Positions 1 to 64,000 of a stretch of DNA of 64,000 nt are shown piece after piece. Source of the DNA: Algibacter sp. Its GTDB lineage: Bacteria > Bacteroidota > Bacteroidia > Flavobacteriales > Flavobacteriaceae. The first letter of the stretch is position 1. The number at the start of each line of letters is the position of its first letter. The translations under genes were made by a program, and so were the position numbers. The DNA lies in the NCBI GenBank assembly GCA_050294475.1, contig JBNKOE010000005.1, positions 11,176 through 75,175 on the forward strand, in the 5' to 3' direction. The notes beneath the pieces are model-generated. The model had not been told where the DNA came from. It saw nothing but the letters and a program-made list of their open reading frames with translations, and did not search any database.

Positions 1-117
1 AAACCAATAACCCTATGCTATCACGATTTTTTTACGTTTTAAATTAGTTTCATGAATTTAATTAAAAAAAATAGTACTTTTGGCGCCTATTAACTAGCTG
101 TTATATAGGTTGTTTTT

Positions 118-684
118 ATGCATTATAAATCAAAAGAAAATCGATTATTAATAATTCAATTAAAAAATGGTGAAGAACAGGCTTTTACTTCTTTAATTGA
201 TTTATTTCATCGTAATCTTTGTGTTTATGCAAACTCTTTACTCAATGACACTTCCTTAGCTGAAGACATTGTTCAAAACGTGTTTATTAAGGTTTGGGAA
301 AAACGAAAAAACTTAAAAGAAGAATACTCTATTAAAAAGTTCCTATATAAATCTGTTTATAATGAATTTATTGATTATTACAGAAAACACAAACATGTTA
401 TAATCTCTATTGAACAAAAACATATCAATTTATTAACACATATGTTAGATGATAACACCAATGATACAACCGAAGATCTAATTAAAAATGTGAAGCTAGA
501 AATTAAACAACTTCCTCCTAAATATAAGCACACTTTTCTTTTAAGTAAAAAAGAAGGGCTTAGTAATAATGAAATTTCTGAATACTTAGGCATTTCTATA
601 AAAACGGTAGAATCTCATATAACCAAAGCATTTTCTATTATCCGAAATAATATTAACTCAAAAAAAGGCCCCATTTTATCCTAA
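118..684 (+). CDS. ECF RNA polymerase sigma-70 factor
   Basis: Region 2 (AEDIVQNVFIKVWEKR...FLYKSVYN) and region 4 HTH (GLSNNEISEYLGISIKTVESHITKA). Confidence 0.9.
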   Translation: MHYKSKENRLLIIQLKNGEEQAFTSLIDLFHRNLCVYANSLLNDTSLAEDIVQNVFIKVWEKRKNLKEEYSIKKFLYKSVYNEFIDYYRKHKHVIISIEQKHINLLTHMLDDNTNDTTEDLIKNVKLEIKQLPPKYKHTFLLSKKEGLSNNEISEYLGISIKTVESHITKAFSIIRNNINSKKGPILS

Positions 685-733
685 AACTGTCTAAATTTAC
701 TCCTGAATTAGCATTTTTAATTTTAACAAATTA

Positions 734-1333
734 ATGTTATTAAAAAACCATTCCAGCTGCCTTTTAGAATGTGGTACAGACGAAGCAGGTCGAGGCTGTC
801 TTGCTGGTCCTGTAACTGCAGCTGCTGTTATTCTTCCCGAGCATTTTAATAATTCTATATTAAATGACTCTAAACAACTTAGCGAAAAGAAAAGAGATAT
901 ATTAAAACCTATTATTGAAAACGAAGCTCTAACTTTTGGTGTGTCGCATGTGTTTCAAGAAGAAATTGACAGCATTAACATATTAAATGCGTCTATTTTA
1001 GCAATGCATAAATCTATTGAACAATTAACACCACAACCAAAATTTATAATTGTTGATGGTAATAAATTTAAACCTTATAATGATATTGAATTTGAAACTA
1101 TTATTAAAGGTGATGGTAAGTATTTAAGCATTGCTGCTGCATCGGTGTTGGCTAAAACATACCGAGATATTTACATGAATATAATTCATGAAGAATACCC
1201 AATGTATAATTGGAAACAAAACAAAGGTTATCCAACTAAAGAACACCGAGAAGCCATAAGAAAACATGGTATAACAAAATACCATAGAAAATCGTTTAGG
1301 TTATTGCCAGAGCAATTAAAACTAGATATTTAG
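734..1333 (+). CDS. rnhB: Ribonuclease HII
   Basis: [44 protein letters not shown] motifs. Confidence 0.96.
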
Positions 1334-1399
1334 ATTAGCTCATTTTATATATGCTATAAAACGATAAATATGTAGATTTGTAATAAATTAATTCGTTTC

Positions 1400-3829
1400 A
1401 TGAGATTTTTTTATTTTACCCTACTACTTTTTACTTTTTTTAACTGTACAAATACCTCTACCGAAAAATCTAAACTTATTGATTTCGTTCCAGAAGAAAC
1501 ATATTTAATTATAAAAACATCTAATTTAGAAAGTTTAAATAACAGTTTAAACAATAGTGATTTTTTACAAAAACTATCAAAAACAACATCTTACAAAAAT
1601 TTAGAAAAAAAACTAGAAGGATTATCGCTTTTAAAGCCTAAGAATGAGGTTTTAATTTGTTTCTCTAAAGATAATAATGATAGTTTACAATATACGGTAA
1701 TAACAAAAAATCATCCCCTTTTATTTAAGACAGATTCACTTAAAAACTTTACAGAAGAATCGCTTATTTACAAAAATAAAACAATAACAAAATCAACCTT
1801 TAATAATAACACATTTTATAGTACACTTATAGACAGCACCTTTTTTGCATCATCATCTAAAACTATAACAGATAATGTTTTCAATAAAAAAAACACAGAT
1901 TCTAATTTAGAAAAAATATATACCACCACTAGCAACAACAATTTAACTTCTATTATAATCAAGCCTAACAATCCTTTTATAAAAACTTTTTTTATAAACG
2001 ATTCTCTAAACTTAAACACATTTACAAATTATATAGCTGTTGATGCAGATATCAACCAGAACGACATTATAATTAACGGTATTACAAAAGCGTTAGATTC
2101 TACTAAAAGTTTAATAAACATTTTTAAAGGCACTATTCCACAAGAAAATTTAATTGAAAATATCACCCCTTCAAACAGTGATGGTTTTATGAGTTTTACG
2201 TTTGATAATTATAAAACTTTTGAAACTAATTTATCCAAATTCAACCAAACAGATTCCCTAATAAACACGAACTCTCTTTTTGATAACATTATAGAAATTG
2301 GTGTTATTTATAAAGATAAAAGCAAAGCAATTGTTTTAAACTCCATAGATATTATTGATACAAAAGATGCTTTACTAAGCGAACAAAATAATATTGGGAC
2401 ATTCAGACAAGTTGATATTTACTCATTTAGTAAACCAAATTTATTTTCAAATGCTTTTTCTCCTTTAATAACATTTCAAAATGCAACTAAATACTGTGTG
2501 CTTGACAACTTTTTTGTGTTTGCCGAAAACTTTGAAATGCTTCAAAACATTATTGCTAATTACCAAAATAAAACCACAATAAACGAACTAAGCTACTTTA
2601 AAGACATTAAAGAACAATTAACAGATGCATCATCTTTAATTTTTGTTGCCAATCCATCAATCTTAAAAAAGATTCTTAAAACAAACGAATTAAATACTAT
2701 TGGTAAATTAGACAAATACAACACTACTGCATTACAATTTATTTACGACACTAATTTTGCGCATGTAAATGGTATTATAAAAAAGAGTAAAACTAAAGCG
2801 ATTTTAAATTCAGTTTCAGAAGAACTTAATATTAAATTAGAAAATAACATACTCAACACACCTCAATTTGTCACCAACCATATTACAAAACAAAAAGAAA
2901 TAGTGGTTCAAGATGTTGCCAATAATTTGTATTTAATATCCAATAAAGGGAAAATTCTTTGGAAAAAACAACTGCAAGGTCCTGTTTTAGGTAGTATTAA
3001 TCAAATTGATATTTACAAAAACGGAAGACTACAATTAGCATTTGCTACACCAAACAAAGTTTATGTTTTAGATAGAAATGGAAATGATGTATCCCCTTTT
3101 CCTGCTAAATTTACCGATAATATTACACAACCCTTATCGGTTTTTGATTATGAAAAAAACAAGAATTACAGGTTATTAGTTACTCAAGGCAAACGCACTT
3201 TAATGTATGATGTGAATGCCAAAATAGTAAAAGGATTTACATTTAATACTGCAAACAATACTATTATTTCTCAACCAAAGCATTTTAGAATTGGAAGTAA
3301 AGACTATATTGCTTTTAAAACAAAGGATAAACTTTATATACTAAACCGAACAGGAAAAACAAGAGTAACTCCAAAAACATCAAATACCTATTCAGAAGAA
3401 CCTATATTTTTATATAAAGATAAATTTACCACAACCACTAATGATGGTAATTTAATTACTATTGACTCCAAAGGAAATACAACTATTCAAAATTTAAACC
3501 TTTCTGAAAACCACAATATTGAAACCACCAGTAAAACACTTGTAACTTTATCTGAAAATAAACTAACCATAAAAAACAAAAGCTTAGAATTAGATTATGG
3601 TAATTATAGCAAACCAAAAATATTCTATTTAAAAGACAAAATATATATAGCAATTACCGATTTACAAACTCAAAAAGTATATCTCTATGATAGTCAAGCT
3701 AAACTAATAACTAATTTCCCTGTTTATGGAAACTCCATGATTGATTTAGATGATATTGACAAAGACAAAAATTTAGAATTTATTACCAAAGGAGAAGCTA
3801 ACTCTATTTTACTTTACCAAATGAATTAA
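1400..3829 (+). CDS. Large conserved hypothetical lipoprotein with probable C-terminal beta-propeller/FG-GAP-like repeats
   Basis: Lipobox-like FFNC; repeats IDIYKNGRLQL, DYEKNKNYRLLV, DIDKDKNLEF. Confidence 0.65.
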   Translation: MRFFYFTLLLFTFFNCTNTSTEKSKLIDFVPEETYLIIKTSNLESLNNSLNNSDFLQKLSKTTSYKNLEKKLEGLSLLKPKNEVLICFSKDNNDSLQYTVITKNHPLLFKTDSLKNFTEESLIYKNKTITKSTFNNNTFYSTLIDSTFFASSSKTITDNVFNKKNTDSNLEKIYTTTSNNNLTSIIIKPNNPFIKTFFINDSLNLNTFTNYIAVDADINQNDIIINGITKALDSTKSLINIFKGTIPQENLIENITPSNSDGFMSFTFDNYKTFETNLSKFNQTDSLINTNSLFDNIIEIGVIYKDKSKAIVLNSIDIIDTKDALLSEQNNIGTFRQVDIYSFSKPNLFSNAFSPLITFQNATKYCVLDNFFVFAENFEMLQNIIANYQNKTTINELSYFKDIKEQLTDASSLIFVANPSILKKILKTNELNTIGKLDKYNTTALQFIYDTNFAHVNGIIKKSKTKAILNSVSEELNIKLENNILNTPQFVTNHITKQKEIVVQDVANNLYLISNKGKILWKKQLQGPVLGSINQIDIYKNGRLQLAFATPNKVYVLDRNGNDVSPFPAKFTDNITQPLSVFDYEKNKNYRLLVTQGKRTLMYDVNAKIVKGFTFNTANNTIISQPKHFRIGSKDYIAFKTKDKLYILNRTGKTRVTPKTSNTYSEEPIFLYKDKFTTTTNDGNLITIDSKGNTTIQNLNLSENHNIETTSKTLVTLSENKLTIKNKSLELDYGNYSKPKIFYLKDKIYIAITDLQTQKVYLYDSQAKLITNFPVYGNSMIDLDDIDKDKNLEFITKGEANSILLYQMN

Positions 3830-4003
3830 TGTTTTAATTAATTTGTTCTTTATCCCTTTTGTAGGTAAAAAACTAATCTTTATCTTTAACCCAGCTATTA
3901 ATCAATTATTTACAAAAACATTAAATTTTACACTATTTTTCAATAGGCATAACTCTGTCTTATAAAAACATTACGATAACCAAATCGCAAGTCCTCAAAT
4001 CTT

Positions 4004-4039
4004 GAACGCCAAAGCGTGGTTGCTTTGGCGTTCTTTTTT
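4004..4039 (+). terminator. Intrinsic terminator
   Basis: 12-bp perfect stem GAACGCCAAAGC/GCTTTGGCGTTC followed by a T6 run. Confidence 0.75.
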
Positions 4040-4089
4040 GCTATAATTTAAAGTTATTTTAATACTATTGTACTCCTAACAAACAAAAC

Positions 4090-5139
4090 ATGATTTCAAG
4101 AAAAAACGCCTCTATTTCAAAATTTATTATTCATAAAGTTGGTAACAAGTTTAACGATACAAAAAATGCTTTTTCAGACAAGCTAGTAGATTTTGATGAA
4201 GCTAGTTACGATTTAATGCTCCCGTTTCTTTTACGCCCTTTTGGTAGCGTAGTACAAAGCTATCGCTTTAACCACCACGCAAATATTACGTTAAACGAAA
4301 TTAATAGCTATAGCAGTCAAATTTTTAATGATGACGATGCTTTTATAGATGTTTCAAAACATATTGTTACACATTTATACGAGCAATCTACATCGGCAAA
4401 CATAAAAACAGGCGATGTATTAGTAGTTATGTTTGAAGGCATTGAATTTAAAGACATGACTACCAACGCTATTGGTATTTTTAAAATTGAAAGTAAAGTA
4501 AACTTCTTTCAAACCTATTTAGAAAACAACAGCTATGATGTTTTAGTACAAAAAGGAATCAGTTCTAAAAAAGTAGATAAAGGCTGCTTAATTTTAAACC
4601 AAAGTGATACGGAAGGCAATATTATTTTAAGTGTCGATAACAATAGTTATGATGCACAATATTGGATAAATCATTTTTTAAATATTAAATACGCCGATGA
4701 TGCCAATAACCACACACAACAATATATAGAATTGTGCAAAGATTTCTCAACAGAAATTTTAAAAACCAGCTATGGTGCTCAAGAACAAAACACCTTTTTA
4801 GCAAAAACTATCGATTTTTTTAAAGAAAATGAAATAGTAAATGTAGAACGTTTTAAAGAAGAACTTTTTGAAGACGAAAAACAAATTAGGGAGTTTGAAA
4901 ATTATAAAAAAGAATTTGAAGGAGAACAAAACATCGTTTTAAGAAACCAATTTGATGTTGCCGAAGCAGTTGTAAATAAAGAAAAGAAAAAATTTAAAAC
5001 CGATATTAAGCTAGACACCAACATACAAATTAAACTAGATATTGATGCACCTGATGCTTCTTCCGAATATTTAGAGCGTGGATATGATGATGAAAAGAAA
5101 ATGCATTATTACAAAGTGTTTTTTAATGCCGAAAATTAA
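4090..5139 (+). CDS. Nucleoid-associated protein (NdpA/YejK-like 37 kDa family)
   Basis: IIHKVGNK start, HLYEQS..NIKTGDV, GIFKIE, KVDKGCLI and YWINHFL pattern; 349 aa. Confidence 0.75.
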   Translation: MISRKNASISKFIIHKVGNKFNDTKNAFSDKLVDFDEASYDLMLPFLLRPFGSVVQSYRFNHHANITLNEINSYSSQIFNDDDAFIDVSKHIVTHLYEQSTSANIKTGDVLVVMFEGIEFKDMTTNAIGIFKIESKVNFFQTYLENNSYDVLVQKGISSKKVDKGCLILNQSDTEGNIILSVDNNSYDAQYWINHFLNIKYADDANNHTQQYIELCKDFSTEILKTSYGAQEQNTFLAKTIDFFKENEIVNVERFKEELFEDEKQIREFENYKKEFEGEQNIVLRNQFDVAEAVVNKEKKKFKTDIKLDTNIQIKLDIDAPDASSEYLERGYDDEKKMHYYKVFFNAEN

Positions 5140-5231
5140 ATACTAAAAAATAGTGATTTTTATAAAAAAGTAGTCAAAAAAATACGACATCTACAGGCTT
5201 GCTTTTTCGTTTTTTTTCATAACTTGTTGAC

Positions 5232-6032
5232 ATGAATACACCTAACAAGGATACAACTAAAAAGAAAAAATTTAACTACGATAAAGAACTAGCCATATTA
5301 CATGAAGATTTAGTTCATCTTCAAGAATGGATAAAGAAACAAGGTTTAAAAGTGGTTATCATTTTTGAAGGTAGAGATGCCTCTGGCAAAGGAGGCACAA
5401 TTAAACGATTTACCGAACCTTTAAACCCTAGAGTTTGTAAAGTAGTAGCTTTAGGCATTCCTACCGAAAAGGAAAAAACACAATGGTATTTTCAACGTTA
5501 TGTACAGTATTTACCAGCAGCAGGCGAAATGGTGCTTTTTGATAGAAGCTGGTACAATAGAGCAGGTGTTGAAAAAGTTATGGGTTTTTGTACTGATGAA
5601 GAGTATAATGAGTTTTTACGCTCTTGCCCTGAGTTTGAGCGTATGTTAGTGCGGTCTGGAATTATTGTTTTAAAATACTGGTTTTCGGTAAGTGATGAAG
5701 AGCAGGAACGGCGTTTTAAAAACCGTATAAGCAATCCATTAAAACGCTGGAAATTTAGTCCAATGGATTTAGAATCGCGTTCCCGTTGGTTAGAATACTC
5801 TAAAGCAAAAGATAATATGTTTGCACATACTGATACCAAACAAGTACCTTGGTTTGTTGTGAATGCCGATAACAAGAAAAAGGCGCGTTTAAATTGTATT
5901 AGCCATGTTTTAAGTCAGATTCCTCATGAAAAAATGGATTTAAAACCTGTTGAACTTCCTGATTTACCAGACTATAAAAGTTATGTGCGACCACCAATAA
6001 ATTATCAAACGTTTGTTCCTGAGAAATATTGA
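5232..6032 (+). CDS. ppk2: Polyphosphate kinase 2
   Basis: FEGRDASGKGGTIKR Walker A, FDRSWYNRAGVE, WKFSPMD. Confidence 0.96.
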   Translation: MNTPNKDTTKKKKFNYDKELAILHEDLVHLQEWIKKQGLKVVIIFEGRDASGKGGTIKRFTEPLNPRVCKVVALGIPTEKEKTQWYFQRYVQYLPAAGEMVLFDRSWYNRAGVEKVMGFCTDEEYNEFLRSCPEFERMLVRSGIIVLKYWFSVSDEEQERRFKNRISNPLKRWKFSPMDLESRSRWLEYSKAKDNMFAHTDTKQVPWFVVNADNKKKARLNCISHVLSQIPHEKMDLKPVELPDLPDYKSYVRPPINYQTFVPEKY

Positions 6033-6077
6033 ATAAACTTGATTTTGTAAAAATTTTCAGCTACCTTCGTTTAACAT
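5762..6077 (+). repeat. Direct repeat copy 1 (ppk2 3' end plus 45 bp downstream)
   Basis: Matches 8308-8623 at offset 2546 with about 6 mismatches in 316 bp by manual comparison. Confidence 0.95.
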
Positions 6078-6146
6078 TAGCTCTAAAAAAAAGAACTTTC
6101 ACTTCCCACCCACTCCAAGAATAATATTTACGAAAAATGAAATTAT

Positions 6147-6175
6147 TGTCCCAAATAATTGCTAAATTTGGGACA
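6147..6175 (+). promoter_or_regulatory. Inverted-repeat operator overlapping the -7 promoter element of the abiE-like operon
   Basis: TGTCCCAAAT-N9-ATTTGGGACA perfect IR; TAAATTTG (TAnnTTTG) at 6163-6170. Confidence 0.7.
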
Positions 6176-6189
6176 TAAATTATCAAACA

Positions 6190-6783
6190 ATGACTAAATC
6201 AGTTCAAACTAGAATTGAAAACGAAATAAAGTCAATGAAAAAAGGGAGTATTCTATTCCCTTCGAACTTTGATGATATGGGAAATGTTGAAGTTGTAAAG
6301 AAATCATTATTACGACTTGAAAACAAAAAATTCTTAGTAAGACTAGCTCATGGAATCTATTTATACCCAAAACAAGACAAGCTTTTAGGGGTTTTATATC
6401 CGACAATAGAAGAAATTGCAATTGCAATTGCTGAACGAGATAAAGCACGAATTATCCCAACTGGAACAACAGCTCTTAATAAATTAGGATTATCAACTCA
6501 AATTCCAATGAATATTGTTTTCTTAACTGACGGAGCTCCAAGAAATATTGTGGTTGGTAAAAGAACAATAAAATTTAAGCGTACATCTCCAAAAAACTTA
6601 GCTGTAAAAGGAGAAATTACAAGTTTAATTATTCAAGCTCTTAAGGATATAGGAAAGGACAATGTAACAGCAGAGCAATTAGAAAAAATTAAAATACATC
6701 TTGAAAAAGAAAAACAAGAAATAATAGAGCATGATGCTAAACTAGCTCCTGTTTGGATATCAAAAATTATGAAGAATAATTAA
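6190..6783 (+). CDS. DUF6088 / AbiEi-like antitoxin (type IV TA)
   Basis: N-terminal wHTH (KSLLRLENKKFLVRLAHGIYLYP), ALNKLGLSTQIP...FLTDG; directly upstream of an AbiEii-type gene. Confidence 0.8.
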   Translation: MTKSVQTRIENEIKSMKKGSILFPSNFDDMGNVEVVKKSLLRLENKKFLVRLAHGIYLYPKQDKLLGVLYPTIEEIAIAIAERDKARIIPTGTTALNKLGLSTQIPMNIVFLTDGAPRNIVVGKRTIKFKRTSPKNLAVKGEITSLIIQALKDIGKDNVTAEQLEKIKIHLEKEKQEIIEHDAKLAPVWISKIMKNN

Positions 6784-6785
6784 AT

Positions 6786-7784
6786 ATGAAAGCGTTTATA
6801 AATCTTAGCAAAAAAGATAAACTGAACATATTCAATCAAGTCAGTGAAAGAACTGGATTTCCATCTTCTGCTGTTGAAAAAGATTGGTGGGTAACTTTAG
6901 CATTAAATATTATTTTTTCATTGTCTTATTCAAACCATATTGTTTTTAAAGGAGGAACATCTTTGAGTAAAGCATGGAATTTAATTGAACGTTTTTCAGA
7001 AGATATCGACTTGGTAATTGATAGAAAACATTTAGGTTTTGAAGGCGAATTAAGTAAAAATCAAGTTAAAAAATTACGTAAAGCATCTTGTTCCTTTATT
7101 GGAAGTGAATTTTATAAAGATATCAATGATGCTTTAATTAAACTAGGTGTTCCAGATTATGAATTAGTTGTTCAAGAAACAAAAGATACAGATACTGATC
7201 CCTTAGTTATTGAATTACGATATAAATCTTTAACAGAAACATCCGACTATTTAAGACCTAGAGTACTAATAGAAGTTAGTGCACGTTCCTTAATGGAGCC
7301 TGTAGAAAACAAAGCCGTTATTTCTATGGTTTCTGAGGAATTTAAAGAACTTCCCTTTGCAGAAACAGAAGTAACAATACCTGTTGTTTCTCCTAAGCGA
7401 ACCTTTTTGGAGAAGATATTTCTATTACATGAAGAGTTCCAAAAAGACACAAAATTTATACGAGTAGAAAGAATGAGCCGACACTTGTATGATTTAGAAA
7501 AACTTATGGATACAATTCACGGTACAGAAGCTTTGAAAGATGTTAAATTATACAATACAATTGTAACACACAGAAAGAACTTTAATGCCGTAAGAGGAAT
7601 TGACTACGCAAACCATAGCCCTCAATTAATTAATATTTCACCACTAGAAGCAACAATTAAAGAATGGAGAAAAGATTATAAGACCATGCAAGAAAGTATG
7701 TTTTATGGAGGTACCATTAGTTTTGATAAACTAATGGAACGCATTGCAGAGTTGAATACTAGAATTAAAACAATTTCATTATGA
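6786..7784 (+). CDS. AbiEii/AbiGii-family nucleotidyltransferase toxin
   Basis: EKDWWV, VFKGGTSLSK, RFSEDIDL, RTFLEKIFLLHE, RHLYDL motifs. Confidence 0.9.
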   Translation: MKAFINLSKKDKLNIFNQVSERTGFPSSAVEKDWWVTLALNIIFSLSYSNHIVFKGGTSLSKAWNLIERFSEDIDLVIDRKHLGFEGELSKNQVKKLRKASCSFIGSEFYKDINDALIKLGVPDYELVVQETKDTDTDPLVIELRYKSLTETSDYLRPRVLIEVSARSLMEPVENKAVISMVSEEFKELPFAETEVTIPVVSPKRTFLEKIFLLHEEFQKDTKFIRVERMSRHLYDLEKLMDTIHGTEALKDVKLYNTIVTHRKNFNAVRGIDYANHSPQLINISPLEATIKEWRKDYKTMQESMFYGGTISFDKLMERIAELNTRIKTISL

Positions 7785-8228
7785 ATGAAAACGAAATAAG
7801 AGAAGAACTCACCAGAGTTATAGCCGAAGATTCTCAAAACATTGATGAAATTCTAAAACTATCACATAAACTTGCTGCTCTTGATAACGACAGTGTCCGA
7901 TTTAGTGTAGATGTAAGTGTTATTGATAGATTTAGGAACAGAATTGGTTGCGAGACACGAAACTGCTGTTTCTAAATTAATTAAAAATTACTATGATGCT
8001 GATGCAAAATCGGCACCAATTAATTTTTTAAATGTAGATAATATTGGAGGAACTTTAATAATAGAAGATAACGGGAATGGAATAACCAGAGACCAATTAG
8101 TTAATGGTTTCATGAAAATTTCTTCTACTTCAAAAATTCATGAACCCGAATCGCCCATTTTTAAAAGAAAAAGAGCCAGTAAAAAGGAATTGAACGATTT
8201 TAAACACAAAGATCGGGTAATAAACTGA
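7781..8228 (+). pseudogene. Frameshifted, truncated GHKL (HATPase_c_3/MORC-like) ATPase
   Basis: Two ORF pieces join as RFSVDVSVIDR/LGTELV..AVSKLIKNYYDADA..IEDNGNG; the expected GKKGIGRF box has decayed to SKKELNDF and the frame stops soon after. Confidence 0.8.
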
Positions 8229-8307
8229 CGATAATAACACAAACAAAGGAGACTAATTTTGCTCTGAAAGTATTTCAGAAGAATTTGGAGGTATTCGGCT
8301 TTACAGA

Positions 8308-8578
8308 AATGGATTTAAAATCGCGTTCCCGTTGGTTAGAATACTCTAAAGCAAAAGACAATATGTTTGCACATACTGATACCAAACAAGTACCTTGGTT
8401 TGTTGTGAATGCCGATAACAAGAAAAAGGCGCGTTTAAATTGTATTAGCCATGTTTTAAATCAGATTCCTCATGAAAAAATGGATTTAAAACCTGTTGAA
8501 CTTCCTGATTTACCAGACTATAAAAGTTATGTGCGACCACCTATAAATTATCAAACGTTTGTTCCTGAGAAATATTGA
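8308..8578 (+). pseudogene. ppk2: ppk2 3' fragment
   Basis: Encodes the last ~89 aa of Ppk2 (MDLKSRSRW...FVPEKY) without the Walker motifs. Confidence 0.9.
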
Positions 8579-8623
8579 ATAAACTTGATTTTGTAAAAAT
8601 TTTCTACTACCTTCGTTTAACAT
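8308..8623 (+). repeat. Direct repeat copy 2 (duplicated ppk2 3' end)
   Basis: About 98% identical to 5762-6077. Confidence 0.95.
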
Positions 8624-8625
8624 CA

Positions 8626-8662
8626 GATATAAAACATTAAAACAATTTCATATCAAGTTGTT
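8626..8662 (+). other. Degenerate attI-like / secondary insertion site
   Basis: ACAATT-TC-ATATCAAGTTG|TT resembles ACAATT-GTCT-ATATCCAATTG|TT at 63762-63784. Confidence 0.55.
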
Positions 8663-9293
8663 GTAACACATTTAACCAAACCAAGAAACTTAATATTTAT
8701 GAAGAAAATTTTACCAATCATTATTGTCGGAATTATAACTGGAGCAATCGGATTTTTTGCTGGAAAAACAGTTGGATATGACGAAGCTGAAAGAATGCAA
8801 AGTTATCGAAGTGTCGAATCTATTAAATCGGACTTAAAACAACGTGAAACTAAAATGATTTCGACTCTATTAAACGGAACTGCACGAATTGAAACGCGAA
8901 ATGAAGGCGGACTTTTTAGCAGTAAAAAATCGAAATATCTGACTGGTAAAATTCTAAACAACGCTTTAGTTGCGAAAGCAAAAGATGTGAAAGTAATTGT
9001 GACATTTTTATCCAAAACAAAATCGGAAATTGGAAAAGCGGAATTTACTATTTACGAATATATTGAACCTGGAAAGTCGCAATCTTTTGAGAAGAAAGTA
9101 AATGTCTCTCAAGATGTGGCTGAATTTAGCTGGAATATTGTAGATGCAAAAGCGGAATAAAAACGTGTTACAACAATGTATAAAAATAATTGCGGTTTAG
9201 TTCTTAATCAAAGGTAGTTACGTGTTTGATACGTCTGAATTTCCTTCGGAAATTCCTCGCACGCAAACCCGCAACTATTCTTATACGAGACCG
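8661..9293 (+). mobile_element. Solo integron-like gene cassette
   Basis: Starts G|TTGTAACAC (8660-8669), the exact reverse complement of GTGTTACAAC (9165-9174) after its stop codon; ends at G9293|TT. Confidence 0.85.
8699..9160 (+). CDS. Cassette-borne hypothetical membrane-anchored protein (C-terminal Ig-like/FxLYD-like domain possible)
   Basis: N-terminal TM segment; GKILNN..AKDVKVIVTF..YEYIEPGKSQSF pattern. Confidence 0.75.
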   Translation: MKKILPIIIVGIITGAIGFFAGKTVGYDEAERMQSYRSVESIKSDLKQRETKMISTLLNGTARIETRNEGGLFSSKKSKYLTGKILNNALVAKAKDVKVIVTFLSKTKSEIGKAEFTIYEYIEPGKSQSFEKKVNVSQDVAEFSWNIVDAKAE

Positions 9294-9300
9294 TTAAACG
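9165..9300 (+). repeat. attC-like site A
   Basis: TTACAAC-AAT-GTATAAAAATAATTGCGG ... CCGCAACTATTCTTATAC-GAGACC-GTTAAAC; 18-bp stem with 2 mismatches; R' fits GTTRRRY. Confidence 0.85.
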
Positions 9301-9303
9301 AAC

Positions 9304-10002
9304 CTAATAAAATTCAGCCTCAAAAAGCACACTAAAATGTTTCAATAACTTTTCTTTAACCTCAGCTTCATCAACCCTTTGTTGCCCTAACTCTACATTT
9401 AAAGAAGTAACGGCTTTACCACGAATACCACAAGGTATAATATTATCAAAATAACCTAAATCGGCATTTACGTTAAGCGCAAAACCATGCATAGTTACCC
9501 AACGGCTAGCTCGTACACCCATAGCACAAATTTTACGAGCAAATGGTGTACCAACATCTAACCAAACACCTGTTTCACCTGAGCTTCTTTCAGCTTTTAA
9601 ACCATATTCGGCAAGCGTAAGAATAATCATTTCTTCAAGTAAGCGTAAGTATTTATGTATATCGGTAAAAAAGTTTTCTAAATCTAAAATTGGATATCCT
9701 ACAATTTGCCCAGGACCATGATAGGTTATATCGCCTCCCCTATTAATTTTGTAAAAAGTAGCTCCTTTTTCGACAAGTTGTTGCTCGTTTAAAAGCAAAT
9801 TAGATAAATCGCCACTTTTACCCAAAGTGTAAACATGAGGATGCTCTACAAATAAAAAATAATTATTAGTCTTTAAATTAGTATTGTCTTTTCTGTTTTT
9901 AATTTTGGCATCAACAATACCTTTAAACAACTGCTCTTGGTATTCCCAAGTTTGTTTGTAATCATTAAAACCTAAATCTTGCAGTTTAATTTGCTTATTC
10001 AT
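9304..10002 (-). CDS. lipB: Lipoyl(octanoyl) transferase
   Basis: [46 protein letters not shown]. Confidence 0.96.
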
Positions 10003-10031
10003 AGGCTGCAAAATTACAATATTTTTATGTT

Positions 10032-10190
10032 TTAATTCTTCGGATTATTAAGAATAACTAAAGCCGCAATAACACCAGGAACCCAGCCACAAATTGACAA
10101 AATAAAGACAATAATAATAGAGCCACATCCTTTATCTAAAACAGCTAAAGGCGGACAAATAATAGACAGTAAAACTCTCCAGAAACTCAT
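10032..10190 (-). CDS. YqaE/Pmp3-family small membrane protein (52 aa, absent from the ORF track)
   Basis: Manual translation [52 protein letters not shown]; PPLAV and W.PG signature. Confidence 0.88.
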
Positions 10191-10297
10191 GATTTGATTT
10201 ATTTTATTTGATTAATGATACTTACTTGACGTATTAACACTACTAATGTTACAATTTATCATATTCATTTTAAAATAAATTATAGTAGATTAGTAGC

Positions 10298-11350
10298 ATG
10301 TTAAGAAACCTGATTTTGTTGTTATTTTTAATAATGTCTCTTTCTGTAAAAGCACAGTATCATTTTACAGGACGTATAGATAATAAACAATGGCAAAACA
10401 ATGTTTACCTTTCCTTAATTGAAGATTATCGAAAAATTTCTGGGGTTTATTTTGAACAAATTATAGCTAAGGTAAATACCGATAGCTTAGGTTATTTTGA
10501 GTTTTCAGGAAATCAATTAGAAGATGATAACAGAATTTACAGAATTCATGTTGACAATTGTTTTGATAACGAACAAAACAGCAATCATTTTAATGGACAT
10601 TGCAATGATAGTAAAGAAGTTATTTTCATTGCGAAAAACAATGATACCATTGCGTTCCCTTTTTCGTTTGGAAAAGAAATGTTTTGCCAAATTGAATCTA
10701 CCAACAAAAAAGCAACTGCCTTTATTAAAATTGATTCTTTAAAAGATGAAATGAAATTTGCATACAGCGAATTTAGAAGTGAAGCCAACCGAAAACTTAA
10801 TAATAAAAAATGGTTTAAAACATTACAAGATTTTGGTGAAACACAAAACGAACCCATTGCCGAACTTTATACTTATTCATTTTTATCAGATAGAAGAAAC
10901 GATTTTCACAAACATTACCTTGAAGACTTAAAAAACAATCCGTATTATCATAATTTATTAAATCGTTTAATCGAACGCTACCCAAATTCACCTTACACAA
11001 AACAATATCGAGAAGAGTTAAGCTCTGATGAATTTATAATCAATAACAATACATCTACTTCTTCTTTCAACTGGAATTATTTAACTTTCTTTCTATTAGC
11101 AGTTTCGTTAATTATTAATTTTTGGTTTTGGTATACCCAAAAAAAGAATAAAACAATTAGCAAAGCTAAAGAGCAACTTACCAAACAGGAACAAAATATT
11201 CTTAATCTTTTACTTGAAGATAAATCTAATAAAGAAATAGCCGAAGCTGTTTTTGTTAGTGTAAGTACTGTAAAAACACATCTTAACAATATTTACAAAA
11301 AACTGAATGCTCAATCTAGAGACGAAATTAAATCACTATTTAACAGGTAG
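10298..11350 (+). CDS. Membrane-anchored LuxR-type transcriptional regulator
   Basis: Signal peptide, exported domain, TM helix, then LTKQEQNIL..SNKEIAEAVFVSVSTVKTHLNNIYKKL. Confidence 0.85.
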   Translation: MLRNLILLLFLIMSLSVKAQYHFTGRIDNKQWQNNVYLSLIEDYRKISGVYFEQIIAKVNTDSLGYFEFSGNQLEDDNRIYRIHVDNCFDNEQNSNHFNGHCNDSKEVIFIAKNNDTIAFPFSFGKEMFCQIESTNKKATAFIKIDSLKDEMKFAYSEFRSEANRKLNNKKWFKTLQDFGETQNEPIAELYTYSFLSDRRNDFHKHYLEDLKNNPYYHNLLNRLIERYPNSPYTKQYREELSSDEFIINNNTSTSSFNWNYLTFFLLAVSLIINFWFWYTQKKNKTISKAKEQLTKQEQNILNLLLEDKSNKEIAEAVFVSVSTVKTHLNNIYKKLNAQSRDEIKSLFNR

Positions 11351-11457
11351 TTACAAAAAATCAACCTAGTACTAGTACTTATTTCAACCCTAAATAACAA
11401 CCTGTTATTTACTATTTTCATCATGTTTGCATCATTATTAATCAAAAAACAAACATT

Positions 11458-11895
11458 ATGATTTTATCAATTACCAAATTACAAACAGTAAAAACAAAAT
11501 TATTATTAGTAATCTGCTTATTTATTTATGCTGCAAATTTTGCTCAAGAAACAACAGCTAATACAAACGCTGGTGTATTATCCTTTAAAACAGAAATTAT
11601 AGATTACGGCACTATTGAACAAAATGCCAACGGCGAGCGTATTTTTACTTTCACCAATACTGGCAAAAGCCCTATTGTTATTACTAGTGTAAAAACCTCT
11701 TGTGGATGTACAGTACCTTCATATTCTAAAACTCCAATTATGCCAGATGAAAAAAGTGAGATTAAAGTTAAATACGCAACAAACAGAATTGGTACTTTTT
11801 CAAAAACTATCACAGTCATATCAAATGCTTCAGAAAGCAATAAAATATTGCGTATTAAAGGCGAAGTTCTAAAACCAAAACAAGCAAAAAGCTAA
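11458..11895 (+). CDS. DUF1573 domain protein
   Basis: FTFTNTGKSPIVITSVKTSCGCTVP motif. Confidence 0.9.
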   Translation: MILSITKLQTVKTKLLLVICLFIYAANFAQETTANTNAGVLSFKTEIIDYGTIEQNANGERIFTFTNTGKSPIVITSVKTSCGCTVPSYSKTPIMPDEKSEIKVKYATNRIGTFSKTITVISNASESNKILRIKGEVLKPKQAKS

Positions 11896-12014
11896 GTTTT
11901 CACTTGTTTTTATACTAAAATTAAAATCTACCAATAAGTTGTATGCTATTTTTTTGAAAATAATGTAATTTTGCAGCCATCTGTCGCAAAAGACAATATT
12001 CAAAATTAATTAGC

Positions 12015-13706
12015 ATGCAACTTTCAGAACAAGAATTAGTAAGAAGAGAAAAGTTAGTAAAATTACGCGAATTAGGAATTAATCCTTATCCCGCAGATTT
12101 ATATCCTGTAAACCATACTTCCAAACAGATAAAAGATACTTATGAAGAAGGTAAAAAAGTAGTCATTGCAGGACGATTAATGTCTCGTAGAATTCAAGGA
12201 AATGCAAGTTTTGCAGAATTACAAGATGGAGAAGGCAGAATTCAACTCTATTTTAATAGAGATGAAATTTGTAAAGGCGATGATAAGAGCAAGTATAACA
12301 ATGTTTATAAAAAACTTTTAGACATTGGAGATGTTGTTGGAATTGAAGGCGAACTTTTCACTACCAAAGTGGGTGAAAAAACGGTGAGAGTTGATAATTT
12401 TAGCCTACTAAGTAAAGCTTTAAAACCCTTACCATTACCAAGAACAGATGCTGATGGTGTTGTTCATGATGCTTTTACAGATCCTGAACAACGTTACAGA
12501 CAACGTTATGCCGACTTAGTGGTAAATCCACATATTAAAGAAGTATTTGTAAAACGCACCAAACTATTTAATGCCATGCGTTCGTTTTTTAATAACGCTG
12601 GATATTTTGAGGTAGAAACTCCTGTTTTACAACCTATTCCTGGTGGTGCAGCGGCTCGTCCGTTTATAACACATCACAATGCTTTAGACATTCCTCTATA
12701 CATGAGAATTGCCAATGAGTTATATTTAAAAAGACTAATTGTTGGTGGTTTTGATGGTGTTTATGAGTTTTCTAAAAATTTTAGAAACGAGGGTATGGAC
12801 AGAACTCATAACCCAGAGTTTACAGCTATGGAAATTTACGTAGCCTATAAAGACTACAACTGGATGATGGATTTCTGCGAGCGTTTACTAGAGCATTGTG
12901 CTATTGCCGTTAACGGAAGTACTAAAGCTAAATTTGGTGAACATGAAATAGATTTTAAAGCTCCTTACGCTAGAGTAACCATGGCTGATTCTATAAAACA
13001 TTTTACAGGATTTGACATTACTGGAAAAACTGAAGACGAAATTAGAGAAGCTGCCAAAAGCATGAATATTGAAGTAGACGAAACCATGGGGAAAGGCAAA
13101 CTTATTGATGAAATTTTTGGTGAAAAATGTGAGGGCAACTACATACAACCTACATACATTACAGACTATCCAAAAGAAATGAGTCCGTTATGTAAAGAAC
13201 ATAGAGAAAACCCGGAATTAACAGAACGTTTTGAATTAATGGTTTGTGGTAAAGAAATAGCAAATGCTTATTCTGAACTTAATGACCCCATTGACCAACG
13301 TGAGCGTTTTGAACATCAATTAAAATTGGCTGCTAAAGGTGATGATGAAGCTACCGAGTTTATCGATCACGATTTTTTACGTGCTTTAGAATACGGTATG
13401 CCTCCAACATCAGGTATGGGAATTGGTATGGACAGACTTATTATGTTTTTAACCAACAATCAATCTATACAAGAAGTTTTATTCTTCCCTCAAATGCGCC
13501 CAGAGAAAAAAGCTGTTGCAGTTAGTGAAGACGCCAAAGCTATTTTTGAAATATTAAAGAAAGCTGAAAAATTAACACTAAACGATTTAAAAGCTCAGTC
13601 TGGTTTATCCAATAAAAAATGGGATAAATCTATTAAAGAATTAACTAAAAACAATCTTGCTAAAGTTGAAAAAACAGATGAAGGATTGTTTGTTAACCTT
13701 TTTTAA
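12015..13706 (+). CDS. lysS: Lysine--tRNA ligase (class II)
   Basis: RYRQRY, EVETP, GGAAARPF, FRNEGMD..HNPEF, YGMPPTSGMGIGMDRL. Confidence 0.98.
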   Translation: MQLSEQELVRREKLVKLRELGINPYPADLYPVNHTSKQIKDTYEEGKKVVIAGRLMSRRIQGNASFAELQDGEGRIQLYFNRDEICKGDDKSKYNNVYKKLLDIGDVVGIEGELFTTKVGEKTVRVDNFSLLSKALKPLPLPRTDADGVVHDAFTDPEQRYRQRYADLVVNPHIKEVFVKRTKLFNAMRSFFNNAGYFEVETPVLQPIPGGAAARPFITHHNALDIPLYMRIANELYLKRLIVGGFDGVYEFSKNFRNEGMDRTHNPEFTAMEIYVAYKDYNWMMDFCERLLEHCAIAVNGSTKAKFGEHEIDFKAPYARVTMADSIKHFTGFDITGKTEDEIREAAKSMNIEVDETMGKGKLIDEIFGEKCEGNYIQPTYITDYPKEMSPLCKEHRENPELTERFELMVCGKEIANAYSELNDPIDQRERFEHQLKLAAKGDDEATEFIDHDFLRALEYGMPPTSGMGIGMDRLIMFLTNNQSIQEVLFFPQMRPEKKAVAVSEDAKAIFEILKKAEKLTLNDLKAQSGLSNKKWDKSIKELTKNNLAKVEKTDEGLFVNLF

Positions 13707-13859
13707 AAAAATAAGCACATTATTTTTTTTTACCTTTAATAGGAAATATTAAATTATATTAATATTTTAGTAAAAACCAATATTATCGAAATAAATAATA
13801 TTGGTTTATTATTTAATTTGGTAAAACTTCTCTCGCATTAGCCTCAAACTAAAACAGAA

Positions 13860-15914
13860 ATGTTTAATAAAATTTACAAAAAGGTAGTCTTACTACCTTT
13901 GGCTTCATTTATAATCACTTCTTTATTAGCTATTTCCGTATGGAACGAAGCTTTGTATACCAACAATCAATTAATTGAAGAAAATGTTCTTCAAACAGGA
14001 CACCTTATTTCAAAAGAGTTTAAAAACATCATAAAATCGGATATCGCTCGACTACAAAATCTCAAAAACAGAATTGAGTTTACTAATGGTATGTATTTTG
14101 AGCACTGGGAAAAAGACGCTAGTATGCTGTTAGAACAAAATTCATCATTCCAATTTTTAGAATGGATTGACAGCACAATGATAGTAAGAAAAATCACTCC
14201 TTTAATTGGAAATGAAAATGCTTTAAATTTAGATATCTCTAAAATAGAATACCGAAGAGATGAATGGATAAAGCATAGTAAAAACAATTTAGTTAATATT
14301 ACTCCATGGGCAAAATTAACACAAGGAGGACACGCTTTTTTAGTAGATATACCTGTTTATTTCCAAAATAATTTCCAAGGCACAATTACAGGTGGTATGG
14401 ACTTTAAAAAAAACTTTAATAAACTAACAACAAGTTTAGAAAACCAATATTCAATAGAATTATGGGATCATAAAAAAACTCTTTTTTATAATTTAAACCA
14501 AAATAACAAACTTAAAACTGGAAAAAATTTTGTTTTTGAAGATTATTTTTTAATAGATAGTTTAGATAATCACAAATGGCTATTAAAAGTTACTCCAAGT
14601 AACGATTTACTTATTTATCAAGCTCAAATCATTACTCATATCGCATTAATTGCAGCATTGATTTTATGTCTTTTAATAAGCTTCTTAATATACTTTTATA
14701 TAAGAACAAAAGAAAATGCAAAACAAGCATTAGCATCAAATATCAAACTTTTAAAAACAAATAAAAAGTTAAACAACGCACGCAATAGAGCTGAAAAAGC
14801 ATCACTTGCCAAAACAGAGTTTTTATCAAACATGAGTCATGAAATAAGAACTCCGCTCCATGCTATAATAGGATTTATTGAACTTTTAAAAAGTAGTACG
14901 CTTAATAAAACCGACAAAGAGTATTTATCATTAATGGAAAAAGCATCAAATAATTTATTAAATATTGTTAATGATATTTTAGATATTGAAAAAATTGAAT
15001 CTGGAAAAATAGAATTAACAGAAGTAAATTTTAATCCATCTAAAAAAATACAAGAATTAATTGATGTTAATCAATTTATATTTTTACAAAAAAATCTTTA
15101 TTTAAAAGCCAATTTCATGAATACTCATTCCATGAATGTTATTGGTGATGAAAACAAATTAATCCAAATAGTTCATAATATTATTAAAAACGGATTAAAA
15201 TTCACAGAATCAGGAGGCGTAACATTAACCTATAATGAAACTATTGTACAAAAAAATCAATTAAGAATAACAATTTCAATTAAAGACACAGGAATTGGTA
15301 TTCATCAAGATAGTTTAAATGCAATCTTTGAAAGATTTACACAAATTGAAAATAGCGTTAAAAAACACTACGAAGGTAGTGGTCTTGGGTTATCTATATG
15401 CCAAATTTTCATTAAAATGATGGGAGGAGAAATTTCAGTTAAAAGTTTGCCTAATGTTGGTACTGAATTTTCATTTGATGTATTTTTCCCAATTTCCGAT
15501 AATCGGAAAAAAGAAATAAATATTGTAAACAAAAAAAATATCAACCTATCGGATTTAAATATTTTAATTGTTGATGACAATCACCTAAATATTATTGTTC
15601 TTAAAAAATTTCTTGAAGACTTTGGAATTAAACCTGACACAGCAAAAAACGGAAAAATTGCTTTAGAAAAATTTATAAAAAAACCATATCAACTTATTTT
15701 TATGGATATTCATATGCCAGAAATGGATGGTTGGGAAGCCACAAAAGAAATTAGAAAAATCAATATGGATGTGATTATTTTTGGATTATCTGCAAATGTA
15801 ACGACTGAAGCTATTGATAAAGCTCTTGAAAATGGCATGAATAACTACCTCTCTAAGCCTTTTAAAAAGGAACATATTTATAAGCTTTTACATTTCCATT
15901 TTAGTAATAATTAA
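13860..15914 (+). CDS. Hybrid sensor histidine kinase/response regulator
   Basis: Two TM segments, FLSNMSHEIRTPL, DTGIG/GSGLGL HATPase, receiver VDD..FMDIHMPEMDG. Confidence 0.93.
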   Translation: MFNKIYKKVVLLPLASFIITSLLAISVWNEALYTNNQLIEENVLQTGHLISKEFKNIIKSDIARLQNLKNRIEFTNGMYFEHWEKDASMLLEQNSSFQFLEWIDSTMIVRKITPLIGNENALNLDISKIEYRRDEWIKHSKNNLVNITPWAKLTQGGHAFLVDIPVYFQNNFQGTITGGMDFKKNFNKLTTSLENQYSIELWDHKKTLFYNLNQNNKLKTGKNFVFEDYFLIDSLDNHKWLLKVTPSNDLLIYQAQIITHIALIAALILCLLISFLIYFYIRTKENAKQALASNIKLLKTNKKLNNARNRAEKASLAKTEFLSNMSHEIRTPLHAIIGFIELLKSSTLNKTDKEYLSLMEKASNNLLNIVNDILDIEKIESGKIELTEVNFNPSKKIQELIDVNQFIFLQKNLYLKANFMNTHSMNVIGDENKLIQIVHNIIKNGLKFTESGGVTLTYNETIVQKNQLRITISIKDTGIGIHQDSLNAIFERFTQIENSVKKHYEGSGLGLSICQIFIKMMGGEISVKSLPNVGTEFSFDVFFPISDNRKKEINIVNKKNINLSDLNILIVDDNHLNIIVLKKFLEDFGIKPDTAKNGKIALEKFIKKPYQLIFMDIHMPEMDGWEATKEIRKINMDVIIFGLSANVTTEAIDKALENGMNNYLSKPFKKEHIYKLLHFHFSNN

Positions 15915-15935
15915 TTATACAGAACTATTAAATAA

Positions 15936-15967
15936 AAAAATCAGTAATTTTTCAATTACTGATTTTT
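15936..15967. terminator. Bidirectional intrinsic terminator
   Basis: AAAAATCAGTAATT-TTTC-AATTACTGATTTTT. Confidence 0.75.
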
Positions 15968-16239
15968 ACAAACTAACCAACTAAACTAACTAACCAATAA
16001 TTTTCAATCTTAAAAAGAATGAATTTTTATATTGAATATTATATGATTTAAACTAAACTTATACAAAGAGACACATTTACATTTAGTTGTTAAAACAATT
16101 TAGAAAGGTTTAACACCAGAAATCAAACTTTTATATTTTCTTTAAGATAAAAAAATCAATATGTTAATTTTTTAAGAAAATAGGTACTTCATTTTATTAG
16201 TATAGAGAGAATTTAAATTTTTACTTATTTTTACTTTCG

Positions 16240-17454
16240 ATGCTAAAAAAAATTACGCTATTAAGTTTTTATTGCTTTTGTTCTATTTTAATAGCACAAC
16301 AAGATAGCTTATCGTTTAAAAATGGTACAGACAACCCAACACTTTTATCAACACACCATTTTGGAATTTTTAGCGCCAGAATTAATACAAATTTTAAATT
16401 TGCCCCTCCTAAAACTGCAACATTTAATATAAGCTCAGTGAGTGGTAATAACTTTCAACCATTTGTAGAAGCCTATTTACCAAAAGACCCAATAGTTAGA
16501 AAAGAACAAAGTGAACTTAGTCAGTATGAAAGGGATTTTTATTTTATAGATCAAGAAACCACTCCTGCAGATTATATGAACGTTGTAATTGATGCTGTTA
16601 TTAAAGAATTTAGGTTAACTACTTCTATTCCATTATCAAAAAAACATGAACTAAATATCTCAATACGCTCCTATTTAATAACCAAAGGGAAATTCCCTTT
16701 TTCGTTTTTTACAAGCGATGAAACTATTGAATGGTTTCACAGTAATGTAAATGGAGGTGAAGACCCTTATGGTCGTCGCTATTATGGTTTAAATCAAGTA
16801 AACTTAAAATATACCGATAGAAACAATAACACACTTGAATTAAAAAATAATGATTTTTTTATCGGAGGCTTAGAATTTAATCATTTTTATTATCCAGAAC
16901 TTTCTATAAATAAAACAAAACATATTTTCATAAACTTTGGAAGTCATTTAGGAATTAACACAACAAAATTTAACCCATCTATAGATCTTGGTATTTCCGC
17001 CAATGCTATAAAAACATTTAAACTAAAAACAAAAAAAGAACTTAATCTAGGTTTAGGAATAAATCTTTTACGCAAAAACGTTGTTAATTTTAATTCGGTA
17101 ATAGATTTAGGAAACAATCCATTTTTAGCAACGGCAGAGGGCAATATTGAATATACTAAATACACTAAAAAAAACAATTATCACGCTTTAGGTATAAACT
17201 ACCAAATTCAATCGCGATATAATAAGGTAAACGAATCCAATTATTATACACTAAGAGGTAACTGGAGTAGTATTAAGGGAGGTTGGCAATACGGATTTAG
17301 CTCTTTATACAAAAACCTATCTATTTGGTCTTTAATTTATACTTATGGGCAACCAAAATTTAAAATTTCAGCATACTTTAAAGAGGATTTTATAGTAAAT
17401 AACGCACCCGATTTTCAAACAGGATTAAGTTTACAAGTTCCCATTTTTAAATAA
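16240..17454 (+). CDS. Hypothetical exported (probably outer-membrane) protein
   Basis: Signal peptide; alternating beta-strand pattern at the C-terminus; 404-aa ORF. Confidence 0.65.
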   Translation: MLKKITLLSFYCFCSILIAQQDSLSFKNGTDNPTLLSTHHFGIFSARINTNFKFAPPKTATFNISSVSGNNFQPFVEAYLPKDPIVRKEQSELSQYERDFYFIDQETTPADYMNVVIDAVIKEFRLTTSIPLSKKHELNISIRSYLITKGKFPFSFFTSDETIEWFHSNVNGGEDPYGRRYYGLNQVNLKYTDRNNNTLELKNNDFFIGGLEFNHFYYPELSINKTKHIFINFGSHLGINTTKFNPSIDLGISANAIKTFKLKTKKELNLGLGINLLRKNVVNFNSVIDLGNNPFLATAEGNIEYTKYTKKNNYHALGINYQIQSRYNKVNESNYYTLRGNWSSIKGGWQYGFSSLYKNLSIWSLIYTYGQPKFKISAYFKEDFIVNNAPDFQTGLSLQVPIFK

Positions 17455-17724
17455 TTTATTAGGCGTTTCTATCCTAATAGCTATCGGTAGGTTTGGCTTT
17501 ATTCATTACTTCACATTTTAAATTAACGAACTCATAAATAAAACTATTTCACTACTCACTTTTTCTACAACAAAAAGTTTCTAGCAAGAGTTCAAACACG
17601 TAAACATTACCTAATAACTAAACAATCAAAACGTTAACAACACGTTAAAATTCAAACCTTGTTTAAACCTTTTTAAAGTTGATGGGTCAAAGCAACAAAT
17701 AAAACATTTAAACTCATTTACATT

Positions 17725-18183
17725 ATGAAGAAATTTATATTAATCGCAATTACTTTTATCTCTATTCAAAGTTTTGCCCAAGGACAAAGAAAAGATTTCC
17801 CTAACAGAGAGGAAAATCGTCAAAAAATGATGAATCTTTCTGCTGAAGAAATAGCTACACTACAAACAAAAAAAATGACTTTACATTTAGACTTAAATAA
17901 GTCGCAACAAGATGCCATTTATAAAATAAATTTAGAAAACGCTACACTACGAAAAACACAAATGGAAAAGCGTAAAGCTAGAAGAGAAGCAGGTACAGCT
18001 CAAAAACCTTCAAAAGATGAGCGTTTAAAGTTTATGAATTCAAGACTTGACCACCAAATAGCAGTTAAAGCAAAAATGAAAAAAATATTAGACACAGAAC
18101 AATATGCCAAATGGGAAAAGGCTCAAGCTAGAATGGCTCATAATAAAAAAGTTGCCATGAAAGGAAACAAAAAACAAAGATGA
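17725..18183 (+). CDS. Hypothetical exported helical protein (Spy/CpxP- or DUF4890-like)
   Basis: Signal peptide; MTLHLDLNKSQQ and MKKILDTEQYAKW repeats. Confidence 0.65.
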   Translation: MKKFILIAITFISIQSFAQGQRKDFPNREENRQKMMNLSAEEIATLQTKKMTLHLDLNKSQQDAIYKINLENATLRKTQMEKRKARREAGTAQKPSKDERLKFMNSRLDHQIAVKAKMKKILDTEQYAKWEKAQARMAHNKKVAMKGNKKQR

Positions 18184-18220
18184 TTTAGTTTGGTTAGTTT
18201 ATTGATTATAGTTTGTTGAT

Positions 18221-18255
18221 AAAAGCGCATTTCTTGAAATTAGAAATGCGCTTTT
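18221..18255. terminator. Bidirectional intrinsic terminator
   Basis: AAAAGCGCATTTCT-N7-AGAAATGCGCTTTT between convergent genes. Confidence 0.85.
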
Positions 18256-18259
18256 TACT

Positions 18260-19546
18260 TTATAATGTTTTCGCTACTTTGTTTACTGCTTTAATAGTGA
18301 AATCTAAATCTTCGTAAGTTAAAGCATCAGTTATAAACCAAGTTTCAAAAGCACTTGGAGCGATATACACACCTTCATTTAGCATACCATGAAAAAAGGC
18401 TTTAAAAGTTTCATTATTACCTTTTGCAGCCGTTTCAAAATCTACAACAGGTGCTTCATCAAAATGTACAGAGATCATAGAGCCTACTCTATTTATAGTA
18501 TTTGAAATATTATTCGCTTTCAATACTTCTGCAATTCCTTTATGCAAATATGCTGTCTTTTCAGCTAAACTATTAAAAACTTCATTATCACCATTTAATT
18601 CAGTTAACATAGCTAAACCTGCTGCCATGGCTAACGGATTTCCGCTTAAAGTTCCAGCTTGATAAACAGGGCCTAATGGTGCTAAATGATTCATAATTTC
18701 ATTTCTTGCTGCAAAGGCTCCAACAGGTAATCCGCCACCAATAACTTTTCCAAAGCAAACAATATCTGCTGTTATACCATATAATTCTTGGGCACCACCT
18801 TTCGCTAAACGAAATCCAGTCATTACTTCATCAAAAATCAATAATATATCATTTGCATTACATAAATCCCTTAATGCTTCTAAAAAACCTTCTTTTGGAG
18901 GAATACATCCCATATTACCTGCAACGGGTTCAATAATAATGCAAGCTATTTCATTTTTATTAGCATTAATTAATGTTTTAACATTCTCAATATCGTTATA
19001 ACGTGCTAACAACGTATCTTTTGCAGTACCCTCTGTAACACCTGGACTATTTGGCGTACCAAAAGTAACAGCACCACTACCCGCTTGTATTAAAAATGAA
19101 TCGCTGTGCCCATGATAACAACCAGCAAATTTTATAATTTTATCTTTTCCTGTAAAACCACGTGCTAAACGAACCGCACTCATACATGCCTCGGTTCCTG
19201 AATTTACAAACCGTATTTTATCAATATTTGGAACCATTGAAACCGCTAACTCTGCAATTTTTGTTTCAATTTCGGTTGGCATTCCAAATGATGTACCTTT
19301 TTTTGCTTTTTCAACAACAGCATCAACAACAGGCTTATATGCATGACCCAAAATCATTGGCCCCCATGAATTGATATAGTCTATTAAACGATTACCATCT
19401 TCATCATATAAATAAGCGCCTTTTGCTTCTTTTACAAAAATTGGATTTCCACCTACTGCTTTAAAGGCTCTAACTGGCGAATTTACACCTCCAGGAATAA
19501 CTTTCTCTGCTTCTAAAAATAAAGCACTACTTCTTTGATAATTCAT
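18260..19546 (-). CDS. hemL: Glutamate-1-semialdehyde 2,1-aminomutase
   Basis: [43 protein letters not shown]. Confidence 0.97.
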
Positions 19547-19552
19547 TACTAT

Positions 19553-20575
19553 TTAATTTTTTGATATTGGTTTTACTTGTAATTCTTGCCCTATACTCAG
19601 CACCAAATCACTTAAACCATTTAAATTTTGAAGTTCTTTTACAGTCATGTTATATTTTTTAGAAATAGAATATAACGTCTCTCCTTTTGCAACAATATGA
19701 CTAATTGTTTCAGCAACCTCTTTTTTAATTTTATTATCTTCACTTACCGATTCTACAATATCTAAAACAGACTTCTTTGTTTGCAATTCCTGCCCAATAC
19801 TAAGTGTTGTATCACTTAAACCATTTATATCTTTAAGTTCATTAACAGTGAGATTATATTCTTTAGCAATAGAATACATGGTATCACCTTTTGACACAAT
19901 ATGTTTATGTTTAGAGCCATTATTTTTTATAATGTTTTTTTCCTCTTTTCTTACAACTACTGGCTCTTCATATTTTACATATCTATCTCCAAGCACTTCT
20001 CTATCAAGCTCATATAACCCGTAACGTTCTATAAGAGTTATTAGTTTATTTGGGTATTTCCTATCGGTAGCATAACCAGCAGCTTTTAAACCTTTTGCCC
20101 AACCTTTATAATCTTCTTTTTTCAATTTAAAAAGTTTAGCATAACGTTTCCTTTGGGCTAAAAATAATGAGTGATCTCTAAACGAATACTTAGGATCTTT
20201 ATATTTTCTAAAACATTCTTGCTTTTTATCGTCGTCATGATACACTCTTGCCCCCGTCCAATCATGACATTTTATTCCAAAGTGGTTATTAGCTTTTACT
20301 GAAAGCGTTCCGCTACCAGAACCCGACTCTAAAACGCCTTGTGCTAGAGTAATACTGGCAGGAATACCATAAAGACTCATTTCATTTTTAGCAATATCTT
20401 TATAAGTATCTATATATTTTTCGGTTTTATTAGCATACACTTTAGGTGTAACAACTTCTTTATTTTTAATTATTTCTTTAGAAACTACTTTAGGTCGCTT
20501 TATAACTACTGACTTTTTTGCTTTACAACTAAAAAGCACACTAACTAAACATATTATTAATAAAACTCTATTCAT
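19553..20575 (-). CDS. GH73 glucosaminidase with two LysM domains
   Basis: PASITLAQGVLESG, NNHFGIKC, GYATD; HIVSKGDTMYSIAK and HIVAKGETLYSISK. Confidence 0.93.
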   Translation of the reverse strand: MNRVLLIICLVSVLFSCKAKKSVVIKRPKVVSKEIIKNKEVVTPKVYANKTEKYIDTYKDIAKNEMSLYGIPASITLAQGVLESGSGSGTLSVKANNHFGIKCHDWTGARVYHDDDKKQECFRKYKDPKYSFRDHSLFLAQRKRYAKLFKLKKEDYKGWAKGLKAAGYATDRKYPNKLITLIERYGLYELDREVLGDRYVKYEEPVVVRKEEKNIIKNNGSKHKHIVSKGDTMYSIAKEYNLTVNELKDINGLSDTTLSIGQELQTKKSVLDIVESVSEDNKIKKEVAETISHIVAKGETLYSISKKYNMTVKELQNLNGLSDLVLSIGQELQVKPISKN

Positions 20576-20579
20576 TAAA

Positions 20580-21491
20580 CTATTCTATTATTGGTAAATT
20601 TTTCTTTTTTAGCACATCATTCATACCATCAATTCCTTGTAAACCGCCCGTATGAATTACTAAAATTTTTGAACCCTTTGGGAAATAATTTTTCTCTATC
20701 AAATCAAAAATACCAAATATCACTTTCCCTGTATAAACAGGATCTAGAGGAATATTATAATCTTTTTTAAATTGATTAATGAACGTTACTAAATCTTCAT
20801 TTATTTTAGCATAACCTCCAAAATGATAATCGGTTATTAATTTCCAATGCTCTCTAATTGCAAATTTACTAATATCTTGTTGTAAAAAGTCACCTTTTAA
20901 GACAGGAAATCCTAAAACTTGTTGACTAGGTTTTGAACAATTTATGAGTCCAGAAATAGTACCACCTGTTCCAACGGCACAACATATATAATCAAAAAAA
21001 GCATCTTCATTAGTTAAAATTTCTTCACAGCCTTTAACCGCTAAATGATTCGTACCACCTTCAGGAACGAGGTAAAAATCATCAAATTCCTTTTTCAAAT
21101 TATTTAAAAAGCTTTCTGATGTTTTTTCTCTGTAAAGGGTTCTAGAAACAAATTTAAACTCCATACCACATTGTTTAGCAAAACGCAATGTTGGGTTACT
21201 TTCTATTTTACTAGCTAATTCATCACCTCTAATAATTCCAATAGTTTTAAAACCAGAAATTTGTCCTGCAGAAGCTACCGCAGCAATATGATTTGAGTAA
21301 GCGCCTCCAAAAGTAAGCAAGGTTTTAAACCCTAATTTTTGTGCTTCTATTATATTATATTTAAGCTTTCTATACTTATTTCCAGAAACAAAAGGATGTA
21401 TTTCATCTTCGCGCTTTACAAACAATTCAATACCTTTTTTCTTAGGTAGTTTTACTTGCTGATTAATGCTATTTTGAAGCTTAAAAGTCAT
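20580..21491 (-). CDS. ACC deaminase / D-cysteine desulfhydrase family PLP enzyme
   Basis: SGNKYRKLKY, TFGGAYSNH, PEGGTN, VGTGGT, PLDPVYTGK. Confidence 0.9.
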   Translation of the reverse strand: MTFKLQNSINQQVKLPKKKGIELFVKREDEIHPFVSGNKYRKLKYNIIEAQKLGFKTLLTFGGAYSNHIAAVASAGQISGFKTIGIIRGDELASKIESNPTLRFAKQCGMEFKFVSRTLYREKTSESFLNNLKKEFDDFYLVPEGGTNHLAVKGCEEILTNEDAFFDYICCAVGTGGTISGLINCSKPSQQVLGFPVLKGDFLQQDISKFAIREHWKLITDYHFGGYAKINEDLVTFINQFKKDYNIPLDPVYTGKVIFGIFDLIEKNYFPKGSKILVIHTGGLQGIDGMNDVLKKKNLPIIE

Positions 21492-21819
21492 GTATGCGAA
21501 GATACTTCAAAAAATGCCAAAATGTACGATGCTTTAAATAATCTAGATTAGATTCATTACTATATGCTTCGCGTTCAAAAGAAATATTACTGTAGGCATT
21601 GTGCCAATTTTTATATTGCCATAATCTTACTAAAAATTCAACAACATAAAATAAATAAAAAAGAATAATTAGCATTTCTAATTGCTGCTTTAAATGAATT
21701 TTTTCATGATTCAATAATACATTATTCAATTTTAAACTCTTTGTTTTTAAAAACACAAACGGAAAAACGGCAAGTGCTGTATAACCTTTAGGCACTATAT
21801 ATTTCGAGATAAAAATCAT
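21481..21819 (-). CDS. Conserved hypothetical protein with HExxH motif
   Basis: NHEKIHLKQQLE and NISFEREAY. Confidence 0.75.
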   Translation of the reverse strand: MIFISKYIVPKGYTALAVFPFVFLKTKSLKLNNVLLNHEKIHLKQQLEMLIILFYLFYVVEFLVRLWQYKNWHNAYSNISFEREAYSNESNLDYLKHRTFWHFLKYLRIHDF

Positions 21820-21869
21820 ACTTTATTGCTTTCAAAAATCAATCCAAAATGCATTATCTTTGTTATTAT

Positions 21870-22034
21870 ATGAAGAAATTAATTCCAGTTGAAGAAGGCG
21901 ATTATTATCTAACACCCGAAGGATATCGTTGTTTTACAGAACAATATCACTTAAAACGCGGATATTGTTGTGAAAGTGGATGTAGGCATTGCCCTTATGG
22001 ATATGATAAAAAAACCAATTCTGTAAAAAAATAA
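21870..22034 (+). CDS. DUF5522 family small Cys-rich protein
   Basis: FTEQYHLKRGYCCESGCRHCPYG; TATCTTTG promoter element at 21855. Confidence 0.85.
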   Translation: MKKLIPVEEGDYYLTPEGYRCFTEQYHLKRGYCCESGCRHCPYGYDKKTNSVKK

Positions 22035-22181
22035 CACCTATTGCTTTATACTTTTATTTAGCTAAAGCCTTGGTATGATTATTGATGCTTATAATTACGT
22101 TTGTTTATTAAAATTTTATCAGATAAAATACTTTAGAATACATTGTGCGTAAACAGATTATAACCATAAAAAAAATGCATT

Positions 22182-22745
22182 ATGAAAAATTTATTAAAAA
22201 CATTACCACTTTTAGCATTGCTAATAGTAGCAACATCTTGCAGTTCAATTAAAGTAGCAACCGATTATGATAAAAACGCAAAATTTGGAGAATACAAAAC
22301 CTTTGCGTTCTTTAAAACAGGTATTGATAAAGCTGAAATTAGCGATTTAGACAAAAGAAGAATACTTCGTGCCATTGAAGCTGAACTTTTAGCTAAAGGG
22401 TTTACAAAATCTGAAAACCCTGATTTATTAATAAGTCTATTTACAAAATCTCAACAACGTGTTGATGTTTACAACAATTCTTGGGGCATGGGCGCCTGGG
22501 GTTGGGGTGGATGGGGACCATGGGGTGGCTTCGGACCTGGTTGGGGATGGGGTTACCAACCTAACACATCGGTAACAACTCAAGGTGTTTTATACATAGA
22601 CCTTATTGACGCCAACAAAAAAGAATTAGTTTGGCAAGGTATGGGTACTGGCTATTTAAGCAGAAATATGGAGGAAAAAGAAGCACGCATAAAAGAGTTT
22701 GTTGCTAAAATTATGGAAAAATACCCTCCGGGAGCACAACAATAA
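22182..22745 (+). CDS. DUF4136 lipoprotein
   Basis: Lipobox ATSC, DYDK, G.LYIDLIDA....LVWQG. Confidence 0.88.
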   Translation: MKNLLKTLPLLALLIVATSCSSIKVATDYDKNAKFGEYKTFAFFKTGIDKAEISDLDKRRILRAIEAELLAKGFTKSENPDLLISLFTKSQQRVDVYNNSWGMGAWGWGGWGPWGGFGPGWGWGYQPNTSVTTQGVLYIDLIDANKKELVWQGMGTGYLSRNMEEKEARIKEFVAKIMEKYPPGAQQ

Positions 22746-22757
22746 AAAGACAACGAC

Positions 22758-22797
22758 AAATAAAAAAAGCAACCCTTTCGAGTTGCTTTTTTTATTT
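22758..22797. terminator. Bidirectional intrinsic terminator
   Basis: AAATAAAAAAAGCAAC-N8-GTTGCTTTTTTTATTT. Confidence 0.85.
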
Positions 22798-22810
22798 GCC
22801 TTTATATAAA

Positions 22811-23560
22811 TTACCTAAAACGTTTCAGGGTATTTTTAGTAAACTCGCTCAATACTAATTTGCCACTAATTTTAGCACGCTCTATAAGTAAATCATCCCA
22901 GTCGCTTGTACCTTCCCAAAGTACCTGCTTCATATTTGTTAATGCTTCAGGGTTGTAACTAGCTAATTTATTTACTAAATTTTCAACAGTAATGTCTAAT
23001 TCTTCAGTGGTTGATAAAACCTCAGCATACAAGCCTTTGCTTTTTGCAAATTCTGAAGAAAAAAAAGATTCGGCATCTATAGTCATTTCTGCCATTGCTG
23101 TTTTACCTATTTTTCTGGACACGGCAGGTTCTATAACAAATGGACCAATACCAATACTTAATTCACTAAGCCTTATGGAAGCGTATGTTGTAGCTAAACA
23201 ATAATCGGTTGCTGCAGCTAAACCAACACCTCCTCCAACGGCCTTACCTTGTACACGACCTATAATTAACTTAGGACATTTACGCATGGCATTAATTACA
23301 TTTGCAAAGCCAGAAAAAAACTTGAGTCCTGCCTCGGCATCTTCAATTTCCACAACCTCATTAAAACTAGCACCTGCACAAAAAGTTCTATCGCCTCCAC
23401 TTTTTAAAACAATGACTTTAATTTCATCATTTCCTCCTGCACTAATAATTGTTTGCTCTAATTTAGAGAGTAAATCACTAGGCATTGAATTTCTATTCGG
23501 ATGATAAAACTCTATATATCCTACATTATTTTCTATATTTAAGGTAACGTATGCTTCCAT
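22811..23560 (-). CDS. Enoyl-CoA hydratase/isomerase family protein
   Basis: FCAGASF, GRVQGKAVGGGVGLAAATD, LSELSIG. Confidence 0.9.
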   Translation of the reverse strand: MEAYVTLNIENNVGYIEFYHPNRNSMPSDLLSKLEQTIISAGGNDEIKVIVLKSGGDRTFCAGASFNEVVEIEDAEAGLKFFSGFANVINAMRKCPKLIIGRVQGKAVGGGVGLAAATDYCLATTYASIRLSELSIGIGPFVIEPAVSRKIGKTAMAEMTIDAESFFSSEFAKSKGLYAEVLSTTEELDITVENLVNKLASYNPEALTNMKQVLWEGTSDWDDLLIERAKISGKLVLSEFTKNTLKRFR

Positions 23561-23664
23561 TTTACTAATAAATTTACTGGTTGAAATATACATAAAATTA
23601 TTAGTAACAGATGTTACATTCTTTTATTATAAGTTAAGGATATTTGCAAAAACAAATTATAATT

Positions 23665-23970
23665 ATGGGTTTATTAGATATGTTATTTGGAAATAAAAAA
23701 AATATGATTAACGATTTTAAACAAAGAGGTGCTGTTATAATTGATGTGCGCACTAGTGGCGAATACAGCCAAGGAGCTATTCCTGGGTCTAAAAATATAC
23801 CGTTACAAAACATTAACTCTCAAATTAAAGAAATAAAAAAACTAAACAAACCAGTAATTACTTGTTGCGCTAGCGGTATGCGTTCTGGTAATGCTGCAGC
23901 CATTTTAAAAAGCAATGGTATTGAAGCAATGAATGGCGGTGGATGGACTAGTTTAAGTAGTAATTTATAA
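23665..23970 (+). CDS. Rhodanese-like domain protein
   Basis: IIDVRT..EY..G.IPGSKNIP, CCASGMRS, NGGGW. Confidence 0.9.
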   Translation: MGLLDMLFGNKKNMINDFKQRGAVIIDVRTSGEYSQGAIPGSKNIPLQNINSQIKEIKKLNKPVITCCASGMRSGNAAAILKSNGIEAMNGGGWTSLSSNL

Positions 23971-24579
23971 TTCTAAATTCTCAAAGTCATTAACAGATTG
24001 CATTGGGTTTTCGTTATATTTTAACGTCCAGCCTAAAGAGTTTGTGAGAATATAAAATTTTGAGAGTTCACTAATTAATCTATTTTTAGCATTCAGCTTT
24101 AAATCGGATGCTTCTAGTTTTTTATTTAATGATTGTTTTACACTATTTTTAATATTGTTGTAATCTTTGGCCTCAAACGGATTTAAAAAATCTGCCTGTA
24201 TATCATAATATTCCAACTCTGGATTTATTTTTATTTCTTCTTTAGGAATACTTAAAATAGTAAGTGTTTTAGCAACCTCATCAACTTCAAATTCAATTTT
24301 ACTTAAATCGTAAGAAATTAAAACTTCGGCATTAACAACCACGAGTGCTTTTTTATCTGAGGTGTAATAATCGCCAAAAATATCTTTTGAGTTTTTATAA
24401 CTAAAAACTTCGCTAAAATGACCTTCGGTAACAACTAGCTTTCCAACATTTTTAATTTGCTCCTGTATAAGTGCAGAATTTTCCTGAAGTATTATTTTAT
24501 CTTCCTTTTTATCTTCACAATATTTAAAAGTGAAAAGGATTATTAAAGTTACAATAACCCCGAATAGAATTTTTCTCAT
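23965..24579 (-). CDS. DUF4230 domain protein
   Basis: N-terminal TM helix, KLVVTEGHF, YDLSK pattern. Confidence 0.75.
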   Translation of the reverse strand: MRKILFGVIVTLIILFTFKYCEDKKEDKIILQENSALIQEQIKNVGKLVVTEGHFSEVFSYKNSKDIFGDYYTSDKKALVVVNAEVLISYDLSKIEFEVDEVAKTLTILSIPKEEIKINPELEYYDIQADFLNPFEAKDYNNIKNSVKQSLNKKLEASDLKLNAKNRLISELSKFYILTNSLGWTLKYNENPMQSVNDFENLEL

Positions 24580-24787
24580 GCACTAATTTAGAAATATTTT
24601 AGAACTAACATGATTTTAGCGAATGAAAGTTAAAACATTTTTAAACTTAAAAACTTCATATAAAGCAAAAAACATCAGTTTATCTTCGACATATGAAGTC
24701 TAACTAATGTAATCAACTCTAATTTAATAGCATTACAAATATATAATACCTAATCGGTTTCTTAATTAAATGAAGGTTAAACTAACA

Positions 24788-25438
24788 TTAAATTAAGTTA
24801 TTCCTTTTTGCCTTTTGAACGGCTTCTAATTTATTATGCACCTGCAATTTTTTATAAATATTTTCAATATGTTTTCTAACAGTACCTATAGATAAAATTA
24901 AATTATCGGCAATTAAATTATAACTTAAGCCTTTACTTAAATGTTCTAACACCTCAACCTCTCTAACAGTTAATTTAATATCTTCTTGCTCTTGAATATT
25001 TTCTATATCTAAAGGATTTCTTAGTAGTTTTAAAGTTTTCATGGCTATAGACGGATTCATAGCTGCGCCACCATTTAGAGTGTCTTTAATACCGTCATAC
25101 AACCCTTTGGCATTAACTTCTTTAAGCAAATAGCCGTCAGCTCCTGCCTTTATAGCATTAAAAATGTTTTCATCATTATCAAAAACAGTAAGCATAACGA
25201 TTTTAATATGTGGATATTTTTGTTTGATTATTTCAGTTGCTTCAATTCCATTTAATACTGGCATTTCAATATCCATTAGAATTAAGTCGATGTTATGATT
25301 TTCTTCAAGTTTAACTAATAAATCTGAACCATTTAATGCCGAAAAGCTAATTTTCAAACTATCAAAAAACGATAATTTCTCTGCAACCATTCTTATTAAA
25401 AAAGAATTATCATCTACTATAACTATTTTAATATTCAT
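24788..25438 (-). CDS. NarL/LuxR-family response regulator
   Basis: IVDD, LMDIEMP, GADGYLLK, C-terminal LuxR HTH. Confidence 0.93.
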   Translation of the reverse strand: MNIKIVIVDDNSFLIRMVAEKLSFFDSLKISFSALNGSDLLVKLEENHNIDLILMDIEMPVLNGIEATEIIKQKYPHIKIVMLTVFDNDENIFNAIKAGADGYLLKEVNAKGLYDGIKDTLNGGAAMNPSIAMKTLKLLRNPLDIENIQEQEDIKLTVREVEVLEHLSKGLSYNLIADNLILSIGTVRKHIENIYKKLQVHNKLEAVQKAKRNNLI

Positions 25439-25449
25439 TTCTTAACTGG

Positions 25450-27396
25450 TTAGATTACTAATGTTATTGATGTCCCTTTATTTAAGTCACTTTTAATTTT
25501 CAAATTAGCATTTATATCATGAGCTCTCTTTTTCATATTGTTAAGCCCGTTTCCTAATGTTGTTTCATTTTCTTCAAACCCATTTCCGTTATCTTCAACC
25601 ATAAACGCTATGCTCTGTTTTGTTTTTTTTATATCAACAGTAACATTTGAAGCTTTAGAATATTTTATGGCATTATTTATTGCTTCTTGAATAATTCTAT
25701 AAATATTCATACCCACAACCGACTTAAATTCTAAATCCTTTGAAAGAGTTTTATCAATATTAAACTCAAAATCTATTGAATTAGATACTTGATCTGCATT
25801 ATCAATAAAATTGGAAATGCGCCCTTGCAAATCCTCTAAAGAAATGGCATTTTTATTCATTGCCCATATCGTATCTCGCAATTCATAAATAGTATCTTTT
25901 GTAAAAGAACTAATCGTATTTAACTTGCTACTTAGCTTATCATTTTTAATTTTAAAACCATATTGCAAATTATCTATAGACGAAATAATGAAGGTTAATT
26001 GAGCCCCTATATTATCATGTAAATCGCGTGATATTTTTAAGCGTTGTTCGTTTAGTTTATTTTGTGTTTCAATTTTAACCAACGCTTCTTTTAATTCGCT
26101 TTCTTTTTTAAGTTGCTCATTTTTTAATTTTTGTTGCTTATAAATAAGATAACCTAATAGAGATAAAACAATTATTAAAACACCCAAGCCAATTATTTGA
26201 GTATTTTTTTGATTTAAATGAAGTTCTTTTTCGGCTAAATCTGCCCGTTGTGTCTCAATTTCCTTCTCTCTCTCTACAGTATTATATTTTTCTTGAATTT
26301 CTGCAACTTCTTTGGTTACCCTACTACTAAAAATAGTATCATTTATTGCTTTAAACAAACGTTTATAATAAATTACACTATCTGGGTTTTTCTTGATAGC
26401 AAAATATGTTGAAAACTTATCGTAAGCATCCATTTTAAGTTCATTCGCATTAGATGCTTTAGCAAGACTCAAACCTAATCTTAAATAATCCTCTACTTCG
26501 GTATACCTTCCTATATCTAAATTGATTCCTCCTAAGTGAATTGCTGTACTAGCAATTCCATAATTATCATTTAATTTTTTTCTTAAATTCAACGATTTTA
26601 AAATTAAACTAAAAGCTTTATCAGAGCTACCTTTTTCATATAAAACACCTCCATAATTATTATACAAAGCAGCCAATTCACTTTCAAAATTATGTTTCTT
26701 AGCTAACTTTATACCTTTTTCATAATACAAAGAACTTTTTGTGTTATCATTTAAAAGATAATAAGCATTAGCAATATTATTATAAGAATGTACTAAAGCC
26801 TTATAATCTTTAATTTCTTTATTAGTTTTAGCTATTTCTAAATGAATATTAAGTGCTTTTTTATACTGCTTTAGCCCTTTATAGATATTAGCCATATTGT
26901 TTTCTATAGCTATTGTATATCTTAAATGATTTCTACTTTTATATATTTTTAAAGCTTTAGTGGCATAAAAAATGGCCGAATCCATTTCAAATGTATTTTG
27001 ATAAACAAGTCCAATTTTATTATACAATCCTGCAATGCCTAATGTATCAAGTAATTTTGTTCTAATTTTTAAGGACTTCCTATAATAATTTAACGATTTA
27101 GAATATGCTGCTAACCCATAATACAAGATTCCAATATCATTAAATGCCTGAGCTTCTCCTACCTTGTTATGAGTATTTTTAGATAGATTTAAAGCAAGGT
27201 TTCCATATACAAAAGCAGAATCGATTGATATATTTCTGTAATACCAACATAAATCACTGTAAGACTTAATTTTTATTGAATCTTTTGGGTTAGAATAAAT
27301 TACTTGCTTTAAACTATCAATAATTTTTTTTGTGTCCTGAGAAAAAGAGCAAAAACAAAACAACATGAATACTATAAAGACAAACTTATTCTTCAT
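25450..27396 (-). CDS. TPR-repeat sensor histidine kinase (HisKA_3)
   Basis: TPR repeats, TM helix, ISRDLHDNIGAQL, EAINNAIKYS, DNGNGF, GNGLNNM. Confidence 0.92.
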   Translation of the reverse strand: MKNKFVFIVFMLFCFCSFSQDTKKIIDSLKQVIYSNPKDSIKIKSYSDLCWYYRNISIDSAFVYGNLALNLSKNTHNKVGEAQAFNDIGILYYGLAAYSKSLNYYRKSLKIRTKLLDTLGIAGLYNKIGLVYQNTFEMDSAIFYATKALKIYKSRNHLRYTIAIENNMANIYKGLKQYKKALNIHLEIAKTNKEIKDYKALVHSYNNIANAYYLLNDNTKSSLYYEKGIKLAKKHNFESELAALYNNYGGVLYEKGSSDKAFSLILKSLNLRKKLNDNYGIASTAIHLGGINLDIGRYTEVEDYLRLGLSLAKASNANELKMDAYDKFSTYFAIKKNPDSVIYYKRLFKAINDTIFSSRVTKEVAEIQEKYNTVEREKEIETQRADLAEKELHLNQKNTQIIGLGVLIIVLSLLGYLIYKQQKLKNEQLKKESELKEALVKIETQNKLNEQRLKISRDLHDNIGAQLTFIISSIDNLQYGFKIKNDKLSSKLNTISSFTKDTIYELRDTIWAMNKNAISLEDLQGRISNFIDNADQVSNSIDFEFNIDKTLSKDLEFKSVVGMNIYRIIQEAINNAIKYSKASNVTVDIKKTKQSIAFMVEDNGNGFEENETTLGNGLNNMKKRAHDINANLKIKSDLNKGTSITLVI

Positions 27397-27401
27397 AAAA
27401 A

Positions 27402-27689
27402 TTAATACTTATCAAATATAAATTTTTGAATTAAAATTAATTCTTGGATTACCTTAAATAACCGATTAGGAAGTGTACTATGAAAATCATCAAATAATAA
27501 AATCTTTTGATGATTTATTATATGCTTAGCCTTTTCAATTTTATATTTATTTTCCAAATTAATTAAAATCTTTTTTCCATTTTTATTAATGTGATTAATC
27601 GCTAAAAAAAACTTAATAATAAATAAAACTAAAATAAATATTACCGAAGTTATTGTAATATTAAAAAACAAATTAAGATTCATACACAA
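27402..27689 (-). CDS. Hypothetical small membrane protein
   Basis: N-terminal TM helix; co-oriented with and 5 bp upstream of the kinase gene. Confidence 0.5.
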   Translation of the reverse strand: MCMNLNLFFNITITSVIFILVLFIIKFFLAINHINKNGKKILINLENKYKIEKAKHIINHQKILLFDDFHSTLPNRLFKVIQELILIQKFIFDKY

Positions 27690-27932
27690 GGCTTTTACGT
27701 TTTTAAAAAAAAGGATATTTTAAACTAAGCTGATGTAAAAAAAACACCAACTACAAATCTTTTTTATTGATTTAAATAGCTGATGTTTTTTAATATGAAC
27801 TGATTAATAGCATTTTAAATTTAACCTAATATATTGAACATCAGATAATTTTTCGATTAAGTGTTATAAAAAAAGATTAAGCGCAATAATGAAATTTACC
27901 ACGCCTAATCAAACAAATCTCAACAACAAGAT

Positions 27933-29783
27933 TTATTCTTTAAGGTTGTAAGAATAAATGGTACTTCCGTTTGCTAAATAATATAAATACCCCGCAATCT
28001 CATCAACTTCATATGTTGGCTTTTTGTCTTTTAAAACAATTTCCTTCTCTACCATTCCAGAATCTTTATTAACTTTCACTAAACCTACACCATCATCAAG
28101 TTTTGTTAAGATAAATTGAGCGTCTTTAGTTGCAGCTGTAGCTCTAAAACGTTTAGCCATTTCGTTAAACGAAGCTGTTGCAATGGCTTGAAACATATCT
28201 GCTTCTCGCTGTTTTTGGGCACCAAATTGATTGTATTGCCCTATCGCATTTTTATTAGCTCCTGCCTGAAAGCTCGCTTGTGACATAGCTGCAGTTGACG
28301 CTAAAGCTAATGCACTTAAAGCTACTATAGCAAAAGCACTTTTACCTGGAGAACGAAAATATTTATGAAAACTTTCTGAACCATCAAAACCAAGCATCAT
28401 CATATTCTGATCTGAAGACAACAATAATCCTTTATCTCTAATCTCTAAACTTGTGGGGTCTTCCTTTTCATCAAAACTATAAGTTGCCAAGGAGCTTACA
28501 TCACCTGAATTTTCATCTATAGCAATCATTTCTTCTCCAGTACTAATTAAATATCTGCTGTGTGCCTGATCATAAACACTTGTAACTGCTTTAGCTCGCT
28601 TATATTTTATAGGCTTACTCCATATAGACTCCCCTGTTTCTAAATTAATAATATTGGCATCACTATCGGTTATATAAATCATACCTTGTTTAGTTAATGC
28701 CATGGTATGAATATTTTCACCTGTTTTTAGAGGTTTTTTAAATAATGGTTGTCCATCAAACGATATTTTATTAATTCCACCTTCTCCTATACCAAATAAA
28801 ATTCCGTCATCCATAATGTAAAAATGTTGTACATAACCTTTAGTTTTCGGAGCTTTTTCCCAAAGATCTTCTCCTGTACTTGCCGATAAAAATGAAATAT
28901 TACTTTGCGCTTTTGCTGCTGCTAATTTTGCTAAACCTCCTTTACCAGTACTTGCTACATCACTAACAATAGCTAAACCTTTAGGAGTAATCTCGAAATT
29001 TGAAACATAACCTTTTAATTTTTTTCCGTCAGACCACAACTCAGAACCATTGCTACTTACTTTATGTACTTCATGATTTTTTCCTTTATTTACAAAAGCA
29101 TATAAAGATTTTCCATCTTCAGCAGGTTCAACAAAAGCAACATTTCTTAAATCGGCTGTCCAAGTTTCATTACCTGTTGCTAAATCAATTCGATATAATC
29201 GCTTTTGAGAAGAAACAATTAAACCTCCATGAATTATTTTAGGAGTACCAGTCATAATTTCAGTTCCTTTTAGGTATAAAAGTTTTTCTTCCTTTCCTGT
29301 TCCCATATCATAAATTCCAATAGCCTGTGCATACTTTTCTTTAGCTGTACGTTGCCCAGAAACAATAAGTTTATTTTCTGGCAACAATAAAGTTGGTTGT
29401 CCGGCTGCTTTCCATCCATTTGCTTTTGTATCAAATAATCTTTTACCAGAAACAACATCAATAACACTTTGCTTTGCAGAAATACCCGCAAATCCTGCTT
29501 GTCCTACCATAACGTAAGGCGTATTTGGTATAATATTTATTTCCTCTTCTTTTACTTTTCCATAATCGTCAAAATTAAAAAGTAAGCCTTCTTGTCCAGG
29601 TTTAATACCTGCCAATCCTTTTCCGTGAGTTATTAACAATACTCCTGAACTGGTAAGAGTCATTTTCTCAACCTTACCTCCCAAATCATAATTAAAATTT
29701 GGAACTTCTGCTCTTTGTGCATTAACTGTTGTCATTAATAGCGTGGCTATTAAAAATGACATTAATTGACTAAGTTTTCTCAT
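27933..29783 (-). CDS. PQQ-like beta-propeller exported protein
   Basis: Signal peptide; repeated D..TG...W motifs. Confidence 0.8.
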   Translation of the reverse strand: MRKLSQLMSFLIATLLMTTVNAQRAEVPNFNYDLGGKVEKMTLTSSGVLLITHGKGLAGIKPGQEGLLFNFDDYGKVKEEEINIIPNTPYVMVGQAGFAGISAKQSVIDVVSGKRLFDTKANGWKAAGQPTLLLPENKLIVSGQRTAKEKYAQAIGIYDMGTGKEEKLLYLKGTEIMTGTPKIIHGGLIVSSQKRLYRIDLATGNETWTADLRNVAFVEPAEDGKSLYAFVNKGKNHEVHKVSSNGSELWSDGKKLKGYVSNFEITPKGLAIVSDVASTGKGGLAKLAAAKAQSNISFLSASTGEDLWEKAPKTKGYVQHFYIMDDGILFGIGEGGINKISFDGQPLFKKPLKTGENIHTMALTKQGMIYITDSDANIINLETGESIWSKPIKYKRAKAVTSVYDQAHSRYLISTGEEMIAIDENSGDVSSLATYSFDEKEDPTSLEIRDKGLLLSSDQNMMMLGFDGSESFHKYFRSPGKSAFAIVALSALALASTAAMSQASFQAGANKNAIGQYNQFGAQKQREADMFQAIATASFNEMAKRFRATAATKDAQFILTKLDDGVGLVKVNKDSGMVEKEIVLKDKKPTYEVDEIAGYLYYLANGSTIYSYNLKE

Positions 29784-29804
29784 TGTTGATTTTGTTTTAA
29801 TAGT

Positions 29805-30347
29805 TTATATAGTTTGCTTGTTTAGATTAAAAGATCCATCGGTAATATTCTTTATAGAATTATCTCCTAAAACATTTTTACATTTAAAGCTAAATGTTCC
29901 AACAATCTTAGTATCTGTTTCTTCTGAAACTGAAATAGAACCCACTAATGTATCATCGTAAGGAGCTTGCCAAAGCTTGGTAGTTGAAGCTGTAGGGTTA
30001 CTCAAATTAACATCTGTTTCTGTATAAGATGCTGAATTAGTAACCGCTATGTTTGCACCTGTAAACTCATAGGTTCCTTCTCCATCATATCCAAATACAG
30101 TTAATGCAAAAGCATTACCATCACTATTTGAAGCTATAATTATTAAATTTTTACCTGGTCCAGCTGTTGCAACGGTAGCCGAAGATGAAATCTCCATAGA
30201 TTTATATGATGTCCCGTCAACTTTTGCTGTTAATGTTCCTGAAGGTGCATTTCCTCCACTTCCTCCATCATCACTTGTAGAACATGACGAAAATGTTATT
30301 ACTGAAATTACTGTTAGAAATAACATGCATTGTTTTAATTTTCTCAT
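29805..30347 (-). CDS. DUF6252-like lipoprotein
   Basis: Lipobox FSSC, LTAKVDG, GTFSF, ITDGSF. Confidence 0.7.
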   Translation of the reverse strand: MRKLKQCMLFLTVISVITFSSCSTSDDGGSGGNAPSGTLTAKVDGTSYKSMEISSSATVATAGPGKNLIIIASNSDGNAFALTVFGYDGEGTYEFTGANIAVTNSASYTETDVNLSNPTASTTKLWQAPYDDTLVGSISVSEETDTKIVGTFSFKCKNVLGDNSIKNITDGSFNLNKQTI

Positions 30348-30633
30348 TTTAGAATTTGTTTTTATGATTAATAGCATCACAAATTTGTAACTTTATGAGA
30401 ATGAAATCAATACGAAGAATTACGTATTTTTAAACTTTAGGAAATAAAAAAAGATTGTCTATAAACAGACAATCTTAACTTTAAACGCATTAGAATCACT
30501 TCTTGTAAAAACCCTCAATAATTTAATTCTAATACAAAATAGAGAAATAAATCTTTATATAAATAGCAAATATTATAAACAGCTTTTACAATAATAACAA
30601 TGTAAACATATAGAAAAACAAGTTGATTTAAGG

Positions 30634-31578
30634 CTAAAACATTATATGCTTATGCTTTTTTTGAAGTTGAATTTGTTTTTCTTTAATATTTAAAAGAAAT
30701 TTTTGATGGGCTTCTGATTGTGGATTAAATGCTTTATGCTGAAGTCCTTTTTGAATACTATCTACTTCTTCCATAGTATTTATAGCTTCTGTAGTAACCC
30801 AAACATCTTTGAATTTGTCCCAGATATAGTTAATAGCTAACCGATTTGGATGCACCATATCATCAGCATAAAAACGATAATCGCGAAGTTCATCCATCAT
30901 AATTTCATAAGATGAAAAATAAAAAGATAGATTGTTTACTACTTGATGAATCGCAGTAACTAAATGCGCTTTACTTCTCATATTTTCTACAAATCCATCT
31001 TTTATATGACGAATAGGAGACACCGTAAATAATATTGATACGTTATAATTTACACTCCTTATTAAACTTAGTATATTCTTTAAAGATTCTGACACTTCTT
31101 TAACAGACAACAGTTCTTTTGTAAATTGCTTTTGAGGCACTTTATGGCAATTTGCTACAATATTGCCAGAAGAAACAGAACGATAAACCCAAGATGTTCC
31201 CAAAGTAATAACAATGTGTGAAGATTTTTTTATTTGCTTATTTGTAACCTCTAAAATAAAATTCAAGTCTTTTAACAAGTCATTCTTAGACGTATTGCTC
31301 AACTTAGAATGTGCATCAAAACAATGCCATTGCTCATTATAAAAAAACAAATCATCTTCGGAATACTTTTCTCCATTAATAGCTCTTTCAATTAATGTTT
31401 CAATAGCTTTAGGATGAAATAAAACACCAAACGGGTTTTGAGTGTTTTGAATTTTGAAATAATCCAACTTCTCACCTATATTTTCAACAAAACATGACCC
31501 TAACAAAAGTATATTAGAATGATAGTCTATAAGATTATCAGACTTCTTTTTTAATGGTATTTTGGTTTGAAGATTCAC
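30634..31578 (-). CDS. GSCFA domain protein
   Basis: LLGSCFVENIG, NPFG, TLGT, TVSPIRH, DELRDYRFY. Confidence 0.92.
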   Translation of the reverse strand: MNLQTKIPLKKKSDNLIDYHSNILLLGSCFVENIGEKLDYFKIQNTQNPFGVLFHPKAIETLIERAINGEKYSEDDLFFYNEQWHCFDAHSKLSNTSKNDLLKDLNFILEVTNKQIKKSSHIVITLGTSWVYRSVSSGNIVANCHKVPQKQFTKELLSVKEVSESLKNILSLIRSVNYNVSILFTVSPIRHIKDGFVENMRSKAHLVTAIHQVVNNLSFYFSSYEIMMDELRDYRFYADDMVHPNRLAINYIWDKFKDVWVTTEAINTMEEVDSIQKGLQHKAFNPQSEAHQKFLLNIKEKQIQLQKKHKHIMF

Positions 31579-31656
31579 TTTTAATATTATAAAATCTTAT
31601 ATTATGAGATATCTCAATCGTGCCTCATTTCAAACATAGTTAGAAAATGAAAAGCT

Positions 31657-34269
31657 CTAAACAATATAATCTTTAGCCTTTTCTAAAGCCTCATCTATTC
31701 CAGCTGGATTCTTTCCGCCTGCAGTTGCAAAAAATGGTTGACCGCCACCACCACCTTGAATATATTTCCCAAGTTCGCGAACAACTAAACCAGCATTAAG
31801 CCCTTTACTTGCTACCAATTCTTTAGAAATATAACAAGATAATAACGCTTTACCGTTTTGTTCGGTTCCAAATATTAAGAATAAATTTTCAAACTGACTT
31901 CCTAATTCAAAAGCTACATCTTTTATTCCTGAAGCATCTAAATCTAATTTCTTTGCTAAAAACTGAATACCGTTTATTTCTTGTAATTCAGATTTAAGCT
32001 CACCTTTTATGTTTTTAGCTTTATCTTTTAATAAAACATCTATTTGCTTTTTAAGACTTGCATTTTCTTCTTGTAAATTCTGTAATGCTTTAACAGGCTC
32101 TTGAGCATTATTAAGCAAATCTTTCATTTCAAAATAAGCGCGGTTATTTTCAAAATAAAAATCTTTAACAGCATCATTAGTTATAGCTTCTATACGACGA
32201 ATTCCTGCTGCTACAGCACCTTCAGACACAATTTTAAAATGCCAAATATCACCAGTATTTTTAACATGTGTTCCTCCACAAAGCTCAATAGATTGTCCAA
32301 AACGAATTGCACGAACAGTATCTCCATACTTTTCACCAAACAAACTCATTGCACCTTCAGCAATAGCTTCTTCTTTAGGTATATTACGTTTTTCTATTAA
32401 AGGTAATTTACCTTCAATTCTAGCGTTTACAAAGTTTTCTACATCGCGTAATTCTTCAACAGTAAGTTTAGAAAAATGCGAAAAATCGAAACGTAAATGC
32501 TTTGAATGTACCGCAGATCCTTTTTGTTCAACATGTGTTCCTAAAATTTCTCTTAAAGCTTGATGTAATAAATGTGTTGCTGTATGATTACATTCTGTTC
32601 TATAACGCTGTTTTTCATCAACAACAGCTTTAAAGGTTTCATTTATGCGATTTGGTAAGTTTTTTGAGTAATGTATAATAACATTACTTTCCTTTTTAGT
32701 ATCTAAAATATAAACCACATCACCATGAGTATCTTCTAAATAACCTTTATCTCCTACTTGTCCTCCACCTTCAGCATAAAAAGGAGTTAAATTAAAGACT
32801 AATTGATACATTTCACCATCTTTTTTAGAGGTTACTTTTCTGTACCTAGTTAATTTTACCTGAGCTTCTAAGGTGTCATAACCAACAAACTCTTCATCAG
32901 CATCATCATCTAAAATAGTCCAATCATCAGTAGTTATTTCACTTGCAGCACGCGAACGGCTTTTTTGTTTTTCAAGTTCTTTATTAAATCCTTCTTCATC
33001 TAATTTTAGATTTTTTTCAGAAAGAATCAATGCTGTTAAATCTATTGGAAAACCATAAGTATCATATAATTCAAAAGCTTTTTCACCAGAAACAGTATCG
33101 TCTTTTGTTTCTTCAACAATTCTGTTTAATAATACAAGACCTTGATCTAAAGTTCTTAAAAAAGAGTGTTCTTCTTCTTTAATTACATTTTCTATAAGTT
33201 GTTTTTGAGCTTTTAATTCAGGAAATGCGTGCCCCATTTTTTTACTCAAAACATCAACCAATCTATAAATAAATGGTTCTTTTTTATCTAAAAATGTAAA
33301 ACCGTAACGTACTGCACGACGCAAAATTCTTCTAATAACATATCCTGCACCAGTATTACTTGGTAACTGCCCATCGGCTATTGAAAATGCTACGGCACGA
33401 ACATGGTCTGAAATAACTCGAATAGCAATATCTACCTTATCATCTTTACCATAATTTTTATTAGTGATAGTTTCTATCTCACGAATTATTGGTGTAAAAA
33501 CATCGGTGTCGTAATTAGACTGTACGCCTTGTAACACCATGCATAAACGTTCAAACCCCATACCAGTATCAATATGTTTATTTGGTAAAGACTCTAACGA
33601 GCCGTTAGCTTTACGGTTGTATTGCATAAAGACCAAATTCCATATTTCTACCACTTGTGGATGATCCATATTCACCAAATCTTTCCCAGAAATTTTAGCT
33701 TTTTCTTCTGCTGAACGAATATCAACATGAATCTCACTACAAGGCCCACAAGGACCTTGATCTCCCATTTCCCAGAAATTATCTTTCTTATTACCTTTTA
33801 AAATACGATCTTCAGGAACAAATTGCTTCCATAAATCGTAAGCTTCGGTATCCATTTCTAGTTTATCATCTTCACTACCCTCAAAAACGGTAACATATAA
33901 TATATCTTTATCTATACCAAAAACCTCAGTAAGTAATTCCCAAGACCAAGCAATAGCTTCCTTTTTAAAATAATCGCCAAAACTCCAGTTACCTAACATT
34001 TCAAATAATGTATGGTGATAGGTATCATAACCAACTTCTTCTAAATCGTTATGCTTACCAGACACACGTAAACATTTTTGAGTATCGGCAATTCGATTAC
34101 TTTTAGGTTGGGCATTTCCTAAAAAATATTCTTTAAAAGGCGCCATACCAGAATTTACAAACATTAAGGTTGGATCATCTTTTAACACCATTGGTGCAGA
34201 TGGTACAATTGCGTGTTGCTTTTCTTTAAAAAAACTTAAAAACTTAGATCGAATATCTTGAGATTTCAT
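31657..34269 (-). CDS. alaS: Alanine--tRNA ligase
   Basis: [51 protein letters not shown]. Confidence 0.98.
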
Positions 34270-34481
34270 TTATATCTTCTCTTTTCTATTAAATTATATT
34301 AATTGCAAAACAATTTTTATCTTTACTCTCCATTTTTCATTTTAAATGGTGGAAAGAACAAAACTACAATTACATCAACACATATAGTATTGTAATAATT
34401 TTTTGTAGGTTTGGTCGTTTGCATATAAACACAATCTTTTGGTTGAATTTCATGAATTGCAAAAATAGTATATTTTAGGTA

Positions 34482-35453
34482 ATGAGTAAGGTAAAATATT
34501 ATTACGATTCCGAATCGCTTTCATATAAAAAAATAGAGCGTAAAAAACGCACTACTTTTAAGTATGCTACTATGTTTTTATTAGCATCTGCATTATTTGG
34601 TTTTTTATTTGTTTTTTTAGCGAGTCAATATGTAGAATCTCCTAAAGAACGTGCATTAAAAAGAGAACTTCAAAACGCACAATTGCAATTTGAATTGTTA
34701 AATAAGAAAATGGATGAAGCTGAATCTGTTTTAGCTAATATTGCAGATAGAGATAATAATATTTATCGTGTTTATTTTGAAGCAAACCCAATACCAGAAG
34801 CACAAAGAAAAGCAGGTTTTGGTGGAGTAAATAGATATAAAAAATTTGAAGGCTTTGACAATTCTAAACTTATTATAGAAAGCAATAAACGATTAGATAT
34901 TTTACAAAAAGAGATTGTAGTACAATCTAAATCTTTAGATGAAATAACAAAACTTGCTGAAGAAAAGGAAAAACTACTAGCTGCCATTCCAGCCATACAA
35001 CCTGTTAGCAATGAAGATTTAACTAGAATGGCATCTGGTTATGGCATGAGAACAGACCCTTTTAACAAAACCAGAAAAATGCATTGGGGCATGGACTTTA
35101 CTGCTCCAAGAGGCACGCCTATTTATGCAACTGGAGATGGTATTATTACTAGAGCAGACAATAGATCTACTGGTTATGGCAACCATATTAGAATAGATCA
35201 TGGTTTTGGATATGTTAGCCTTTACGCCCATTTATATAAATACAATGTTAGAAAAAACCAAAAAGTAAAACGTGGCGATCTTATAGGTTTTGTTGGGAGC
35301 ACAGGGCGATCTGAAGCACCACATTGCCACTATGAAGTTTTTAAAGACGGACAAAGAATTAACCCTATAAACTTTTATTACGGAAGTTTAACTGCTGAAG
35401 AATTCAGTAAACTATTGGAGCATGCTTCATTAGAAAACCAATCTCTAGATTAA
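34482..35453 (+). CDS. M23 family metallopeptidase
   Basis: HWGMDF, YAHL, HCHYEV. Confidence 0.92.
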   Translation: MSKVKYYYDSESLSYKKIERKKRTTFKYATMFLLASALFGFLFVFLASQYVESPKERALKRELQNAQLQFELLNKKMDEAESVLANIADRDNNIYRVYFEANPIPEAQRKAGFGGVNRYKKFEGFDNSKLIIESNKRLDILQKEIVVQSKSLDEITKLAEEKEKLLAAIPAIQPVSNEDLTRMASGYGMRTDPFNKTRKMHWGMDFTAPRGTPIYATGDGIITRADNRSTGYGNHIRIDHGFGYVSLYAHLYKYNVRKNQKVKRGDLIGFVGSTGRSEAPHCHYEVFKDGQRINPINFYYGSLTAEEFSKLLEHASLENQSLD

Positions 35454-35454
35454 T

Positions 35455-35784
35455 ATGCATGTAGATTTACCTGAAAAACGTTATTATGCTATAGGAGAAG
35501 TTGCAAAAGCTTTTGGCGTAAACACCTCTTTAATTCGTTTTTGGGAAAAAGAATTCGACGTTTTAAAACCAAAGAAAAACGCTAAAGGAAATCGAAAATT
35601 TACTCCAGAAGATATTAAAAACCTTAAATTCATCCATCATCTTGTTAAAGAACGTGGTTTTACACTTGAAGGAGCCAAAATACATTTAAAAGAAGGTAAA
35701 AAAGACACTCTTAACAATTTTGAAATAATAAGTAAATTGGAAGATATAAAAAATCAACTTATTAAAATTAAAGAACATCTTTAA
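35455..35784 (+). CDS. MerR-family transcriptional regulator
   Basis: YYAIGEVA...SLIRFWEKEF...GNRKF. Confidence 0.9.
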   Translation: MHVDLPEKRYYAIGEVAKAFGVNTSLIRFWEKEFDVLKPKKNAKGNRKFTPEDIKNLKFIHHLVKERGFTLEGAKIHLKEGKKDTLNNFEIISKLEDIKNQLIKIKEHL

Positions 35785-35880
35785 TCATTCTCTTAAAAAA
35801 AACAATTTAACTTGTAACTTTTATACAAGTTTTGTGTCATACACTACTAACAATTAAAAAGATTTTTAAAACTCACTATC

Positions 35881-36468
35881 ATGAAAAAATGGCTACCATT
35901 AATTATTATCATTGCTGTAATTCTTTTAATATTTAAATGGGGAATTGGAACAAACAATATGCTGGTTGAAAAAGAAGGTTTAGCAAAAGCACAATGGGCA
36001 AATGTTGAAAGTTCTTACCAAAGAAGAGCAGATTTAATACCTAACCTAGTAGCAACCGTAAAAGGCTATGCTGCACACGAAAAAGAAACCTTAGAAGGTG
36101 TAATTAAAGCACGTTCTGAAGCAACAAAAACAACCATTAATGCTGGTGACTTAACACCAGAAAAGATGGCGCAATTTCAACAAGCTCAACAAGGTTTAAG
36201 TGGTGCTCTATCTAAATTATTAGTAACTGTAGAAAGATACCCTGATTTAAAAGCAGATAAAAGTTTTTTAGAACTCCAATCGCAACTTGAAGGTACAGAA
36301 AACAGAATTAATGTAGAACGAAATCGTTTTAATCAAATTGCAGGAGAATACAATATCATTATTAAAAAAATACCAACCAACTTTATAGCAAGTATGAGAG
36401 GGTTTGAAGGCATGCCTTTATACAAATCTGATTCAGGAAGTGAAAATGCTCCTAAAGTAGAATTCTAA
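35881..36468 (+). CDS. lemA: LemA family protein
   Basis: YQRRADLIPNLV, ERYPDLKA, LEGTENRI. Confidence 0.92.
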   Translation: MKKWLPLIIIIAVILLIFKWGIGTNNMLVEKEGLAKAQWANVESSYQRRADLIPNLVATVKGYAAHEKETLEGVIKARSEATKTTINAGDLTPEKMAQFQQAQQGLSGALSKLLVTVERYPDLKADKSFLELQSQLEGTENRINVERNRFNQIAGEYNIIIKKIPTNFIASMRGFEGMPLYKSDSGSENAPKVEF

Positions 36469-36905
36469 TGTCTAAAATCGAAGATTTTTTAACACCATTT
36501 GAAGAAGAAGAAATTATCGAAGCCATAAGAATTGCTGAGCTTAATACTTCTGGTGAAATACGAGTACATCTCGAAAAAACATCGAATGGCGATGCCACAA
36601 ATCGTGCTTTAGAATTATTTTACACCTTAAAAATGGATAACACCAAACTTCAAAATGGTGTTTTAATTTATGTTGCTGTTGAAGATAAAACTTTTGTTAT
36701 TTATGGAGACAAAGGCATAAACGATGTTGTTTCAAACACATTTTGGGATAGCACTAAAGATATTATGCAATCGCATTTTAAACAAGGTAATTTTAAACAA
36801 GGCTTGGTTGAAGGTATTATAAAATCTGGCGAACAATTGAAAAAATATTTCCCGTGGCAAGATGATGATATTAATGAACTATCTAACGAAATATCTAAAG
36901 GATAA
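36468..36905 (+). CDS. TPM domain protein
   Basis: AELNTSGEIRVH, NGVLIY; within the lemA operon. Confidence 0.88.
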   Translation: MSKIEDFLTPFEEEEIIEAIRIAELNTSGEIRVHLEKTSNGDATNRALELFYTLKMDNTKLQNGVLIYVAVEDKTFVIYGDKGINDVVSNTFWDSTKDIMQSHFKQGNFKQGLVEGIIKSGEQLKKYFPWQDDDINELSNEISKG

Positions 36906-36915
36906 GATTTAAAGT

Positions 36916-37767
36916 ATGCAGTATTCAGTATCCAAATCCAATATTCAGTCTTACTTTAAAACAAAAAACACAATATTATTCTCATTTTTTGTTGCTTTTT
37001 TATCGTTTAGCTTTTCTTATGCACAATTTGAAATTCCTGAAAAACCAGACTTTCAAACTAGTATTTATGATTATTCAAAATTACTTTCTACTTCGCAAAA
37101 AAATAACCTTGAACAAAAGTTAATAAAATATTCAGACACAACTTCCACTCAAATAGTTATAGCTATTATCAATTCAACCAATGGTGAAAACATCAACTTC
37201 TTAGGTGCTCAATGGGGGCAAAAATGGGGTATTGGACAAAAAAAGGAGGATAACGGCATTTTAATTTTACTTGCTAAAAACGATAGAAGAATAGCTATAA
37301 ACACTGGATATGGTATAGAATACCTTTTAACAGATGCCCTATCTAAACGTATTATTGAACGAGATATTATTCCCTATTTTAAACAAAACGATTATTATGG
37401 CGGATTAAATCGCGGTGCTGATGCTATTTTTGAAGTACTGAACGGTGAATATCAAGGAACAAGAAAAACATCTTCTAATAACGGGGTTCCTGTTGGACTT
37501 ATAGTCATTATTATTTTTATCATTATTATCATTTCTATTTCTAAAAATAGACGAGGTGGTGGTAATAATAGAGGAAACAGATCTGGCGGTATAGATATTT
37601 TAGAAGCCATTATTTTAAGTAATATGGGACGTGGTAATTACCACAAAGGTTCTTCTGGAGGCTTTGGAAGTAACTCAGGTGGTGGATGGTCATCTGGTGG
37701 TGGCGGTTTTGGCGGCGGCTTCGGAGGTGGCGGCTTCGGAGGTGGCGGTGCTTCTGGAGGTTGGTAA
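36916..37767 (+). CDS. TPM domain protein (YgcG-like) with Gly-rich tail
   Basis: WGIGQK..DNGILIL, GYGIE..LTDA, GGGFGGGGASGGW. Confidence 0.9.
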   Translation: MQYSVSKSNIQSYFKTKNTILFSFFVAFLSFSFSYAQFEIPEKPDFQTSIYDYSKLLSTSQKNNLEQKLIKYSDTTSTQIVIAIINSTNGENINFLGAQWGQKWGIGQKKEDNGILILLAKNDRRIAINTGYGIEYLLTDALSKRIIERDIIPYFKQNDYYGGLNRGADAIFEVLNGEYQGTRKTSSNNGVPVGLIVIIIFIIIIISISKNRRGGGNNRGNRSGGIDILEAIILSNMGRGNYHKGSSGGFGSNSGGGWSSGGGGFGGGFGGGGFGGGGASGGW

Positions 37768-37843
37768 TACTAACTAGTAACAAAACGCTCTCTAAGTAAT
37801 AATTTTTTATTCAAAGTGCTCTAACAATTTCATTGAGTACTTT

Positions 37844-37945
37844 ATAAAAAATAATGACTCTAATTCAGATTTAAGCAATTATGTTAATTTTAAGAATGAA
37901 AAAGAACCAACCACTATTAATTTAGGAATTGGAATTGAATTATAA
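37844..37945 (+). pseudogene. 3' remnant of a cassette ORF
   Basis: Startless frame ...DLSNYVNFKNEKEPTTINLGIGIEL* ending 1 nt before attC-like site B. Confidence 0.45.
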
Positions 37946-37946
37946 C

Positions 37947-38080
37947 GTATGCTAACACAGTATCAAAAATCGCTAATTTTATCCTAAACCAATGTTAGTA
38001 GCTTTGCTTGCTTACGATTTTACTTCGAAAAATACTCGCACACAAACCCGCACTATTCTTATACAATCACGTTGCATGTA
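37947..38080 (+). repeat. attC-like site B (left arm decayed)
   Basis: TGCTAAC-ACA-GTAT... ; right part TACTTCGAAAAATACTCGCACACAAACCCGCACTATTCTTATAC-AATCAC-GTT closely matches site A. Confidence 0.8.
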
Positions 38081-38101
38081 ATTTGAACAAATTAAATATA
38101 A

Positions 38102-39064
38102 ATGAAAAAATTAAATCTGATTTTATTGGTGTTAATCCCAATATTAAGTTTCGGACAAACTGAAAAAGAAACTAACAAAAAGATTTCTGCTGAATTTGAA
38201 AAACACTTCAATTCAGATGAATATCAAAAGATTTTTGACTTGTTTTCGCCTGAAATGAAAAGTGCCTTACCAATTGAACAAACGACTGACTTTTTAAAAG
38301 GACTGAAAAGTCAGACAGGAAAAATTAAAAAAAGGGAATTTATAAAATATGAGCAGACTTATGCCTCTTATAAGACAATCTTTGAACGAACTATTTTTGC
38401 AGTAAATATATCACTTGACAATAATGCAGAAATCAATGGTCTTTTTGTAAAACCTTTTAAAGAAGATAATCTTCCCAAACTTGAAAGAAATAAAACGAAA
38501 CTGGTTTTGCCGTTTAATAGTGAGTGGACAGTAATTTGGGGCGGAGACACTAAAGAATTAAACTATCACGTAGAAAGCGAAGCTCAAAAAAACGCATTCG
38601 ATATTGTAATTACAGACAAAAACGGAAAAACCTTTAAAACAGACGGAAAAACAAACGAAGATTATTATGCTTTTGGAAAAGAATTTATTGCACCTTGTGA
38701 TGCAGAAGTGGTTTTAGCGGTTGACGGAATAAAAGACAACACACCTGGAGAATTAAATCCTATTTACATTCCAGGAAATACTGTAATTTTAAAAACAGAA
38801 AATGACGAATATTTATTCTTTGCTCATTTCAAACAAAATTCGATTGTCGTAAAACAAGGACAAAAAATAAAACAAGGAGAATTATTAGGGCTTTGTGGAA
38901 ATTCCGGAAATTCTTCAGAAGCTCATTTACATTTCCACATTCAAAATGTGGAAGATATAAACAAAGCGACTGGAGTAAAATGTTATTTTGACGAAATAAT
39001 TGTGAATGGAGAATTGAAAAAAGACTATTCGCCAATAAAAGGAGAAGAAATTAAAAACAAATAA
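38102..39064 (+). CDS. Cassette 1: exported M23 peptidase with N-terminal DUF3887-like domain
   Basis: Signal peptide; AFDIV, FAHFKQ, GNSGNSSEAHLHFH. Confidence 0.85.
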   Translation: MKKLNLILLVLIPILSFGQTEKETNKKISAEFEKHFNSDEYQKIFDLFSPEMKSALPIEQTTDFLKGLKSQTGKIKKREFIKYEQTYASYKTIFERTIFAVNISLDNNAEINGLFVKPFKEDNLPKLERNKTKLVLPFNSEWTVIWGGDTKELNYHVESEAQKNAFDIVITDKNGKTFKTDGKTNEDYYAFGKEFIAPCDAEVVLAVDGIKDNTPGELNPIYIPGNTVILKTENDEYLFFAHFKQNSIVVKQGQKIKQGELLGLCGNSGNSSEAHLHFHIQNVEDINKATGVKCYFDEIIVNGELKKDYSPIKGEEIKNK

Positions 39065-39068
39065 AAAC

Positions 39069-39207
39069 TACTGGCAGCAATGGTTATAAGTAATTGCCTG
39101 TTCTCGCCTACTTCTAAAAATACTCGCAGATTTTTAGCTTAGGTGTGTACTTGCAGAGTTAAGTGCTAGACTACGCAACTACTCATAGCCAAACCATTGG
39201 CGTTAAT
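39069..39207 (+). repeat. attC-like site C (both cores mutated)
   Basis: CTGGCAGC-AAT-GGTTATAAGTAATTGC ... GCAACTACTCATAGCC-AAACC-ATTGGCGTTA; AAC changed to AGC and GTT to ATT. Confidence 0.8.
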
Positions 39208-39242
39208 TTTGGAAACAAACTGCAAAATTGAAAACACATAAG

Positions 39243-40343
39243 ATGAAATATTCATTACTAATAATTATCTTGATTAATACAATATTGAGCTATAGTCAAG
39301 AGATAACCATAGAAAAAATAAAATTAACTGAAACAGTTGATAATCGTTATGTTTCTGAAATCCCTAAAGTAAAAGACTTAACCAATAATAAAAATCCTAT
39401 TGTAGAGAAAATTAATTCTCAGATTCTTGATCGTTTTATGATTAATAGCTTTAATCAAAATGAATTAGAAGAATTTAGATGGTACGAAGTTGAATGTTCA
39501 TTTGAGATAAAAGAGAATATTCTTTATATATCATTTGCAGGAGAGTACTATGGAGCATATCCAAATTATGTTGAAGATGAATTTTATTTTGATTTAAAAA
39601 ATGGGGAGCCTCTAAAATTATCCATTATTCCTTTTCAAGCGTTATTCACATTATCTGGATATCTAGATTTTCTTAACAAATATTGGCTTAAAGGAGTTAA
39701 AAAGAAATTTATAGCTGCTATCGAGTGTGCGGAATTTGAGCCTTACTGTAGTTACTATGACATTTATAATTACAGTGTAAAAGATAATAAATTCTCGATT
39801 TCGCTATCAAATGACTGTTATCCTCACGTAGCTCAGGCATGTTCTCCTTATTATGAAATATCTGTAGAACTTGATACTCTTAAACAATACATAAATGAAC
39901 TTGGAAAATATATCCTTTTAGAAAGCAATTATTTATCAGAAACTCCAATTGAAAAGTTTTTAGAAAATGAGAAATTGAAGAAAGAAACAGAAAACAATTT
40001 ATTCATCTTTGGGAAGATTGACGATAAATATCCTTTTAGTATGGCAATAAATATAGATAATCAAGGAGTAATATCTGGTTACTATTATTATGATTTAAAA
40101 CTTCAAAAACTGGTATTGAAAGGACAAAAAAAAGATAATACTATGCTATTAACCGAGACAATTAACAATAAACAAACTGGATTCTTCGAGCTAAATATTA
40201 GCAATACATACAACTCGGAAAGTTTCTTTTTATATGACTCTAACGGAAATGATAAATACTTGATTGGAAAATGGCTGAATTCTGATAAAACGAAGATTCT
40301 TGACATTAAATTTTCAGAAGTAAAAACAAATGATAAAAACTAA
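39243..40343 (+). CDS. Cassette 2: exported hypothetical protein (RsiV/DUF3298-like region possible)
   Basis: Signal peptide; INSQIL...YISFAGEYYGAYP..FYFDLKNG; stop codon overlaps the core TAACGCCAAC. Confidence 0.7.
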   Translation: MKYSLLIIILINTILSYSQEITIEKIKLTETVDNRYVSEIPKVKDLTNNKNPIVEKINSQILDRFMINSFNQNELEEFRWYEVECSFEIKENILYISFAGEYYGAYPNYVEDEFYFDLKNGEPLKLSIIPFQALFTLSGYLDFLNKYWLKGVKKKFIAAIECAEFEPYCSYYDIYNYSVKDNKFSISLSNDCYPHVAQACSPYYEISVELDTLKQYINELGKYILLESNYLSETPIEKFLENEKLKKETENNLFIFGKIDDKYPFSMAINIDNQGVISGYYYYDLKLQKLVLKGQKKDNTMLLTETINNKQTGFFELNISNTYNSESFFLYDSNGNDKYLIGKWLNSDKTKILDIKFSEVKTNDKN

Positions 40344-40455
40344 CGCCAACACTTAGATGTAGTGCATTCGGGTTCTAGCGGCTTGCGAGCGTTTGTAGCT
40401 CGTAAAAAAAGTAGATATAAACTGATTCGCTAAAAAATTAGATTTACTATAACCC
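40341..40455 (+). repeat. attC-like site D, left part only
   Basis: TAACGCCAAC is the reverse complement of the cassette 2 start (G/A)TTGGCGTTA; no right arm or GTT before the next ORF. Confidence 0.6.
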
Positions 40456-40471
40456 TTAAGACTATATAGAA

Positions 40472-41053
40472 ATGCAAAATGAAATTAAATTAACAACAAA
40501 AAAGATTAAAACGGCACAAAAAATAGGTAATGTCTTTTTTGCCATTATACTTATTTTAAATGTCTGGATTATGATTAAACCTTTAATCGTTAATTTTGAT
40601 CTAAGGGATATTGGGGTGTTTAAGCTTCTTAGAAATAATGAGACATATGTAGTACTTGGTGCATTTGTAATATTACTTGGCGTTCGGTTTTTAGTTATTA
40701 ATTTTCTTGCTATATCAGGAGCTAAAATTATAGGAGATAATATAATTATACAAAAACAATTCAAGCCTGATAAGGCTTACTTGTTTAATCAGATAGTTTC
40801 TATTAATTCTATTGGGTATAGAAATGTGCGATTTTTTAAATTATCGATACAAGACAACAATAAAATTAATGAGTGTTTAATATTTAGCACATATTGTTTG
40901 CCAGAATTTGAAAATAAAAATGTAGAACAGGTTTTGATTAGTTTACAAAAAACAGATAGCAGAAATAAAAATAGTAGTATTGAATTACTCAAAAACATAG
41001 ACATAATAAACATATTTTTAGAATTCAAAAAGAGGTTTTCTTTTAGAAAATGA
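40472..41053 (+). CDS. Cassette 3: hypothetical membrane protein
   Basis: Two TM segments; 193-aa ORF between hairpin sites. Confidence 0.65.
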   Translation: MQNEIKLTTKKIKTAQKIGNVFFAIILILNVWIMIKPLIVNFDLRDIGVFKLLRNNETYVVLGAFVILLGVRFLVINFLAISGAKIIGDNIIIQKQFKPDKAYLFNQIVSINSIGYRNVRFFKLSIQDNNKINECLIFSTYCLPEFENKNVEQVLISLQKTDSRNKNSSIELLKNIDIINIFLEFKKRFSFRK

Positions 41054-41145
41054 TTTAAACCCGAATAATTTGTATGTAAGATGTTTACAATTAAGAAATA
41101 TTGAAAACATATAAGTCTTTCATTTCAACATATCGGAATAACAAC

Positions 41146-41282
41146 AAATCGCTAAGTGCTCATAAATAATATGGCAGCCAGTGGTTTGCGAAGGACTGTT
41201 CTTTTGATTATGTTTGATTCAAATTTGGATAGAAGTTTGGTAAAGTGCCAAACTATTCATAGCACAAAACGTTAGGCTCCAT
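41146..41282 (+). repeat. attC-like site E
   Basis: TCGCTAAG-TGCTCATAAATAATATGGC ... GCCAAACTATTCATAGCA-CAAAAC-GTTAGGC; R' fits GTTRRRY; left core damaged. Confidence 0.72.
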
Positions 41283-41313
41283 GCTAAGAGTCGTACACAT
41301 TGATTAAAAATAT

Positions 41314-42354
41314 ATGAATTACCAAAATTATTTACTCACATACCTTGTCTTTATCCTTTTTTGTGGATGTAATTCTAATAGTTCTCAAAATCGAATTAAT
41401 AATAAGACAAAAGAAATTGAATTAATTAAATCTGTAAAAAAAGATACTATTTCATCTGCAATATTGGATAAAGAAAAAATTTCTTCTACAAAAAACACAA
41501 AGATTCAAGACTTACTTGATAAAGTAGAATTATTGCAAGTTCCTTTAACTTATTCTTTTGAAGACACTTTCAATATTAATGCAATAAAAGAAACAAAGCC
41601 TTTATCTGATGAGGTTTTGGATTTACTGAGTGTTGAAAAAATTCACAATGGAGAATATGATTTTAGGGGAAGGCTTTGGTTGTCATTTCAGCTTAATTTG
41701 TCAAAGAATTTTAAAACCTTGGTTTTTTCTATCGAAGATGGTGGTTCGGGCGAGAGTGTACTTGTTAATTATTCAAATGATTTTAAATTTATTGATTATA
41801 GAAGTATTGCTTATGAAGATTATGCAGAAGGATGGTTCTCGTCTAATTCATTGATTGAAAAAAATAGAATGTTTTTATATAAGGATAGCTATACAGATTA
41901 TCCTGCGGAATACGATACAATATGTTTGGTTATAGATGAATATGGAGGAATAGATACCTTACCTGTTGAAAAAACAACCAAAATAGATAATGCAACAGTA
42001 GATGACACATACAATAATGTTCATGAATCAATTAGGGCGTATAAAAAATTAGAAAATATATTAGTAACAGAGAAGTTTCTAATACGGATAGACAGATTAA
42101 ACGATAAAAGTTATCGTTATGCTTCATGGTCGAAAAATCAAAAAGTATCAGAGAAACCAGATTTGGTATTGTTAAAAGGTGAATATTTAAGAGAAGGAAC
42201 TGGTGGTAATTATAGTTATGAATTTAGTAATGGTAACTATCTTTATCGGTGTTCATTTCAGCCGTTAAGAGAAAGTCAGGCTCCTCCTGCAGTTTTAAGA
42301 GTGTACAAAGACGATGAAGAAATTTTATATCAACCTGCAGAAATAATAAAATAA
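41314..42354 (+). CDS. Cassette 4: hypothetical lipoprotein
   Basis: Lipobox-like FCGC; C-terminal IRID...YRYASW...KPDLVL..G..GTGGN.SYEF.NG.Y.Y domain. Confidence 0.72.
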   Translation: MNYQNYLLTYLVFILFCGCNSNSSQNRINNKTKEIELIKSVKKDTISSAILDKEKISSTKNTKIQDLLDKVELLQVPLTYSFEDTFNINAIKETKPLSDEVLDLLSVEKIHNGEYDFRGRLWLSFQLNLSKNFKTLVFSIEDGGSGESVLVNYSNDFKFIDYRSIAYEDYAEGWFSSNSLIEKNRMFLYKDSYTDYPAEYDTICLVIDEYGGIDTLPVEKTTKIDNATVDDTYNNVHESIRAYKKLENILVTEKFLIRIDRLNDKSYRYASWSKNQKVSEKPDLVLLKGEYLREGTGGNYSYEFSNGNYLYRCSFQPLRESQAPPAVLRVYKDDEEILYQPAEIIK

Positions 42355-42360
42355 TGCACG

Positions 42361-42498
42361 AGATTACAACACTTTATAAATTTAATTACGGGTATACTTA
42401 AATTGGCGGCTTTGTCCATTTACTGTTCCTTTTGTTTATCTGAACAAAGAAACGCTTCAAAATTCGCAACGTCAATTTATAAATAATCGTTATGTTTC
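42361..42498 (+). repeat. attC-like site F
   Basis: ATTACAAC-ACT-TTATAAATTTAATTACG ... CGCAACGTCAATTTATAA-ATAATC-GTTATGT. Confidence 0.78.
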
Positions 42499-42530
42499 AT
42501 ATCAAAACGACACTGCAATCATATAACATT

Positions 42531-43114
42531 ATGATAAAATTTAGATTATATACTTTACTAATTTTCATATTAATCCTACAAAATGGATTTGATCAAGGTT
42601 CATTGAAAAAATCATTTCAAGACAAAAACTCATTTAAAATAGCTAAGACAAGGCTGAATGATTTTGGATTAAAGTTTAAAACTCAGGAATCAGAATCTCA
42701 ATTTAAGATAATCTTTAAAGAGAATTCAAAAGTTGATTCTGTAAAGATGTGGAAAAGAATTTAAAACTTGCTTTCACAAAAACTGACCATCCATTAGACG
42801 CCGATTTGCATTTAGCTTTTTCAGTTGCACAAAAAAGAAAAGACACAAAACGGGCTGAACAAATTGCAATCCGATTAGCAAAAGGAGGAGTTCCTTTAAG
42901 ATACTTTAGATATTATAAAAAATCTGATTGGTATGTCAACTTTGTGAAGGATTTTGAAAACTACTCAAATTTTTACAACGAAAATTTCTACCCTGAATTA
43001 AGAGATAAATTTAATTCATTAATAGAAAGAAATATTGAAATTGTTGAGAATGTTTTTGACACTCTATATGAAATTCCGAATAAAGGATTAAGATTAAAAA
43101 ACAAGCTATTTTAA
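42531..43114 (+). pseudogene. Cassette 5: frameshifted exported hypothetical protein
   Basis: ORFs 42531-42764 and 42749-43114 join as ...DSV(K)DVEKNL with a 1-nt shift near 42745; no downstream attC-like site. Confidence 0.65.
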
Positions 43115-43199
43115 GCTAATTTTAAAACAAAGTTTTCATCGTATGGTCTTCCTAATTTTACAATAACAAAGGTCTGTTTTATAAAAACTTAAAATTATT

Positions 43200-44510
43200 T
43201 TACTTCTTACGCATATAAACACTAATAGGAACTCCTTTAAAATTGAAATGCTCACGTAGTTTATTTTCTAAGAAACGTTTATATGGTTCTTTTACATACT
43301 GTGGTAAATTACAGAAAAAAGCAAACTGTGGTTGCGGTGTTGGCAACTGCATGATATATTTAATCTTCACATATTTTGCTTTATATGCAGGCGGTGGATA
43401 ACTTTCTATTATTGGCAAAAAGATTTCGTTAAGCTTACTCGTTTTAATTTTCTTAGAACGGTTTTGGTATACCTCAACAGCTGTTTCAATAGCTTTATAA
43501 ATTCGTTGTTTAGACAATGCCGAAATAAATACAACTGGCACATCTGTAAAAGGTTCCATTTGTTTTTTAATAGCTTTTTCGTATTCTTTAACAGATTTAT
43601 GGTCTTTTTCTACTAAATCCCATTTATTTACTAAAACAACAATCCCTTTTCTGTTACGTTCTGCCAACCAAAAAATGTTTTGTACTTGTCCGTCAAAACC
43701 ACGAGTAGCATCTAACACTATCAAACAAACATCACTATGTTCAATAGCTCGTACACTTCGCATAACCGAATAGAACTCTAAATCTTCTTTTACTTTAGAT
43801 TTTCTACGAATACCTGCAGTATCAACTAAATTAAATTCAAACCCAAAACGATTATATTTTGTATCAATAGAATCACGTGTTGTTCCTGCTATATTGGTAA
43901 CAATGTATCTATCTTCACCAATTAAAGCATTTATAAAAGATGATTTACCTGCATTAGGGCGACCTACAACAGCAAAACGTGGTAAAACTTCAACTTCTTC
44001 TTCCTGTTCTTCATTTTCTGGTAATGCTTCAACAAGCGCATCTAACAATTCTCCTGTACCACTACCATTAATACTTGCAATGGTATAATATTCACCCAAT
44101 CCTAAAGAGTAAAACTCTACAGCATCTTCGGCTCTTTTAGCATTATCTACTTTATTTACAACAAGAAATACAGGTTTACTTACTTTTCTAAGTAATTTAG
44201 CAACATCCTCGTCCATACCTGTTACGCCAGACTCTACATCTACCATAAAAATAATAGCATCGGCTTCATCAATAGCTAATTCTACTTGCTTATCTATTTC
44301 AGCTTCAAAAACATCATCACTTCCTAACACATAACCACCTGTATCTATAAGTGAAAATTCTTTACCGTTCCAATCACTTTTACCATAATGACGGTCTCTA
44401 GTAACTCCACTAACAGCATCAACAATGGCTTCTCTTCGTTGAATTAAACGATTAAAAAACGTTGATTTCCCTACATTTGGTCTTCCTACAATAGCTACTA
44501 TATTACTCAT
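43200..44510 (-). CDS. der: Ribosome biogenesis GTPase Der
   Basis: Two GTPase domains ([17 protein letters not shown]), DTGG/DTAG, KH-like tail. Confidence 0.98.
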
Positions 44511-44676
44511 ACTCTAATTTATCTAACAGCTTAAAACTGATTAATTTATATTTCTATTTGAAATATTTTGCAAAAATAGAAAATATAAGCGACGAATACC
44601 TGTTTTTTAGTAAAGATTGAAGTGCTTTTGGTTTTAAATAAAAAATAGTACTTTACAATACCAATTAAACACCTAA

Positions 44677-45180
44677 ATGCCAACAACTAACAATATTGTA
44701 TTACGTCCACGATTTAAGCTTGAATTAAACCAGAATAACGACATTATCTTAAAATCTTTTGAATTAGAAAAAACGTTACAATCTGATTTTATAGTTACTA
44801 GAATAGACGACCATGTGTTTATTAAATTCCCTAAACACAAACAACATTTTTGGTCGCCTCAATTACATTTAGAAATTAATGAAGTTGATAAAAACTCTTG
44901 CTTACTGCATGGTTTATTTGGACCTAACCCAACCGTTTGGACGCTTTTTATGTTTCTTCATTTTATGGTAGCAGGTTTATTTATTACATTCGGCATTTGG
45001 GCTTACACCAATGCGTCTTTAAAAAGTAGCTACGCCATACAAGTTAGCCTTATGTTACTAATGGTAGTCGTTTGGTTTGTATTATATTTTGGAGGTAGAA
45101 TAGGAAAAGCATCTAGCAAGAAAGAAATGCATGAATTAAATAATTTTATGCTTCGAGTGTTAAAAAAAAGCTCTGATTGA
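44677..45180 (+). CDS. Conserved hypothetical membrane protein
   Basis: LRPRF, HFWSPQLHLE, GLFGPNPTVWT and two TM helices. Confidence 0.75.
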   Translation: MPTTNNIVLRPRFKLELNQNNDIILKSFELEKTLQSDFIVTRIDDHVFIKFPKHKQHFWSPQLHLEINEVDKNSCLLHGLFGPNPTVWTLFMFLHFMVAGLFITFGIWAYTNASLKSSYAIQVSLMLLMVVVWFVLYFGGRIGKASSKKEMHELNNFMLRVLKKSSD

Positions 45181-45200
45181 AAAAACCAATCAAAGCTTCT
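45162..45200 (-). terminator. Intrinsic terminator (era side)
   Basis: Minus strand AGCTTTGATTG-N7-CAATCAGAGCT followed by a T run. Confidence 0.65.
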
Positions 45201-45313
45201 AAAACTAAACTAACTCAATACTAACTATATTTCTCTTAGCAAAAATGCAACATCATAATTACCTAGATGTTAGCTAATATTTAAACTAGTATTATCTTTT
45301 GTTAAAATGAGTT

Positions 45314-46195
45314 CTAATTATTATAACCAAAACGTTTTAATTGGTTTTGATTACTTCTCCAGTTTTTATTCACTTTTACATATAACTCTAAGTGAATTTG
45401 TTTTCCGAAGAATTTTTCTAAATCTTTTCTAGCTTCTACACCTACGCGCTTTAAAGCACTTCCTTTATGCCCAATAATTATACCTTTTTGAGTTTCTCGT
45501 TCTACCATAATTACCGAACGAATTCTAATAATAGTATCTTCTTCAAAAAACTCCTCGGTTTCTATTTCTACGGCATAAGGAATTTCTTTTTTATAATGTA
45601 TTAGAATTTTTTCACGAATGGTTTCGTTTATAAAAAAACGTTCTGGCTTATCTGTTAATTGGTCTTTCGGATAAAATGCTGGCGATTCTGGTAACAACTC
45701 GATAATTCTATTAAACACTTCTTTTACCTGAAAGCCTTCTAACGCAGAAATTGCTATAATCTCAGCATTTGGCACTTTCTCTGCCCAAAGCTGTACTTGT
45801 TCTTCAAGTTGACCTTGATCTGATTTATCAATTTTATTTAAAAGTAATAAAACAGGTATTTTAGAACTTGTTATTTTATTAAAAAAGGCTTCATCTTTTA
45901 ATGCTTGCTCTCCTATTTCAACCATGTAAAGTAAAATATCAGCATCTTCAAAAGCCGACTTTACAAAACCCATCATAGACTCCTGCAACTCGTATGCAGG
46001 TTTTATAATACCTGGTGTGTCACTAAAAAGCACCTGAAAATCATCACCATTTACAATACCTAATATTCTATGACGTGTTGTTTGCGCTTTTGAAGTTATA
46101 ATTGATAATTTTTCTCCAATAAACGCATTCATCAAAGTAGATTTTCCAACATTAGGATTTCCAATAATATTTACAAAACCAGCTTTATGACTCAT
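45314..46195 (-). CDS. era: GTPase Era
   Basis: GNPNVGKSTL, AQTTRHRI, DTPG, EIPY, KH domain IIGHKG. Confidence 0.98.
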   Translation of the reverse strand: MSHKAGFVNIIGNPNVGKSTLMNAFIGEKLSIITSKAQTTRHRILGIVNGDDFQVLFSDTPGIIKPAYELQESMMGFVKSAFEDADILLYMVEIGEQALKDEAFFNKITSSKIPVLLLLNKIDKSDQGQLEEQVQLWAEKVPNAEIIAISALEGFQVKEVFNRIIELLPESPAFYPKDQLTDKPERFFINETIREKILIHYKKEIPYAVEIETEEFFEEDTIIRIRSVIMVERETQKGIIIGHKGSALKRVGVEARKDLEKFFGKQIHLELYVKVNKNWRSNQNQLKRFGYNN

Positions 46196-46511
46196 ATTTT
46201 TTTAAATTAATTAAGACTGCAAAGTTACAACCTTGGTTTCTTATTTACACTATGCTACAGTTTTAAACAAAAATCACTTTTAATTACACCTGTTCTGATG
46301 TGAAATTACACATTAAAAATAGTGTTGTTTTTTATTTAGATGAAACAGAAAATTCAAAAATAACCATAGCTATTGTTTCATTTTATGTTAAAACATAGTC
46401 AAAAAAAAAAGCCATTTTATTGATTTATTTTACGTTATAAATGATATATACCTAACAAAAGTCATATTTATTACCACTTTTGATTTTTATTTTTACCTAA
46501 ATTATAAAACT

Positions 46512-46655
46512 ATGCTAACTCAAAACATATCGCTTTATAGCTGGACTAATGGAGCAATTATGATTGCTGTATTCGGAATTGTTTGCCTAACACTAATTGG
46601 CTTCCTTATTAAATTTATGCTAGGTGGCAAGAAAAAAGAAAATCCCGAAGAATAA
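46512..46655 (+). CDS. Small single-pass membrane protein (47 aa, absent from the ORF track)
   Basis: Manual translation MLTQNISLYSWTNGAIMIAVFGIVCLTLIGFLIKFMLGGKKKENPEE; A-rich leader, TM helix, positive-inside tail. Confidence 0.65.
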   Translation: MLTQNISLYSWTNGAIMIAVFGIVCLTLIGFLIKFMLGGKKKENPEE

Positions 46656-46671
46656 TTTAATTTTTTTAAGC

Positions 46672-46735
46672 AAAAGAGACTGTCTGATAAGCTATTCCAA
46701 CTTAACAACTAACCCCTCAAACAGTCTCTTTTTTA
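46672..46735. terminator. Hairpin/terminator between convergent genes
   Basis: AAAAGAGACTGT-N37-ACAGTCTCTTTT. Confidence 0.6.
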
Positions 46736-46737
46736 TT

Positions 46738-48840
46738 CTAAAACTTCTTTTGTAAAAATACAGTTATATTTCTTCCTGCTTCATTAATAGGTACTCTACC
46801 AAAATTGGCTTGATTATTAAATGAAAAGTTTAAATGATCGTGATACGTTTCATCAAACACATTTAAAACCGCCACTCCTAAAGACACATTATAAAAAGGC
46901 TTTACACCCAAACGAAGGTCTAAAGTTTGATAACCATCTGTTTGTGTTTCTCCAAAAGTTTTAGAAATATTATCCTGTTTACTCACCATATTATAGCGTG
47001 CATTTGCCCAAAACTTTGTTTTTTCAAAACCAGCTGAAAGCGTTACTTTTAATGGAGGTGTTAGTGGTAACGATTCATTAAAATCTTTATTTTTAGCATA
47101 CACATAAGTCGCTTCTGTTTTAAAATAATAATCCTTTAAAAAATCTAATTGTGCCATAATTTCAAAACCTGTTTTATATGCTTCATCTATATTTTGAAAC
47201 ACTTTTGGATGCACAGGTTGTTGCATAGGCATATATTTTCTATTTAAACTAGCATCTTCAACTGCAACTATATAATTATCAAAAAATGAATAGTAAAAAG
47301 ACGTTTCATATTTAAAGGTATTGAAACTTCCATTTAAATCTTTATGTCCTTTAAAACCAATTTCAAACTGATTATTAACTTCGGCTTTTAAATTAGGATT
47401 CCCAATATATTCGTATGAATCTTGCCCAACAGTAAAGTGATTAATATAACGTTCAATCATATTTGCAGAACGCACACCTCGACCATAAGCAGCTTCTAGT
47501 GTAAAATTATCAGACACCATTTTTTTAATAGAAACAGTAGTGCTTATGTTTTCTTCGGTACGTTTATTTAAGTTGTACATCGCTTCAAAATCTGCTTCAG
47601 GATCTTTAATATCAGACGTTACAATATCGGCACGTATTCCTGCTGTTACAACAGTTGACTTATTTACAGACCATTTAGCTTCAGTAAATACACCAATATC
47701 ATCTATGTATGAATCTTGCCACACTTTATCATTAAACACTCTTGGTGTTGGTAACATATTACCATTCATAATTTTTACCAATCTTTCTCTACCACCGTCT
47801 CTAGCAATGTGCAATACATCAAGTCCAGAAAATAAGTTAAGCTTTTTTAAAGGTTTCCAATTTAGTTCTAGCTTACCTCCTATTGTTGTCGCTTCCACTG
47901 CCGATTCTGCTTCAACCATCATAAATGTAGGTCTGTTGTTATTAGTCATTAAATGGTCTACATAACTATAATAAGCTTTAGCTGTTATCGATTTAAAAAC
48001 ATCTCCCAACATATCCCATTTATAATCTAACGACAAAATACTGCTATTGTCATAGTCGGTATCCATTGGCAAGCCTGCATGCAACACATCTCTACCAAAA
48101 GATTGTCTCCAATGTGCTTGTAAACGTTGATTATCTGCAAAATTATAACCCATTTTAATTCCGTAATCCGTACTTCGGAATGAAGAAGGGATTTCTGCTT
48201 GGTTGCCATCTTCATAATTACCAAAGTCTCTGTAGCCCATATTACCTACAATATCATAACTTTTTGTTACTTGTTGTAGCTGCAACATGGTTACATACGA
48301 ATTTCCGTTAGACTCATAACCTCCAGACACTTTACCATGAAAGCCTGTATTTTCAGAATTAGGCTTATCGGTTACCATGTTAATAATACCACCAAATGTA
48401 GCTCCATGACGCACTGTATAAGGTCCTTTAATAATTTCTATTTTTGAAATTTCTTCTGGAATTATATGTGTTGTAATAGGATCCATCCTATTTGGACACG
48501 CATGCATTGCCTTTGTGCCACCATCATATTGAATGTTTAATTGTTCGTATTGTGATGCTCTAAATGAAGGATCGATAGCATAATTACCTCGTTTTATAAC
48601 CGAAAAACCGTTGATATTATCAAATAAATCGGCTACATTTTTAGGTTGAACAATATTTTTTTGATAATCGTTTGAAACTTTAGTAAGAACTGGGTCTGTA
48701 CTAGAATTTCCTTTTACTAAAACTTCATCAAGTTGTAACGTTTTTGGGGCAATCGTATCTGTAGCCTTATCTTTTTTTTCTTGAGAAAAAGACAAAGCAT
48801 AAATAAGCATGCAACAAAGCACACTGTAAAATGTTCTCAT
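46738..48840 (-). CDS. TonB-dependent receptor, OprC/NosA-like copper transporter
   Basis: Plug HACPNRMDP (CxxxM) and VDHLM (HxM); IEIIKGP; EAGRNI..F C-terminus. Confidence 0.82.
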   Translation of the reverse strand: MRTFYSVLCCMLIYALSFSQEKKDKATDTIAPKTLQLDEVLVKGNSSTDPVLTKVSNDYQKNIVQPKNVADLFDNINGFSVIKRGNYAIDPSFRASQYEQLNIQYDGGTKAMHACPNRMDPITTHIIPEEISKIEIIKGPYTVRHGATFGGIINMVTDKPNSENTGFHGKVSGGYESNGNSYVTMLQLQQVTKSYDIVGNMGYRDFGNYEDGNQAEIPSSFRSTDYGIKMGYNFADNQRLQAHWRQSFGRDVLHAGLPMDTDYDNSSILSLDYKWDMLGDVFKSITAKAYYSYVDHLMTNNNRPTFMMVEAESAVEATTIGGKLELNWKPLKKLNLFSGLDVLHIARDGGRERLVKIMNGNMLPTPRVFNDKVWQDSYIDDIGVFTEAKWSVNKSTVVTAGIRADIVTSDIKDPEADFEAMYNLNKRTEENISTTVSIKKMVSDNFTLEAAYGRGVRSANMIERYINHFTVGQDSYEYIGNPNLKAEVNNQFEIGFKGHKDLNGSFNTFKYETSFYYSFFDNYIVAVEDASLNRKYMPMQQPVHPKVFQNIDEAYKTGFEIMAQLDFLKDYYFKTEATYVYAKNKDFNESLPLTPPLKVTLSAGFEKTKFWANARYNMVSKQDNISKTFGETQTDGYQTLDLRLGVKPFYNVSLGVAVLNVFDETYHDHLNFSFNNQANFGRVPINEAGRNITVFLQKKF

Positions 48841-48884
48841 TTTTTTTGTTTAAAATTGAAATAAATAGATTTTCAGAAGCTTAC

Positions 48885-49298
48885 TTAAGCCTCTGTATTT
48901 TTAATTTTATTATGTGAGAACAAAAATTGTGGTGGATGATCTAATTTGGGAATTAACAAATAAGCATATAAATTATTATAGGTGCTTATGTCCTTTTTTT
49001 TAACTGTAGTATTTATAAAACTGAATTTTGTTTGACTAACTATATATAAAATGACTTCCTTAAAATCTATTTCTTTAAAAGGTACTTTATCATTATCGGT
49101 ATTATTGTTTTGAGCAACTTCTTTTAAATGACATTTACCATTACACTGCATTTCTGGTTTGTCTTTGTTTTCACAAAGTCTTTCAATAAAACCAGCTGTA
49201 TCTACATAGTAATAAGCATACGTAATAGAAATACGCATGCTATTAAACAAAATAATTGCAATTAAAAATAAGGATAATATGGAAGACACTATTTTCAC
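48885..49298 (-). CDS. Cys-motif membrane/exported protein, candidate metal-sensing leader
   Basis: Hydrophobic N-terminus, CENKDKPEMQCNGKCHL, late DHPP. Confidence 0.7.
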   Translation of the reverse strand: MKIVSSILSLFLIAIILFNSMRISITYAYYYVDTAGFIERLCENKDKPEMQCNGKCHLKEVAQNNNTDNDKVPFKEIDFKEVILYIVSQTKFSFINTTVKKKDISTYNNLYAYLLIPKLDHPPQFLFSHNKIKNTEA

Positions 49299-49411
49299 TG
49301 GTACAAAAATAAAACTTCTAAACTATATGAATGTAATATTTATCACTCTAATCTCCCGTTTTTTTTAATATTTATAATTCTATTACAAAAAGGCTTCTTT
49401 ATAAAACAAAG

Positions 49412-49443
49412 AAAAGGCAAGAAATTAAAATTCCTTGCCTTTA
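49412..49443. terminator. Intrinsic terminator downstream of the FKBP gene
   Basis: AAAAGGCAAG-N12-CTTGCCTTTT. Confidence 0.7.
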
Positions 49444-49468
49444 TATTTCACCTAAGTAAATAAAAACC

Positions 49469-50191
49469 TTACTTAACTATTTCTAATAATTCAACTTCAA
49501 AAACTAATGGAGAAAAAGGTTTAATTTTCCCTCCTCTAGGAGTTGCTCCATAAGCTAATTCTTGAGGAATAAAAAATTTATATTTAGAACCAACTGGCAT
49601 TAATTGTAAACCTTCTGTCCATCCTTTTATAACTTGGCTTACACCAAATTGAGCAGGAGTACCTCTATCTACAGAGCTATCAAAAACAGTTCCATCTGTT
49701 AATGTGCCATGGTAATGTACTTTCACAGTAGAAGTTGCTGTTGGTTTTTCTCCTGTTCCTTGTTTTAAAACAATGTATTGTAAACCACTTTCTGTAATTT
49801 CAACTCCTTCTTTAGTCATATTATCTTCTAAAAACTTCTCACCTGCAACTTTTACATCCGCAAATTGCTCTTCCGCTCTTTTAATAGCTTCTGCTTGTTG
49901 TTTTTCTCTATCTGCAAGTTGTTTCTTTTGAAAATATGAAGTAATTATTTGCTGTACTTTATCTTTTTCAATTTTTAAAGCTGTAGAATCTGAAGCATCT
50001 ACAAGTCCTTGTATTAAAATATCCTTATCAAGTTCTGTAGCTGTTGTACTTATATTTTTTGCAACATCCATTCCAATAGCATAACTTACTGAATCAGTTT
50101 CAGTTTTTAAAGGTTTATTTGTAATGCCTTTGTTGCATGATGACATAATTATTGCCACAAGTACGATACTTAAAATTTTCATTGTTTTCAT
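49469..50191 (-). CDS. FKBP-type peptidyl-prolyl isomerase (FklB/FkpA-like lipoprotein)
   Basis: SYAIG, SGLQY, VHYHGTLTDGTVFDSS, VIKGWTEGLQLM, IP.ELAYG. Confidence 0.94.
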   Translation of the reverse strand: MKTMKILSIVLVAIIMSSCNKGITNKPLKTETDSVSYAIGMDVAKNISTTATELDKDILIQGLVDASDSTALKIEKDKVQQIITSYFQKKQLADREKQQAEAIKRAEEQFADVKVAGEKFLEDNMTKEGVEITESGLQYIVLKQGTGEKPTATSTVKVHYHGTLTDGTVFDSSVDRGTPAQFGVSQVIKGWTEGLQLMPVGSKYKFFIPQELAYGATPRGGKIKPFSPLVFEVELLEIVK

Positions 50192-50538
50192 TTCTTTAGT
50201 TTAAATTATTCCGAAGCCAAAAGTAGCAAAATAAAACTCAGAATAAAAATGGATAGATATACTATTTTTATTAACGTAAATATCTAGAAAATAGGTTCTA
50301 TTTCTACTTTATCAATAACAGATAAGCTTAGAACTTTATTCTTTAATTCTGTTACTGCAAGTTTGACTATTTCTGTAGCCCCTAAACTTCTTCAATTAAC
50401 AGCTCTATTATCAATAACTACATTTTCTTTAAAAAACATAAAATATCCATATAAATGAATAAATAATCCTTTAAGATAGACCTCATAAATTTTAACTTGC
50501 ACATTATTTACTATCATAACAATAAAGCACAAAACCAA

Positions 50539-52452
50539 ATGATTAAAGATGGTATAAGTTACAAAGAAGCAGGAAAATTTGAAGAAACTCGATTCGAAAA
50601 AATACATAATGTAATTTTTGACTCATCGCTTGAGGCATCTATTTTAGTTGCTCAAGAAATAGCAAACTTAATTAAAAAAAAACAAGAACTAAATGAAATT
50701 TGTGTCTTGGGTTTAGCTACAGGTTCTTCTCCAATAAAAGTTTATGAAGAGCTTGTAAGAATGCACAAAGAAGATGGTTTAAGTTTTAATAATGTAGTGA
50801 CCTTTAATTTAGATGAATACTACCCAATGGATAAGGATAATATTCAAAGTTACTTTTATTTTATGCATGACCACCTTTTTAATCATGTAGATATATTACC
50901 CGAAAACATTAATATTCCTGATGGAAAAGTAAGCGCCGAAGAATTACAACAGTATTGTATAAACTACGAAAATAAAATTAAATCTTATGGCGGATTAGAT
51001 TTTCAACTATTAGGTATAGGAAGAACAGGTCACATCGGATTTAATGAACCAGGATCTCATGTCAATTCTGGAACCAGAAGCATCACATTAGATCATATTA
51101 CCCGTATAGATGCAGCCCCTTCTTTTTTAGGCATAGATAACGTACCTAGAAAAGCCATAACTATGGGCATAGGAACTGTAAAACAAGCCAAAAGAATTGT
51201 TTTACTTGGCTGGGGAATTAGTAAAGCCCAAATATTAAAGGAAACTATAGAAGGAGAAGTTTCGTCTCAAGTTCCTGCAACATACTTACAAGAGCATAAT
51301 AACACAACTTTTGTTTTAGATAGTGATGCTTCATCAGAACTTACTAGAGTAAAAACACCTTGGCTTGTTAAATCTTGTGTATGGACAGATGAATTAAAAC
51401 TAAAAGCTGTTGTTTGGTTAAGTGAATTAACCAACAAACCATTCCTTAAGCTTACAGATAAAGATTATAATGACAACGGAATGGCTAGCCTTTTAACCGA
51501 AGAAGGTACTGCTTACGATTTAAACATTAAAATGTTTAATAAGCTACAACATACTATTACTGGTTGGCCAGGTGGAAAACCAAATGCCGACGACACATAC
51601 AGACCAGAACGTTGTATGCCTGCAAAGAAAAGAGTCATTATTTTTAGTCCACACCCAGATGATGATGTTATTTCTATGGGTGGCACTTTTGACAGACTTA
51701 TTGAACAAGGACACGAAGTTCATGTAGCCTATCAAACCTCAGGAAACATAGCCGTTTCTAATGAGGAAGCCTTAAAATTTGCAGAAATATCTATAGCATT
51801 AAATGCTGAATCAATTAAATCTAAGGAAATTATAAATTTTTTAAAGAATAAATCTGAAAATGATATTGATTCTATTGAAGTTAGAAAACTAAAAGGTTTA
51901 ATTAGAAGAAGTGAATCATTAGCTGCAACTAGATATTTAGGACTACCTGATGAAAATGTTCACTTTTTAGATCTTCCTTTTTACGAAACAGGAACCGTAA
52001 AAAAAAGTAACCTTTCTGAAGTCGACATTAAAATCATGTGCGATATTATTGAAGAGATAAAACCACATCAAATATATGCTGCAGGAGATTTAGCAGACCC
52101 ACATGGTACGCATAAAGTTTGTTTAGATAGTTTATTTGAAGCATTAAAAATACTAAAACCTAAGCCTTATATGAATGATTGTTGGGTATGGCTATACCGT
52201 GGTGCATGGCACGAATGGGAGTCATCACAAATAGAAATGGCAGTTCCTATGAGTCCCGATCAAGTGCTTAAAAAGCGTCATGCTATTTTCTATCACCAAT
52301 CTCAAAAAGACGGTGTTATGTTTCAAGGAGACGATTCCAGAGAATTTTGGGTACGTGTTGAAGACAGAAACAGGTTAACAGCAAAAAAATATAATGATTT
52401 AGGGTTAGCAGAATATGCAGCCATTGAAGCTTTCAAAAGGTATCATTTTTAA
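50539..52452 (+). CDS. nagB: Glucosamine-6-phosphate deaminase with C-terminal PIG-L-like deacetylase domain
   Basis: LGLATGSSP, FNLDEY, LGIGRTGHIGFNEPGS; second domain FSPHPDDD..SMGG. Confidence 0.93.
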   Translation: MIKDGISYKEAGKFEETRFEKIHNVIFDSSLEASILVAQEIANLIKKKQELNEICVLGLATGSSPIKVYEELVRMHKEDGLSFNNVVTFNLDEYYPMDKDNIQSYFYFMHDHLFNHVDILPENINIPDGKVSAEELQQYCINYENKIKSYGGLDFQLLGIGRTGHIGFNEPGSHVNSGTRSITLDHITRIDAAPSFLGIDNVPRKAITMGIGTVKQAKRIVLLGWGISKAQILKETIEGEVSSQVPATYLQEHNNTTFVLDSDASSELTRVKTPWLVKSCVWTDELKLKAVVWLSELTNKPFLKLTDKDYNDNGMASLLTEEGTAYDLNIKMFNKLQHTITGWPGGKPNADDTYRPERCMPAKKRVIIFSPHPDDDVISMGGTFDRLIEQGHEVHVAYQTSGNIAVSNEEALKFAEISIALNAESIKSKEIINFLKNKSENDIDSIEVRKLKGLIRRSESLAATRYLGLPDENVHFLDLPFYETGTVKKSNLSEVDIKIMCDIIEEIKPHQIYAAGDLADPHGTHKVCLDSLFEALKILKPKPYMNDCWVWLYRGAWHEWESSQIEMAVPMSPDQVLKKRHAIFYHQSQKDGVMFQGDDSREFWVRVEDRNRLTAKKYNDLGLAEYAAIEAFKRYHF

Positions 52453-52513
52453 AAAAATATTTAAATTTTGATTAATAACACAATATTTGTTTAGTTGATT
52501 TTTTTGGTTATTG

Positions 52514-52553
52514 ATGGTTATCGCCTTTAATAGACGATAGCCATTAATTTTTT
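52514..52553 (+). terminator. Intrinsic terminator
   Basis: ATGGTTATCG-N11-CGATAGCCAT followed by a T run. Confidence 0.6.
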
Positions 52554-52702
52554 GCTCCAATAGAAAATAGACATAAAAAATGAGAATGTTTTTTTATAGC
52601 TTCTAATATTAATGATAAATTAGAATAGTTTAAATTGCTTCATAATTAATTGAAAAATAAAATACTTAAAAACAAGTAAGGTTGTTATAAAAACCAATTC
52701 AT

Positions 52703-54034
52703 ATGTCAAACACAAACCGATTCACAGAACAAAAAAACAACACACTAATCCCAATAATAATCATAGCTGGATTATTTTTTATATTCGGATTCGTAACTTG
52801 GATTAATGGTGCTTTAATTCCATTTATGAAAACTATAAGTGAATTAACTTCAGCGCAATCACTTTTAGTCGCGTCTGCGTCCTATATATCATTTGTTGTT
52901 ATGGCTTTACCAGCTTCTTATGTTTTGGAGAAAATTGGATATAGAAAAGGCATGTCGTTAGGATTATTCATTATGGGATTAGGAGCTTTAGTTTTTATTC
53001 CAGCTGCAGAAGCCCGAACATATTGGATGTTTTTAGGAGGTATTTTTATTCAGGGTGCAGGAATGACATTATTACAAACAGCTTCAAACCCATACATAAC
53101 TATTTTAGGTCCTATTGAAAGTGCTGCTAAACGCATTTCTATAATGGGTATTGCAAACAAAGTTGCAGGCGCCTTAGGCTCTCTTATTTTTGCTTCACTT
53201 TTATTATCAGGTATTGATGAAATTAATGAAAAACTAAAAACCGTTTCAGTTACCGAAAAAGCGCAATTATTAGATACGATGGCAGATAGCGTTGTAACAC
53301 CTTATATCGTTATGGCAATTGTTTTATTTGTATTAGGTATACTAATTAGAAAAGCACCGCTTCCACATGTAGAAGCAGTACCTATTGAAGAATCAAAAGA
53401 CGGAGTTACAACTAAAACCAGTATTTTTCAGTTTCCTCATTTATGGTTAGGTGTAATAACATTATTCATGTATGTTGGTGTAGAAGTTATTTCAGGAGAC
53501 ACCATTATAGCCTATGGGATTTCATTAGGAATTCCTTCTGCCGACGCCAAATTTTTCACCACCTTTACATTAATGGCTATGGTTGCTACCTATGCATTGG
53601 GAGCTATTTTAATACCAAAATTCATGAGTCAAACTACCGCTTTAAAATTAAGTGCTTCATTAGGTATTATATTATCTTTTTGTATTGTATTTACAACAGG
53701 ATTTACTTCTGTTTTATTTGTAGCTGCTTTAGGAATAGCAAATGCTTTGGTTTGGCCTGCCGTATGGCCTTTAACGTTAAAAGGTTTAGGTAAATTTACA
53801 AAAACAGCTTCAGCATTATTAATTATGGCTATTTCTGGCGGCGCGATTATTCCGCCTTTATACGGACGATTTGTTGACGGAAATAAAGCCGCATACATAG
53901 CTGAAGGGCTTAATGATGCTTTAGCTACAGCTACCGCGTCTACCAAAGGTTATTGGATTTTATTACCTTGTTACACTATTATACTTTATTACGCTATTGC
54001 TGGTCATAAATTAGGATTGAAAAAAGAGAAATAA
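52703..54034 (+). CDS. MFS sugar transporter, FucP/GluP family
   Basis: FFIFGFVTW.NG.LIP, LQTASNPY, YVGVEV, MAISGGAIIP. Confidence 0.9.
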   Translation: MSNTNRFTEQKNNTLIPIIIIAGLFFIFGFVTWINGALIPFMKTISELTSAQSLLVASASYISFVVMALPASYVLEKIGYRKGMSLGLFIMGLGALVFIPAAEARTYWMFLGGIFIQGAGMTLLQTASNPYITILGPIESAAKRISIMGIANKVAGALGSLIFASLLLSGIDEINEKLKTVSVTEKAQLLDTMADSVVTPYIVMAIVLFVLGILIRKAPLPHVEAVPIEESKDGVTTKTSIFQFPHLWLGVITLFMYVGVEVISGDTIIAYGISLGIPSADAKFFTTFTLMAMVATYALGAILIPKFMSQTTALKLSASLGIILSFCIVFTTGFTSVLFVAALGIANALVWPAVWPLTLKGLGKFTKTASALLIMAISGGAIIPPLYGRFVDGNKAAYIAEGLNDALATATASTKGYWILLPCYTIILYYAIAGHKLGLKKEK

Positions 54035-54130
54035 TATTATTTATAATAAATAATATAAATATTTCGAATATAGTATTTCACAGATTATATAAAATAAATT
54101 GTGCCAAGTATTTCAACTTTCTTACCTTAG

Positions 54131-54144
54131 TACAATCGATTGTA
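54131..54144. promoter_or_regulatory. Candidate LacI-family operator
   Basis: Perfect 14-bp palindrome TACAATCGATTGTA. Confidence 0.6.
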
Positions 54145-54159
54145 ATTAAATAAAAATCA

Positions 54160-54400
54160 ATGAAACTAAACTCAAAAAAACATTAAACCACTTATTATAC
54201 CTCACCATTTTTTCAATGACATTAAATTCATGTAAAGAAAATAAGAAAAATAGACGTATTAACATACCAAGTAAAAATATAGTTGTTGAAAATATTACAC
54301 TAACTAATGTTAATATTAAAGGTTGTAAAAACAGAATCATCAATAGAAAACTCAGAACCTATTGTGTTTTAAAACTCAACAATTATCGGAAAACAATATT
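54160..54400 (+). pseudogene. Internally deleted lipoprotein gene (possible pectin-active beta-helix enzyme remnant)
   Basis: ATG at 54160, frameshift in the A7 run, lipobox LNSC joined to KNIVVENITLTNVNIKG. Confidence 0.45.
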
Positions 54401-54426
54401 AAATCAACTTAATTTAGTAACACATT

Positions 54427-55422
54427 ATGAAAAAAATAGCAGTTTTATCAATTGTCCTTTTAAGCCTATTTTCTTGTAAAGAAAAAAAATCAGATACTAA
54501 TAACACAGCTGAAGTAAAACCCGTTAATAAAAGTTATGCTGAAATTTCTATTGCAGAAGGAGGAAAATGGATTGATGGCTCTAAAGGACATAAGGAATAT
54601 ATTGATGGTACATTTAAAAATGTAGAATCAGTTCAAGTTCCTGAAGAACATACCGACCATTCTTGGTTCATTCGGTATGAAGGTCCAGGTTGGGAAAGTA
54701 ACAAGATAGGGTATCGTTTATATTTAGACTGGAGAAATGCTATTGACATCTTTGGAAAAAAAGTAGATTCTTTAGTGTTGCCGTATGTTGGTCAAAAAGG
54801 ATTCGATTCTTATCATAACTCTGCTCCTTGGGGACAAGATATATTGAAAGCAGGAAAATCAATGGGAATTGGAGGTTATGGTCGTATAGTTGCCGATACT
54901 GTTGTACATTTTCAAAAAGTAAAAAACACGTTTGCTAGCATTGAAAACTCAGAAAACAGTTCTTCTGTAAATATTGAATACACAGGATGGAAATCTGGTA
55001 ATGAAAGCATCGATTTAACAACAAAACTTTCTATTTTTCCTGAAGTTAGGTTTACCAAAGCAGAACTAACACCTTCAAAAGAAATAACTGGGTTATGTAC
55101 AGGTATAGTAGACCATAACGTTGCTTTTCATAAAAAAGAAGGAGAAAAATGGGCCTACATAGCTACTTATGGTAAACAAACATTAACTAGTCCTCCTGAT
55201 AATTTAGGAATGGCTCTTTTCTATAAATTAGATGAAGTTGCCGAACAAAAGAAAGGAGATTATGAGCATTTAGTTATTTTCAAACCATCAAATAAGACCT
55301 TAACATATTACTTTTTAGGAGCTTGGGAACAAGAAAAAAATGGTATTAAAACAGAAAAAACTTTTATTGCAGACCTAAATAGTAAATTAGAGTCTTTAGA
55401 TCAAACGAATTCAATAAACTAA
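54427..55422 (+). CDS. DUF4861-like lipoprotein
   Basis: Lipobox LFSC, WESNKIGYRLY, IDIFGK, WG.DILKAG.S.G.GG. Confidence 0.8.
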   Translation: MKKIAVLSIVLLSLFSCKEKKSDTNNTAEVKPVNKSYAEISIAEGGKWIDGSKGHKEYIDGTFKNVESVQVPEEHTDHSWFIRYEGPGWESNKIGYRLYLDWRNAIDIFGKKVDSLVLPYVGQKGFDSYHNSAPWGQDILKAGKSMGIGGYGRIVADTVVHFQKVKNTFASIENSENSSSVNIEYTGWKSGNESIDLTTKLSIFPEVRFTKAELTPSKEITGLCTGIVDHNVAFHKKEGEKWAYIATYGKQTLTSPPDNLGMALFYKLDEVAEQKKGDYEHLVIFKPSNKTLTYYFLGAWEQEKNGIKTEKTFIADLNSKLESLDQTNSIN

Positions 55423-55521
55423 TATAAAATAAAAAACACCACAAAATATAATCGACTAAACATATTACAAAACAAGCATAATATCCCTTGTTTTTTACGC
55501 ATTTTTATACCGACAGAAACA

Positions 55522-55549
55522 AAAAACCAAGCACTAAGGCTTGGTTTTT
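55522..55549. terminator. Bidirectional intrinsic terminator
   Basis: AAAAACCAAGC-ACTAAG-GCTTGGTTTTT. Confidence 0.8.
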
Positions 55550-55572
55550 AAATAGTTTTAAAATAAATATTA

Positions 55573-57183
55573 TTATAATGACACACCTCGTCTCCAAGGA
55601 ATAAAATCATTTTGATTTAATAATTTTGCTTTAGTTTGAATATTGCCACTTGCAACTTTAATTATAAATTCTAACATCTCATCTGCCATTTCATCAATGG
55701 TTTTCTCTCCACGAATAACAGCACCTGTCTCAATATCTATAATATCAGACATTTTAATTGCCATTTCTGTATTTGAAGACACTTTAATAATAGGTGCAAT
55801 AGGGTTACCTGTTGGTGTTCCTAAACCTGTTGTAAATAACACAATATTTGCTCCAGAACCAACTAAACCAGTTGTGCTTTCTACATCATTTCCTGGTGTG
55901 CACAATAAATTTAAACCTGGCTTACTAATATATTCACCATAATCTAAAACAGCTTTAACAGGAGAAGTTCCTCCTTTTTTAGCTGCACCAGCCGATTTCA
56001 TTGCATCGGTAATTAAACCGTCTTTAATGTTTCCTGGAGAAGGATTCATATCAAATCCTGAACCAGCAGCAACAACAGACTTTTCGTAAACTTTCATTAA
56101 TTTTAAAAACTTCTCACCATCTGCATCGTCAACACATCTATTTACTAATTCTTGCTCAACGCCACATAGTTCTGGAAACTCAGCTAAAACAGCTGTACCA
56201 CCTAAAGTTACTAACAAATCTGAAACCGCACCTAAAGTAGGATTTGCAGAAATACCAGAAAAACCATCAGATCCACCACATTCTAAACCTACTTTAAGTT
56301 TAGACAAAGGTGCAGGCTTACGTTCTGCTTTATTAGCTTCTTTAATAGCTGCAAAAGAATCTTTTACAACCACTGTTAACATTTCATCAACCGTACCCAT
56401 TTGTTGTTGCTCATAAATAAGGACTGGCTTTTTTAAGTTTGGATTAATAGCATTAAGCGCATCTTTAAAAACGCTTATTTGAAGATTTTGACAACCTAAA
56501 CTCAACACTGTTACTCCAGCAACATTTGGATTATGTACATAGCCAGCTAATAACTTTGCTAAACTCTCAGAATCTTGTCTGATAGCTCCACAACCACCTG
56601 GATGTGTAATAAATTTTACATCAATATTATCAAATACTTTTTCAGGTTTTTTTTCGGCTAAAGCTTCCTGTGTATCACCACTTATTAATGAACGAAGTAA
56701 TAATTGTTGTGAAGTTTCTTTTTCTTTTAAAAGCTCTTTTTCAAAAATATCTTTTAAAATCTCTATATTTCTATTTTCACAAAATACTAAAGGAAAAAAC
56801 AACCACACATTTTCTGTTCCTACCTGCCCATCTTCTCTATGGTAACCATTAAAAGTTCTCCCTTTCCACTTTTCAACATTAGGAGCTGTCCAAGTAAATG
56901 TTTCTGTTCTACCAAAAACCTTTTCACTTTGGTGCTTAACATTTTCTGTAGTTAAAACATCGCCCTTTTTAATAACACCATTTGCAGATCCTACAAGAAC
57001 ACCATACATAATAATTCTATCTCCAGATTCAAATTTTTCTAAAGCTATTTTGTGCTTTGATTTTACGTCTGAAAGAATTTTTATGTCTTCGCCTTCAAAA
57101 GGAATAACATCTCCTGCTTTTAAATTTATTAAAGCAACAGCAACATTATCGGTTGCATTTACTTTTATGATCTTGTTTTGCAT
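55573..57183 (-). CDS. uxaA: Altronate dehydratase
   Basis: SAF domain HKIAL..MYG, GYHREDGQVGTEN, GLECGGSDGFSGISANP, FTTGLGTPTG. Confidence 0.93.
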   Translation of the reverse strand: MQNKIIKVNATDNVAVALINLKAGDVIPFEGEDIKILSDVKSKHKIALEKFESGDRIIMYGVLVGSANGVIKKGDVLTTENVKHQSEKVFGRTETFTWTAPNVEKWKGRTFNGYHREDGQVGTENVWLFFPLVFCENRNIEILKDIFEKELLKEKETSQQLLLRSLISGDTQEALAEKKPEKVFDNIDVKFITHPGGCGAIRQDSESLAKLLAGYVHNPNVAGVTVLSLGCQNLQISVFKDALNAINPNLKKPVLIYEQQQMGTVDEMLTVVVKDSFAAIKEANKAERKPAPLSKLKVGLECGGSDGFSGISANPTLGAVSDLLVTLGGTAVLAEFPELCGVEQELVNRCVDDADGEKFLKLMKVYEKSVVAAGSGFDMNPSPGNIKDGLITDAMKSAGAAKKGGTSPVKAVLDYGEYISKPGLNLLCTPGNDVESTTGLVGSGANIVLFTTGLGTPTGNPIAPIIKVSSNTEMAIKMSDIIDIETGAVIRGEKTIDEMADEMLEFIIKVASGNIQTKAKLLNQNDFIPWRRGVSL

Positions 57184-57203
57184 CTTAATAATTAATTTAT
57201 AAA

Positions 57204-58652
57204 CTAATACGTTTTACTATAATTAGCAAAACCTACTTCAATTCCGTTAGTATCAATTTCTTTTAAAGCTAACGTTACAGCTTCAGATAAATTTTTAACT
57301 TTCGTTAAATCTTCACCCCAATATTCTTCATTGCTTAATACTGCATTTACTATTTCTGAATAATCATTAGATTCCCAAATTTTAGCAAAATTAGCGATAA
57401 TATCTGTACTATCATTAATAGGTAAATCTTCACCATTCCAAGAACCTCCTTTGTAAAAACGAATTAGAGCAGCAAATGCAAACGTTAAATTAGTTGGTAC
57501 TTTATTATGAATAGTTACATATTCTAATAAACTAGGAAGTACTCTAACTTTAAATTTAGATACTGTATTTAAAGCAATACTTGATAAATTGTGAATAATA
57601 AATGGATTTCTAAAACGGTCAAAAACCTCATCAGCAAAACTGTTTAACTCGTCTCTATCCATATCTAGAGTATCAATAATCTCGTTGAAAACTGCTTTTT
57701 GAATAAATGGTCCTGTAAATGAATCATCAACCGATTCTTTTACAGTTTTATTTCCGTAAAGAATTGAAAATGGCACCATAGCTGTATGCGCACCATTTAA
57801 AATACGCACTTTTCTGGTTCTGTAAGGTTGCATATCATCAACAATCTTAACATCCAACTTTGTTTTGTCGAATGGTAATTTCGCTTTTAACTCGTCTCCA
57901 CCTTCAATAACCCATAATAAAAAGGCTTCAGCTGCAACAATTAAATTATCTGAATAATCTAACTGTGCGTTGTAAGCTTCAATTTCATCTTTTGGATATC
58001 CTGGTACAATTCTATCGACTAATGTACTGTGGAACGAGTTACTTTCTAATATCCAAGTTTTGAAGCCTTCTCCTAAATTCCAATCTGCTATATACTTTAA
58101 GATAATTTCTTTTAAAGTTTCAGAATTATGATTAATGAGTTCACAAGGAATTATTGTTAAACCTTTACTTGAATCACCATTAAAATGCTTAAATCTTTCG
58201 TGTAAAAGCACCGTTAATTTAGCTGGAAATGAACTTGGTGGTTGCATTTCCGCAGTGTCAGATTCAACATAAGCAATACCTGCTTCAGTGGTGTTAGAAA
58301 TAATAAATTCTAAAGATTCTTCTTTTGCTAAACTTAAATAATCATTAAAATTAGCATAAGGATCTACACCTTTCACAATATTAGAAATAAGTTCGATATC
58401 TTGAATTTCTTGACCTTTCTTAACACCTTTCATAAACAAAGTGTACAATCCGTCTTGATTGTTCAGTATTTTAACCAAACCATTATCTATTGGCTGTACA
58501 ACAGCTATTCCAGCATTAAAGTCTACTGCTTTATTCAGTTCTTGAAACGCATAACCTATAAAGGCTCTTAAGAAGTTACCTTCTCCAAATTGCACAATTT
58601 TGATTGGAAGTTTCTCTTCTAATCCAACATTTACTCTGTTTAATTTTTTCAT
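57204..58652 (-). CDS. uxaB: Tagaturonate (altronate) reductase
   Basis: QFGEGNFLRAF, SNTTEAGI, PCELI, TLVDRIVPG, KVRILNGAHT, RFRNPF. Confidence 0.94.
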   Translation of the reverse strand: MKKLNRVNVGLEEKLPIKIVQFGEGNFLRAFIGYAFQELNKAVDFNAGIAVVQPIDNGLVKILNNQDGLYTLFMKGVKKGQEIQDIELISNIVKGVDPYANFNDYLSLAKEESLEFIISNTTEAGIAYVESDTAEMQPPSSFPAKLTVLLHERFKHFNGDSSKGLTIIPCELINHNSETLKEIILKYIADWNLGEGFKTWILESNSFHSTLVDRIVPGYPKDEIEAYNAQLDYSDNLIVAAEAFLLWVIEGGDELKAKLPFDKTKLDVKIVDDMQPYRTRKVRILNGAHTAMVPFSILYGNKTVKESVDDSFTGPFIQKAVFNEIIDTLDMDRDELNSFADEVFDRFRNPFIIHNLSSIALNTVSKFKVRVLPSLLEYVTIHNKVPTNLTFAFAALIRFYKGGSWNGEDLPINDSTDIIANFAKIWESNDYSEIVNAVLSNEEYWGEDLTKVKNLSEAVTLALKEIDTNGIEVGFANYSKTY

Positions 58653-58675
58653 TATAATTTATAATTGAATACTTT

Positions 58676-59980
58676 TTATTCTATTAATCCAAAAACTCTA
58701 GGAAGCCATAAACTTAACTCTGGCAAATAAGTAACTAAAAACAATACCAGTATCATGGCTAAAAACAAAGGCATAAGTGGTTTAATTACTTTTCCAATGG
58801 TTGTATTAGCAACTCCTACACCTACAAACAAAACAGACCCTACTGGTGGCGTACATAAGCCTATACAAAGGTTTAATACCATAATAATTCCGAAGTGGAT
58901 AGGATCCATACCTAGTTTTTGCACTACTGGTAAAAATATTGGTGTGAAAATTAATACAGCAGGCGTCATATCCATAAAAACACCAACAAATAATAATAAC
59001 AAATTGATGATTAATAATATGATGATTTTATTATCACTAATTCCTAGTAACGCTGTACTAATATCTTGAGGAATATTTTCATAAGACATTACCCAAGACA
59101 TACTCATAGATGCTCCAATTAACAACATAACAATAGCTGTTGTTGCTGAAGAATCTAATAAAATTTCTGGTAACGATTTGAATGATATTTCTTTATACAC
59201 AAAACCTAAAATTAGCGTATATAATACTGCAATTGCCGAAGCTTCAGTTGCTGTAAAAATTCCTGTTACTATACCACCAATTACAACTACTAACAAAAAC
59301 AAACTTGGTACAGCAGCAATAAACGTTTTAAACACCTCTTTTAATGAGCTTCTTTCACCTAACTTGTATTTTTTCTTTTTTGCCCAAAACATGGCAACAA
59401 TCATTAAAAATAATCCAGTTAAAATACCAGGAATATATCCTGCCAAAAATAAAGCTGCAATTGAAACACCTCCACTAGCAAGTGAATAAACTATAAGCAC
59501 ATTACTTGGTGGAATAACTAATCCTGTAGTTGCAGATGCAATATTTACAGCAGCTCCAAACTCTTTTGAGTAACCTTCTTTTTCCATTTCTGGTCCTAAA
59601 ATACTTCCCATAGCTGAAGCTGATGCCATAGCTGAACCTGCGATTGCTCCCATTAACATAGCACCAATAACATTTATTAATGCTAAACCTCCAGGAAGAG
59701 AACCTACTAATGTTTTTGCAAAAGCAATAAGTCTATGTGCAATACCGCCTTTATTCATTAATTGTCCAGAGAGGACGAAAAAGGGTATGGCGAGTAAAGC
59801 AAAACTATCTAGCCCTGTTCCCATTCGCTGAGATACCGTAGTAAAAGCAGCTATTGGAGAAATACTTACCATCATGGTTAACATTGCTGAAATAGCTATA
59901 CTCCAAGCTACTGGTGTGCCAATAGATAAAAGAAATAAAAAGCTAAATACTAATACAAGAATTGGTATATATTCCATCAT
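58676..59980 (-). CDS. TRAP transporter large permease (DctM)
   Basis: LLAIPFFVLSG, IPPS, GLCTPPVG; multiple TM helices. Confidence 0.93.
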   Translation of the reverse strand: MMEYIPILVLVFSFLFLLSIGTPVAWSIAISAMLTMMVSISPIAAFTTVSQRMGTGLDSFALLAIPFFVLSGQLMNKGGIAHRLIAFAKTLVGSLPGGLALINVIGAMLMGAIAGSAMASASAMGSILGPEMEKEGYSKEFGAAVNIASATTGLVIPPSNVLIVYSLASGGVSIAALFLAGYIPGILTGLFLMIVAMFWAKKKKYKLGERSSLKEVFKTFIAAVPSLFLLVVVIGGIVTGIFTATEASAIAVLYTLILGFVYKEISFKSLPEILLDSSATTAIVMLLIGASMSMSWVMSYENIPQDISTALLGISDNKIIILLIINLLLLFVGVFMDMTPAVLIFTPIFLPVVQKLGMDPIHFGIIMVLNLCIGLCTPPVGSVLFVGVGVANTTIGKVIKPLMPLFLAMILVLFLVTYLPELSLWLPRVFGLIE

Positions 59981-59982
59981 AA

Positions 59983-60441
59983 CTATTTTTTTAAAAGATC
60001 TGAAGTTTTGTAATAAATTATTAGAATGCCGCTAATAGGAATTACCATATAAACAAATGCTAATGGTATTTGTAATGCTGGAGAGCTTTGACCAAGTAAA
60101 TAGCTAATATATACTAACCTAGATCCGCCAATAACTAAAGCTGTTATAGAAAATAAAATAATAATAATATAAACTACTCGCATTATTCTTTTTTGATTTT
60201 CAGGGCTTGCTCTTTTTGGTAGAACGTCTATAGCAACATGCATATTCCTACCAGACACATAAGCTGCACCTAGGATCCCTATCCAAATCATTAAATATCT
60301 TGCCAACTCATCGGTGAATGAACTTGGCACACCTACTACAAACCTTGTAAATACTTGCCAGAGTACGTTCACTACCATAATACCCATAATAATAATGAGA
60401 ACATTACTTAGAATTTTATCAATCTTTTCTCGAAGCTTCAT
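59983..60441 (-). CDS. TRAP transporter small permease (DctQ)
   Basis: WQVFTRF, ELARYL.IW, HVAID. Confidence 0.92.
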   Translation of the reverse strand: MKLREKIDKILSNVLIIIMGIMVVNVLWQVFTRFVVGVPSSFTDELARYLMIWIGILGAAYVSGRNMHVAIDVLPKRASPENQKRIMRVVYIIIILFSITALVIGGSRLVYISYLLGQSSPALQIPLAFVYMVIPISGILIIYYKTSDLLKK

Positions 60442-60532
60442 GTGTTTTTAATATTTTGTTTAGTGGTTACCTATTTTATCTGTTTAACAATTACTATAGG
60501 TTAATTATTCTGAGAATAATGCTTTTTAAGTA

Positions 60533-61507
60533 TTATTTTGTTTCTATAATTTGTTTTATTAATCGATTTATTACAGGATCATTTTTATAACCATCATAAA
60601 TACTTTCTACTTTACTTTGAAATACTGCTTTGTCTGGTCTAATGATTGTTACACCTGCTTTTTCTACTTCGCGAAGTGCTTCTTCTTCTGCTTCTAGCCA
60701 CAATTTACGTTGATAAATAACAGACTTATCGACAGATGCTTGCAACCATTCTTGTTCTTGTTTGGTTAATTTATTCCAAGTTTGTGTTCCAATAACTAAT
60801 ACATCTGGCAGAACAGTATGTTCATCTAACGAATAGTACTTACATACTTCATAATGACGTGATAAATAAAAACTAGGCGGATTATTTTCGGCGCCATCTA
60901 CAACACCCTGTTGTAAAGACGTATATAATTCACCCCAAGAAATTGGTGTTGCAGAACCTCCTAAAGCCTTAACCATATCTATAGCTGTTACACTTTCCAT
61001 TACCCTAACTTTTAATCCTTTTAAATCGCTTGGAGTATTAATTGGCTTATCTTTAGTATAAAAACTTCTACTTCCTGCATCATAATATGCTAATCCTTTT
61101 AACCAATATTGCTCGCCATCATCAAGTATTTCTTTACCAACAGCACTATCTAAAACATCAAACGAATGCTGTCTATCACGAAACAAAAAAGGAACTCCAA
61201 AAACCTTCATTTTTGGCGCAAAATTTTCCATAACACCTACAGATACTTTAGTCATATCTAAACTTCCAATTTGCAGAAGTTCTAAACACTCGCGCTCGCT
61301 ACCTAATTGCTGACTTGGGTAAATTTGAAGTTTCATTTTTCCACCAGATCTTTTTTCTAGATCTTTACCCAATTCAACCATAGCCTTATGCACCGAATGG
61401 TTAACATCTAGACCATGAGCTATTTTAATGGTTTTTACTTTATTAGCTTCGCTACACCCTACCAAAACTATAGCAAGTAAAAGCGTTATAAATTTAATTT
61501 TTTGCAT
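60533..61507 (-). CDS. TRAP transporter substrate-binding protein (DctP)
   Basis: QIYPSQQLGSE, DLKGLKVRV, ELYTSLQQGVVDGAEN. Confidence 0.94.
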   Translation of the reverse strand: MQKIKFITLLLAIVLVGCSEANKVKTIKIAHGLDVNHSVHKAMVELGKDLEKRSGGKMKLQIYPSQQLGSERECLELLQIGSLDMTKVSVGVMENFAPKMKVFGVPFLFRDRQHSFDVLDSAVGKEILDDGEQYWLKGLAYYDAGSRSFYTKDKPINTPSDLKGLKVRVMESVTAIDMVKALGGSATPISWGELYTSLQQGVVDGAENNPPSFYLSRHYEVCKYYSLDEHTVLPDVLVIGTQTWNKLTKQEQEWLQASVDKSVIYQRKLWLEAEEEALREVEKAGVTIIRPDKAVFQSKVESIYDGYKNDPVINRLIKQIIETK

Positions 61508-61570
61508 TTTTTATATTGTTAATATTATGTAGGGTTTTAGTTATTTTGTGCTTAAAACAAAACTATCTAT

Positions 61571-62971
61571 TTAAATTTTAAAATATTCCTTAGCGTTAAA
61601 ATAACTAATATCAGAAACCATTTTACCTATCCATTCCATATCATTTGGTAATTCACCTCTTTTTATTTCATCTCCTAAAAGATTACAAAGAATACGTCTA
61701 AAATATTCATGTCTTGGGAATGACAAGAAACTTCTAGAATCTGTTAACATACCAATAAAACAGCTAATTAAACCCATATTTGAAAGCGCATTTAATTGTT
61801 TTATCATACCGTCTTTTTGATCTAAGAACCACCAACCTGAACCAAACTGAACTTTACCTTTTACACTACCGTCGTTAAAATTACCAATCATGGTAGCCAT
61901 AACTTCATTATCGGCAGGATTTAAGTTATAAATAATGGTTTTTGTTAATTTATCTTTGCTATCTAGCGCATTTAAAAATGCAGATAATTTTTGTGCTTGT
62001 GGATAATCGCCTATAGAATCCCATCCTGTATCAGGACCTAAAACATCTAACATTCTTTTGTTATTATTTCTTAAAGCCCCTAAATGATATTGTTGTACCC
62101 ATCCGTATTCATGATACGTTTCTGCTAAAAATAATAAAATAGCACTTTGGAATTTTAAGACTTCTTCTAATGTAATATTTTGATTTTCTCTTTTCTTTTT
62201 GAAAATTGATTTCACTTCAGCTTCTGTGAATTTTTCAAAATAAATTTGGTCTAAACCATGATCGCAAACGCTACATCCGTTTTTATCAAAAAAGTCTATT
62301 CTACTTTTTAATGCATCACATAATTCATCATATGTATTAATAGATGTTCCTACAACACTTGCTAAAGAATCTACATAATTGTTATAACCTTCATTAGAAA
62401 TCAAAATGGCTTTATCTGGTCTAAATGAAGTTCCTACTTTAATATCTATGTTATTTTTAATAATCTGTTGATGATATTCTAAAGTATCAGTAGGGTCTTC
62501 AGTAGTACAAACATATTCTGCATTAACTTTGCGAAGCAAATTTTGAGTACTGTACTCTTTAGTGTTAACTTTAGCTGATACTTCTTCATAAATTTTCTCT
62601 GCAGATTTTTCATTTAACAAATCATACACATCAAAATAACGAGCTAACTCTAAATGTGTCCAATGATATAAAGGATTACGCATTGTGTAAGGTACCGTTT
62701 TTGCCCAATTTAAAAACTTATCCTTATCAGAAGCTTCACCAGTAATAAAATTTTCATTAATACCCAAAGTACGCATGGCACGCCATTTGTAATGATCACC
62801 ATTTATCCATACTTGTGTAATATTGTCGAATATTTTATCCTCTGAAATTAACTGTGGTGACAAATGATTATGATAATCTATAATTGGCTGATTTTTAGAA
62901 TAATTATGATATAACTCTTCAGCGTATTTGTTTTCTAAAAGAAAATTGTCGGTAATAAAATTTTTGCTCAT
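61571..62971 (-). CDS. uxaC: Uronate isomerase
   Basis: IIDYHNHL, GDHYKWRAMR, NPLYHWTHLEL, GSGWWF, TDSRSFLS..RHEYFRR. Confidence 0.96.
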   Translation of the reverse strand: MSKNFITDNFLLENKYAEELYHNYSKNQPIIDYHNHLSPQLISEDKIFDNITQVWINGDHYKWRAMRTLGINENFITGEASDKDKFLNWAKTVPYTMRNPLYHWTHLELARYFDVYDLLNEKSAEKIYEEVSAKVNTKEYSTQNLLRKVNAEYVCTTEDPTDTLEYHQQIIKNNIDIKVGTSFRPDKAILISNEGYNNYVDSLASVVGTSINTYDELCDALKSRIDFFDKNGCSVCDHGLDQIYFEKFTEAEVKSIFKKKRENQNITLEEVLKFQSAILLFLAETYHEYGWVQQYHLGALRNNNKRMLDVLGPDTGWDSIGDYPQAQKLSAFLNALDSKDKLTKTIIYNLNPADNEVMATMIGNFNDGSVKGKVQFGSGWWFLDQKDGMIKQLNALSNMGLISCFIGMLTDSRSFLSFPRHEYFRRILCNLLGDEIKRGELPNDMEWIGKMVSDISYFNAKEYFKI

Positions 62972-63035
62972 TTTAAGCTTATTATCTTTAATTTATTTTT
63001 GTGGTTTATCTAAAATATTTGACAGAAACTATAAA

Positions 63036-63051
63036 TTGTAATCGATTACAA
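63036..63051. promoter_or_regulatory. Candidate LacI-family operator upstream of uxaC
   Basis: Perfect 16-bp palindrome TTGTAATCGATTACAA, fits TGnAAnCGnTTnCA. Confidence 0.72.
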
Positions 63052-63449
63052 AAAAGAAAGGAGTATATTAAAAAGCACATATCTTTTCTAAGATTTAATC
63101 TTGTAAGTTTTCAATTTTGAAACATTTTAAACCGAGTAAATATATATAATATAAATGCATAAGCAAAGTGGATAACAAAAAAAAAGCGATATTTCTATCC
63201 TACCAATTTAATTTGAAATTTCCAGTTTTTAACCCATTACCTGTAACTGGTAATTTAATAGTTCCTATTTCATTTAAAGGTTAAACTATCACATAAATAT
63301 TGTAGACAGAACACATCATGCCATAGTTGAAACTGAGTGTTTTTTAACAAGATATTTATTGTTTAACTATTTAAATTTCATTTTCTAATTTACTCTACCA
63401 CCTTCAAATTTTTTCACTACGTGGAATTATCCAATGACCCTGTGTATAA

Positions 63450-63740
63450 AATCACAAAGAATACTGTCCCAACAAATATCTATTTGAAGGACAAAAAGGA
63501 AACAAATATAGTGTTACAAGTGTTTTAAATATTATTTCTACAGCAGCTAAAAAAGCTGGAATTTATAAAAAAGTAACACCACACATGCTAAGGCATAGTT
63601 TTGCGACACACCTATTAGAAAACGGAACAGATATTAGGCATATACAAATATTACTAGGACATAGTTCTACTAAAACGACAGAAATTTACACACATGTAGC
63701 AAATAAATCGTTTATGGAAATAAAAGATTTACTATCTTAG
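63450..63740 (+). pseudogene. 5'-truncated tyrosine recombinase (integron-like integrase)
   Basis: Manual translation [19 protein letters not shown]...[42 protein letters not shown]; in-frame TAA at 63447; absent from the ORF track. Confidence 0.9.
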
Positions 63741-63752
63741 TTTTTTATAATG

Positions 63753-63793
63753 TGGATATAGACAATTGTCTATATCCAATTGTTGCCAGTAAT
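63753..63793 (+). other. Candidate attI-like recombination site
   Basis: Perfect 26-bp palindrome TGGATATAGACAATTGTCTATATCCA, then ATTG|TTGCCAGTAAT; G at 63782, 42 nt after the integrase stop. Confidence 0.65.
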
Positions 63794-63807
63794 GTAAACC
63801 AATCTTC

Positions 63808-64000
63808 ATGCTGAAAGGATTATTTAAGAAAAAAACACCTGTAGAAAAGTTTATGGCTCATTTGGATAGAATTTTCCAAACCGAACCTGAATATTACAAA
63901 GAAGAATCAGAAACGGATGGAATTGCTGGAGTTACAAGCATAGTTTATAAAGATATTCCTGAAAAAGGAATGATAACTGGAATTACATACGGACTTTCAC
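63808..64000 (+). CDS. First-cassette ORF, partial; SUFU-like (suppressor-of-fused domain) protein possible
   Basis: MLKGLFKKKTPVEKFMAHLDRIF...YKDIPEKGMITGITYGLS runs off the window; the TYGLS motif suggests SUFU. Confidence 0.55.
   Translation, partial: MLKGLFKKKTPVEKFMAHLDRIFQTEPEYYKEESETDGIAGVTSIVYKDIPEKGMITGITYGLS

Follow-up and report, generated by a model that had tools for sequence, protein, structure and literature searches.

The window, a stretch of 64,000 nucleotides of Algibacter sp. DNA, carries cassette-like units at three loci, the last of them behind the remnant of a tyrosine recombinase. Their features are listed below; scores are those of R2, a covariance model whose training sites came exclusively from genomes other than that of the window.

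Locus 1, 8584-9295, + strand: single, intact-looking cassette in a short hairpin site
8584-8662, +: array start module without recombinase; tentatively, a conserved leader of ~25 nt, then a short hairpin site 'X'
8661-9293, +: cassette A, ORF 8699-9160 and recombination site, 10/10 reciprocal ends
9165-9295, +: site A, attC-like, 131 nt (R2 74.8 bits, E = 3e-15)
Locus 2, 37768-43114, +: array of ~6 ORFs without recombinase, sites partly decayed
37947-38073, +: site B, attC-like (R2 34.1 bits, E = 8e-6)
38074-39196, +: cassette C, ORF 38102-39064, edges at the GTT of site B and the ATT of site C
39069-39198, +: site C, attC-like, 130 nt (R2 90.6 bits, E = 7e-19)
39197-40350, +: cassette D, ORF 39228-40343, own site reduced to the 5' core
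40472-41273, +: ORF 40472-41053 (193 aa, membrane) and site E, 41136-41273 (R2 16.5 bits, E about 0.1)
41314-42491, +: ORF 41314-42354 (346 aa, lipoprotein-like) and site F, 42361-42491 (R2 29.2 bits, E = 1e-4)
42492-43114, +: last two co-oriented ORFs (90 and 121 aa), no site afterwards
Locus 3, 63453-64000, +: 5'-truncated recombinase, attI-like site and first cassette
63453-63740, +: 5'-truncated tyrosine recombinase remnant, Xer/IntI superfamily, rAID-type
63741-63784, +: attI-like site, TTTTTTATAATGTG, a hairpin and AATTG|TT
63783-64000, +: start of the first cassette (TTGCCAGTAATG...), ORF from 63808 running past the window end

Cassettes of loci 1 and 2

At the start of cassette A, GTTGTAACAC (8660) is the reverse complement of GTGTTACAAC (9165) over 10 of 10 positions, the latter being the 5' core of site A, which continues with an imperfect stem of 16-18 bp, a variable loop, a GAGACC spacer, and the 3' core G|TT. 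The candidate site 'X' in front of the cassette, laid out as TTCGTTTAAC ... GATATAAAA/TTTCATATC ... AAGTTG|TT, was not detected by the site models; the start module to which it belongs is homologous to positions 3207-3286 of the Mariniflexile locus L089, themselves at the head of another array. Read on the opposite strand, GTTAAACGAA (9293-9302) equals the 5' core of site 'X', TTCGTTTAAC, without a mismatch, which is consistent with cassette A having been inserted there. The product of the cassette A ORF has 153 aa and an N-terminal membrane helix, matches no Pfam family, and has only 12 homologues among 5.8 billion proteins. GTTGTAACAC is also present once at 53291, by chance.

The array of locus 2 lies between a TPM-domain gene, separated from site B by a spacer of ~180 nt with a tiny ORF remnant, and der (43200-44510, minus strand), the 3' end of which it abuts. 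Site B shares 31 nt with site A at 93.5% identity, has a decayed 5' arm, and does not fold. Cassette C codes for a DUF3887 and M23 peptidase protein (Pfam) with a signal peptide, and its reciprocity is partial (8/10); site C is of the same family as positions 7287-7415 of locus L106, and its cores are mutated, with AGC for AAC on the 5' side and A|TT for G|TT on the 3' side. Exact reciprocity is confined, within locus 2, to cassette D (371 aa, signal peptide, no Pfam family), where TTGGCGTTA (39197) is the reverse complement of TAACGCCAA (40341) at 9/9 positions and at 13/15 when lengthened. Site D is reduced to its 5' core TAACGCCAAC (40341-40350), the remainder is missing, and 40341-40470 gave no model match. 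Site E is marginal, with a 3' arm, CCAAACTATTCATAGC...AAAACGTT, similar to the C-type arm. A reciprocal start was sought for the units of sites E and F and none was found, and the last two ORFs revealed neither a Pfam family nor a site-model match.

The arrays of the window look partly decayed and, because site D is truncated and the cores of site C are mutated, most of locus 2 may be a fossil. At the der-TPM junction the array is absent in 80 related species, so that no cassette-by-cassette series of gain and loss is available for this locus. Changes of cassette order among sister strains, which the initial annotation had envisaged, were not found: four sister isolates show no difference between 37600 and 43300, and no recombination event was observed in the assembled contigs. 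Its description of the sites was borne out in part: all six lie on the + strand directly 3' of ORF stops and both reciprocal cassette ends it had reported (8660/9165 and 39197/40341) are exact; the AAC...GTT cores ascribed to the sites do not hold for site C, which has AGC...ATT. The arrays in the window and in loci L089, L091, and L092 abut a convergent gene at its 3' end, in agreement with the proposed location of cassettes at convergent-gene junctions.

A family of sites with reciprocal ends

The five top window matches of R2 are, in descending order, C, A, B, F, and E, all in one orientation, and beyond them the window holds no match with E < 0.2. A model built from the sites of other genomes thereby recovers five of the six sites that the initial annotation had called related hairpins; D, with its lone 5' core, was not detected. 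On 1.6 Mb of unrelated Flavobacteriaceae loci, used as a control, R2 gave only two matches, and within recombinase loci 20 of 20 site matches pointed the same way with respect to the recombinase. An nhmmer profile of non-window sites found site A (E = 7e-15) and site C (E = 5e-16); an Rfam search returned no match for the sites. Like integron attC sites, those described here are imperfect palindromes (58-208 nt), have cores of the AAC/GTT type, and can pair through their 5' core with the start of their own cassette.

This complementarity recurs at other loci. In the array of the Cellulophaga locus L093, the 5' core of the own site is complementary to the cassette start in 6/6 cassettes, and among the first cassettes of metagenomic arrays at 13 loci, the start matches the 5' end of the own site, as reverse complement, exactly in six and with one mismatch in three, compared with no exact case and six with one mismatch in 156 cross-locus control comparisons. 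The rAID-type array of Bacteroides ovatus shows reciprocity with at most one mismatch in 8 of its 11 cassettes.

Folding energies of the sites were not above chance when compared with shuffled sequence, save for site A, whose bottom strand reached -19.6 kcal/mol (z = -2.3); a generic structure-only hairpin scan was not specific and did not separate site E from background. Within the stem, compensatory changes were found at 10/16 pairs, and one position is G.U in 10/10 sites. Single-base bulges in the arm alignments are few and inconsistent, with no clear extrahelical bases; there are instead strand-asymmetric G.T/A.C positions, 101 arm mismatches being wobbles on the bottom strand versus 24 of the opposite kind. 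Judging from these alignments, the site would be used as a folded single strand, presumably the bottom one, because differing arms form G.T wobbles on the bottom strand and A.C mismatches on the top strand.

Recombinase, attI-like junction, and relocation of a cassette

Intact copies of the recombinase have ~375 aa, belong to the Xer/IntI superfamily, carry an extra N-terminal domain of ~100 aa, and head arrays with which they are co-oriented; the gene is multi-copy and frequently truncated. The remnant in the window comprises the final 95 residues (281-375 of ~375), with a match to Pfam PF00589 (positions 93-170), and was the sole match in a tblastn of the window with an Xer/IntI-type query. 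Its identity amounts to 85% with the L093 recombinase (tblastn) and 59% with the B. ovatus rAID-type integrase, while the full-length recombinase P0134 is 37% identical to the latter over 359 aa, N-terminus included. The top catalytic and core-binding matches are XerA/XerC-like, with 217-225 bits for NF040815 (cut-off 220) and E = 1.9e-36 for 4a8e. Both integron-integrase models gave scores below their cut-offs, namely 184 bits versus 265 for TIGR02249 and 115-123 versus 435 for NF011946, each match being split into two stretches. In the alignment with VchIntIA (2a3v), residues 271-296 of the recombinase (26 aa) stand opposite residues 176-244 of IntI (69 aa), leaving ~43 residues extra in VchIntIA between two aligned stretches; the recombinase therefore has no integron-specific insertion.

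In ~20 intact loci, from marine metagenomes and a Cellulophaga genome, a conserved hairpin and CAATTG|TT come directly after the recombinase stop codon. The junction ends in GTT 40-45 nt past this codon, the sequences diverge right after the GTT, and no IntI is present in these independent loci. The hairpin is 94% paired with four covarying pairs, a score reached in 0/500 shuffles. In the window copy (63741-63784), a perfect hairpin of 24 nt, GGATATAGACAATTGTCTATATCC, occupies 63755-63778, and GTT 63782-63784 marks the end of homology to the ~20 loci, which corroborates the initial annotation of a recombinase remnant followed by G|TT. Here, as in integrons, an attI-type site, presumably with insertion at G|TT, lies beside the gene of a tyrosine recombinase, and the two recombinases share a superfamily. 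The first cassette shares its 12-nt start GTTGCCAGTAAT with different cassettes in L097 and L089.

Cassette A was found relocated in another genome: in Mariniflexile, a different genus, and at a different locus (L089, 5962-6491), 530 nt are 93.6% identical to it at the nucleotide level, with the left edge of homology precisely at 8660. The Mariniflexile copy has kept the ORF and the 5' core, and the remainder of its site is different, most likely because a ~140-nt repeat was inserted there. Such a changed site would not be predicted from a simple integron-type exchange. Metagenome contigs covering 8660-9198 and 8660-9283 likewise begin at 8660, and beyond 9295 the metagenome flanks diverge, running into the starts of other known cassettes.

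Sites A, B, and C are high-copy in algal metagenomes, with a depth of 10-100 times that of their flanks; words of site A reached a depth of 2250-3340 in one of them. In the isolate runs, the 5' 880 nt of the recombinase gene are covered by a single-copy contig, and its last ~260 nt together with the attI reach a several-fold greater depth, with no fewer than three distinct junctions on their upstream side. An intact, full-length recombinase copy is apparently present elsewhere in the isolates, so that cassette A may still be mobile; joints between cassette boundaries were not seen in the assembled contigs of these runs.

Proposed mechanism, known systems, and rival explanations

We consider it likely that loci 1-3 are parts of an integron-analogous cassette platform which uses sites folded from the bottom strand and a rAID-related recombinase, and which is widespread in Bacteroidota. 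A recombinase of ~375 aa at the head of the array would act on the attI-like hairpin ending in CAATTG|TT as entry point. A cassette usually consists of one ORF and an attC-like imperfect palindrome of 58-208 nt, in the order 5' core nnnnnnnAAC, 16-bp stem, variable loop, short spacer, and 3' core G|TT. Exchange in or adjoining the GTT, with the cut assumed to be at G|TT by analogy with integrons, would make each cassette start with bases that pair with the 5' core of the site it carries, a pairing that a circular cassette intermediate would require; the substrate would be the folded bottom strand. Cassette capture in Bacteroidota by a non-IntI recombinase, as the initial annotation had put it, is backed in every element by independent data from outside the window; this reading stands overall, with the qualification that the system has a precedent in the homologous rAID-1 arrays.

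The rAID-1 (recombinase-associated acquired interbacterial defence) clusters of gut Bacteroidales have repeats 'reminiscent of integrons', and the mechanism forming the arrays was called unknown (Ross et al. 2019, bioRxiv 10.1101/471110; PMC12247911). Both systems have homologous recombinases, each placed in front of short genes that run in its direction and are separated by repetitive spacers. In the B. ovatus array, sites end in ...AACCA|TTAnnnnn and the next site begins with nnnnnTAAC, and DUF3997 genes occur there as well as in L093, which also has DUF4279 genes. As the B. ovatus array shares the cassette logic and has a recombinase of 37% identity, the cassette system is a Flavobacteriaceae variant of an already described, rAID-1-like kind. 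To count as rAID-1, a cluster must have a 5' recombinase that is XerD-like and has an identity of 44% or more with BF9343_RS08045 (Ross et al. 2019, bioRxiv 10.1101/471110); our recombinase probably falls below this value, taking as proxy the B. ovatus integrase, whose array is full of annotated immunity genes. At least two co-oriented downstream genes with repetitive spacers are present in L093, L106, L107, and L116; in the window, locus 3 ends with the window, and locus 2 has ~6 co-oriented ORFs and no recombinase. With 30% G+C in the whole window, the array criterion of at most 41%, below recombinase and genome, does not discriminate. In contrast to rAID-1, the hosts are marine Flavobacteriaceae, the sites measure 130-200 nt with large variable loops (65-80 nt for rAID-1 spacers), G|TTG prevails as core where rAID-1 has A|TTA, and recombinase-less arrays and single cassettes are dispersed at further loci. 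Whereas rAID-1 cassettes code for orphan immunity proteins of recognizable families, no function is known for most cassettes seen here (esterase, AraC regulator, M23 peptidase, toxin-antitoxin), and no Pfam immunity family was found in those of the window or in 10 cassettes of related arrays.

Much of this would also suit ordinary integron attC sites, that is, a CALIN array and a stray cassette with a canonical IntI elsewhere or lost and the Xer-like neighbour coincidental. AAC...GTT cores, palindromes of 58-208 nt, reciprocal ends, exchange at GTT, promoterless-looking co-oriented ORFs of mostly unknown function, host-specific site families, and assemblies breaking at repeats are integron traits, and integrase-less attC clusters (CALIN) as well as single insertions at GNT are known for integrons (PMC9024848; bioRxiv 10.1101/2022.09.11.507474). 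This explanation is nevertheless very unlikely, as the ~20 loci pair a non-IntI recombinase with the GTT junction, the Xer/IntI-type query detects only the remnant, and the B. ovatus array shares both logic and recombinase family; moreover, integrons are very rare in Bacteroidetes according to IntegronFinder surveys (PMC9024848). Unlike integrons, the system has a recombinase co-oriented with the array and an attI-like site that is itself a covarying hairpin, besides the differences in integrase scores, insertion, N-terminal domain, and G.T wobble positions given above. The sites might instead be non-mobile intergenic repeats (terminators, REP/MITE-like) that spread alone, the 'cassettes' being variable genes in a gene-poor junction. 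Though the high copy number of sites A, B, and C, the poor folding of most sites relative to shuffled sequence, the ~140-nt repeat apparently inserted into two L089 sites, and the array fixed in four isolates would fit, we regard this as extremely unlikely: it leaves unexplained why the upstream end of an ORF is reverse-complementary to the 5' core in the site downstream of it, over 7 nt that differ per cassette, why conservation behind the recombinase stops at GTT, and why ORF and core moved jointly to another locus, and one cassette in several arrays with identical boundaries was already seen once.

A recombinase acting on duplex core sites at GTT (Xer/dif- or lambda-like), with the palindromes as terminators or regulatory hairpins, is unlikely, too. 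In its favour, neither the IntI insertion, which in integrons contacts extrahelical bases of the folded attC (PMC8138268), nor clear extrahelical bases are found here, and the closest solved relatives are XerA/XerC-like enzymes working on duplex DNA (PDB 4a8e, 5hxy; NF040815). In contrast to these chromosome-dimer resolvases, which serve a single dif site, our recombinase has a context of cassette arrays, the additional N-terminal domain, and multiple, often truncated copies. Duplex recombination gives no reason for a 5' core ~120 nt away to match the first 7-10 bases of the cassette, nor for stem covariation with strand-asymmetric G.T positions; the attI-like site, too, is a covarying hairpin.

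Putative recombination sites in the window

An integron-like cassette system dispersed over three loci had been proposed for this stretch in the initial annotation, and its observations were largely borne out. The three loci are:

8584-9295: locus 1, cassette A (8661-9293) with attC-like site A (9165, + strand), between a PPK2 fragment (+) and lipB (-)
37768-43114: locus 2, attC-like sites B (37947), C (39069), D (40341), E (41136-41273) and F (42361), all + strand, between a TPM-domain gene (+) and der (-)
63453-64000: locus 3, recombinase remnant, attI-like site and first cassette

Each of the six sites lies shortly past the stop of an ORF, all on the + strand, and the two reciprocal repeats are exact: GTTGTAACAC at 8660 matches GTGTTACAAC at 9165 for cassette A, and TTGGCGTTA at 39197 matches TAACGCCAA at 40341 for cassette D. 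For sites E and F a reciprocal partner was looked for and none was found. The AAC...GTT cores ascribed to the sites do not fit site C, which has AGC and A|TT instead. DUF3887 with M23 peptidase is the only Pfam family among the cassette ORFs. The window belongs to a marine Flavobacteriaceae isolate (contig JBNKNR010000024.1 of GCA_050293945.1) and has a G+C content of 30%; its der is 93-94% identical to der of Algibacter and relatives.

A covariance model, R2, was built from an alignment (A4) of sites of other genomes only, and the 64-kb window was scanned with it on both strands.

Matches of covariance model R2 in the window
Site C: 90.6 bits, E = 7e-19
Site A: 74.8 bits, E = 3e-15
Site B: 34.1 bits, E = 8e-6
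Site F: 29.2 bits, E = 1e-4
Site E: 16.5 bits, E about 0.1

These five matches share one orientation, and beyond them neither strand of the window gave a match at E < 0.2; on control DNA (loci of 80 other species), R2 gave 2 matches in 1.6 Mb. A sequence-only profile from sites outside the window also recovered C (E = 5e-16) and A (E = 7e-15). Site D, undetected by R2 in the window, retains only its 5' core and was rejected as a complete site. In algal and mixed-culture metagenomes, word depth at sites A, B and C was 10-100x that of their flanks, and sites D, E and F were absent from the metagenomes examined in this way.

Folding by itself is weakly informative, and the sequence and structure models are decisive for the sites. 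Only for site A is the fold superior to that of shuffled sequence (-19.6 kcal/mol on the bottom strand, z = -2.3), and a structure-only scan for AAC...GTT hairpins did not separate the weaker sites from background: by the generic hairpin score site A ranks top in the window, background loci score equally high and E is lost in the noise. In DNA of 30% G+C, a reciprocal 10-mer scan allowing at most one mismatch is uninformative, with about 35 pairs arising by chance in every 10 kb, so that positional tests with cross-locus controls were used instead; when cassettes were chained automatically by their arm scores, several 3' ends came out wrong, and boundaries were therefore curated by eye. Neither Rfam models nor a tRNA scan gave a match in the window, two look-ups by identical protein sequence were also empty, and BLAST of the six sites against the der-TPM loci of 80 Flavobacteriaceae species returned nothing relevant. 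A further copy of GTTGTAACAC at 53291 was dismissed, being inside an MFS transporter gene with no site nearby. Isolated sites of the window's family occur near era/der elsewhere, at 6941-7072 of locus L076 from a Lacinutrix MAG (85 bits) and at 3915-4031 of locus L060 from Bizionia hallyeonensis (32.8 bits), and may be single stray cassettes.

In a bottom-strand alignment of ten sites of the ~130-nt class, the consensus stem is 16 bp with compensatory change in 10 pairs, and G.U occupies one stem position in 10/10 sites and another in 8/10. Across 20 curated sites, 75 A>G and 26 C>T arm mismatches wobble on the bottom strand, against 13 G>A and 11 T>C that would wobble on the top strand, which means that the bottom strand is able to pair at positions that are A.C mismatches on the top strand. 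We infer that the substrate would be the folded bottom strand, as in integrons; the asymmetry may also have a role in sparing mRNA from terminator-like hairpins. The sites are 58-208 nt long, and the spacer ahead of GTT measures 5-7 nt (GAGACC, CCAAAC, CTAAACC). Two sites of Mariniflexile sp. AS56 (L089 6467-6669 and 7310-7481) carry an identical ~140-nt insert directly past the 5' core (AAAGARCTGAAATAAAAAACAAGTC...TTAAGCAAT). By analogy with IS1111-attC elements and group IIC introns, which target attC, it may be a small element targeting such sites. The same mini-site, nnnnTACAAC AATRGTAACC GTTGCACAACYCC, closes two arrays (L093 16128-16160 and L101 9749-9790); it could represent either a terminator conserved among arrays or a site in minimal form.

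The attI-like junction and the proposed exchange point

The tyrosine recombinase remnant proposed at locus 3 was confirmed at 63453-63740 as a C-terminal quarter, and past it stands a perfect 24-nt palindrome followed by AATTG|TT. In Cellulophaga sp. L1A9 (L093) the recombinase gene is full length save one frameshift and is followed by six co-oriented cassettes; 6/6 of them open with 9-10 bases (G|TTGTAnnnn) that are reverse-complementary to the 5' core of their own site. With the read-through protein as query, a scan of metagenomes gave 28 loci, about 19 of them with an intact recombinase gene (69-85% identity). Every locus reaching that far has the post-stop sequence TAG-YGCTATAATGYG-GGATATAGACAATTGTCTATATCC-AATTG|TT, also carried by the window, and divergence sets in directly past the GTT. 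The attI-like hairpin is 94% paired, shows compensatory change in four pairs, and has a covariation score matched by 0/500 shuffles. Searched for the reverse complement of its start, the first cassette gives a best match without mismatch in 6/13 loci and with one mismatch in 3/13, against 0/156 and 6/156, respectively, in cross-locus controls. Many metagenome contigs end 70-700 nt past the recombinase gene, as expected with repeats downstream. The attI-like hairpin is present in tandem triplicate after position 1450 of L109, and a second copy lies within the array of L116 (9858-9898).

Homologues of the cassette A ORF are few, 12 among 5.8 billion proteins. In Mariniflexile sp. AS56 the cassette occupies another locus, with an insertion sequence (IS) on one side and groEL on the other, where its DNA is 93.6% identical to that of the window over 530 nt and the homology begins exactly at the G of GTTGTAACAC; the IS separates an A/B-type site from the GTT at the start of the cassette, the site body of this copy differs from that of the window, and the next cassette is likewise reciprocal (GTTGGCAAC vs GTTGCCAAC). 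Metagenome contigs start at 8660 and stop inside site A, and others cross site A and diverge past 9295 into GGCAACAAGC... or GTGCATAATTTG..., starts of other cassettes found past the attI-like site in L102, L089 and L104. These data put the exchange point inside or adjoining the GTT; the cut itself is assumed, by analogy, to fall at G|TT. An 8-kb algal-metagenome contig joins 5139 to 9333, with ndpA directly facing lipB, and thus represents a relative without the entire PPK2/AbiE/cassette A insert (5140-9332). In contigs from three metagenomes, 8688 is joined to 9159 and the cassette A ORF is left out; with 25 nt only on the shorter side, they may reflect a variant of the cassette that lacks its ORF. 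A leader and hairpin at 8584-8662, a candidate start of recombinase-less arrays, are common to the window and L089.

The recombinase family, integrons and rAID-1

Full-length members of the family have 367-384 aa; besides the Phage_int_SAM_4 and catalytic domains, they possess an additional N-terminal region of ~100 aa. A cluster look-up of recombinase representatives yielded hardly any taxonomy. Among NCBIfam models they score 217-225 bits at the XerA/'integron integrase' model NF040815 (cut-off 220) and well under the cut-offs for XerD, XerC and integron-integrase models, the integron-integrase match being split in two stretches. In an alignment to VchIntIA (2a3v), 26 residues of the family stand opposite 69 holding the integron-specific insertion, which has been described as essential to integron function (PMC8138268). 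Lacking this insertion, by which IntI is defined, the family is not IntI, in agreement with the non-IntI recombinase proposed initially. The system is integron-like in its working, yet outside the IntI-defined family, and the interpretation as integron-like cassette capture is supported at the level of sequence comparison.

By IntegronFinder surveys, which use IntI and an attC model, integrons are very rare in Bacteroidetes (PMC9024848). Clusters termed rAID-1 (acquired interbacterial defence, associated with a recombinase) were described in gut Bacteroidales by Ross et al. (bioRxiv 10.1101/471110), and how rAID arrays acquire genes or get built was still called unknown in 2025 (PMC12247911). 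Searching plasmids by tblastn turned up a replicon of Bacteroides ovatus on which an integrase gene is followed by SMI1/KNR4, Imm26, PoNe, PoNi-like, Tdi1 and DUF3997 genes. This rAID-type integrase is 37% identical over 359 aa, N-terminus included, to P0134, a full-length flavobacterial recombinase of the remnant's family, and 59% identical to the remnant of the window. The 65-80-nt spacers of the B. ovatus array obey the same reciprocal rule, ending in ...AACCA|TTAnnnnn with the next spacer starting nnnnnTAAC, and reciprocity holds with at most one mismatch in 8/11 cassettes. Given the homologous integrase and the shared spacer rule, the system of the window can be placed as a Flavobacteriaceae relative of rAID-1, differing in its longer sites and other cargo; judged by sequence, it would be a variant of the rAID kind. 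Full-text literature searches gave no description of such a system outside Bacteroidales, nor of the reciprocal-end rule.

These comparisons suggest that flavobacterial and gut rAID arrays are part of one cassette-capture system with a defined anatomy, which would comprise an attI-like hairpin with GTT or ATT at its end, attC-like sites pairing through their 5' core with the start of their own cassette, and a stem with strand asymmetry. Integrons are regarded as one invention bound to IntI. A bolder reading, which we consider quite possible while leaning slightly against it, is that a second tyrosine recombinase lineage, apart from IntI and without its insertion, would drive true integron-type recombination of folded single strands in Bacteroidota ranging from marine Flavobacteriaceae to gut rAID arrays, with the strand marked by conserved bottom-strand G.T wobbles instead of extrahelical bases and arrays seeded around the chromosome along with a 3' stub of the recombinase. 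The findings also prompt one to ask if recombination of single-strand hairpins has two origins or is older than the IntI insertion. With cassette A as a compact substrate of 633 bp and intact recombinases identified, such as WP_460190130.1 of Urechidicola sp. KH5, the mechanism lends itself to direct testing, and the site anatomy offers a search model for cassettes in Bacteroidota. Bacteroidota dominate marine polysaccharide degradation and the gut, and in gut Bacteroidales the rAID arrays have ecological importance; interest is high in a widespread gene-capture system whose mechanism is made testable.

State of the arrays in this genome

Locus 2 looks mostly fossil: site B has lost its 5' arm and site D is truncated, besides the altered cores of site C and the lack of reciprocal partners for E and F. 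Changes in cassette order among sister isolates, envisaged initially, did not appear, as four isolates are identical over 5.7 kb of locus 2, leaving recent shuffling unsupported. The der-TPM junction is conserved in 80 Flavobacteriaceae species, its gap being taken up by unremarkable, conserved genes on the minus strand; the cassettes of the window are all absent from it in these species, so that they provide no empty-site series.

Judging from their sequences, both cassette A and the attI-like site seem intact. Among the contigs of the isolates' own runs, one of single-copy depth spans the first 880 nt of an intact-type recombinase gene, and the last ~260 nt of the gene with the attI are several-fold deeper, with at least three distinct upstream junctions; depth and junctions together point to what is probably one complete recombinase gene plus several truncated ones, each at the head of a separate array. 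Truncated copies are recurrent, since every one of the remnant's 120 closest homologues is short (68-158 aa). At least three recombinase stubs were seen in the source genome, with break points at 1729, 1933 and 1947 of locus L094 (isolate runs over L094 1729-2015). Sister-strain contigs break near 63386 and 63631, which fits repeated sequence, and ~480 bp of AT-rich non-coding DNA (62972-63452) separates uxaC from the recombinase stub. P0133 (192 aa) is an in-frame fusion, at KGNKDR, of a ChaN-like N-terminus with a truncated recombinase 3' end.

Upstream of cassette A, a direct repeat of ~330 bp, ~98% identical, comprises the PPK2 3' end and a 55-nt leader (5762-6090 and 8307-8636). The island between the repeats (6090-8306) is of AbiE toxin-antitoxin type, and the features of this stretch are:

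6190-6783: DUF6088, AbiE-type island
6786-7784: AbiEii, AbiE-type island
7917-8228: HATPase_c_3 fragment, AbiE-type island
8285-8578: second PPK2 copy, C-terminal fragment only

What the first reader, a model, noticed from the sequence alone, without database searches (positions are those of the whole stretch)
8660..9300. Solo cassette with both recombination junctions readable
The unit 8661-9293 holds one ORF and one complete hairpin, and ends 10 bp from the lipB stop codon. Removing it leaves ...TATCAAGTTG|TTAAACGAACC.... Its left end pairs perfectly with its own 3' core, while the right-hand GTTAAAC does not, as expected if those bases belong to the target site.
Basis: partly seen in the sequence, partly recalled or inferred. 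Interest (0 to 1): 0.8.

Follow-up and report, generated by a model that had tools for sequence, protein, structure and literature searches.

The report
Mobile gene cassette in flavobacterial hairpin site
The 633-base unit is a real mobile gene cassette that was cut into a small hairpin "landing pad" next to lipB, and it belongs to an integron-like gene-capture system, common in marine Flavobacteriaceae, that uses a different recombinase from classical integrons and for which I found no published description.

Summary
Unit 8661-9293 holds one ORF (8699-9160) and one 130-nt imperfect palindrome. Its left end with the preceding G (GTTGTAACAC, 8660-8669) is the exact complement of GTGTTACAAC (9165-9174). 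Its right flank, G|TTAAACGAA, is not.

Removing the unit rebuilds a 58-nt hairpin, TTCGTTTAAC...G|TTAAACGAA, here called "E". Intact E copies exist at 24 metagenomic loci and about 13 times in this genome, each behind a Bacteroidetes-type promoter motif. So the target was a structured, attC/attI-like landing pad, not a random site.

The ORF is not syntenic. Homologues sit in other arrays, and near-identical copies of the cassette occur in other metagenomes.

The palindrome belongs to a family of 127-134-nt sites that separate cassettes downstream of a conserved 376-aa tyrosine recombinase in five Flavobacteriaceae loci. These sites show own-end pairing, compensatory changes, and better folding of the bottom strand.

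The recombinase is Xer/IntI-like but lacks the IntI-specific additional domain. It has an extra N-terminal domain and a conserved small partner gene. The window itself also holds a second array (about 37.9-43.1 kb) and a decayed recombinase copy with an attI-like hairpin (63.45-63.79 kb).

Verdict: a genuine cassette insertion, and a new variant of the integron principle. No orthologous empty ppk2-lipB allele was found.

The parts
8585..8615 (+). Promoter-like motif attached to the landing pad: TTG at 8585-8587, a 20-nt spacer, then TACCTTCG at 8608-8615. It points into the cassette.
   Evidence: The motif is conserved upstream of nearly all intact E sites, as cTTGACTTTGT..N..CTAACTTCG. The match to the Bacteroidetes/Flavobacterium -33/-7 consensus (TTG / TAnnTTTG) rests on my own knowledge. 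Promoter activity was not tested.
8612..8660 (+). Left part of the resident hairpin site E: R'' TTCGTTTAAC 8612-8621, spacer 8622-8625, L'' GATATAAAAC 8626-8635, loop ATTAAAAC 8636-8643, L' AATTTCATATC 8644-8654, spacer 8655-8659, crossover G 8660.
   Evidence: Joined to 9294-9302 it forms a 58-nt hairpin. It matches the 24 intact metagenomic E sites. The L stem shows covariation. This stretch is about 13-fold over genome depth in three samples.
8661..9293 (+). The inserted cassette, 633 nt.
   Evidence: Boundaries are defined by the rebuilt E site. They coincide with contigs in other metagenomes that span exactly 8660-9198 and 8660-9283 at about 98% identity.
8661..8669 (+). The cassette-borne half of its own R' core (TTGTAACAC).
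   Evidence: With a preceding G it pairs perfectly with 9165-9174.
8699..9160 (+). Cargo ORF of 153 aa: an N-terminal membrane helix, a helical linker and a beta-sandwich domain. Function unknown.
   Evidence: No match in Pfam, NCBIfam or PADLOC. There are 12 homologues at 54-95% identity in differing genomic contexts. AF2 model pLDDT is 81, and only generic beta-sandwich fold hits came back.
9165..9293 (+). attC-like recombination site of the cassette: R'' 9165-9174, spacer AAT, L'' 9178-9198, central region with hairpin 9237-9255, L' 9265-9286, spacer GAGACC 9287-9292, crossover G 9293.
   Evidence: It matches both the 5' and the 3' site-module profiles (E 7.6e-06 and 4.5e-06). Its length of 130 nt is typical of the family. 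The reconstituted site folds at -26.5 kcal/mol on the bottom strand and -22.9 on the top. Family covariation is shown.
9294..9302 (+). Right part of the resident site E (TTAAACGAA). With G9293 it reads GTTAAACGAA.
   Evidence: It is complementary to 8612-8621. It ends 1 nt before the lipB stop codon.
9304..10011 (-). lipB (octanoyltransferase), the flanking core gene.
   Evidence: Pfam LplA-B_cat, E 3.1e-49. Relatives reach 89% identity in Flavobacteriaceae.
5232..6032 (+). ppk2, the other flanking core gene. Its 3' end plus the promoter motif and R'' of E (5762-6078) is repeated at 8308-8624.
   Evidence: Pfam PPK2, E 2.2e-105. The repeat is 98% identical.
37947..43150 (+). Second cassette array in the window, between a TPM-domain gene and der/engA. 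Junctions lie at 38071, 39196, 41271 and 42489.
   Evidence: Site-module profile hits, the intergenic sequences, and Pfam results for the flanking genes.
63453..63739 (+). Decayed 3' remnant of the 376-aa tyrosine recombinase gene, with stop codons upstream of the readable part.
   Evidence: tblastn against the L110 recombinase: 64% identity over residues 281-375. The region is multi-copy in the source metagenomes.
63754..63794 (+). attI-like site: a perfect hairpin GGATATAGACAATTGTCTATATCC (63754-63777), then AATT, then G|TTGCCAGTAATG, which starts the first cassette. That cassette runs off the end of the window.
   Evidence: Sequence. The layout (palindromic or near-palindromic hairpin, a few nt, G|TT) recurs behind the intact recombinase genes in L110 and L112 and in similar form in L109, L111 and L113. 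The same TTGCCAGTAAT start follows an E site in L001.

Best explanation
Window 8661-9293 is a mobile gene cassette of an integron-like capture system that is widespread in Flavobacteriaceae.

The cassette is a promoterless ORF followed by a 130-nt imperfect palindrome. This palindrome is attC-like: R''-spacer-L''...L'-spacer-R'. As a circle, the last G (9293) joins TTGTAACAC (8661-8669), so that R' pairs perfectly with R'' (9165-9174).

A tyrosine recombinase made one crossover between G and TT of that site and G|TT of a resident 58-nt hairpin site, E (TTCGTTTAAC...G|TTAAACGAA), lying between ppk2 and lipB. That split E into 8612-8660 and 9294-9302. It also left the cassette ORF directly downstream of E's outward-facing promoter motif.

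The likely enzyme is the conserved 376-aa Xer/IntI-like recombinase that sits at the head of such arrays in relatives. This window keeps only a decayed copy of it, at 63.45-63.74 kb.

Shown: the boundaries, the intact form of the target, the site family and its covariation, the strand asymmetry in folding, mobility of the cassette, and the linkage of the site family to the recombinase gene.

Inferred: that recombination uses the folded bottom strand, that this recombinase is the catalyst, and that E's motif is an active promoter.
For: 1. Junction logic. The left end pairs 10/10 with the cassette's own R''. The right flank pairs 4/10.

2. The empty form of the target exists. The pattern TTCGTTTAACNNNNGATA-N18-42-GTTAAACGAA gave 24 metagenomic loci, all 57-62-nt hairpins. 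L087 is nearly identical to the rebuilt window site. Their L stem has 4 pairs with changes on both sides, and 0 of 500 shuffles reach the observed covariation score.

3. Other occupied E sites break at the same place. These are the Lacinutrix lipB-adjacent E holding a different cassette, plus L001, L015 and three in L102.

4. Mobility. ORF homologues at 54-95% identity lie in unrelated contexts. In Mariniflexile sp. AS56 the homologue has the same left end, G|TTGTAACAC, inside an array. Two metagenomes hold the cassette at about 98% identity, as contigs that stop at its boundaries. In one of them (X5) the 9048-9415 stretch that holds the site is at about 2000-3000x depth against about 115-125x over the ORF, and there a different cassette start (GGCAACAAGCT) follows the site.

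5. Site family. Five loci carry a small ORF(-), the 376-aa recombinase(+), a hairpin followed by G|TT, and then co-oriented ORFs separated by sites. In the four loci included in the measurement (L109-L112) most sites are 127-134 nt; the L113 sites were confirmed by the same site profiles. Profiles built from these sites hit the window site at E 7.6e-06 and 4.5e-06.

6. R'' pairs with the cassette's own left end: mean 8.1 of 10 with a run of 7.5, against 5.2 and 3.2 for the downstream flank.

7. RNAalifold on 12 reconstituted sites predicts 27 pairs, 17 of them with compensatory double changes. Conserved G.T pairs occur only on the bottom strand. The bottom strand is the more stable in 17 of 18 sites, p = 0.0003.

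8. The recombinase family shows no indels across 26 genera-level sequences, and invariant residues lie at the expected active-site positions (my reading of the alignment).
Against: - No orthologous empty ppk2-lipB allele was found. The best lipB relative is only 89% identical, and only two relatives keep ppk2 nearby; the one examined (L019) has no E there, and none of the 80 relatives shows the lipB-adjacent E motif apart from L016 and a partial match in L012.
- No excision joint appears in four runs, but contigs cannot show rare forms.
- The window's own recombinase copy is a pseudogene. An intact copy in this genome is not demonstrated. One search shows only that less decayed copies exist in the same metagenomes.
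- The recombinase lacks the IntI additional domain, which contacts extrahelical bases in classical integrons. How it would read a folded site is therefore unknown.
- Promoter activity of E is not shown, and the RNA runs were uninformative.
- Some arrays (L102) carry composite sites that I could not fully explain.
Confidence: 0.8

Rival explanations
1. It is an ordinary integron cassette, moved by a classical IntI (with the additional domain) encoded elsewhere in the genome and inserted off-target, as in CALIN, single-attC or attG insertions. On this view the 376-aa Xer-like gene is only a bystander.
For: The site has integron hallmarks: AAC...G|TT ends, own-end pairing, an unpaired spacer, a variable centre, and better folding of the bottom strand. 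Off-target insertion by IntI is documented (bioRxiv 10.1101/2022.09.11.507474; PMC8618304).
Against: In 5 of 5 loci examined, this site family starts directly behind the 376-aa recombinase gene. A tblastn with IntI1 against all 1.18 Mb held at that point, which included the arrays in L001, L003, L016, L068 and L102, found only the Xer-like remnant in the window. IntegronFinder surveys report only In0 elements in Bacteroidetes plus one complete integron in Salinibacter (PMC9024848). The classical GTTRRRY core is not kept (GTTGTAA, GTTGGCA, GTTACCC and others).
Confidence: 0.1
2. The arrangement arose by homologous (RecA) recombination between repeated E or attC sequences, or by gene conversion, and not by site-specific crossover at G|TT.
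For: E-left is present about 13 times per genome, and the sites share long conserved stretches. A 317-nt repeat flanks the neighbouring AbiE island.
Against: The incoming cassette shares no E sequence with the target. The junction falls at the same base in independent occupied E sites. Each cassette carries ends that are complementary to each other but differ between cassettes, which homologous exchange would not maintain.
Confidence: 0.05
3. The whole stretch 8612-9302 is a transposon or MITE-like element bounded by 10-bp terminal inverted repeats (TTCGTTTAAC / GTTAAACGAA) and carrying the ORF.
For: Perfect 10-bp inverted repeats lie at both ends. The element family is multi-copy.
Against: The two repeats are 38 nt apart in 24 intact copies without any ORF. 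The ORF with its palindrome occurs without these repeats in Mariniflexile and in other metagenomes. There is no target-site duplication and no transposase.
Confidence: 0.03
4. It is not mobile: a lineage-specific small gene with a terminator hairpin, and the end complementarity is chance.
For: Folded alone, the 161-nt in-situ stretch is not unusually stable (z = -1.17).
Against: The homologues are non-syntenic, the cassette occurs elsewhere at 98% identity, the site family has covariation, and the rebuilt target site exists intact elsewhere.
Confidence: 0.02

Closest known systems
Integron gene cassettes and attC sites (IntI-dependent; 59-base elements, VCR-type sites of sedentary chromosomal integrons)
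   Same: One promoterless ORF plus a 3' imperfect palindrome. Crossover is between G and TT. The first bases of the cassette complete its own site. There is an R box, an unpaired spacer, an L stem and a variable centre. The bottom strand folds better. Arrays are co-oriented, with sites of nearly uniform length (127-134 nt), as with VCRs. Contigs often break inside the arrays.
   Different: The linked recombinase lacks the IntI additional domain and scores below the integron-integrase model cutoff. It has an extra N-terminal domain of about 105 aa and a conserved divergent small gene. The recombinase is co-oriented with the cassettes, and its attI is a hairpin directly behind its stop codon. 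Only GTTR of the core is kept, not GTTRRRY. Strand asymmetry comes from conserved G.T / A.C positions, not from clear extrahelical bases.
Off-platform cassette insertion: CALIN, single attC, and attG sites (Cury 2016; PMC9024848; bioRxiv 10.1101/2022.09.11.507474)
   Same: A single cassette lies far from any integrase gene, with the crossover at a GTT, and its expression would depend on a promoter in the target.
   Different: Here the target is not a loose GTT-containing genomic site. It is a conserved, structured, multi-copy 58-nt hairpin with its own promoter motif. It resembles both a short attC (the shared loop CATTAAAACG is seen in an array site of L112) and the attI hairpin.
Xer recombinases and dif sites (XerA of archaea, XerH, XerS), and elements that exploit them (IMEX)
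   Same: The recombinase aligns in one stretch with XerA (4a8e, E 1.2e-36). It passes the NCBIfam XerA model cutoff (233 against 220 bits), and its site lies next to the gene.
   Different: The sites are 58-250-nt hairpins with cassette-specific ends, not 28-bp two-arm dif sites. There are many sites per genome, and arrays of cassettes rather than one integrated element.
Archaeal integrons (PMC9668308)
   Same: attI lies immediately downstream of the integrase gene, and attC-separated arrays occur outside the Proteobacteria.
   Different: Archaeal IntIs retain the additional domain. The flavobacterial enzyme does not.

Membership tests
Integron gene cassette (classical) | A single, usually promoterless ORF followed by an imperfect inverted-repeat recombination site (attC) | tested here: met
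   ORF 8699-9160 has a 38-nt leader. The site is 9165-9293.
Integron gene cassette (classical) | Crossover between G and TT of R', so that the first bases of the cassette complete its own attC and pair with R'' | tested here: met
   G+TTGTAACAC pairs 10/10 with GTGTTACAAC, and the downstream flank pairs 4/10. The same holds in 9 of 11 array cassettes.
Integron gene cassette (classical) | Core sites RYYYAAC (R'') and GTTRRRY (R') | tested here: inconclusive
   AAC and GTT are invariant. The rest is not kept: the window's own R' is GTTGTAA, and family members include GTTGGCA and GTTACCC. Only the resident site E fits fully, with GTTTAAC / GTTAAAC.
Integron gene cassette (classical) | Conserved folded single-strand structure (R box, unpaired central spacer, L box, variable terminal structure) with a preference for the bottom strand | tested here: met
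   17 of 27 pairs show compensatory changes. The bottom strand is more stable in 17 of 18 sites. These are in-silico results only.
Integron gene cassette (classical) | Conserved extrahelical bases in the L box | tested here: inconclusive
   E has one bulged base. The window site has one bulge and two A.C positions. The family shows conserved G.T positions rather than fixed bulges.
Integron (platform) | IntI: a tyrosine recombinase with the IntI-specific additional domain around patch III (Messier and Roy 2001, as cited in PMC9668308) | tested here: not met
   Against VchIntIA (2a3v) the match splits in two, with 26 residues opposite 69. TIGR02249 scores 200.6 bits against a cutoff of 265. The protein aligns continuously with XerA.
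Integron (platform) | attI adjacent to the integrase gene, receiving cassettes | tested here: met
   A hairpin, a few nt and G|TT follow the stop codon in L109-L113 and at window 63754-63783. The layout differs from class 1: it is co-oriented and the site is a hairpin.
Integron (platform) | Recombination catalysed by the integrase on a folded bottom-strand attC | not testable with these tools
   This needs an in vivo or in vitro recombination assay.
attG / secondary-site insertion | The target is an unstructured genomic site with a loose GTT-type consensus | tested here: not met
   The target is a conserved 58-nt hairpin family with covariation.
Xer/dif system or IMEX | A site of about 28 bp with two inverted 11-bp arms around a 6-8-bp central region | tested here: not met
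   No such unit lies at the junctions. The complementary partner of R' lies 40-240 nt away.
MITE / transposon | Terminal inverted repeats plus a target-site duplication, moving as one unit | tested here: not met
   There is no duplication. The repeats are the two arms of E and occur without the ORF. The ORF occurs without them.

The most novel reading that the evidence does not exclude
Flavobacteriaceae carry a family-wide analogue of the integron for which I found no published description. Its parts are:
- a 376-aa Xer/IntI-like recombinase without the IntI additional domain, but with an extra N-terminal domain and a conserved small cysteine-rich (CxxC) partner protein;
- a hairpin attI directly behind the gene;
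- attC-like sites of 127-134 nt that fold on the bottom strand;
- about a dozen dispersed 58-nt landing pads per genome, each carrying a promoter motif, which would let captured cassettes be inserted and expressed beside core genes far from the platform.

The window's cassette is one such off-platform capture caught with both junctions intact.
Probability: 0.5. Interest if true: 0.9.

Novelty: new variant of a known kind. Interest (0 to 1): 0.8.

Why it matters
Integrons are the textbook system for gene capture. They are defined by IntI with its additional domain, and they are thought to be nearly absent from Bacteroidota.

If this reading holds, an abundant marine bacterial family runs the same strategy with a differently built recombinase. 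That strategy is single-strand hairpin sites, G|TT crossover and cassette arrays. It would show that the additional domain is not the only route to hairpin-site recombination.

It would also explain a large pool of small unknown genes in flavobacterial genomes, and assembly breaks at these arrays.

The dispersed landing pads with promoter motifs would be a new way to express captured genes away from the platform.

Finally, it gives a directly testable pair of substrates: this cassette's site and the rebuilt E site.

Tried and rejected
1. Orthologous empty allele. I fetched 80 lipB loci. Only L019 and L007 keep ppk2 nearby. L019 has two small lipoprotein genes there and no E. No empty ppk2-lipB allele was found.

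2. Confluentibacter (L012) looked as if it had GTTTAAC next to lipB, but it shows no clear site. I dropped it.

3. Population polymorphism. No contig joins 8660 to 9294 in X1-X4. Contigs cannot exclude rare excision.

4. A scan of viral contigs for intact E gave 0 hits.

5. Rfam gave nothing for the window, for the split site, or for intact E. The Flavo-1 RNA in L087 is a separate neighbour.

6. RNA runs hold only fragments of E-like and attC-like repeats from other organisms. They give no usable transcription-start evidence.

7. Cargo function. Pfam, NCBIfam and PADLOC gave nothing. The fold search gave only generic beta-sandwiches.

Laying them on the window's remnant showed multiple copies but could not assign them to this genome.

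9. The look-up of P0015 was not on record.

10. I first read E as lipB's terminator or as a promoter plus RNA leader. I rejected the leader idea because the downstream gene is on the opposite strand in most of the intact E loci. A terminator role for convergent genes is not excluded.

11. Seven of the eight literature searches found no description of such a system in Flavobacteria; the eighth located the attG paper.
Full report
**1. The observation**

The window comes from a member of the Flavobacteriaceae. The best LipB match is 89%, to Seonamhaeicola aphaedonensis.

The details are exact:
- The unit is 8661-9293.
- It holds one ORF, 8699-9160.
- Five bases after the stop codon comes GTGTTACAAC (9165-9174). 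This is the perfect reverse complement of GTTGTAACAC (8660-8669), which is the G before the unit plus its first nine bases.
- A long imperfect stem (9178-9198 with 9265-9286) encloses a small perfect hairpin (9237-9255).
- After the spacer GAGACC the unit ends in G9293.
- TTAAACGAA follows, and the lipB stop codon starts 10 bases after the unit ends.

Contigs from four sequencing runs cross both junctions without a difference.

**2. What the unit was inserted into**

Removing the unit joins 8612-8660 to 9294-9302. The result is TTCGTTTAAC ATCA GATATAAAAC ATTAAAAC AATTTCATATC AAGTT G|TTAAACGAA, a 58-nt hairpin with a 10-bp outer stem and an inner stem with one bulged base. I call this site E.

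A scan of metagenome contigs for the intact form returned 24 loci. All are 57-62 nt and all have the same anatomy. One of them (L087) is almost identical to the rebuilt window site. The outer stem was fixed by the search pattern. The inner stem was not, and it shows 4 pairs with changes on both sides. None of 500 shuffles reaches the observed covariation score, and the slid-partner controls fall away.

Nearly every copy is preceded, in one orientation only, by cTTGACTTTGT..N..CTAACTTCG. From my own knowledge, this resembles the Bacteroidetes -33/-7 promoter consensus. In the window the motif is 8585-8615 and points into the cassette.

Intact E sites lie in intergenic DNA between ordinary core genes, often right after the stop codon of a convergent gene. 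In three samples of the source study the E-left stretch is 12-16 times the genome's depth. The extra contigs have the genome's own depth, so there are roughly a dozen copies per genome. Those other copies diverge from the window at 8662-8666, essentially at the junction.

Other occupied E sites break at the same place:
- Lacinutrix jangbogonensis has an E next to its lipB stop codon that holds a different cassette.
- Mariniflexile sp. AS56 has an E that heads an array.
- L015 has one, and L102 has three.

The "target bases" belong to a conserved structured site, not to an arbitrary sequence.

**3. The unit is mobile**

The ORF has 12 homologues at 54-95% identity and matches no known family. 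They lie in unrelated neighbourhoods.

In Mariniflexile sp. AS56 a homologue with 94% amino-acid identity starts at the same G|TTGTAACAC, has the core GTGCTACAAC, and is followed by another cassette. That second cassette's ends (GTTGGCAAC / GTTGCCAAC) again pair with each other.

Two unrelated metagenomes hold the cassette at about 98% identity, on contigs that span exactly 8660-9198 and 8660-9283. In one of them (X5) the 9048-9415 stretch that holds the 3' site is at about 2000-3000x depth, against about 115-125x over the ORF. In that metagenome the sequence after the site continues with a different cassette start.

The cargo protein is predicted to be a membrane-anchored beta-sandwich of unknown function.

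**4. The system it belongs to**

A tblastn with IntI1 (sequence recalled from memory, used only as a probe) against all DNA held at that point hit one place: window 63543-63698. This is the decayed 3' end of a tyrosine recombinase gene. It is followed by a perfect hairpin (63754-63777), then AATT, then G|TTGCCAGTAATG and an ORF that runs off the window.

Full-length relatives form a very large family: more than 7900 hits at E < 1e-30, nearly all exactly 376 aa. Twenty-six sequences from different genera align without a single indel. Invariant residues lie where I expect the catalytic set of tyrosine recombinases: R235/R236, K260-K263, H324, R327, H350, Y359 (the assignment is my reading of the alignment).

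All five genomic contexts examined have the same layout. They are Bizionia (frameshifted), Seonamhaeicola, Xanthomarina, a 3.3-Mb assembly, and Sabulilitoribacter. The layout is:
- a conserved 125-130-aa protein with an N-terminal CxxC...CxxxC motif, encoded divergently;
- the recombinase;
- a hairpin plus a few nt plus G|TT directly behind its stop codon;
- co-oriented small ORFs separated by palindromic sites.

Those sites have the consensus R''(n6YAAC)-3 nt-GTATAAAATTAATTGC...GCAACTAATCTTATAC-6 nt-G|TT. Most are 127-134 nt long. The window's site (130 nt) is a typical member. Profiles of the two ends hit it at E 7.6e-06 and 4.5e-06.

The same profiles uncovered a second array in the window, about 37,947-43,150, between a TPM-domain gene and der.

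One array site in L112 is a 59-nt short form with the same loop (CATTAAAACG) as E. The attI hairpins share E's GATA...TATC-5 nt-G|TT layout. E therefore looks like a short member of the same site family.

**5. Evidence on mechanism**

- In arrays, each cassette's R'' pairs with its own left end: mean 8.1 of 10 with a contiguous run of 7.5. With the downstream flank it is 5.2 and 3.2. This is the signature of excision as a circle and re-insertion by a crossover at G|TT.
- RNAalifold on 12 reconstituted sites (bottom strand) predicts an 11-bp R box, an asymmetric internal loop and a 16-bp L stem. Of 27 pairs, 17 show compensatory double changes. Three positions are conserved G.T pairs, which would be A.C mismatches on the top strand.
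- Accordingly, the bottom strand folds more stably in 17 of 18 sites (Wilcoxon p = 0.0003). For the window site the values are -26.5 against -22.9 kcal/mol.

These properties point to a folded single-strand substrate, as in integron attC. That conclusion is an inference from sequence, not an experiment.

**6. Comparison with known systems**

In anatomy and logic this is an integron cassette. As a family member it fails one defining test.

The recombinase lacks the IntI-specific additional domain. Against VchIntIA (2a3v) the match splits in two, with 26 residues opposite 69. The integron-integrase model TIGR02249 scores 200.6 bits against a cutoff of 265. The protein aligns continuously with archaeal XerA and passes that model's cutoff, 233 against 220 bits. 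This is why NCBI names these proteins "site-specific tyrosine recombinase/integron integrase". Fold comparison ranks XerA and VchIntIA about equally.

The enzyme has an extra folded N-terminal domain (about residues 1-75 within a 105-aa extension) and a conserved partner gene. Neither has a Pfam family.

The classical core GTTRRRY is reduced to GTTR.

Published surveys report only In0 elements plus one complete integron (Salinibacter) in Bacteroidetes (PMC9024848). Seven of the eight full-text searches found no description of this system; the eighth located the attG paper. The library lacks most subscription journals, so prior description cannot be excluded.

Off-platform insertion of cassettes is known, as CALIN and attG sites (PMC8618304; bioRxiv 10.1101/2022.09.11.507474). 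There, however, the targets are loose GTT sites, not a dedicated hairpin family with a promoter motif.

**7. What is not settled**

- No orthologous empty ppk2-lipB allele and no excision joint were found.
- The window's recombinase copy is dead. Less decayed copies exist in the same metagenomes but cannot be assigned to this genome.
- Promoter activity of E is untested.
- The composite sites of the L102 array are unexplained. They join the 5' half of a standard site to a spacer, the promoter motif and E-left.
- So is the abundance of truncated 124-aa recombinase ORFs.

**8. Verdict**

It is a single cassette caught between the two halves of a dedicated landing pad beside lipB. It belongs to an integron-like system of Flavobacteriaceae that differs from classical integrons in its recombinase and in its dispersed, promoter-bearing hairpin targets.

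Novelty: a new variant of a known kind. Interest: 0.8.

Noticed in passing
window 5762-6078 and 8308-8624; island 6079-8307: The 3' end of ppk2, together with the promoter motif and the first arm of E, is duplicated (317 nt, 98% identical). The copies flank a 2.2-kb island with an AbiEi/AbiEii pair (6190-7784) and fragments of a broken HATPase_c_3 gene (7781-8228). The second ppk2 fragment diverges at its 5' end, as if it came from another allele. The junction TTCGTTTAACAT|TAGCTCT also occurs in a salt-marsh metagenome (X8).
   Followed up: partly
window 37947-43150: A second cassette array lies between a TPM-domain gene and der/engA. It has recognisable junctions at 38071, 39196 (A|TT), 41271 and 42489, and some decayed sites. 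One cargo protein has DUF3887 plus Peptidase_M23 domains; the others match no family.
   Followed up: partly
window 63453-64000: A decayed recombinase 3' remnant is followed by a perfect 24-nt hairpin and G|TTGCCAGTAATG, which starts a cassette that runs off the window. Parts of this stretch are 2-12 times genome depth in the source runs.
   Followed up: partly
L109 6797-7189, L110 9539-9916, L111 9534-9911, L112 9547-9930, L113 7530-7910 (all on the minus strand): A conserved 125-130-aa protein with an N-terminal CxxC...CxxxC motif is always encoded divergently, just upstream of the 376-aa recombinase (69-86% identity among the four compared). It has no Pfam family. It may be a partner or a regulator.
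   Followed up: partly
proteins P0013-P0132: The closest relatives of the window's recombinase remnant are all short ORFs of 68-160 aa, very often 124 aa and starting at the same internal Met. This suggests that truncated or frameshifted recombinase 3' ends are common and conserved. In Bizionia hallyeonensis the gene is split by a 1-nt frameshift at GLRRGE|VLNL.
   Followed up: partly
L102 (minus strand) 1-2400, and L085: An array behind psd and an ACBP-like gene holds three ORFs. Each is followed by a composite site of about 190 nt: the 5' half of a standard site, a spacer with an ACGTAGAACTACGT hairpin, the promoter motif and E-left. The last E is intact. How these composites arise is unexplained.
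   Followed up: partly
L087 14502-14591 (minus strand): A Flavo-1 RNA (Rfam RF01705, 42.7 bits) lies about 100 nt from an intact E site. It does not overlap E and is probably unrelated.
   Followed up: no
L001 4385-5899: An IS (DDE_Tnp_1 transposase) sits inside the Mariniflexile sp. AS56 array, directly before the homologue of the window's cassette.
   Followed up: no
L019 6695-7672: In Mariniflexile fucanivorans the ppk2-lipB interval holds two small lipoprotein genes oriented like ppk2, with no detectable E or attC-like site. The interval is variable among relatives.
   Followed up: no
window 43096-43150; L109 10380-10440: A shared motif, AAAAAACAAGC(T/A)ATTTTAAGCTAATTTT(A/G)AAACAAAGTT, marks the distal end of arrays in the window and in Bizionia; a partly related AAAAAACAAG motif follows R'' in two Mariniflexile (L001) sites. 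I did not determine what it is.
   Followed up: no

What the first reader, a model, noticed from the sequence alone, without database searches (positions are those of the whole stretch)
8626..8662. Solo-cassette insertion site resembles the integrase-adjacent site
8641-8660 AACAATT--TCATATCAAGTTG aligns to 63761-63782 GACAATTGTCTATATCCAATTG with 15 of 20 identities, in register with the crossover G. An upstream GATAT at 8626 also mirrors ATATC at 8650. This links two loci 55 kb apart, either as a secondary target chosen by similarity or as a decayed att site whose recombinase was lost. AT-richness raises the chance of a coincidental match.
Basis: partly seen in the sequence, partly recalled or inferred. 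Interest (0 to 1): 0.68.

Follow-up and report, generated by a model that had tools for sequence, protein, structure and literature searches.

The report
Repeated landing pad for gene cassettes
The flagged sequence is the left junction of a mobile gene cassette that inserted into a small hairpin-forming docking site, one of at least ten copies in this marine flavobacterium's genome, which suggests that an integron-like gene-capture system here uses many scattered docking sites rather than one array.

Summary
8641-8660 aligns to 63761-63782 with 15/20 identities, anchored on the G of G|TT. Only 6 of 2739 GTT sites in the window match as well.

The segment 8661-9293 is a genuine mobile cassette. 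It carries a 153-aa ORF and a 133-nt attC-like hairpin. It belongs to an integron-like system run by a Xer-type (non-IntI) tyrosine recombinase, common in Flavobacteriaceae and resembling rAID-1 of Bacteroidales.

The interpretation needs correcting. The target is not a random secondary site, and it is not a decayed recombinase-adjacent site.
- It is the 3' part of an ~80-nt element (8581-8660).
- That element has at least 10 further copies in the same genome.
- Each copy examined is followed, right after GTT, by a different cassette start.

Rejoining the cassette's two flanks gives a short attC-like imperfect palindrome. Its outer boxes differ between three independent loci but stay complementary (GTTTAAC/GTTAAAC, GCTTATC/GATAAGC, GCTTAAC/GTTAAGC).

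Its inner stem (GATAT...ATATC), spacer and G|TT resemble the hairpin that follows the recombinase stop codon in 80 related genomes. I infer that both are substrates of the same enzyme. This is a new variant of a known kind.

The parts
8581..8660 (+). One copy of a multi-copy ~80-nt element, the landing pad. It ends at the crossover G (8660).
   Evidence: Contig depth over 8582-8660 is 350-545 against a baseline of 23 in run X1, and 800-1850 against 67 in X2. At least 10 separate contigs of organism-matched depth carry it. They diverge just after 8662-8666. Homologous copies are in L106, L115 and L094.
8585..8615 (+). Promoter-like part of the element: TTG (8585-8587), 20 nt, then TACCTTCG (8608-8615). 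It resembles the Bacteroidota -33/-7 consensus TTG...TAnnTTTG. This is an inference only.
   Evidence: The same spacing and boxes are seen in W, L106 and L115 (alignment). The pattern is not enriched in the window. No RNA data were available.
8612..8622 (+). Left outer box of the split site (R''-like; GTTTAAC at 8615-8621). It is complementary to 8659-8660 plus 9294-9302.
   Evidence: Inverted repeat I4. The reconstructed empty site folds with an 11-bp outer stem. Compensatory variants occur in L106 and L117.
8626..8634 (+). Inner stem, 5' arm (L''-like): GATATAAAA.
   Evidence: It pairs 8/9 with 8646-8654. It resembles the 5' arm GATATAGACAA of the recombinase-adjacent hairpin.
8646..8654 (+). 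Inner stem, 3' arm (L'-like): TTTCATATC.
   Evidence: No variant is listed for 8636-8660 among the paralogous copies, whereas variants are listed in the 5' arm.
8655..8662 (+). Spacer AAGTT followed by the crossover triplet GTT (G at 8660 | TT at 8661-8662).
   Evidence: The same cassette in runs X5 and X6 matches from 8660 onward, with different sequence upstream. In X6 that upstream sequence is the end of another attC...TATACGAGACC. Paralogous copies of the element diverge after 8662-8666.
8661..9293 (+). Mobile gene cassette, 633 nt.
   Evidence: Its start GTTGTAACAC is complementary to GTGTTACAAC at 9165-9174. The same unit is present at about 98% identity in unrelated metagenomes, bounded at the same ends. 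Its cargo protein is 94% identical in Mariniflexile sp. AS56, where it sits in a different context.
8699..9160 (+). Cassette ORF of 153 aa with an N-terminal hydrophobic segment. No family match.
   Evidence: Only 12 homologues were found among 5.8 billion proteins.
9161..9293 (+). attC-like site of the cassette: R'' at 9165-9174, L'' at 9178-9198, L' at 9266-9286, spacer GAGACC at 9287-9292, G at 9293.
   Evidence: nhmmer E = 2e-26 against a model built from attC sites in recombinase-linked arrays of other genera. It forms a hairpin with one extra G in the 3' arm, and the bottom strand folds better (-19.9 against -17.4 kcal/mol).
9294..9304 (+). Right half of the split target site (TTAAACGAACC).
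   Evidence: It is complementary to 8610-8621 (I4). The same right junction, CCG|TTAAAC, is found in T. citreus L094.
6033..6090 (+). Truncated second copy of the element (5' half only), behind the full-length ppk2.
63450..63740 (+). C-terminal remnant (about 96 codons) of the Xer-type cassette recombinase. The N-terminal part is deleted or degraded.
   Evidence: Intact relatives have about 375 aa.
63753..63784 (+). Recombinase-adjacent site: a perfect 13+13 palindrome (63753-63778), ATT, then the crossover GTT (G at 63782 | TT).
   Evidence: I13. Fold z = -3.8. The same architecture follows the stop codon in most of the 80 related genome loci (62 pass a strict hairpin filter), with covarying stems.
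63783..64000 (+). Start of the first array cassette (TTGCCAGTAAT...; ORF from 63808). It runs off the end of the window.
   Evidence: Depth drops to single copy after 63782.

Best explanation
The site at 8626-8662 is the inner stem, spacer and crossover point of a short, stand-alone attC-like recombination site. That site forms the 3' part of an ~80-nt element present in at least 10 further copies in this genome.

Before insertion the site read ...TTCGTTTAAC-ATCA-GATATAAAA-(11 nt)-TTTCATATC-AAGTT-G|TTAAACGAA..., an imperfect palindrome.

A circular cassette carrying the 153-aa ORF and its own 133-nt attC-like hairpin recombined with it at G|TT. This left the element's left part at 8581-8660 and its right box at 9294-9304.

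The enzyme is inferred to be the Xer-type tyrosine recombinase whose remnant lies at 63450-63740, or an intact copy elsewhere in the genome acting in trans.

The resemblance to 63753-63784 arises because that recombinase-adjacent site has the same plan: a hairpin with GATAT/ATATC ends, about 5 nt, then G|TT. I infer that it is bound and cut by the same enzyme.

Shown: the cassette boundaries, the multi-copy nature of the element, its repeated use as an insertion point, and the palindromic empty site with compensatory boxes.

Inferred: which recombinase acts, that folded single strands are the substrate, and that the element's 5' half is a promoter that expresses the captured cassettes.
For: 1. 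Cassette identity. The start box and R'' are complementary. The attC matches a model built from array attCs of other genera at E = 2e-26. The same unit, at about 98% identity, is bounded at 8660 and 9283-9295 in the metagenomes X5 and X6, with other attC ends and other cassette starts as neighbours.

2. Multi-copy landing pad. Depth is 15-24 times baseline in two samples, and the depths change together. At least 10 long contigs carry it. After GTT they continue into different cassette-like starts, such as AGCAAACATTTATAAAC, GTGCGTAATATGACC and GTAAGCAAGCTGAAAA.

3. Repeated use in other organisms. L106 has the element followed by a 368-aa hydrolase cassette with an attC at E = 1.5e-26. L115 has the element followed by a three-cassette cluster with no recombinase. 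L094 has a different cassette at the orthologous ppk2-lipB site with the same right junction.

4. Empty-site palindrome with compensatory changes. The outer boxes are TTCGTTTAAC/GTTAAACGAA in W, CGCTTATC/GATAAGCG in L106 and TTCGCTTAAC/GTTAAGCGAA in L117.

5. Resemblance to the recombinase-adjacent site is beyond chance. That site is a conserved, covarying hairpin plus GTT in most of the 80 genomes: 48 distinct hairpins, 90% Watson-Crick pairs against 36% with shuffled partners.

6. Recombinase copies exist elsewhere in the genome.
Against: - No truly empty copy of this particular site was found. Two Thalassobellus species have another gene at the ppk2-lipB position, and more distant relatives lack the synteny.
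- The other copies in this genome were seen only as depth, contig pieces and 30-nt loose ends, not as full sequences. How many are occupied by cassettes is unknown.
- Among the paralogous copies, variants occur in the 5' arm (8629, 8630) without reported compensating changes in the 3' arm. Selection on the inner hairpin is therefore not demonstrated.
- The occupied element as it stands folds no better than shuffled sequence (z about +1).
- The weight-matrix score against true recombinase-adjacent sites is low in absolute terms.
- The promoter pattern is not enriched in the window.
- No recombination was observed directly.
Confidence: 0.8

Rival explanations
1. Chance secondary-site insertion. 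The recombinase inserted the cassette at an arbitrary GTT, as integron integrases do at attG sites, and the resemblance to the recombinase-adjacent site is an accident of AT-rich sequence.
For: Classical integron cassettes insert at sites with only a GWT consensus (preprint 10.1101/2022.09.11.507474). The weight-matrix score of site 8660 is only 2.8 bits, and four other GTT sites in the window score as well or better without carrying a cassette.
Against: The same element is used for different cassettes in at least four loci from three or more organisms, and is present in at least 10 further copies in this genome. Compensatory outer boxes in three loci show a structured site. The sequence match (p about 0.002) and the hairpin (p about 0.015) occur together at a site chosen in advance.
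Confidence: 0.04
2. Decayed recombinase-adjacent site. The site is what remains of a former recombinase-plus-array locus whose recombinase gene was deleted.
For: The stem ends (GATATA...ATATC), the 5-nt spacer and G|TT match the recombinase-adjacent site of this clade. The recombinase at the other locus is itself decaying. An evolutionary origin of the element from such a site cannot be excluded.
Against: The element begins 3 nt after the ppk2 stop codon, and directly after a core-gene terminator in L115. There is no recombinase-derived sequence. There are many copies per genome. The 5' half is conserved across genera and is unrelated to the recombinase 3' end. The palindromic outer boxes are a feature of attC-type sites, which the recombinase-adjacent sites do not show in this form.
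Confidence: 0.06
3. The ~82-nt element is itself a mobile, ORF-less mini-cassette (TTAAAC...G) made of a promoter plus a short attC. On this view the locus is a two-cassette array inserted downstream of ppk2, not a fixed docking site.
For: One contig shows two copies in exact tandem with 82-nt period, joined ...AAGTTGTT|AAACTTGAT. This recreates GTTAAAC, the complement of the internal GTTTAAC (joint 8662 to 8581). The element is bounded by AAC...GTT with 8-bp terminal inverted repeats, AACTTGAT/ATCAAGTT. Multi-copy dispersal needs some mobility mechanism.
Against: In the window the element is preceded by GAATAAAC, not G|TTAAAC. T. sediminis shares the first ~20 nt after ppk2 without the rest of the element. 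The 10-11-bp complementarity reaches into the right flank, beyond a normal 6-7-nt start box. This reading overlaps with the best explanation rather than excluding it.
Confidence: 0.1

Closest known systems
rAID-1 (recombinase-associated acquired interbacterial defence) clusters of Bacteroidales (Ross et al. 2019; preprint 10.1101/471110)
   Same: A XerD-family tyrosine recombinase sits at the 5' end and reads in the same direction as an array of short genes. The genes are separated by conserved repetitive intergenic sequences described as 'reminiscent of integrons'. The same layout is seen in L011, L012 and L022.
   Different: The published description covers gut Bacteroidales. It gives motifs but no crossover point, no site anatomy and no cassettes outside the array. 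Here the hosts are marine Flavobacteriaceae. The crossover is mapped to G|TT, and cassettes also sit at dispersed orphan sites. Identity to the B. fragilis recombinase was not tested.
Classical integrons (IntI, attI, attC)
   Same: Cassettes begin with TT plus the complement of their own R'' box. They end in an imperfect-palindrome site with R''/L''/L'/R' boxes, an extra-helical base and a better-folding bottom strand. The crossover is at G|TT (GAT in L106, which fits GWT). A special site next to the recombinase receives the first cassette.
   Different: The recombinase lacks the IntI-specific insert and scores as XerA-type. It has an extra ~107-aa N-terminal region. It is transcribed toward the array, and its site lies 10-17 nt after its stop codon. 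That site is itself a near-perfect covarying hairpin.
SALIN/CALIN elements and attG insertion (Loot et al.; preprint 10.1101/2022.09.11.507474)
   Same: These are isolated cassettes far from any integrase, inserted at a GWT triplet.
   Different: attG sites are reported to differ in sequence and structure from attI and attC, and to be very numerous. Here the target is a specific, structured, attC-like element that is reused by different cassettes.
ORF-less or promoter-bearing integron cassettes, and multi-copy attC-type repeats of chromosomal integrons such as Vibrio cholerae repeats (named from my own knowledge)
   Same: A short, multi-copy, attC-type palindrome without a gene, possibly carrying a promoter.
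   Different: Those repeats lie inside one large array next to intI. These copies sit in the interior of long, otherwise unique contigs, which suggests they are dispersed.

Membership tests
Classical integron (IntI type) | Integrase of the IntI clade carrying the IntI-specific additional domain | tested here: not met
   The full-length relative (L016, 375 aa) scores 196 bits on TIGR02249, below the 265 cut-off. The match is in two pieces that skip profile positions ~181-244. It passes the XerA-type model NF040815 with 236 bits (cut-off 220) as one piece. The window's remnant aligns to IntI only from residue 28.
Classical integron (IntI type) | attC sites: imperfect palindrome with R''/L''/L'/R' boxes, and a cassette start complementary to its own R'' | tested here: met
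   Window 8660-8669 against 9165-9174 is 10/10 complementary. The stems are at 9178-9198 and 9266-9286, with one extra G. The same holds in L011, L012, L022 and L106.
Classical integron (IntI type) | Crossover at G|TT (GWT) in the R' box | tested here: met
   Independent contexts of the same cassette diverge upstream of G8660 and after TT9295. Contigs of several assemblies end at the GTT next to the recombinase. L106 has G|AT at its right junction. Sequence comparison cannot fix the exact phosphodiester within GTT.
Classical integron (IntI type) | intI transcribed divergently from the array, with attI and Pc upstream of intI | tested here: not met
   The recombinase and the cassettes are on the same strand, and the site follows the stop codon, in all 80 loci.
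rAID-1 (Ross et al. 2019) | 5' XerD-like recombinase more than 44% identical to BF9343_RS08045 | not tested
The family is Xer-like by profile.
rAID-1 (Ross et al. 2019) | Two or more co-directional short downstream genes with conserved repetitive intergenic sequences | tested here: met
   L011, L012, L022 and others: 231 attC-model hits, nearly all downstream of the recombinase on its strand. In the window only the first cassette start is visible.
rAID-1 (Ross et al. 2019) | Cargo dominated by orphan immunity genes, and GC content lower than the flanks | tested here: inconclusive
   The window's cargo proteins have no family match. Cargo seen elsewhere is mixed: DUF4279, DUF7010, HSDR_N, a serine hydrolase, an M23 peptidase. 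The genome is about 30% GC throughout.
SALIN / attG secondary-site insertion | Single cassette with no integrase nearby, inserted at GWT | tested here: met
   The nearest recombinase sequence is 54 kb away and is a remnant. The junctions are GTT.
SALIN / attG secondary-site insertion | Target site unlike attI and attC in sequence and structure | tested here: not met
   The reconstructed target is an attC-like palindrome whose stem and spacer resemble the recombinase-adjacent site.

The most novel reading that the evidence does not exclude
Flavobacteriaceae may carry a dispersed network of orphan docking modules, each a short attC-like site possibly coupled to a promoter, with ten or more copies per genome. 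A Xer-type cassette recombinase would load these in trans. Gene capture would then be spread over many expressed chromosomal sites instead of one integron-style array, and the docking module may itself be mobile as an 82-nt ORF-less cassette.
Probability: 0.4. Interest if true: 0.8.

Novelty: new variant of a known kind. Interest (0 to 1): 0.62.

Why it matters
Integron-like cassette systems run by non-IntI recombinases are known in Bacteroidota only as gene clusters with 'conserved intergenic motifs'. Where the DNA is cut, what the sites look like and whether cassettes leave the array have not been described.

This locus and its relatives give a site-level model:
- a G|TT crossover;
- attC-like hairpins that favour the bottom strand;
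- a covarying hairpin site directly after the recombinase stop codon.

They also show cassettes docking at a repeated orphan site elsewhere in the chromosome.

If the docking modules are functional, three things follow:
- isolated cassettes could spread and possibly be expressed away from the array;
- short-read assemblies of these genomes would break at these points, as seen at 8575 and 63631;
- the whole system becomes testable with simple two-plasmid recombination assays.

Tried and rejected
- Rfam (gathering thresholds) and tRNA scans of the window found nothing.
- A scan for GTT/AAC inverted 11-mers was too noisy in 30% GC DNA. A pure-Python attC finder timed out. Both were replaced by an iterated nhmmer model.
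- Exact look-ups of LipB and of the cargo protein returned only near-identical strains that all carry the cassette.
- LipB relatives at 91% identity have no ppk2-lipB synteny. T. suaedae and T. sediminis have a 162/167-aa ORF at the position. No empty site was obtained.
- In the metagenome pattern scan, 13 of 14 hits were chance matches inside a conserved coding gene. Only L106 was a true copy.
- No further copies of the element were found in the other fetched loci.
- RNA runs held only traces, so no transcription start could be mapped.
- MAFFT misaligned the hairpin constructs, so pairs were counted on centre-anchored arms instead.
- I considered that the AbiE island at about 6091-8302 was a reverse-oriented cassette. 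I rejected this because there is no attC hit and the flank is not hairpin-like.
- I considered that the short recombinase proteins heading the homologue list reflected a recurrent programmed split. I rejected this because 75 of 82 genome loci have an open frame of 280 codons or more.

Full report
**Setting.** The window is about 30% GC. Its LipB is 93-94% identical to that of Thalassobellus species. Near-identical DNA occurs in the assemblies GCA_050287905.1 and GCA_050293945.1. The organism is therefore a marine Flavobacteriaceae close to Thalassobellus.

**Observation.**
- Anchored on the G of GTT and allowing one gap, 8641-8660 and 63761-63782 share 15 of 20 positions.
- Only 6 of 2739 GTT sites in the window reach that level, and the 6 include the two sites themselves.
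- A weight matrix built only from the recombinase-adjacent sites of 19 other genomes ranks the GTT at 8660 as 5th to 7th of 2740. Its score is modest, 2.8 bits against 19.5 for the true site.
- The GATAT/ATATC mirror is part of a 9-bp stem (8626-8634 and 8646-8654, one mismatch) that ends 5 nt before GTT. That geometry occurs at 1.5% of GTT sites.
It was defined from these same two sites.

**The system.** The ORF ending at 63740 is a 96-codon C-terminal remnant of a tyrosine recombinase.
- A scan of one genome per species found 481 relatives, of which 80 loci were kept.
- In 75 of 82 loci the gene is intact at about 375 aa.
- A full-length member passes the NCBIfam XerA-type model. It fails the integron-integrase model because the match skips the IntI-specific insert. 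Its nearest solved structures are XerC-like and XerA.
- In most of these loci the stop codon is followed within 10-17 nt by a near-perfect hairpin, a few bases, GTT, and then a cassette start of the form RNNNNNMAT. Sixty-two loci pass a strict hairpin filter.
- The stems covary. Forty-eight distinct hairpins show 90% Watson-Crick pairs, against 36% with shuffled partners, and three or four pair types occur at most positions.
- Several assemblies break exactly at this GTT.
- Downstream lie co-directional arrays. Each unit starts with GTT plus about 7 nt and ends with the complement of that box, followed by a 130-200-nt imperfect palindrome and the next GTT.
- This is the layout published for rAID-1 clusters of Bacteroidales. 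That work reports a XerD-family recombinase and integron-like intergenic repeats, but not the anatomy of the sites.

**The cassette.**
- The box GTTGTAACAC (8660-8669) is the exact complement of 9165-9174.
- The following hairpin (9178-9198 and 9266-9286, with one extra G) ends TATAC-GAGACC-G|TT at 9293.
- An nhmmer model built from array sites of other genera hits it at E = 2e-26.
- In two unrelated metagenomes the same unit, at about 98% identity, forms contigs bounded at 8660 and 9283-9295. In one it is preceded by another attC end (...TATACGAGACC|G). It is followed by other cassette starts (GTT|GGCAAC..., GTT|GGCGGG...).
- The cargo protein has only 12 homologues. One, 94% identical, lies in a three-cassette cluster of Mariniflexile sp. 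AS56.
- The segment 8661-9293 is therefore a mobile cassette, and 8660|8661 is a true crossover junction.

**The target.** Contigs of the window's own organism pile up on 8582-8660.
- Depth is 350-545 against a baseline of 23 in one sample and 800-1850 against 67 in another.
- At least 10 long contigs of organism-matched depth carry a copy.
- The copies part company just after 8662-8666 into different cassette-like starts.
- A metagenome contig (L106) has a homologous element ending ...TTTCATATCAAGTTG|TT. It is followed by a 368-aa hydrolase ORF and an attC at E = 1.5e-26.
- Mariniflexile sp. AS56 (L115) has a copy just after the terminator of a peptidase gene, followed by three cassettes and no recombinase.
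- T. citreus has a different cassette at the orthologous ppk2-lipB site, with the same right junction CCG|TTAAAC.
- Only 3 of 231 attC hits in about 0.8 Mb of recombinase flanks lie outside arrays. Off-array cassettes are therefore uncommon, and the ones I could inspect sit at this element.

**Nature of the site.** Rejoining the two flanks gives an imperfect palindrome: TTCGTTTAAC-ATCA-GATATAAAA-11 nt-TTTCATATC-AAGTT-G|TTAAACGAA.
- It folds at -9.9 kcal/mol on the top strand and -11.7 on the bottom strand.
- The outer boxes differ between loci but remain complementary: GTTTAAC/GTTAAAC in the window, GCTTATC/GATAAGC in L106, and GCTTAAC/GTTAAGC in L117.
- The target is therefore a short attC-like site with R'', L'', L' and R' equivalents. 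The cassette entered at its R' box.

**Limits.**
- I found no empty copy of this exact locus.
- The other genomic copies were seen only through depth, contig pieces and 30-nt ends.
- Variants in the 5' arm among paralogues are not matched by reported changes in the 3' arm. The occupied element folds no better than shuffles.
- The 5' half carries TTG-N20-TAnnTTCG in three copies, which resembles the Bacteroidota promoter consensus as I know it. The pattern is not enriched in the window, and no RNA data exist. The promoter idea is therefore a weak inference.
- One contig shows two element copies in exact 82-nt tandem, joined GTT|AAAC. This leaves open that the element is itself an ORF-less mini-cassette.
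- Which recombinase copy acts is inferred. The local gene is a remnant, but depth of 2-10 times baseline over 63340-63780, and a contig that extends further upstream, show other copies in the genome.

**Verdict.** The link between the loci is real. The mechanism is insertion of a cassette into an orphan, repeated, attC-like docking site, not chance similarity or a decayed site. The closest known systems are rAID-1, classical integrons, and SALIN/attG insertion. It differs from each in one or more tested features, so I rate it a new variant of a known kind.

Noticed in passing
window 5762-6090 and 8303-8634, with 6091-8302 between: The 3' third of ppk2 plus the first ~56 nt of the element is duplicated at about 97% identity. 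Between the copies lie a DUF6088/AbiEii toxin-antitoxin pair (6190-7784) and a HATPase_c_3 fragment (7917-8228). This looks like a Campbell-type insertion. The left copy of the element loses its hairpin and GTT at about 6080-6090.
   Followed up: partly
window 37942-39213: A second off-array cassette cluster. An attC-like site at 37942-38088 (E = 4e-15) is followed by a DUF3887 + peptidase M23 gene (38102-39064) that starts G|TTGCATG. A second attC-like site follows at 39062-39213 (E = 2.5e-23), whose R'' is degenerate (..GCAGCAAT). No 5' junction or docking element was identified upstream.
   Followed up: partly
window 63340-63780: Depth of 2-10 times baseline and contigs with internal deletions (skips of 82 and 162 nt) indicate several recombinase-derived fragments or copies in the same genome. 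One extends further upstream than the window's remnant.
   Followed up: partly
L115 6296-7965 (Mariniflexile sp. AS56, CP151839.1): A DDE_Tnp_1 insertion sequence sits exactly at a cassette junction (...ATAAACG | IS | GTTGTAACAC...). The same 153-aa ORF and R'' box are followed there by a different, ~200-nt attC body than in the window. This would require exchange within the attC, not only at G|TT.
   Followed up: no
window 9161-9293; L022 10826-10966; reconstructed sites: Mismatches in the attC stems are mostly A opposite C on the top strand, which become G-T wobble pairs on the bottom strand. The bottom strand folds 1.7-2.5 kcal/mol better. This is the same strand asymmetry as in classical attC sites.
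   Followed up: partly
window 63782-63793 and L115 5284-5295; window 8660-8669 and L022 10328-10337: Identical cassette start boxes (GTTGCCAGTAAT and GTTGTAACAC) head unrelated ORFs in different genera. The boxes seem to come in a limited set of types.
   Followed up: no
L013, L016 and L038 recombinases, residues 1-107: Intact recombinases have an N-terminal region of about 107 aa in front of the Xer-like core. It matched no NCBIfam model.
   Followed up: no
L015 and L016, first 75 nt after the recombinase stop: In Mariniflexile sp. HNIBRBA6329 and Flaviramulus basaltis, a half hairpin (TGGATATAGACAATTGTATC) precedes the complete hairpin. The recombinase-adjacent site is partly duplicated in tandem.
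   Followed up: no
L117 3851-3890, 4935-5000 and 5662-5735: A more distant metagenome relative carries the cargo homologue in a cluster with another repeat class (GATTGTTAAAC...TACGTAGAACTACGTA...) and element-like sequences ahead of two genes. It lies next to a T6SS Hcp gene.
   Followed up: no
L005-L007 (contig starts at window 8575) and L001 (contig ends at window ~63631): Public short-read assemblies of this organism break at the docking element and inside the recombinase remnant, as expected for repeated sequences.
   Followed up: yes

Follow-up and report, generated by a model that had tools for sequence, protein, structure and literature searches.

The closest published system to the one we describe here is rAID-1, the recombinase-associated acquired interbacterial defence clusters of Bacteroidales (Ross et al. 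2019; preprint 10.1101/471110). These clusters are recognised by a 5' XerD-like recombinase at least 44% identical to BF9343_RS08045 and by orphan immunity genes as cargo, with a G+C content below that of the recombinase gene (Ross et al. 2019). The flavobacterial loci we studied resemble rAID-1 in having arrays of small co-directional genes with a XerD-like tyrosine recombinase of Bacteroidota at their 5' end; the recombinase is of the same enzyme class, and another rAID-1 feature, at least two co-directional downstream genes with repetitive intergenic sequences, is present in loci such as L001, L006, L022 and L055. For the repeats, the rAID-1 paper gives MEME motifs only, with no hairpin, spacer geometry, strand polarity or junction rule, and we liken the two systems by description. 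rAID-1 also differs in its gut Bacteroidales hosts and its immunity genes.

The CTX-phi attP(+) hairpin is reportedly recombined by XerCD, in work attributed to Val et al. in 2005. It would share with our sites a non-IntI Xer-type recombinase, a folded single strand, an asymmetric unpaired centre and the exchange of one strand pair, but it serves phage integration at dif, once in each genome, it has no cassette-bounding repeats, and it shows no sequence or layout similarity to the flavobacterial sites. Integron attC sites depend on IntI and recombine as a folded bottom strand (Bouvier 2005/2009, MacDonald 2006, Nivina 2016 PMC5027507), with an unpaired spacer of 'usually five to six bases on each arm' (Nivina 2016, PMC5027507).

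We analysed sites A to F in a 64,000-nt stretch of Algibacter sp. (GCA_050294475.1 JBNKOE010000005.1:11176-75175), referred to as the window, in whose coordinates all positions are given. Judged from sequence, there are roughly three chances in four that these are cassette recombination sites of an integron-like form of gene capture in Flavobacteriaceae and other Bacteroidota, and would serve as functional attC analogues. Our best reading of the system is that it is integron-like and non-IntI, with attC-like sites whose bottom strand would be the one that folds and is exchanged.

Site A (9165-9302, predicted to fold on the minus strand) is a complete family member. On the top strand, its left side consists of R'' GTGTTACAAC (9165-9174), the spacer AAT (9175-9177) and a stem arm (9178-9195), and its right side of a stem arm (9269-9286), the spacer GAGACC (9287-9292) and R' GTTAAACGAA (9293-9302). 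The variable terminal region between them (9196-9268) holds an inner mini-hairpin at about 9237-9256. R1, a covariance model from 91 sites (90 from other genomes plus site A), gives site A, a member of its training set, 108.3 bits on the minus strand and 22.4 on the plus strand. Folded as DNA, the minus strand reaches -19.9 kcal/mol (z -3.1) and the plus strand -17.1.

Site A is undamaged; decay marks the array of sites B to F, which has no recombinase adjoining and in which several sites are mutated. Site B (37948-38080, minus strand), the 5' boundary of the array, carries ..GCTAAC, spacers ACA and AATCAC and R' GTTGCATGTA (R1 66.3 bits, E 3.5e-13). Its right arm is intact and 84% identical to the inner right half of site A; its left arm has decayed by substitutions and an indel, with four non-standard pairs in the R1 alignment. 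Direct repeat D10 was detected at this site. Site C (39069-39205, minus strand; 79.7 bits, E 3e-16) keeps its spacers, AAT and AAACC, and its stem, and its minus strand folds at -19.4 kcal/mol (z -2.3). Both of its cores are mutated, with AGC for AAC (TACTGGCAGC) and ATT for GTT (ATTGGCGTTA), giving mismatches at the core pairs of R1, and it is probably no longer cleavable. Site D is a remnant (40341-40366, plus strand) of which the left core TAACGCCAAC and the spacer ACT can be recognised; it gave no R1 match, and neither a matching right arm nor a GTT was found ahead of the next ORF at 40472. Its TAACGCCAAC is complementary to ATTGGCGTTA of site C at 9 of 10 positions, the single mismatch being the mutated G of C. 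Site E (41136-41280, minus strand; 26.3 bits, E 6e-4) is degenerate, with R'' GAATAACAAC, right spacer CAAAAC, R' GTTAGGCTCC, a 1-nt insertion in the left stem and 11 nt rather than 3 after R''; R1 shows an insertion in the 3' spacer of the model. Site F (42360-42498, minus strand) is a divergent member with spacers ACT and ATAATC and R' GTTATGTTTC (37.0 bits, E 2e-6).

The first-pass annotation had read left spacers of 3 nt and right spacers of 5-6 nt at sites A, B, C and F, and both coordinates and letters hold; it was also right to leave out sites D and E, of which E has a left spacer of 11 nt and D a left core only. Over the 64 kb, R1 found nothing above 17 bits besides sites A, B, C, E and F (including the top strand of A, at 22.4). 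Matches to the window among sequencing runs were metagenome contigs only, identical to the window, with no RNA run among them.

Related arrays are headed by a 375-aa recombinase of the Xer/XerA type. Of 225 site matches, 224 lie in one orientation relative to the recombinase, and nearly all are downstream of its gene. The protein passes NF040815 (238 bits, cut-off 220) and fails both the IntI model TIGR02249 (198.5 against a cut-off of 265, with the match split in two) and PRK15417 (128 against 435). Aligned to VchIntIA (2a3v) it lacks about 43 residues, and against XerA the alignment is continuous; the array recombinase is without the IntI insertion. We confirmed 481 relatives of it among species-representative genomes, and arrays occur in dozens of genera. 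The window retains a 3' remnant of such a gene (63460-63740, plus strand; about 95 codons of a Xer/XerA-type tyrosine recombinase), 92% identical to the C-terminus of the intact Psychroserpens gene of L001, which has an array behind it. Directly 3' of the stop codon of the remnant is an attI-like site (63741-63791, plus strand) made up of ATAATGT, the 24-bp palindrome GGATATAGACAATTGTCTATATCC (63754-63777), AATT and GTTGCCAGTA (63782-63791). It has the same type of stem and a GTT core and scores weakly with R1 (17 bits); its position is conserved, and its arms covary, across about 40 related loci.

Site A closes a solo cassette (8660-9293, plus strand) that starts with GTTGTAACAC (8660-8669), ends at the right-core G (9293) and contains one ORF (8699-9160, 153 aa) with no Pfam match. 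GTTGTAACAC is the exact reverse complement (10/10) of R'' GTGTTACAAC of site A, the same rule that we find at 98 array junctions. There, the seven variable bases after the GTT of one site are complementary to the left core of the next at an average of 6.39 of 7 positions, and perfectly so at 62 of the 98 junctions, compared with 2.80 for same-site pairs and 2.58 for random pairs. One cassette is common to three genera, and its homology stops at most 5 nt from both GTT cores. The cassettes of these marine flavobacteria are units whose boundary is the right-hand GTT. Between sites B and F, four co-directional cassette ORFs (38102-42354, plus strand) have the rAID-1-type gene layout with no recombinase adjoining: the first (38102-39064) encodes DUF3887 and an M23 peptidase by Pfam, and the others (39228-40343, 40472-41053 and 41314-42354, all plus strand) match no Pfam family. 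This layout agrees with that of the related arrays, in which the median cassette is 805 bp, the ORF is co-directional in 85 of 101 cases and the start codon lies a median of 29 nt past the GTT.

For the family as a whole, we aligned to the model 150 sites taken from 80 related Flavobacteriaceae loci. Top-strand sequences of the sites read YAAC-A-nn-(16-17 nt stem arm)-variable region-(stem arm)-nnnn(n)-C-GTTR. The variable region measures either about 90 or about 155 nt and contains inner mini-hairpins whose loops resemble tetraloops. The cores are AAC in 146-147 sites and GTT in 150/150, the flanking Y is C in 96 and T in 51, and the flanking R is G in 101 and A in 48; bases beyond these are free. 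The cores agree with the RYYYAAC ... GTTRRRY inverse core / core pattern of attC. The left spacer is 3 nt in all 150 sites and the right spacer is 6 nt in 100 and 5 nt in 47, so that a bottom-strand hairpin would have a 2-nt 3' spacer and a 4-5-nt 5' spacer in 147/150; this model-based alignment leans to the 3 / 5-6 geometry because the 91 seed sites were picked with such spacers and with no top-strand wobble. The checks that are independent of seed selection are an unconstrained scan, alignment column 11/143 and the non-training sites. In the unconstrained spacer scan, which covered the 80 related loci, the 3/6 and 3/5 classes turned up 163 times on the strand of the recombinase versus 31 times on the opposite one, with 15-31 for each other spacer class, and 58 of about 60 non-training sites have the 2-nt and 4-5-nt spacers. 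The stem is continuous in 121 of the 150 sites; since the remaining 29 have a single 1-nt bulge on the bottom-strand 5' arm, the absence of an extrahelical base is not universal.

Pairing in the 16-17 bp stem is accompanied by compensatory changes at 13 of 17 pairs. Standard pairs fill 93.4% of cells, compared with 81.2% in shuffles, and double-sided changes occur at 14 of 22 pairs. The covariation score is 0.328 versus 0.103, a value reached by none of 500 shuffles, and slid controls stay at or below 0.084. The 'wobble-type mismatches' in the first-pass description of the stem proved to be real and polar: a left A opposite a right C on the top strand is a G·T pair on the bottom strand. These wobbles occupy fixed stem positions, columns 23/134 (80/91 sites) and 28/129 (91/91), and a third adjoins the core at column 11/143, which had no part in site selection and is G·T in 90/91. 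Counted over the full set of 22 pairs, 326 cells are G·T on the bottom strand and 26 are A·C, 9 of the latter inside the long stem. The unbiased scan gave the same polarity, with wobbles on the bottom strand only in 94 of 109 3/6 sites. The bottom strand is the stabler by 3.17 kcal/mol on average and in 140 of 149 sites (p 6e-25); among non-training sites it is better by 2.68 kcal/mol, in 55 of 60.

These measurements bear on whether the sites act instead as duplex DNA, the inverted repeats being protein half-sites that form no hairpin, with both strands exchanged as at Xer/dif or phage att sites. The adjoining enzyme is Xer/XerA-like, most such enzymes act on duplex sites, and the attI-like site is a compact palindrome that is possibly an ordinary duplex core. 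However, the arms of the array sites are 90-155 nt apart and so make no normal core site, and variable stem positions change together with pairing kept (GC/AU/CG, in several columns), which half-site recognition does not need. The fixed mismatches, moreover, have a uniform polarity, each G·T on one strand being A·C on the opposite strand, folding energy favours the G·T strand, and cassette boundaries fall at one core only. We consider duplex recombination unlikely.

The sites could also be ordinary attC, and the array a CALIN on which a true IntI encoded elsewhere in the genome acts in trans. The integron hallmarks are there. Like attC, the sites are imperfect palindromes with ..YAAC / GTTR.. 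cores; the right-hand GTT marks the boundary (G|TT of R') and the left core complements the cassette's own 5' end, in line with the junction complementarity; a cassette usually has one promoterless ORF; the variable terminal region has two size classes; and the bottom strand is stabler, by 3.2 kcal/mol here and by a reported 2.1 for 263 attC. The distance from the presumed cut to the stem on that arm (C plus 5-6 nt) is also equal. The architecture is nevertheless not that of attC. The first-pass annotation thought the spacers more asymmetric than those of attC, and they are, in a conserved manner: 3 nt versus 5-6 nt in 147/150 sites, compared with 5-6 nt on both arms in the literature and, in seven real class 1 attC, a left spacer of 5 nt, a right spacer of 5-6 nt and an extrahelical base. 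Where attC have two or three extrahelical bases on the L'' arm, these sites have none, with a rare bulge on the opposite arm. Also unlike attC are the three fixed polar G·T wobbles, the long (16-17 bp), AT-rich stem with its partly conserved sequence, an R box that in array context is AAC/GTT plus one wobble only, and a partner enzyme without the IntI-specific insertion, whose gene runs in the same direction as the cassettes.

A good score with an attC model, which the first-pass annotation had named as evidence against a distinct architecture, was not obtained with the proxy model used here. R2, a proxy attC model from six GC-rich class 1 attC that differs from IntegronFinder's model, gave no match at E<=10 on the window and L001 with filters off, and none on 119.5 kb of window and arrays with default filters, yet it recovers the held-out attC of aac(6')-29b (60 bits) and dfrA27 (22 bits). 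Conversely, the flavobacterial model detected none of the class 1 attC, so the two covariance models do not cross-detect. With arrays lying directly behind a recombinase without the IntI insertion in 80 genomes, and with IntegronFinder surveys finding almost nothing in Bacteroidetes (PMC9024848), a CALIN of ordinary attC sites seems highly improbable.

Strong covariation, G·U-type pairs and inner mini-hairpins with tetraloop-like loops are also typical of, or compatible with, a structured RNA, whether Flavo-1, another ncRNA, or a terminator or stabiliser of cassette mRNAs. Flavo-1 (Rfam; Weinberg et al. 2010, PMC2864571) is a motif confined to Flavobacteria, the group in which our sites also occur; it is reported in either orientation relative to transcripts, with no known function (PMC9723704). 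The suggestion that the sites are Flavo-1 did not survive an Rfam search, which returned no Flavo-1 match at any of them. On the site regions no family, Flavo-1 included, appeared at gathering score or at E<=10, nor was there a match anywhere in the window when all of it was searched at E<=5. On 141 kb of related arrays (about 45 sites) there was again no site match, while 6S-Flavo and tRNAs were found in the same search. We reject the identity with Flavo-1, and the sites are a different element. The wobble pairs are on the strand antisense to the cassette genes, so that an mRNA would carry A·C mismatches in their place, and an RNA function leaves unexplained why the bases after GTT complement the next left core and why shared cassettes end at the cores. 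The same junction complementarity and GTT-bounded shared cassettes favour the earlier suggestion of a DNA recombination site over an ncRNA, and to the RNA alternative we give very little credence. Selfish intergenic repeats of the MITE or REP kind piling up between genes, a reading that draws on the many similar copies per genome and on assemblies that often break there, are hardly tenable given the strictly single orientation downstream of one recombinase family, the single, tightly spaced site per ORF and a junction complementarity that marks gene-plus-site units, not stand-alone repeats.

Returning to recombination of a folded strand, we propose the following mechanism. The bottom strand would fold as single-stranded DNA into a hairpin with a short R box, AAC/GTT closed by the invariant G·T; an asymmetric internal loop with 4-5 nt on the 5' arm versus 2 nt on the 3' arm (the '5-6 versus 3' of the earlier description); and a long stem where G·T wobbles recur at two or three fixed positions, invariably with the G on the 5' arm. 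As in integrons, the recombinase would bind at the R box together with the foot of the stem, and its cut in the bottom strand would be at AA|C. We place the cut there because the cassette boundary is at R' and because cleavage by tyrosine recombinases is 5'-arm|spacer-3'. The cleaved arm would then have the cut-to-stem distance of canonical attC (C plus 5-6 nt), with the opposite arm 2-3 nt shorter. The pre-bent asymmetric loop and the polar G·T wobbles may select the strand, replacing the extrahelical bases and the IntI-specific domain of integrons. It is tempting to speculate that this is a second solution to single-stranded DNA hairpin recombination, possibly independent of integrons, in which a plain Xer/XerA enzyme with no IntI insertion, acting on sites free of extrahelical bases, picks and recombines the bottom strand by reading an asymmetric loop (4-5 nt versus 2 nt) and three polar wobbles; we regard the odds of this as evenly balanced.

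If the reading as a second solution is true, integron-type capture would not be tied to IntI, and would be widespread in Bacteroidota and missed by current finders. Integron surveys, which rely on a single attC model and a single integrase signature, find Bacteroidota almost devoid of integrons; the sites described here suggest an overlooked phylum-level reservoir of mobile gene cassettes, for which the defined geometry offers a concrete search model. They also raise the question of how a tyrosine recombinase without the IntI domain recognises a folded strand and picks the correct one, to which the fixed 3-nt spacer, the 5-6-nt spacer, the three G·T wobbles and the lack of extrahelical bases are relevant. 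If the rAID-1 clusters of gut Bacteroidales share this geometry, it would supply the site-level description that they have been missing.

The hairpin layout that the first-pass annotation had described for four sites in the window, with 3 nt between the left core and the stem and 5–6 nt before the right core, matches the sequence exactly. Site A (9165-9302) reads GTGTTACAAC-AAT-GTATAAAAATAATTGCGG ... CCGCAACTATTCTTATAC-GAGACC-GTTAAACGAA, and the same arrangement is seen in site B (37948-38080; left spacer ACA, right spacer AATCAC), site C (39069-39205; AAT and AAACC) and site F (42360-42498; ACT and ATAATC). The mismatches in the stem, which had been called wobble-type, are indeed of that kind: both stem mismatches of site A place a left-arm A opposite a right-arm C on the top, cassette-coding strand, which makes G·T wobbles on the complementary strand. 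When site A is folded as DNA, the bottom strand reaches −19.9 kcal/mol (z −3.1) versus −17.1 kcal/mol for the top strand. The G+C content of the window is 30%. A single ORF precedes site A, while sites B to F separate four co-directional ORFs.

Using a truncated tyrosine-recombinase tail at window 63460-63740 as query, we fetched 80 loci, of 481 confirmed matches, from Flavobacteriaceae and a few other Bacteroidota. In the Psychroserpens locus L001 the recombinase gene is intact; beyond it lie a palindromic site and then an array in which a hairpin of the same design comes after every ORF. Regular-expression and ungapped scans missed sites or were swamped by the AT-rich background, and we replaced them with a two-spacer scan for AAC...GTT pairs that counted wobbles and left the spacer length free on both sides. 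Across the 80 loci, the recombinase strand carried 163 matches of the 3/6 and 3/5 spacer classes and the other strand 31, with 15–31 occurrences for any other class. Non-Watson-Crick positions were wobbles on the bottom strand only in 94 of 109 3/6 matches. A covariance model built from 91 sites aligned on the bottom strand (R1, from alignment A1) gave 225 matches at E ≤ 0.001 in 1.08 Mb, nearly all downstream of the recombinase gene; 224 of them are on the strand that does not encode the recombinase, so the sites have a single fixed orientation relative to the recombinase.

Several further features of these loci were seen along the way. The same site type is present outside Flavobacteriia in a Melioribacteraceae MAG (L059), where about 3.6 kb of the array is in tandem duplicate (11336-11473 / 14966-15103; 12099-12300 / 15729-15930). 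Reichenbachiella versicolor (L075) has a related recombinase, 68% identical over the tail, with no R1 match and no 3/5–6 site in the 10 kb downstream of it; the site type may differ in Cytophagia. Many draft contigs (L002-L005, L013, L015, L021, L030 and others) run for no more than a few hundred bases past the recombinase gene; short-read assembly probably breaks at the repeated sites, and array sizes are hence underestimated. Weak 58-nt tRNA-model matches (30–33 bits, just over threshold) recur in three genera about 0.5–3 kb upstream of the recombinase gene (L001 8520-8577, L006 7213-7270, L007 6021-6078 on the minus strand), and may be a tRNA fragment marking the location of the platform.

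In the window itself, R1 separates an intact site from decayed ones. Site A, a training member, scores 108.3 bits (22.4 on the top strand), and both it and its cassette look intact. Site C scores 79.7 bits with both cores mutated (AGC, ATT), site B 66.3 bits with a decayed left arm, and the divergent site F 37.0 bits. Site E scores 26.3 bits, its 3-nt spacer replaced by 11 nt and a 1-nt insertion added; site D gives no R1 match and retains the left core alone, which is still complementary to the right core of C at 9/10 positions. From these scores and sequence defects, the array at 37.9-42.5 kb looks like a fossil. In runs X1-X4, several 31–37-nt unitigs are confined to site B's right arm and core (window 38037-38074) and have two to six times the main contig's depth, so this arm sequence is common to many sites in those metagenomes. 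The only runs that hold this sequence are metagenomic, their contigs identical to the window; one candidate excision joint with 21-nt sides was judged spurious.

The covariation analysis called for by the first-pass annotation was run on the 91-site alignment and found compensatory, double-sided changes. RNAalifold returned the R box and the long stem, and 10 of the 17 pairs showed compensatory changes. In a 22-pair structure, standard pairs fill 93.4% of cells (81.2% in shuffles) and double-sided changes occur at 14 pairs; the covariation score of 0.328 compares with 0.103 and was reached by 0 of 500 shuffles, with slid controls at or below 0.084. Three G·T pairs are fixed, each with G on the 5' arm: beside the AAC/GTT core (90/91; this position played no part in site selection), at stem position 7 (80/91) and at stem position 12 (91/91). 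A fourth position is G·T in about half of the sites. Within the variable region lies a conserved inner mini-hairpin, such as GAATTTCC-TTCG-GAAATTC (window 9237-9256; A1 columns about 45-100). It is present in most related sites, lies in either half of the variable region according to subfamily (two subfamilies), and has a stem that covaries among sites (GAAAATCC/GGATTTTC, GAAAGTCC/GGACTTTC).

Spacer lengths were taken from model columns, since maximising pairs over 12 nt is register-ambiguous in AT-rich stems. With the closing G·T not counted, all 150 best R1 matches have a 3' spacer of 2 nt, and the 5' spacer measures 5 nt in 100 and 4 nt in 47 of them; counted as in the first-pass annotation, the same spacers are 3 versus 6 or 5. 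The pattern recurs in 58 of roughly 60 sites outside the R1 training set. Where the stem has a bulge (29/150 sites), it always falls on the bottom-strand 5' arm. The bottom strand is the stabler by 3.17 kcal/mol (140/149 sites), and by 2.68 kcal/mol in non-training sites (55/60); the published bottom-strand bias of attC sites is 2.12 kcal/mol (n = 263; PMC5027507).

That these hairpins are DNA recombination sites is supported by the cassette boundaries. We compared the 7 variable bases after the GTT of each site with the 7 before the AAC of the next in 98 consecutive pairs and found a complementarity of 6.39/7, perfect in 62 pairs; the two cores of the same site gave 2.80 and random pairs 2.58. 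Read from sequence, this is the integron rule, with a unit of TT...ORF...hairpin...G and a predicted crossover at the right-hand core. Upstream of site A, GTTGTAACAC (window 8660-8669) is the exact complement of that site's left core. One cassette is common to Psychroserpens, Xanthomarina and Gelidibacter at 91–99% identity, and its homology ends within 5 nt of both GTT cores, even with 80 nt of flank included in the comparison. The median cassette is 805 bp long. Of 101 cassettes, 85 have a co-directional longest ORF; the median distance from GTT to the start of the longest ORF is 29 nt, and its stop precedes the end of the left core by 17 nt. Elsewhere in the window, a 300-nt direct repeat (5762-6061 and 8308-8607; 98% identical) duplicates the 3' end of a ppk2 gene and flanks a DUF6088/AbiEii toxin-antitoxin pair and a HATPase fragment; the region looks like what is left of an island that integrated into ppk2, bringing a replacement gene end.

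A canonical attC identity is rejected, as R1 and a proxy attC model fail to cross-detect. Plasmid-borne class 1 integrons, retrieved with IntI1 as query, supplied seven attC sites, all of which have 5 nt on the left, 5–6 nt on the right and one extra base in L''. The flavobacterial sites, at 3 and 5–6 nt, are thus more asymmetric, as had been claimed. With filters off, R1 detected none of the seven. A reciprocal model, R2, was built from six of them and, being small and GC-rich, stands in for the standard model only as a proxy; with it, the training sites are recovered at 54–77 bits and two non-training attC sites at 60 and 22 bits. At E ≤ 10 this small, GC-rich proxy matched no flavobacterial site, either with default filters over 119.5 kb or with filters off over the window and L001, so the proposed check against an attC model gave the sites no score. 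For Bacteroidetes, IntegronFinder surveys list one complete integron and otherwise only In0 elements (PMC9024848), a sparse record that fits sites invisible to the standard model.

Identity with Flavo-1, the motif raised in the first-pass annotation, or with any other Rfam family is rejected: no family matches any site at gathering scores, in the site regions at E ≤ 10 or across the whole window at E ≤ 5, nor was a site matched in 141 kb of related arrays, where the same search did find 6S-Flavo and tRNAs. A transcriptome study of F. psychrophilum reports that Flavo-1 matches occur in both orientations and frequently fall outside transcripts (PMC9723704), and for that reason Flavo-1 may be a DNA element of its own, separate from the one here.

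The recombinase that accompanies the sites, 375 aa when intact in database entries, passes the XerA-type model NCBIfam NF040815 (238 bits, cut-off 220) and fails both the integron-integrase model TIGR02249 (198.5 versus 265, in two pieces) and PRK15417 (128 versus 435). Among the 120 protein matches listed, only Flavobacteriaceae appear. The recombinase aligns along its whole length with archaeal XerA structures (4a8e, 5hxy), and with VchIntIA (2a3v) as two blocks that skip about 43 integrase residues, where the IntI-specific insertion is located. In integrons, this insertion reads the extrahelical bases of attC (MacDonald 2006), so an enzyme that lacks it and sites whose L'' arm has no extrahelical bases are mutually consistent. 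An attI-like palindrome lies in the 60–90 nt after the recombinase stop (L001-L076; window 63741-63791). It differs between genera, its arms change together (GGATATAGACA/TGTCTATATCC, GGATATACGTA/TACGTATATCC, GGATAGCATCA/TGATGCTATCC), and AATT-GTT or CTAC-GTT always comes next; it may likewise function as a hairpin or cruciform.

By description, rAID-1 of gut Bacteroidales comes closest among published systems; its account gives MEME motifs only (10.1101/471110). In the literature searched, no earlier work on Bacteroidota describes the geometry of these hairpins, the polarity of their wobbles or the junction rule. Both the spacer asymmetry and the reading of the hairpins as DNA sites are supported.

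Tyrosine recombinases cut 5'-arm|spacer-3'. Given a boundary at the right-hand core, the bottom strand would be the one exchanged, with the cut at AA|C, which would agree with the wobble polarity and the energy bias. With such a cut, the distance to the stem on the cleaved arm would be C plus 5–6 nt, equal to that in canonical attC, whereas the opposite arm is 2–3 nt shorter here and is lengthened in attC by extrahelical bases. We propose that the asymmetric loop, 4–5 nt versus 2 nt, pre-bends the hairpin and that this loop and the polar G·T pairs would jointly tell a plain Xer-type enzyme which strand is reactive.
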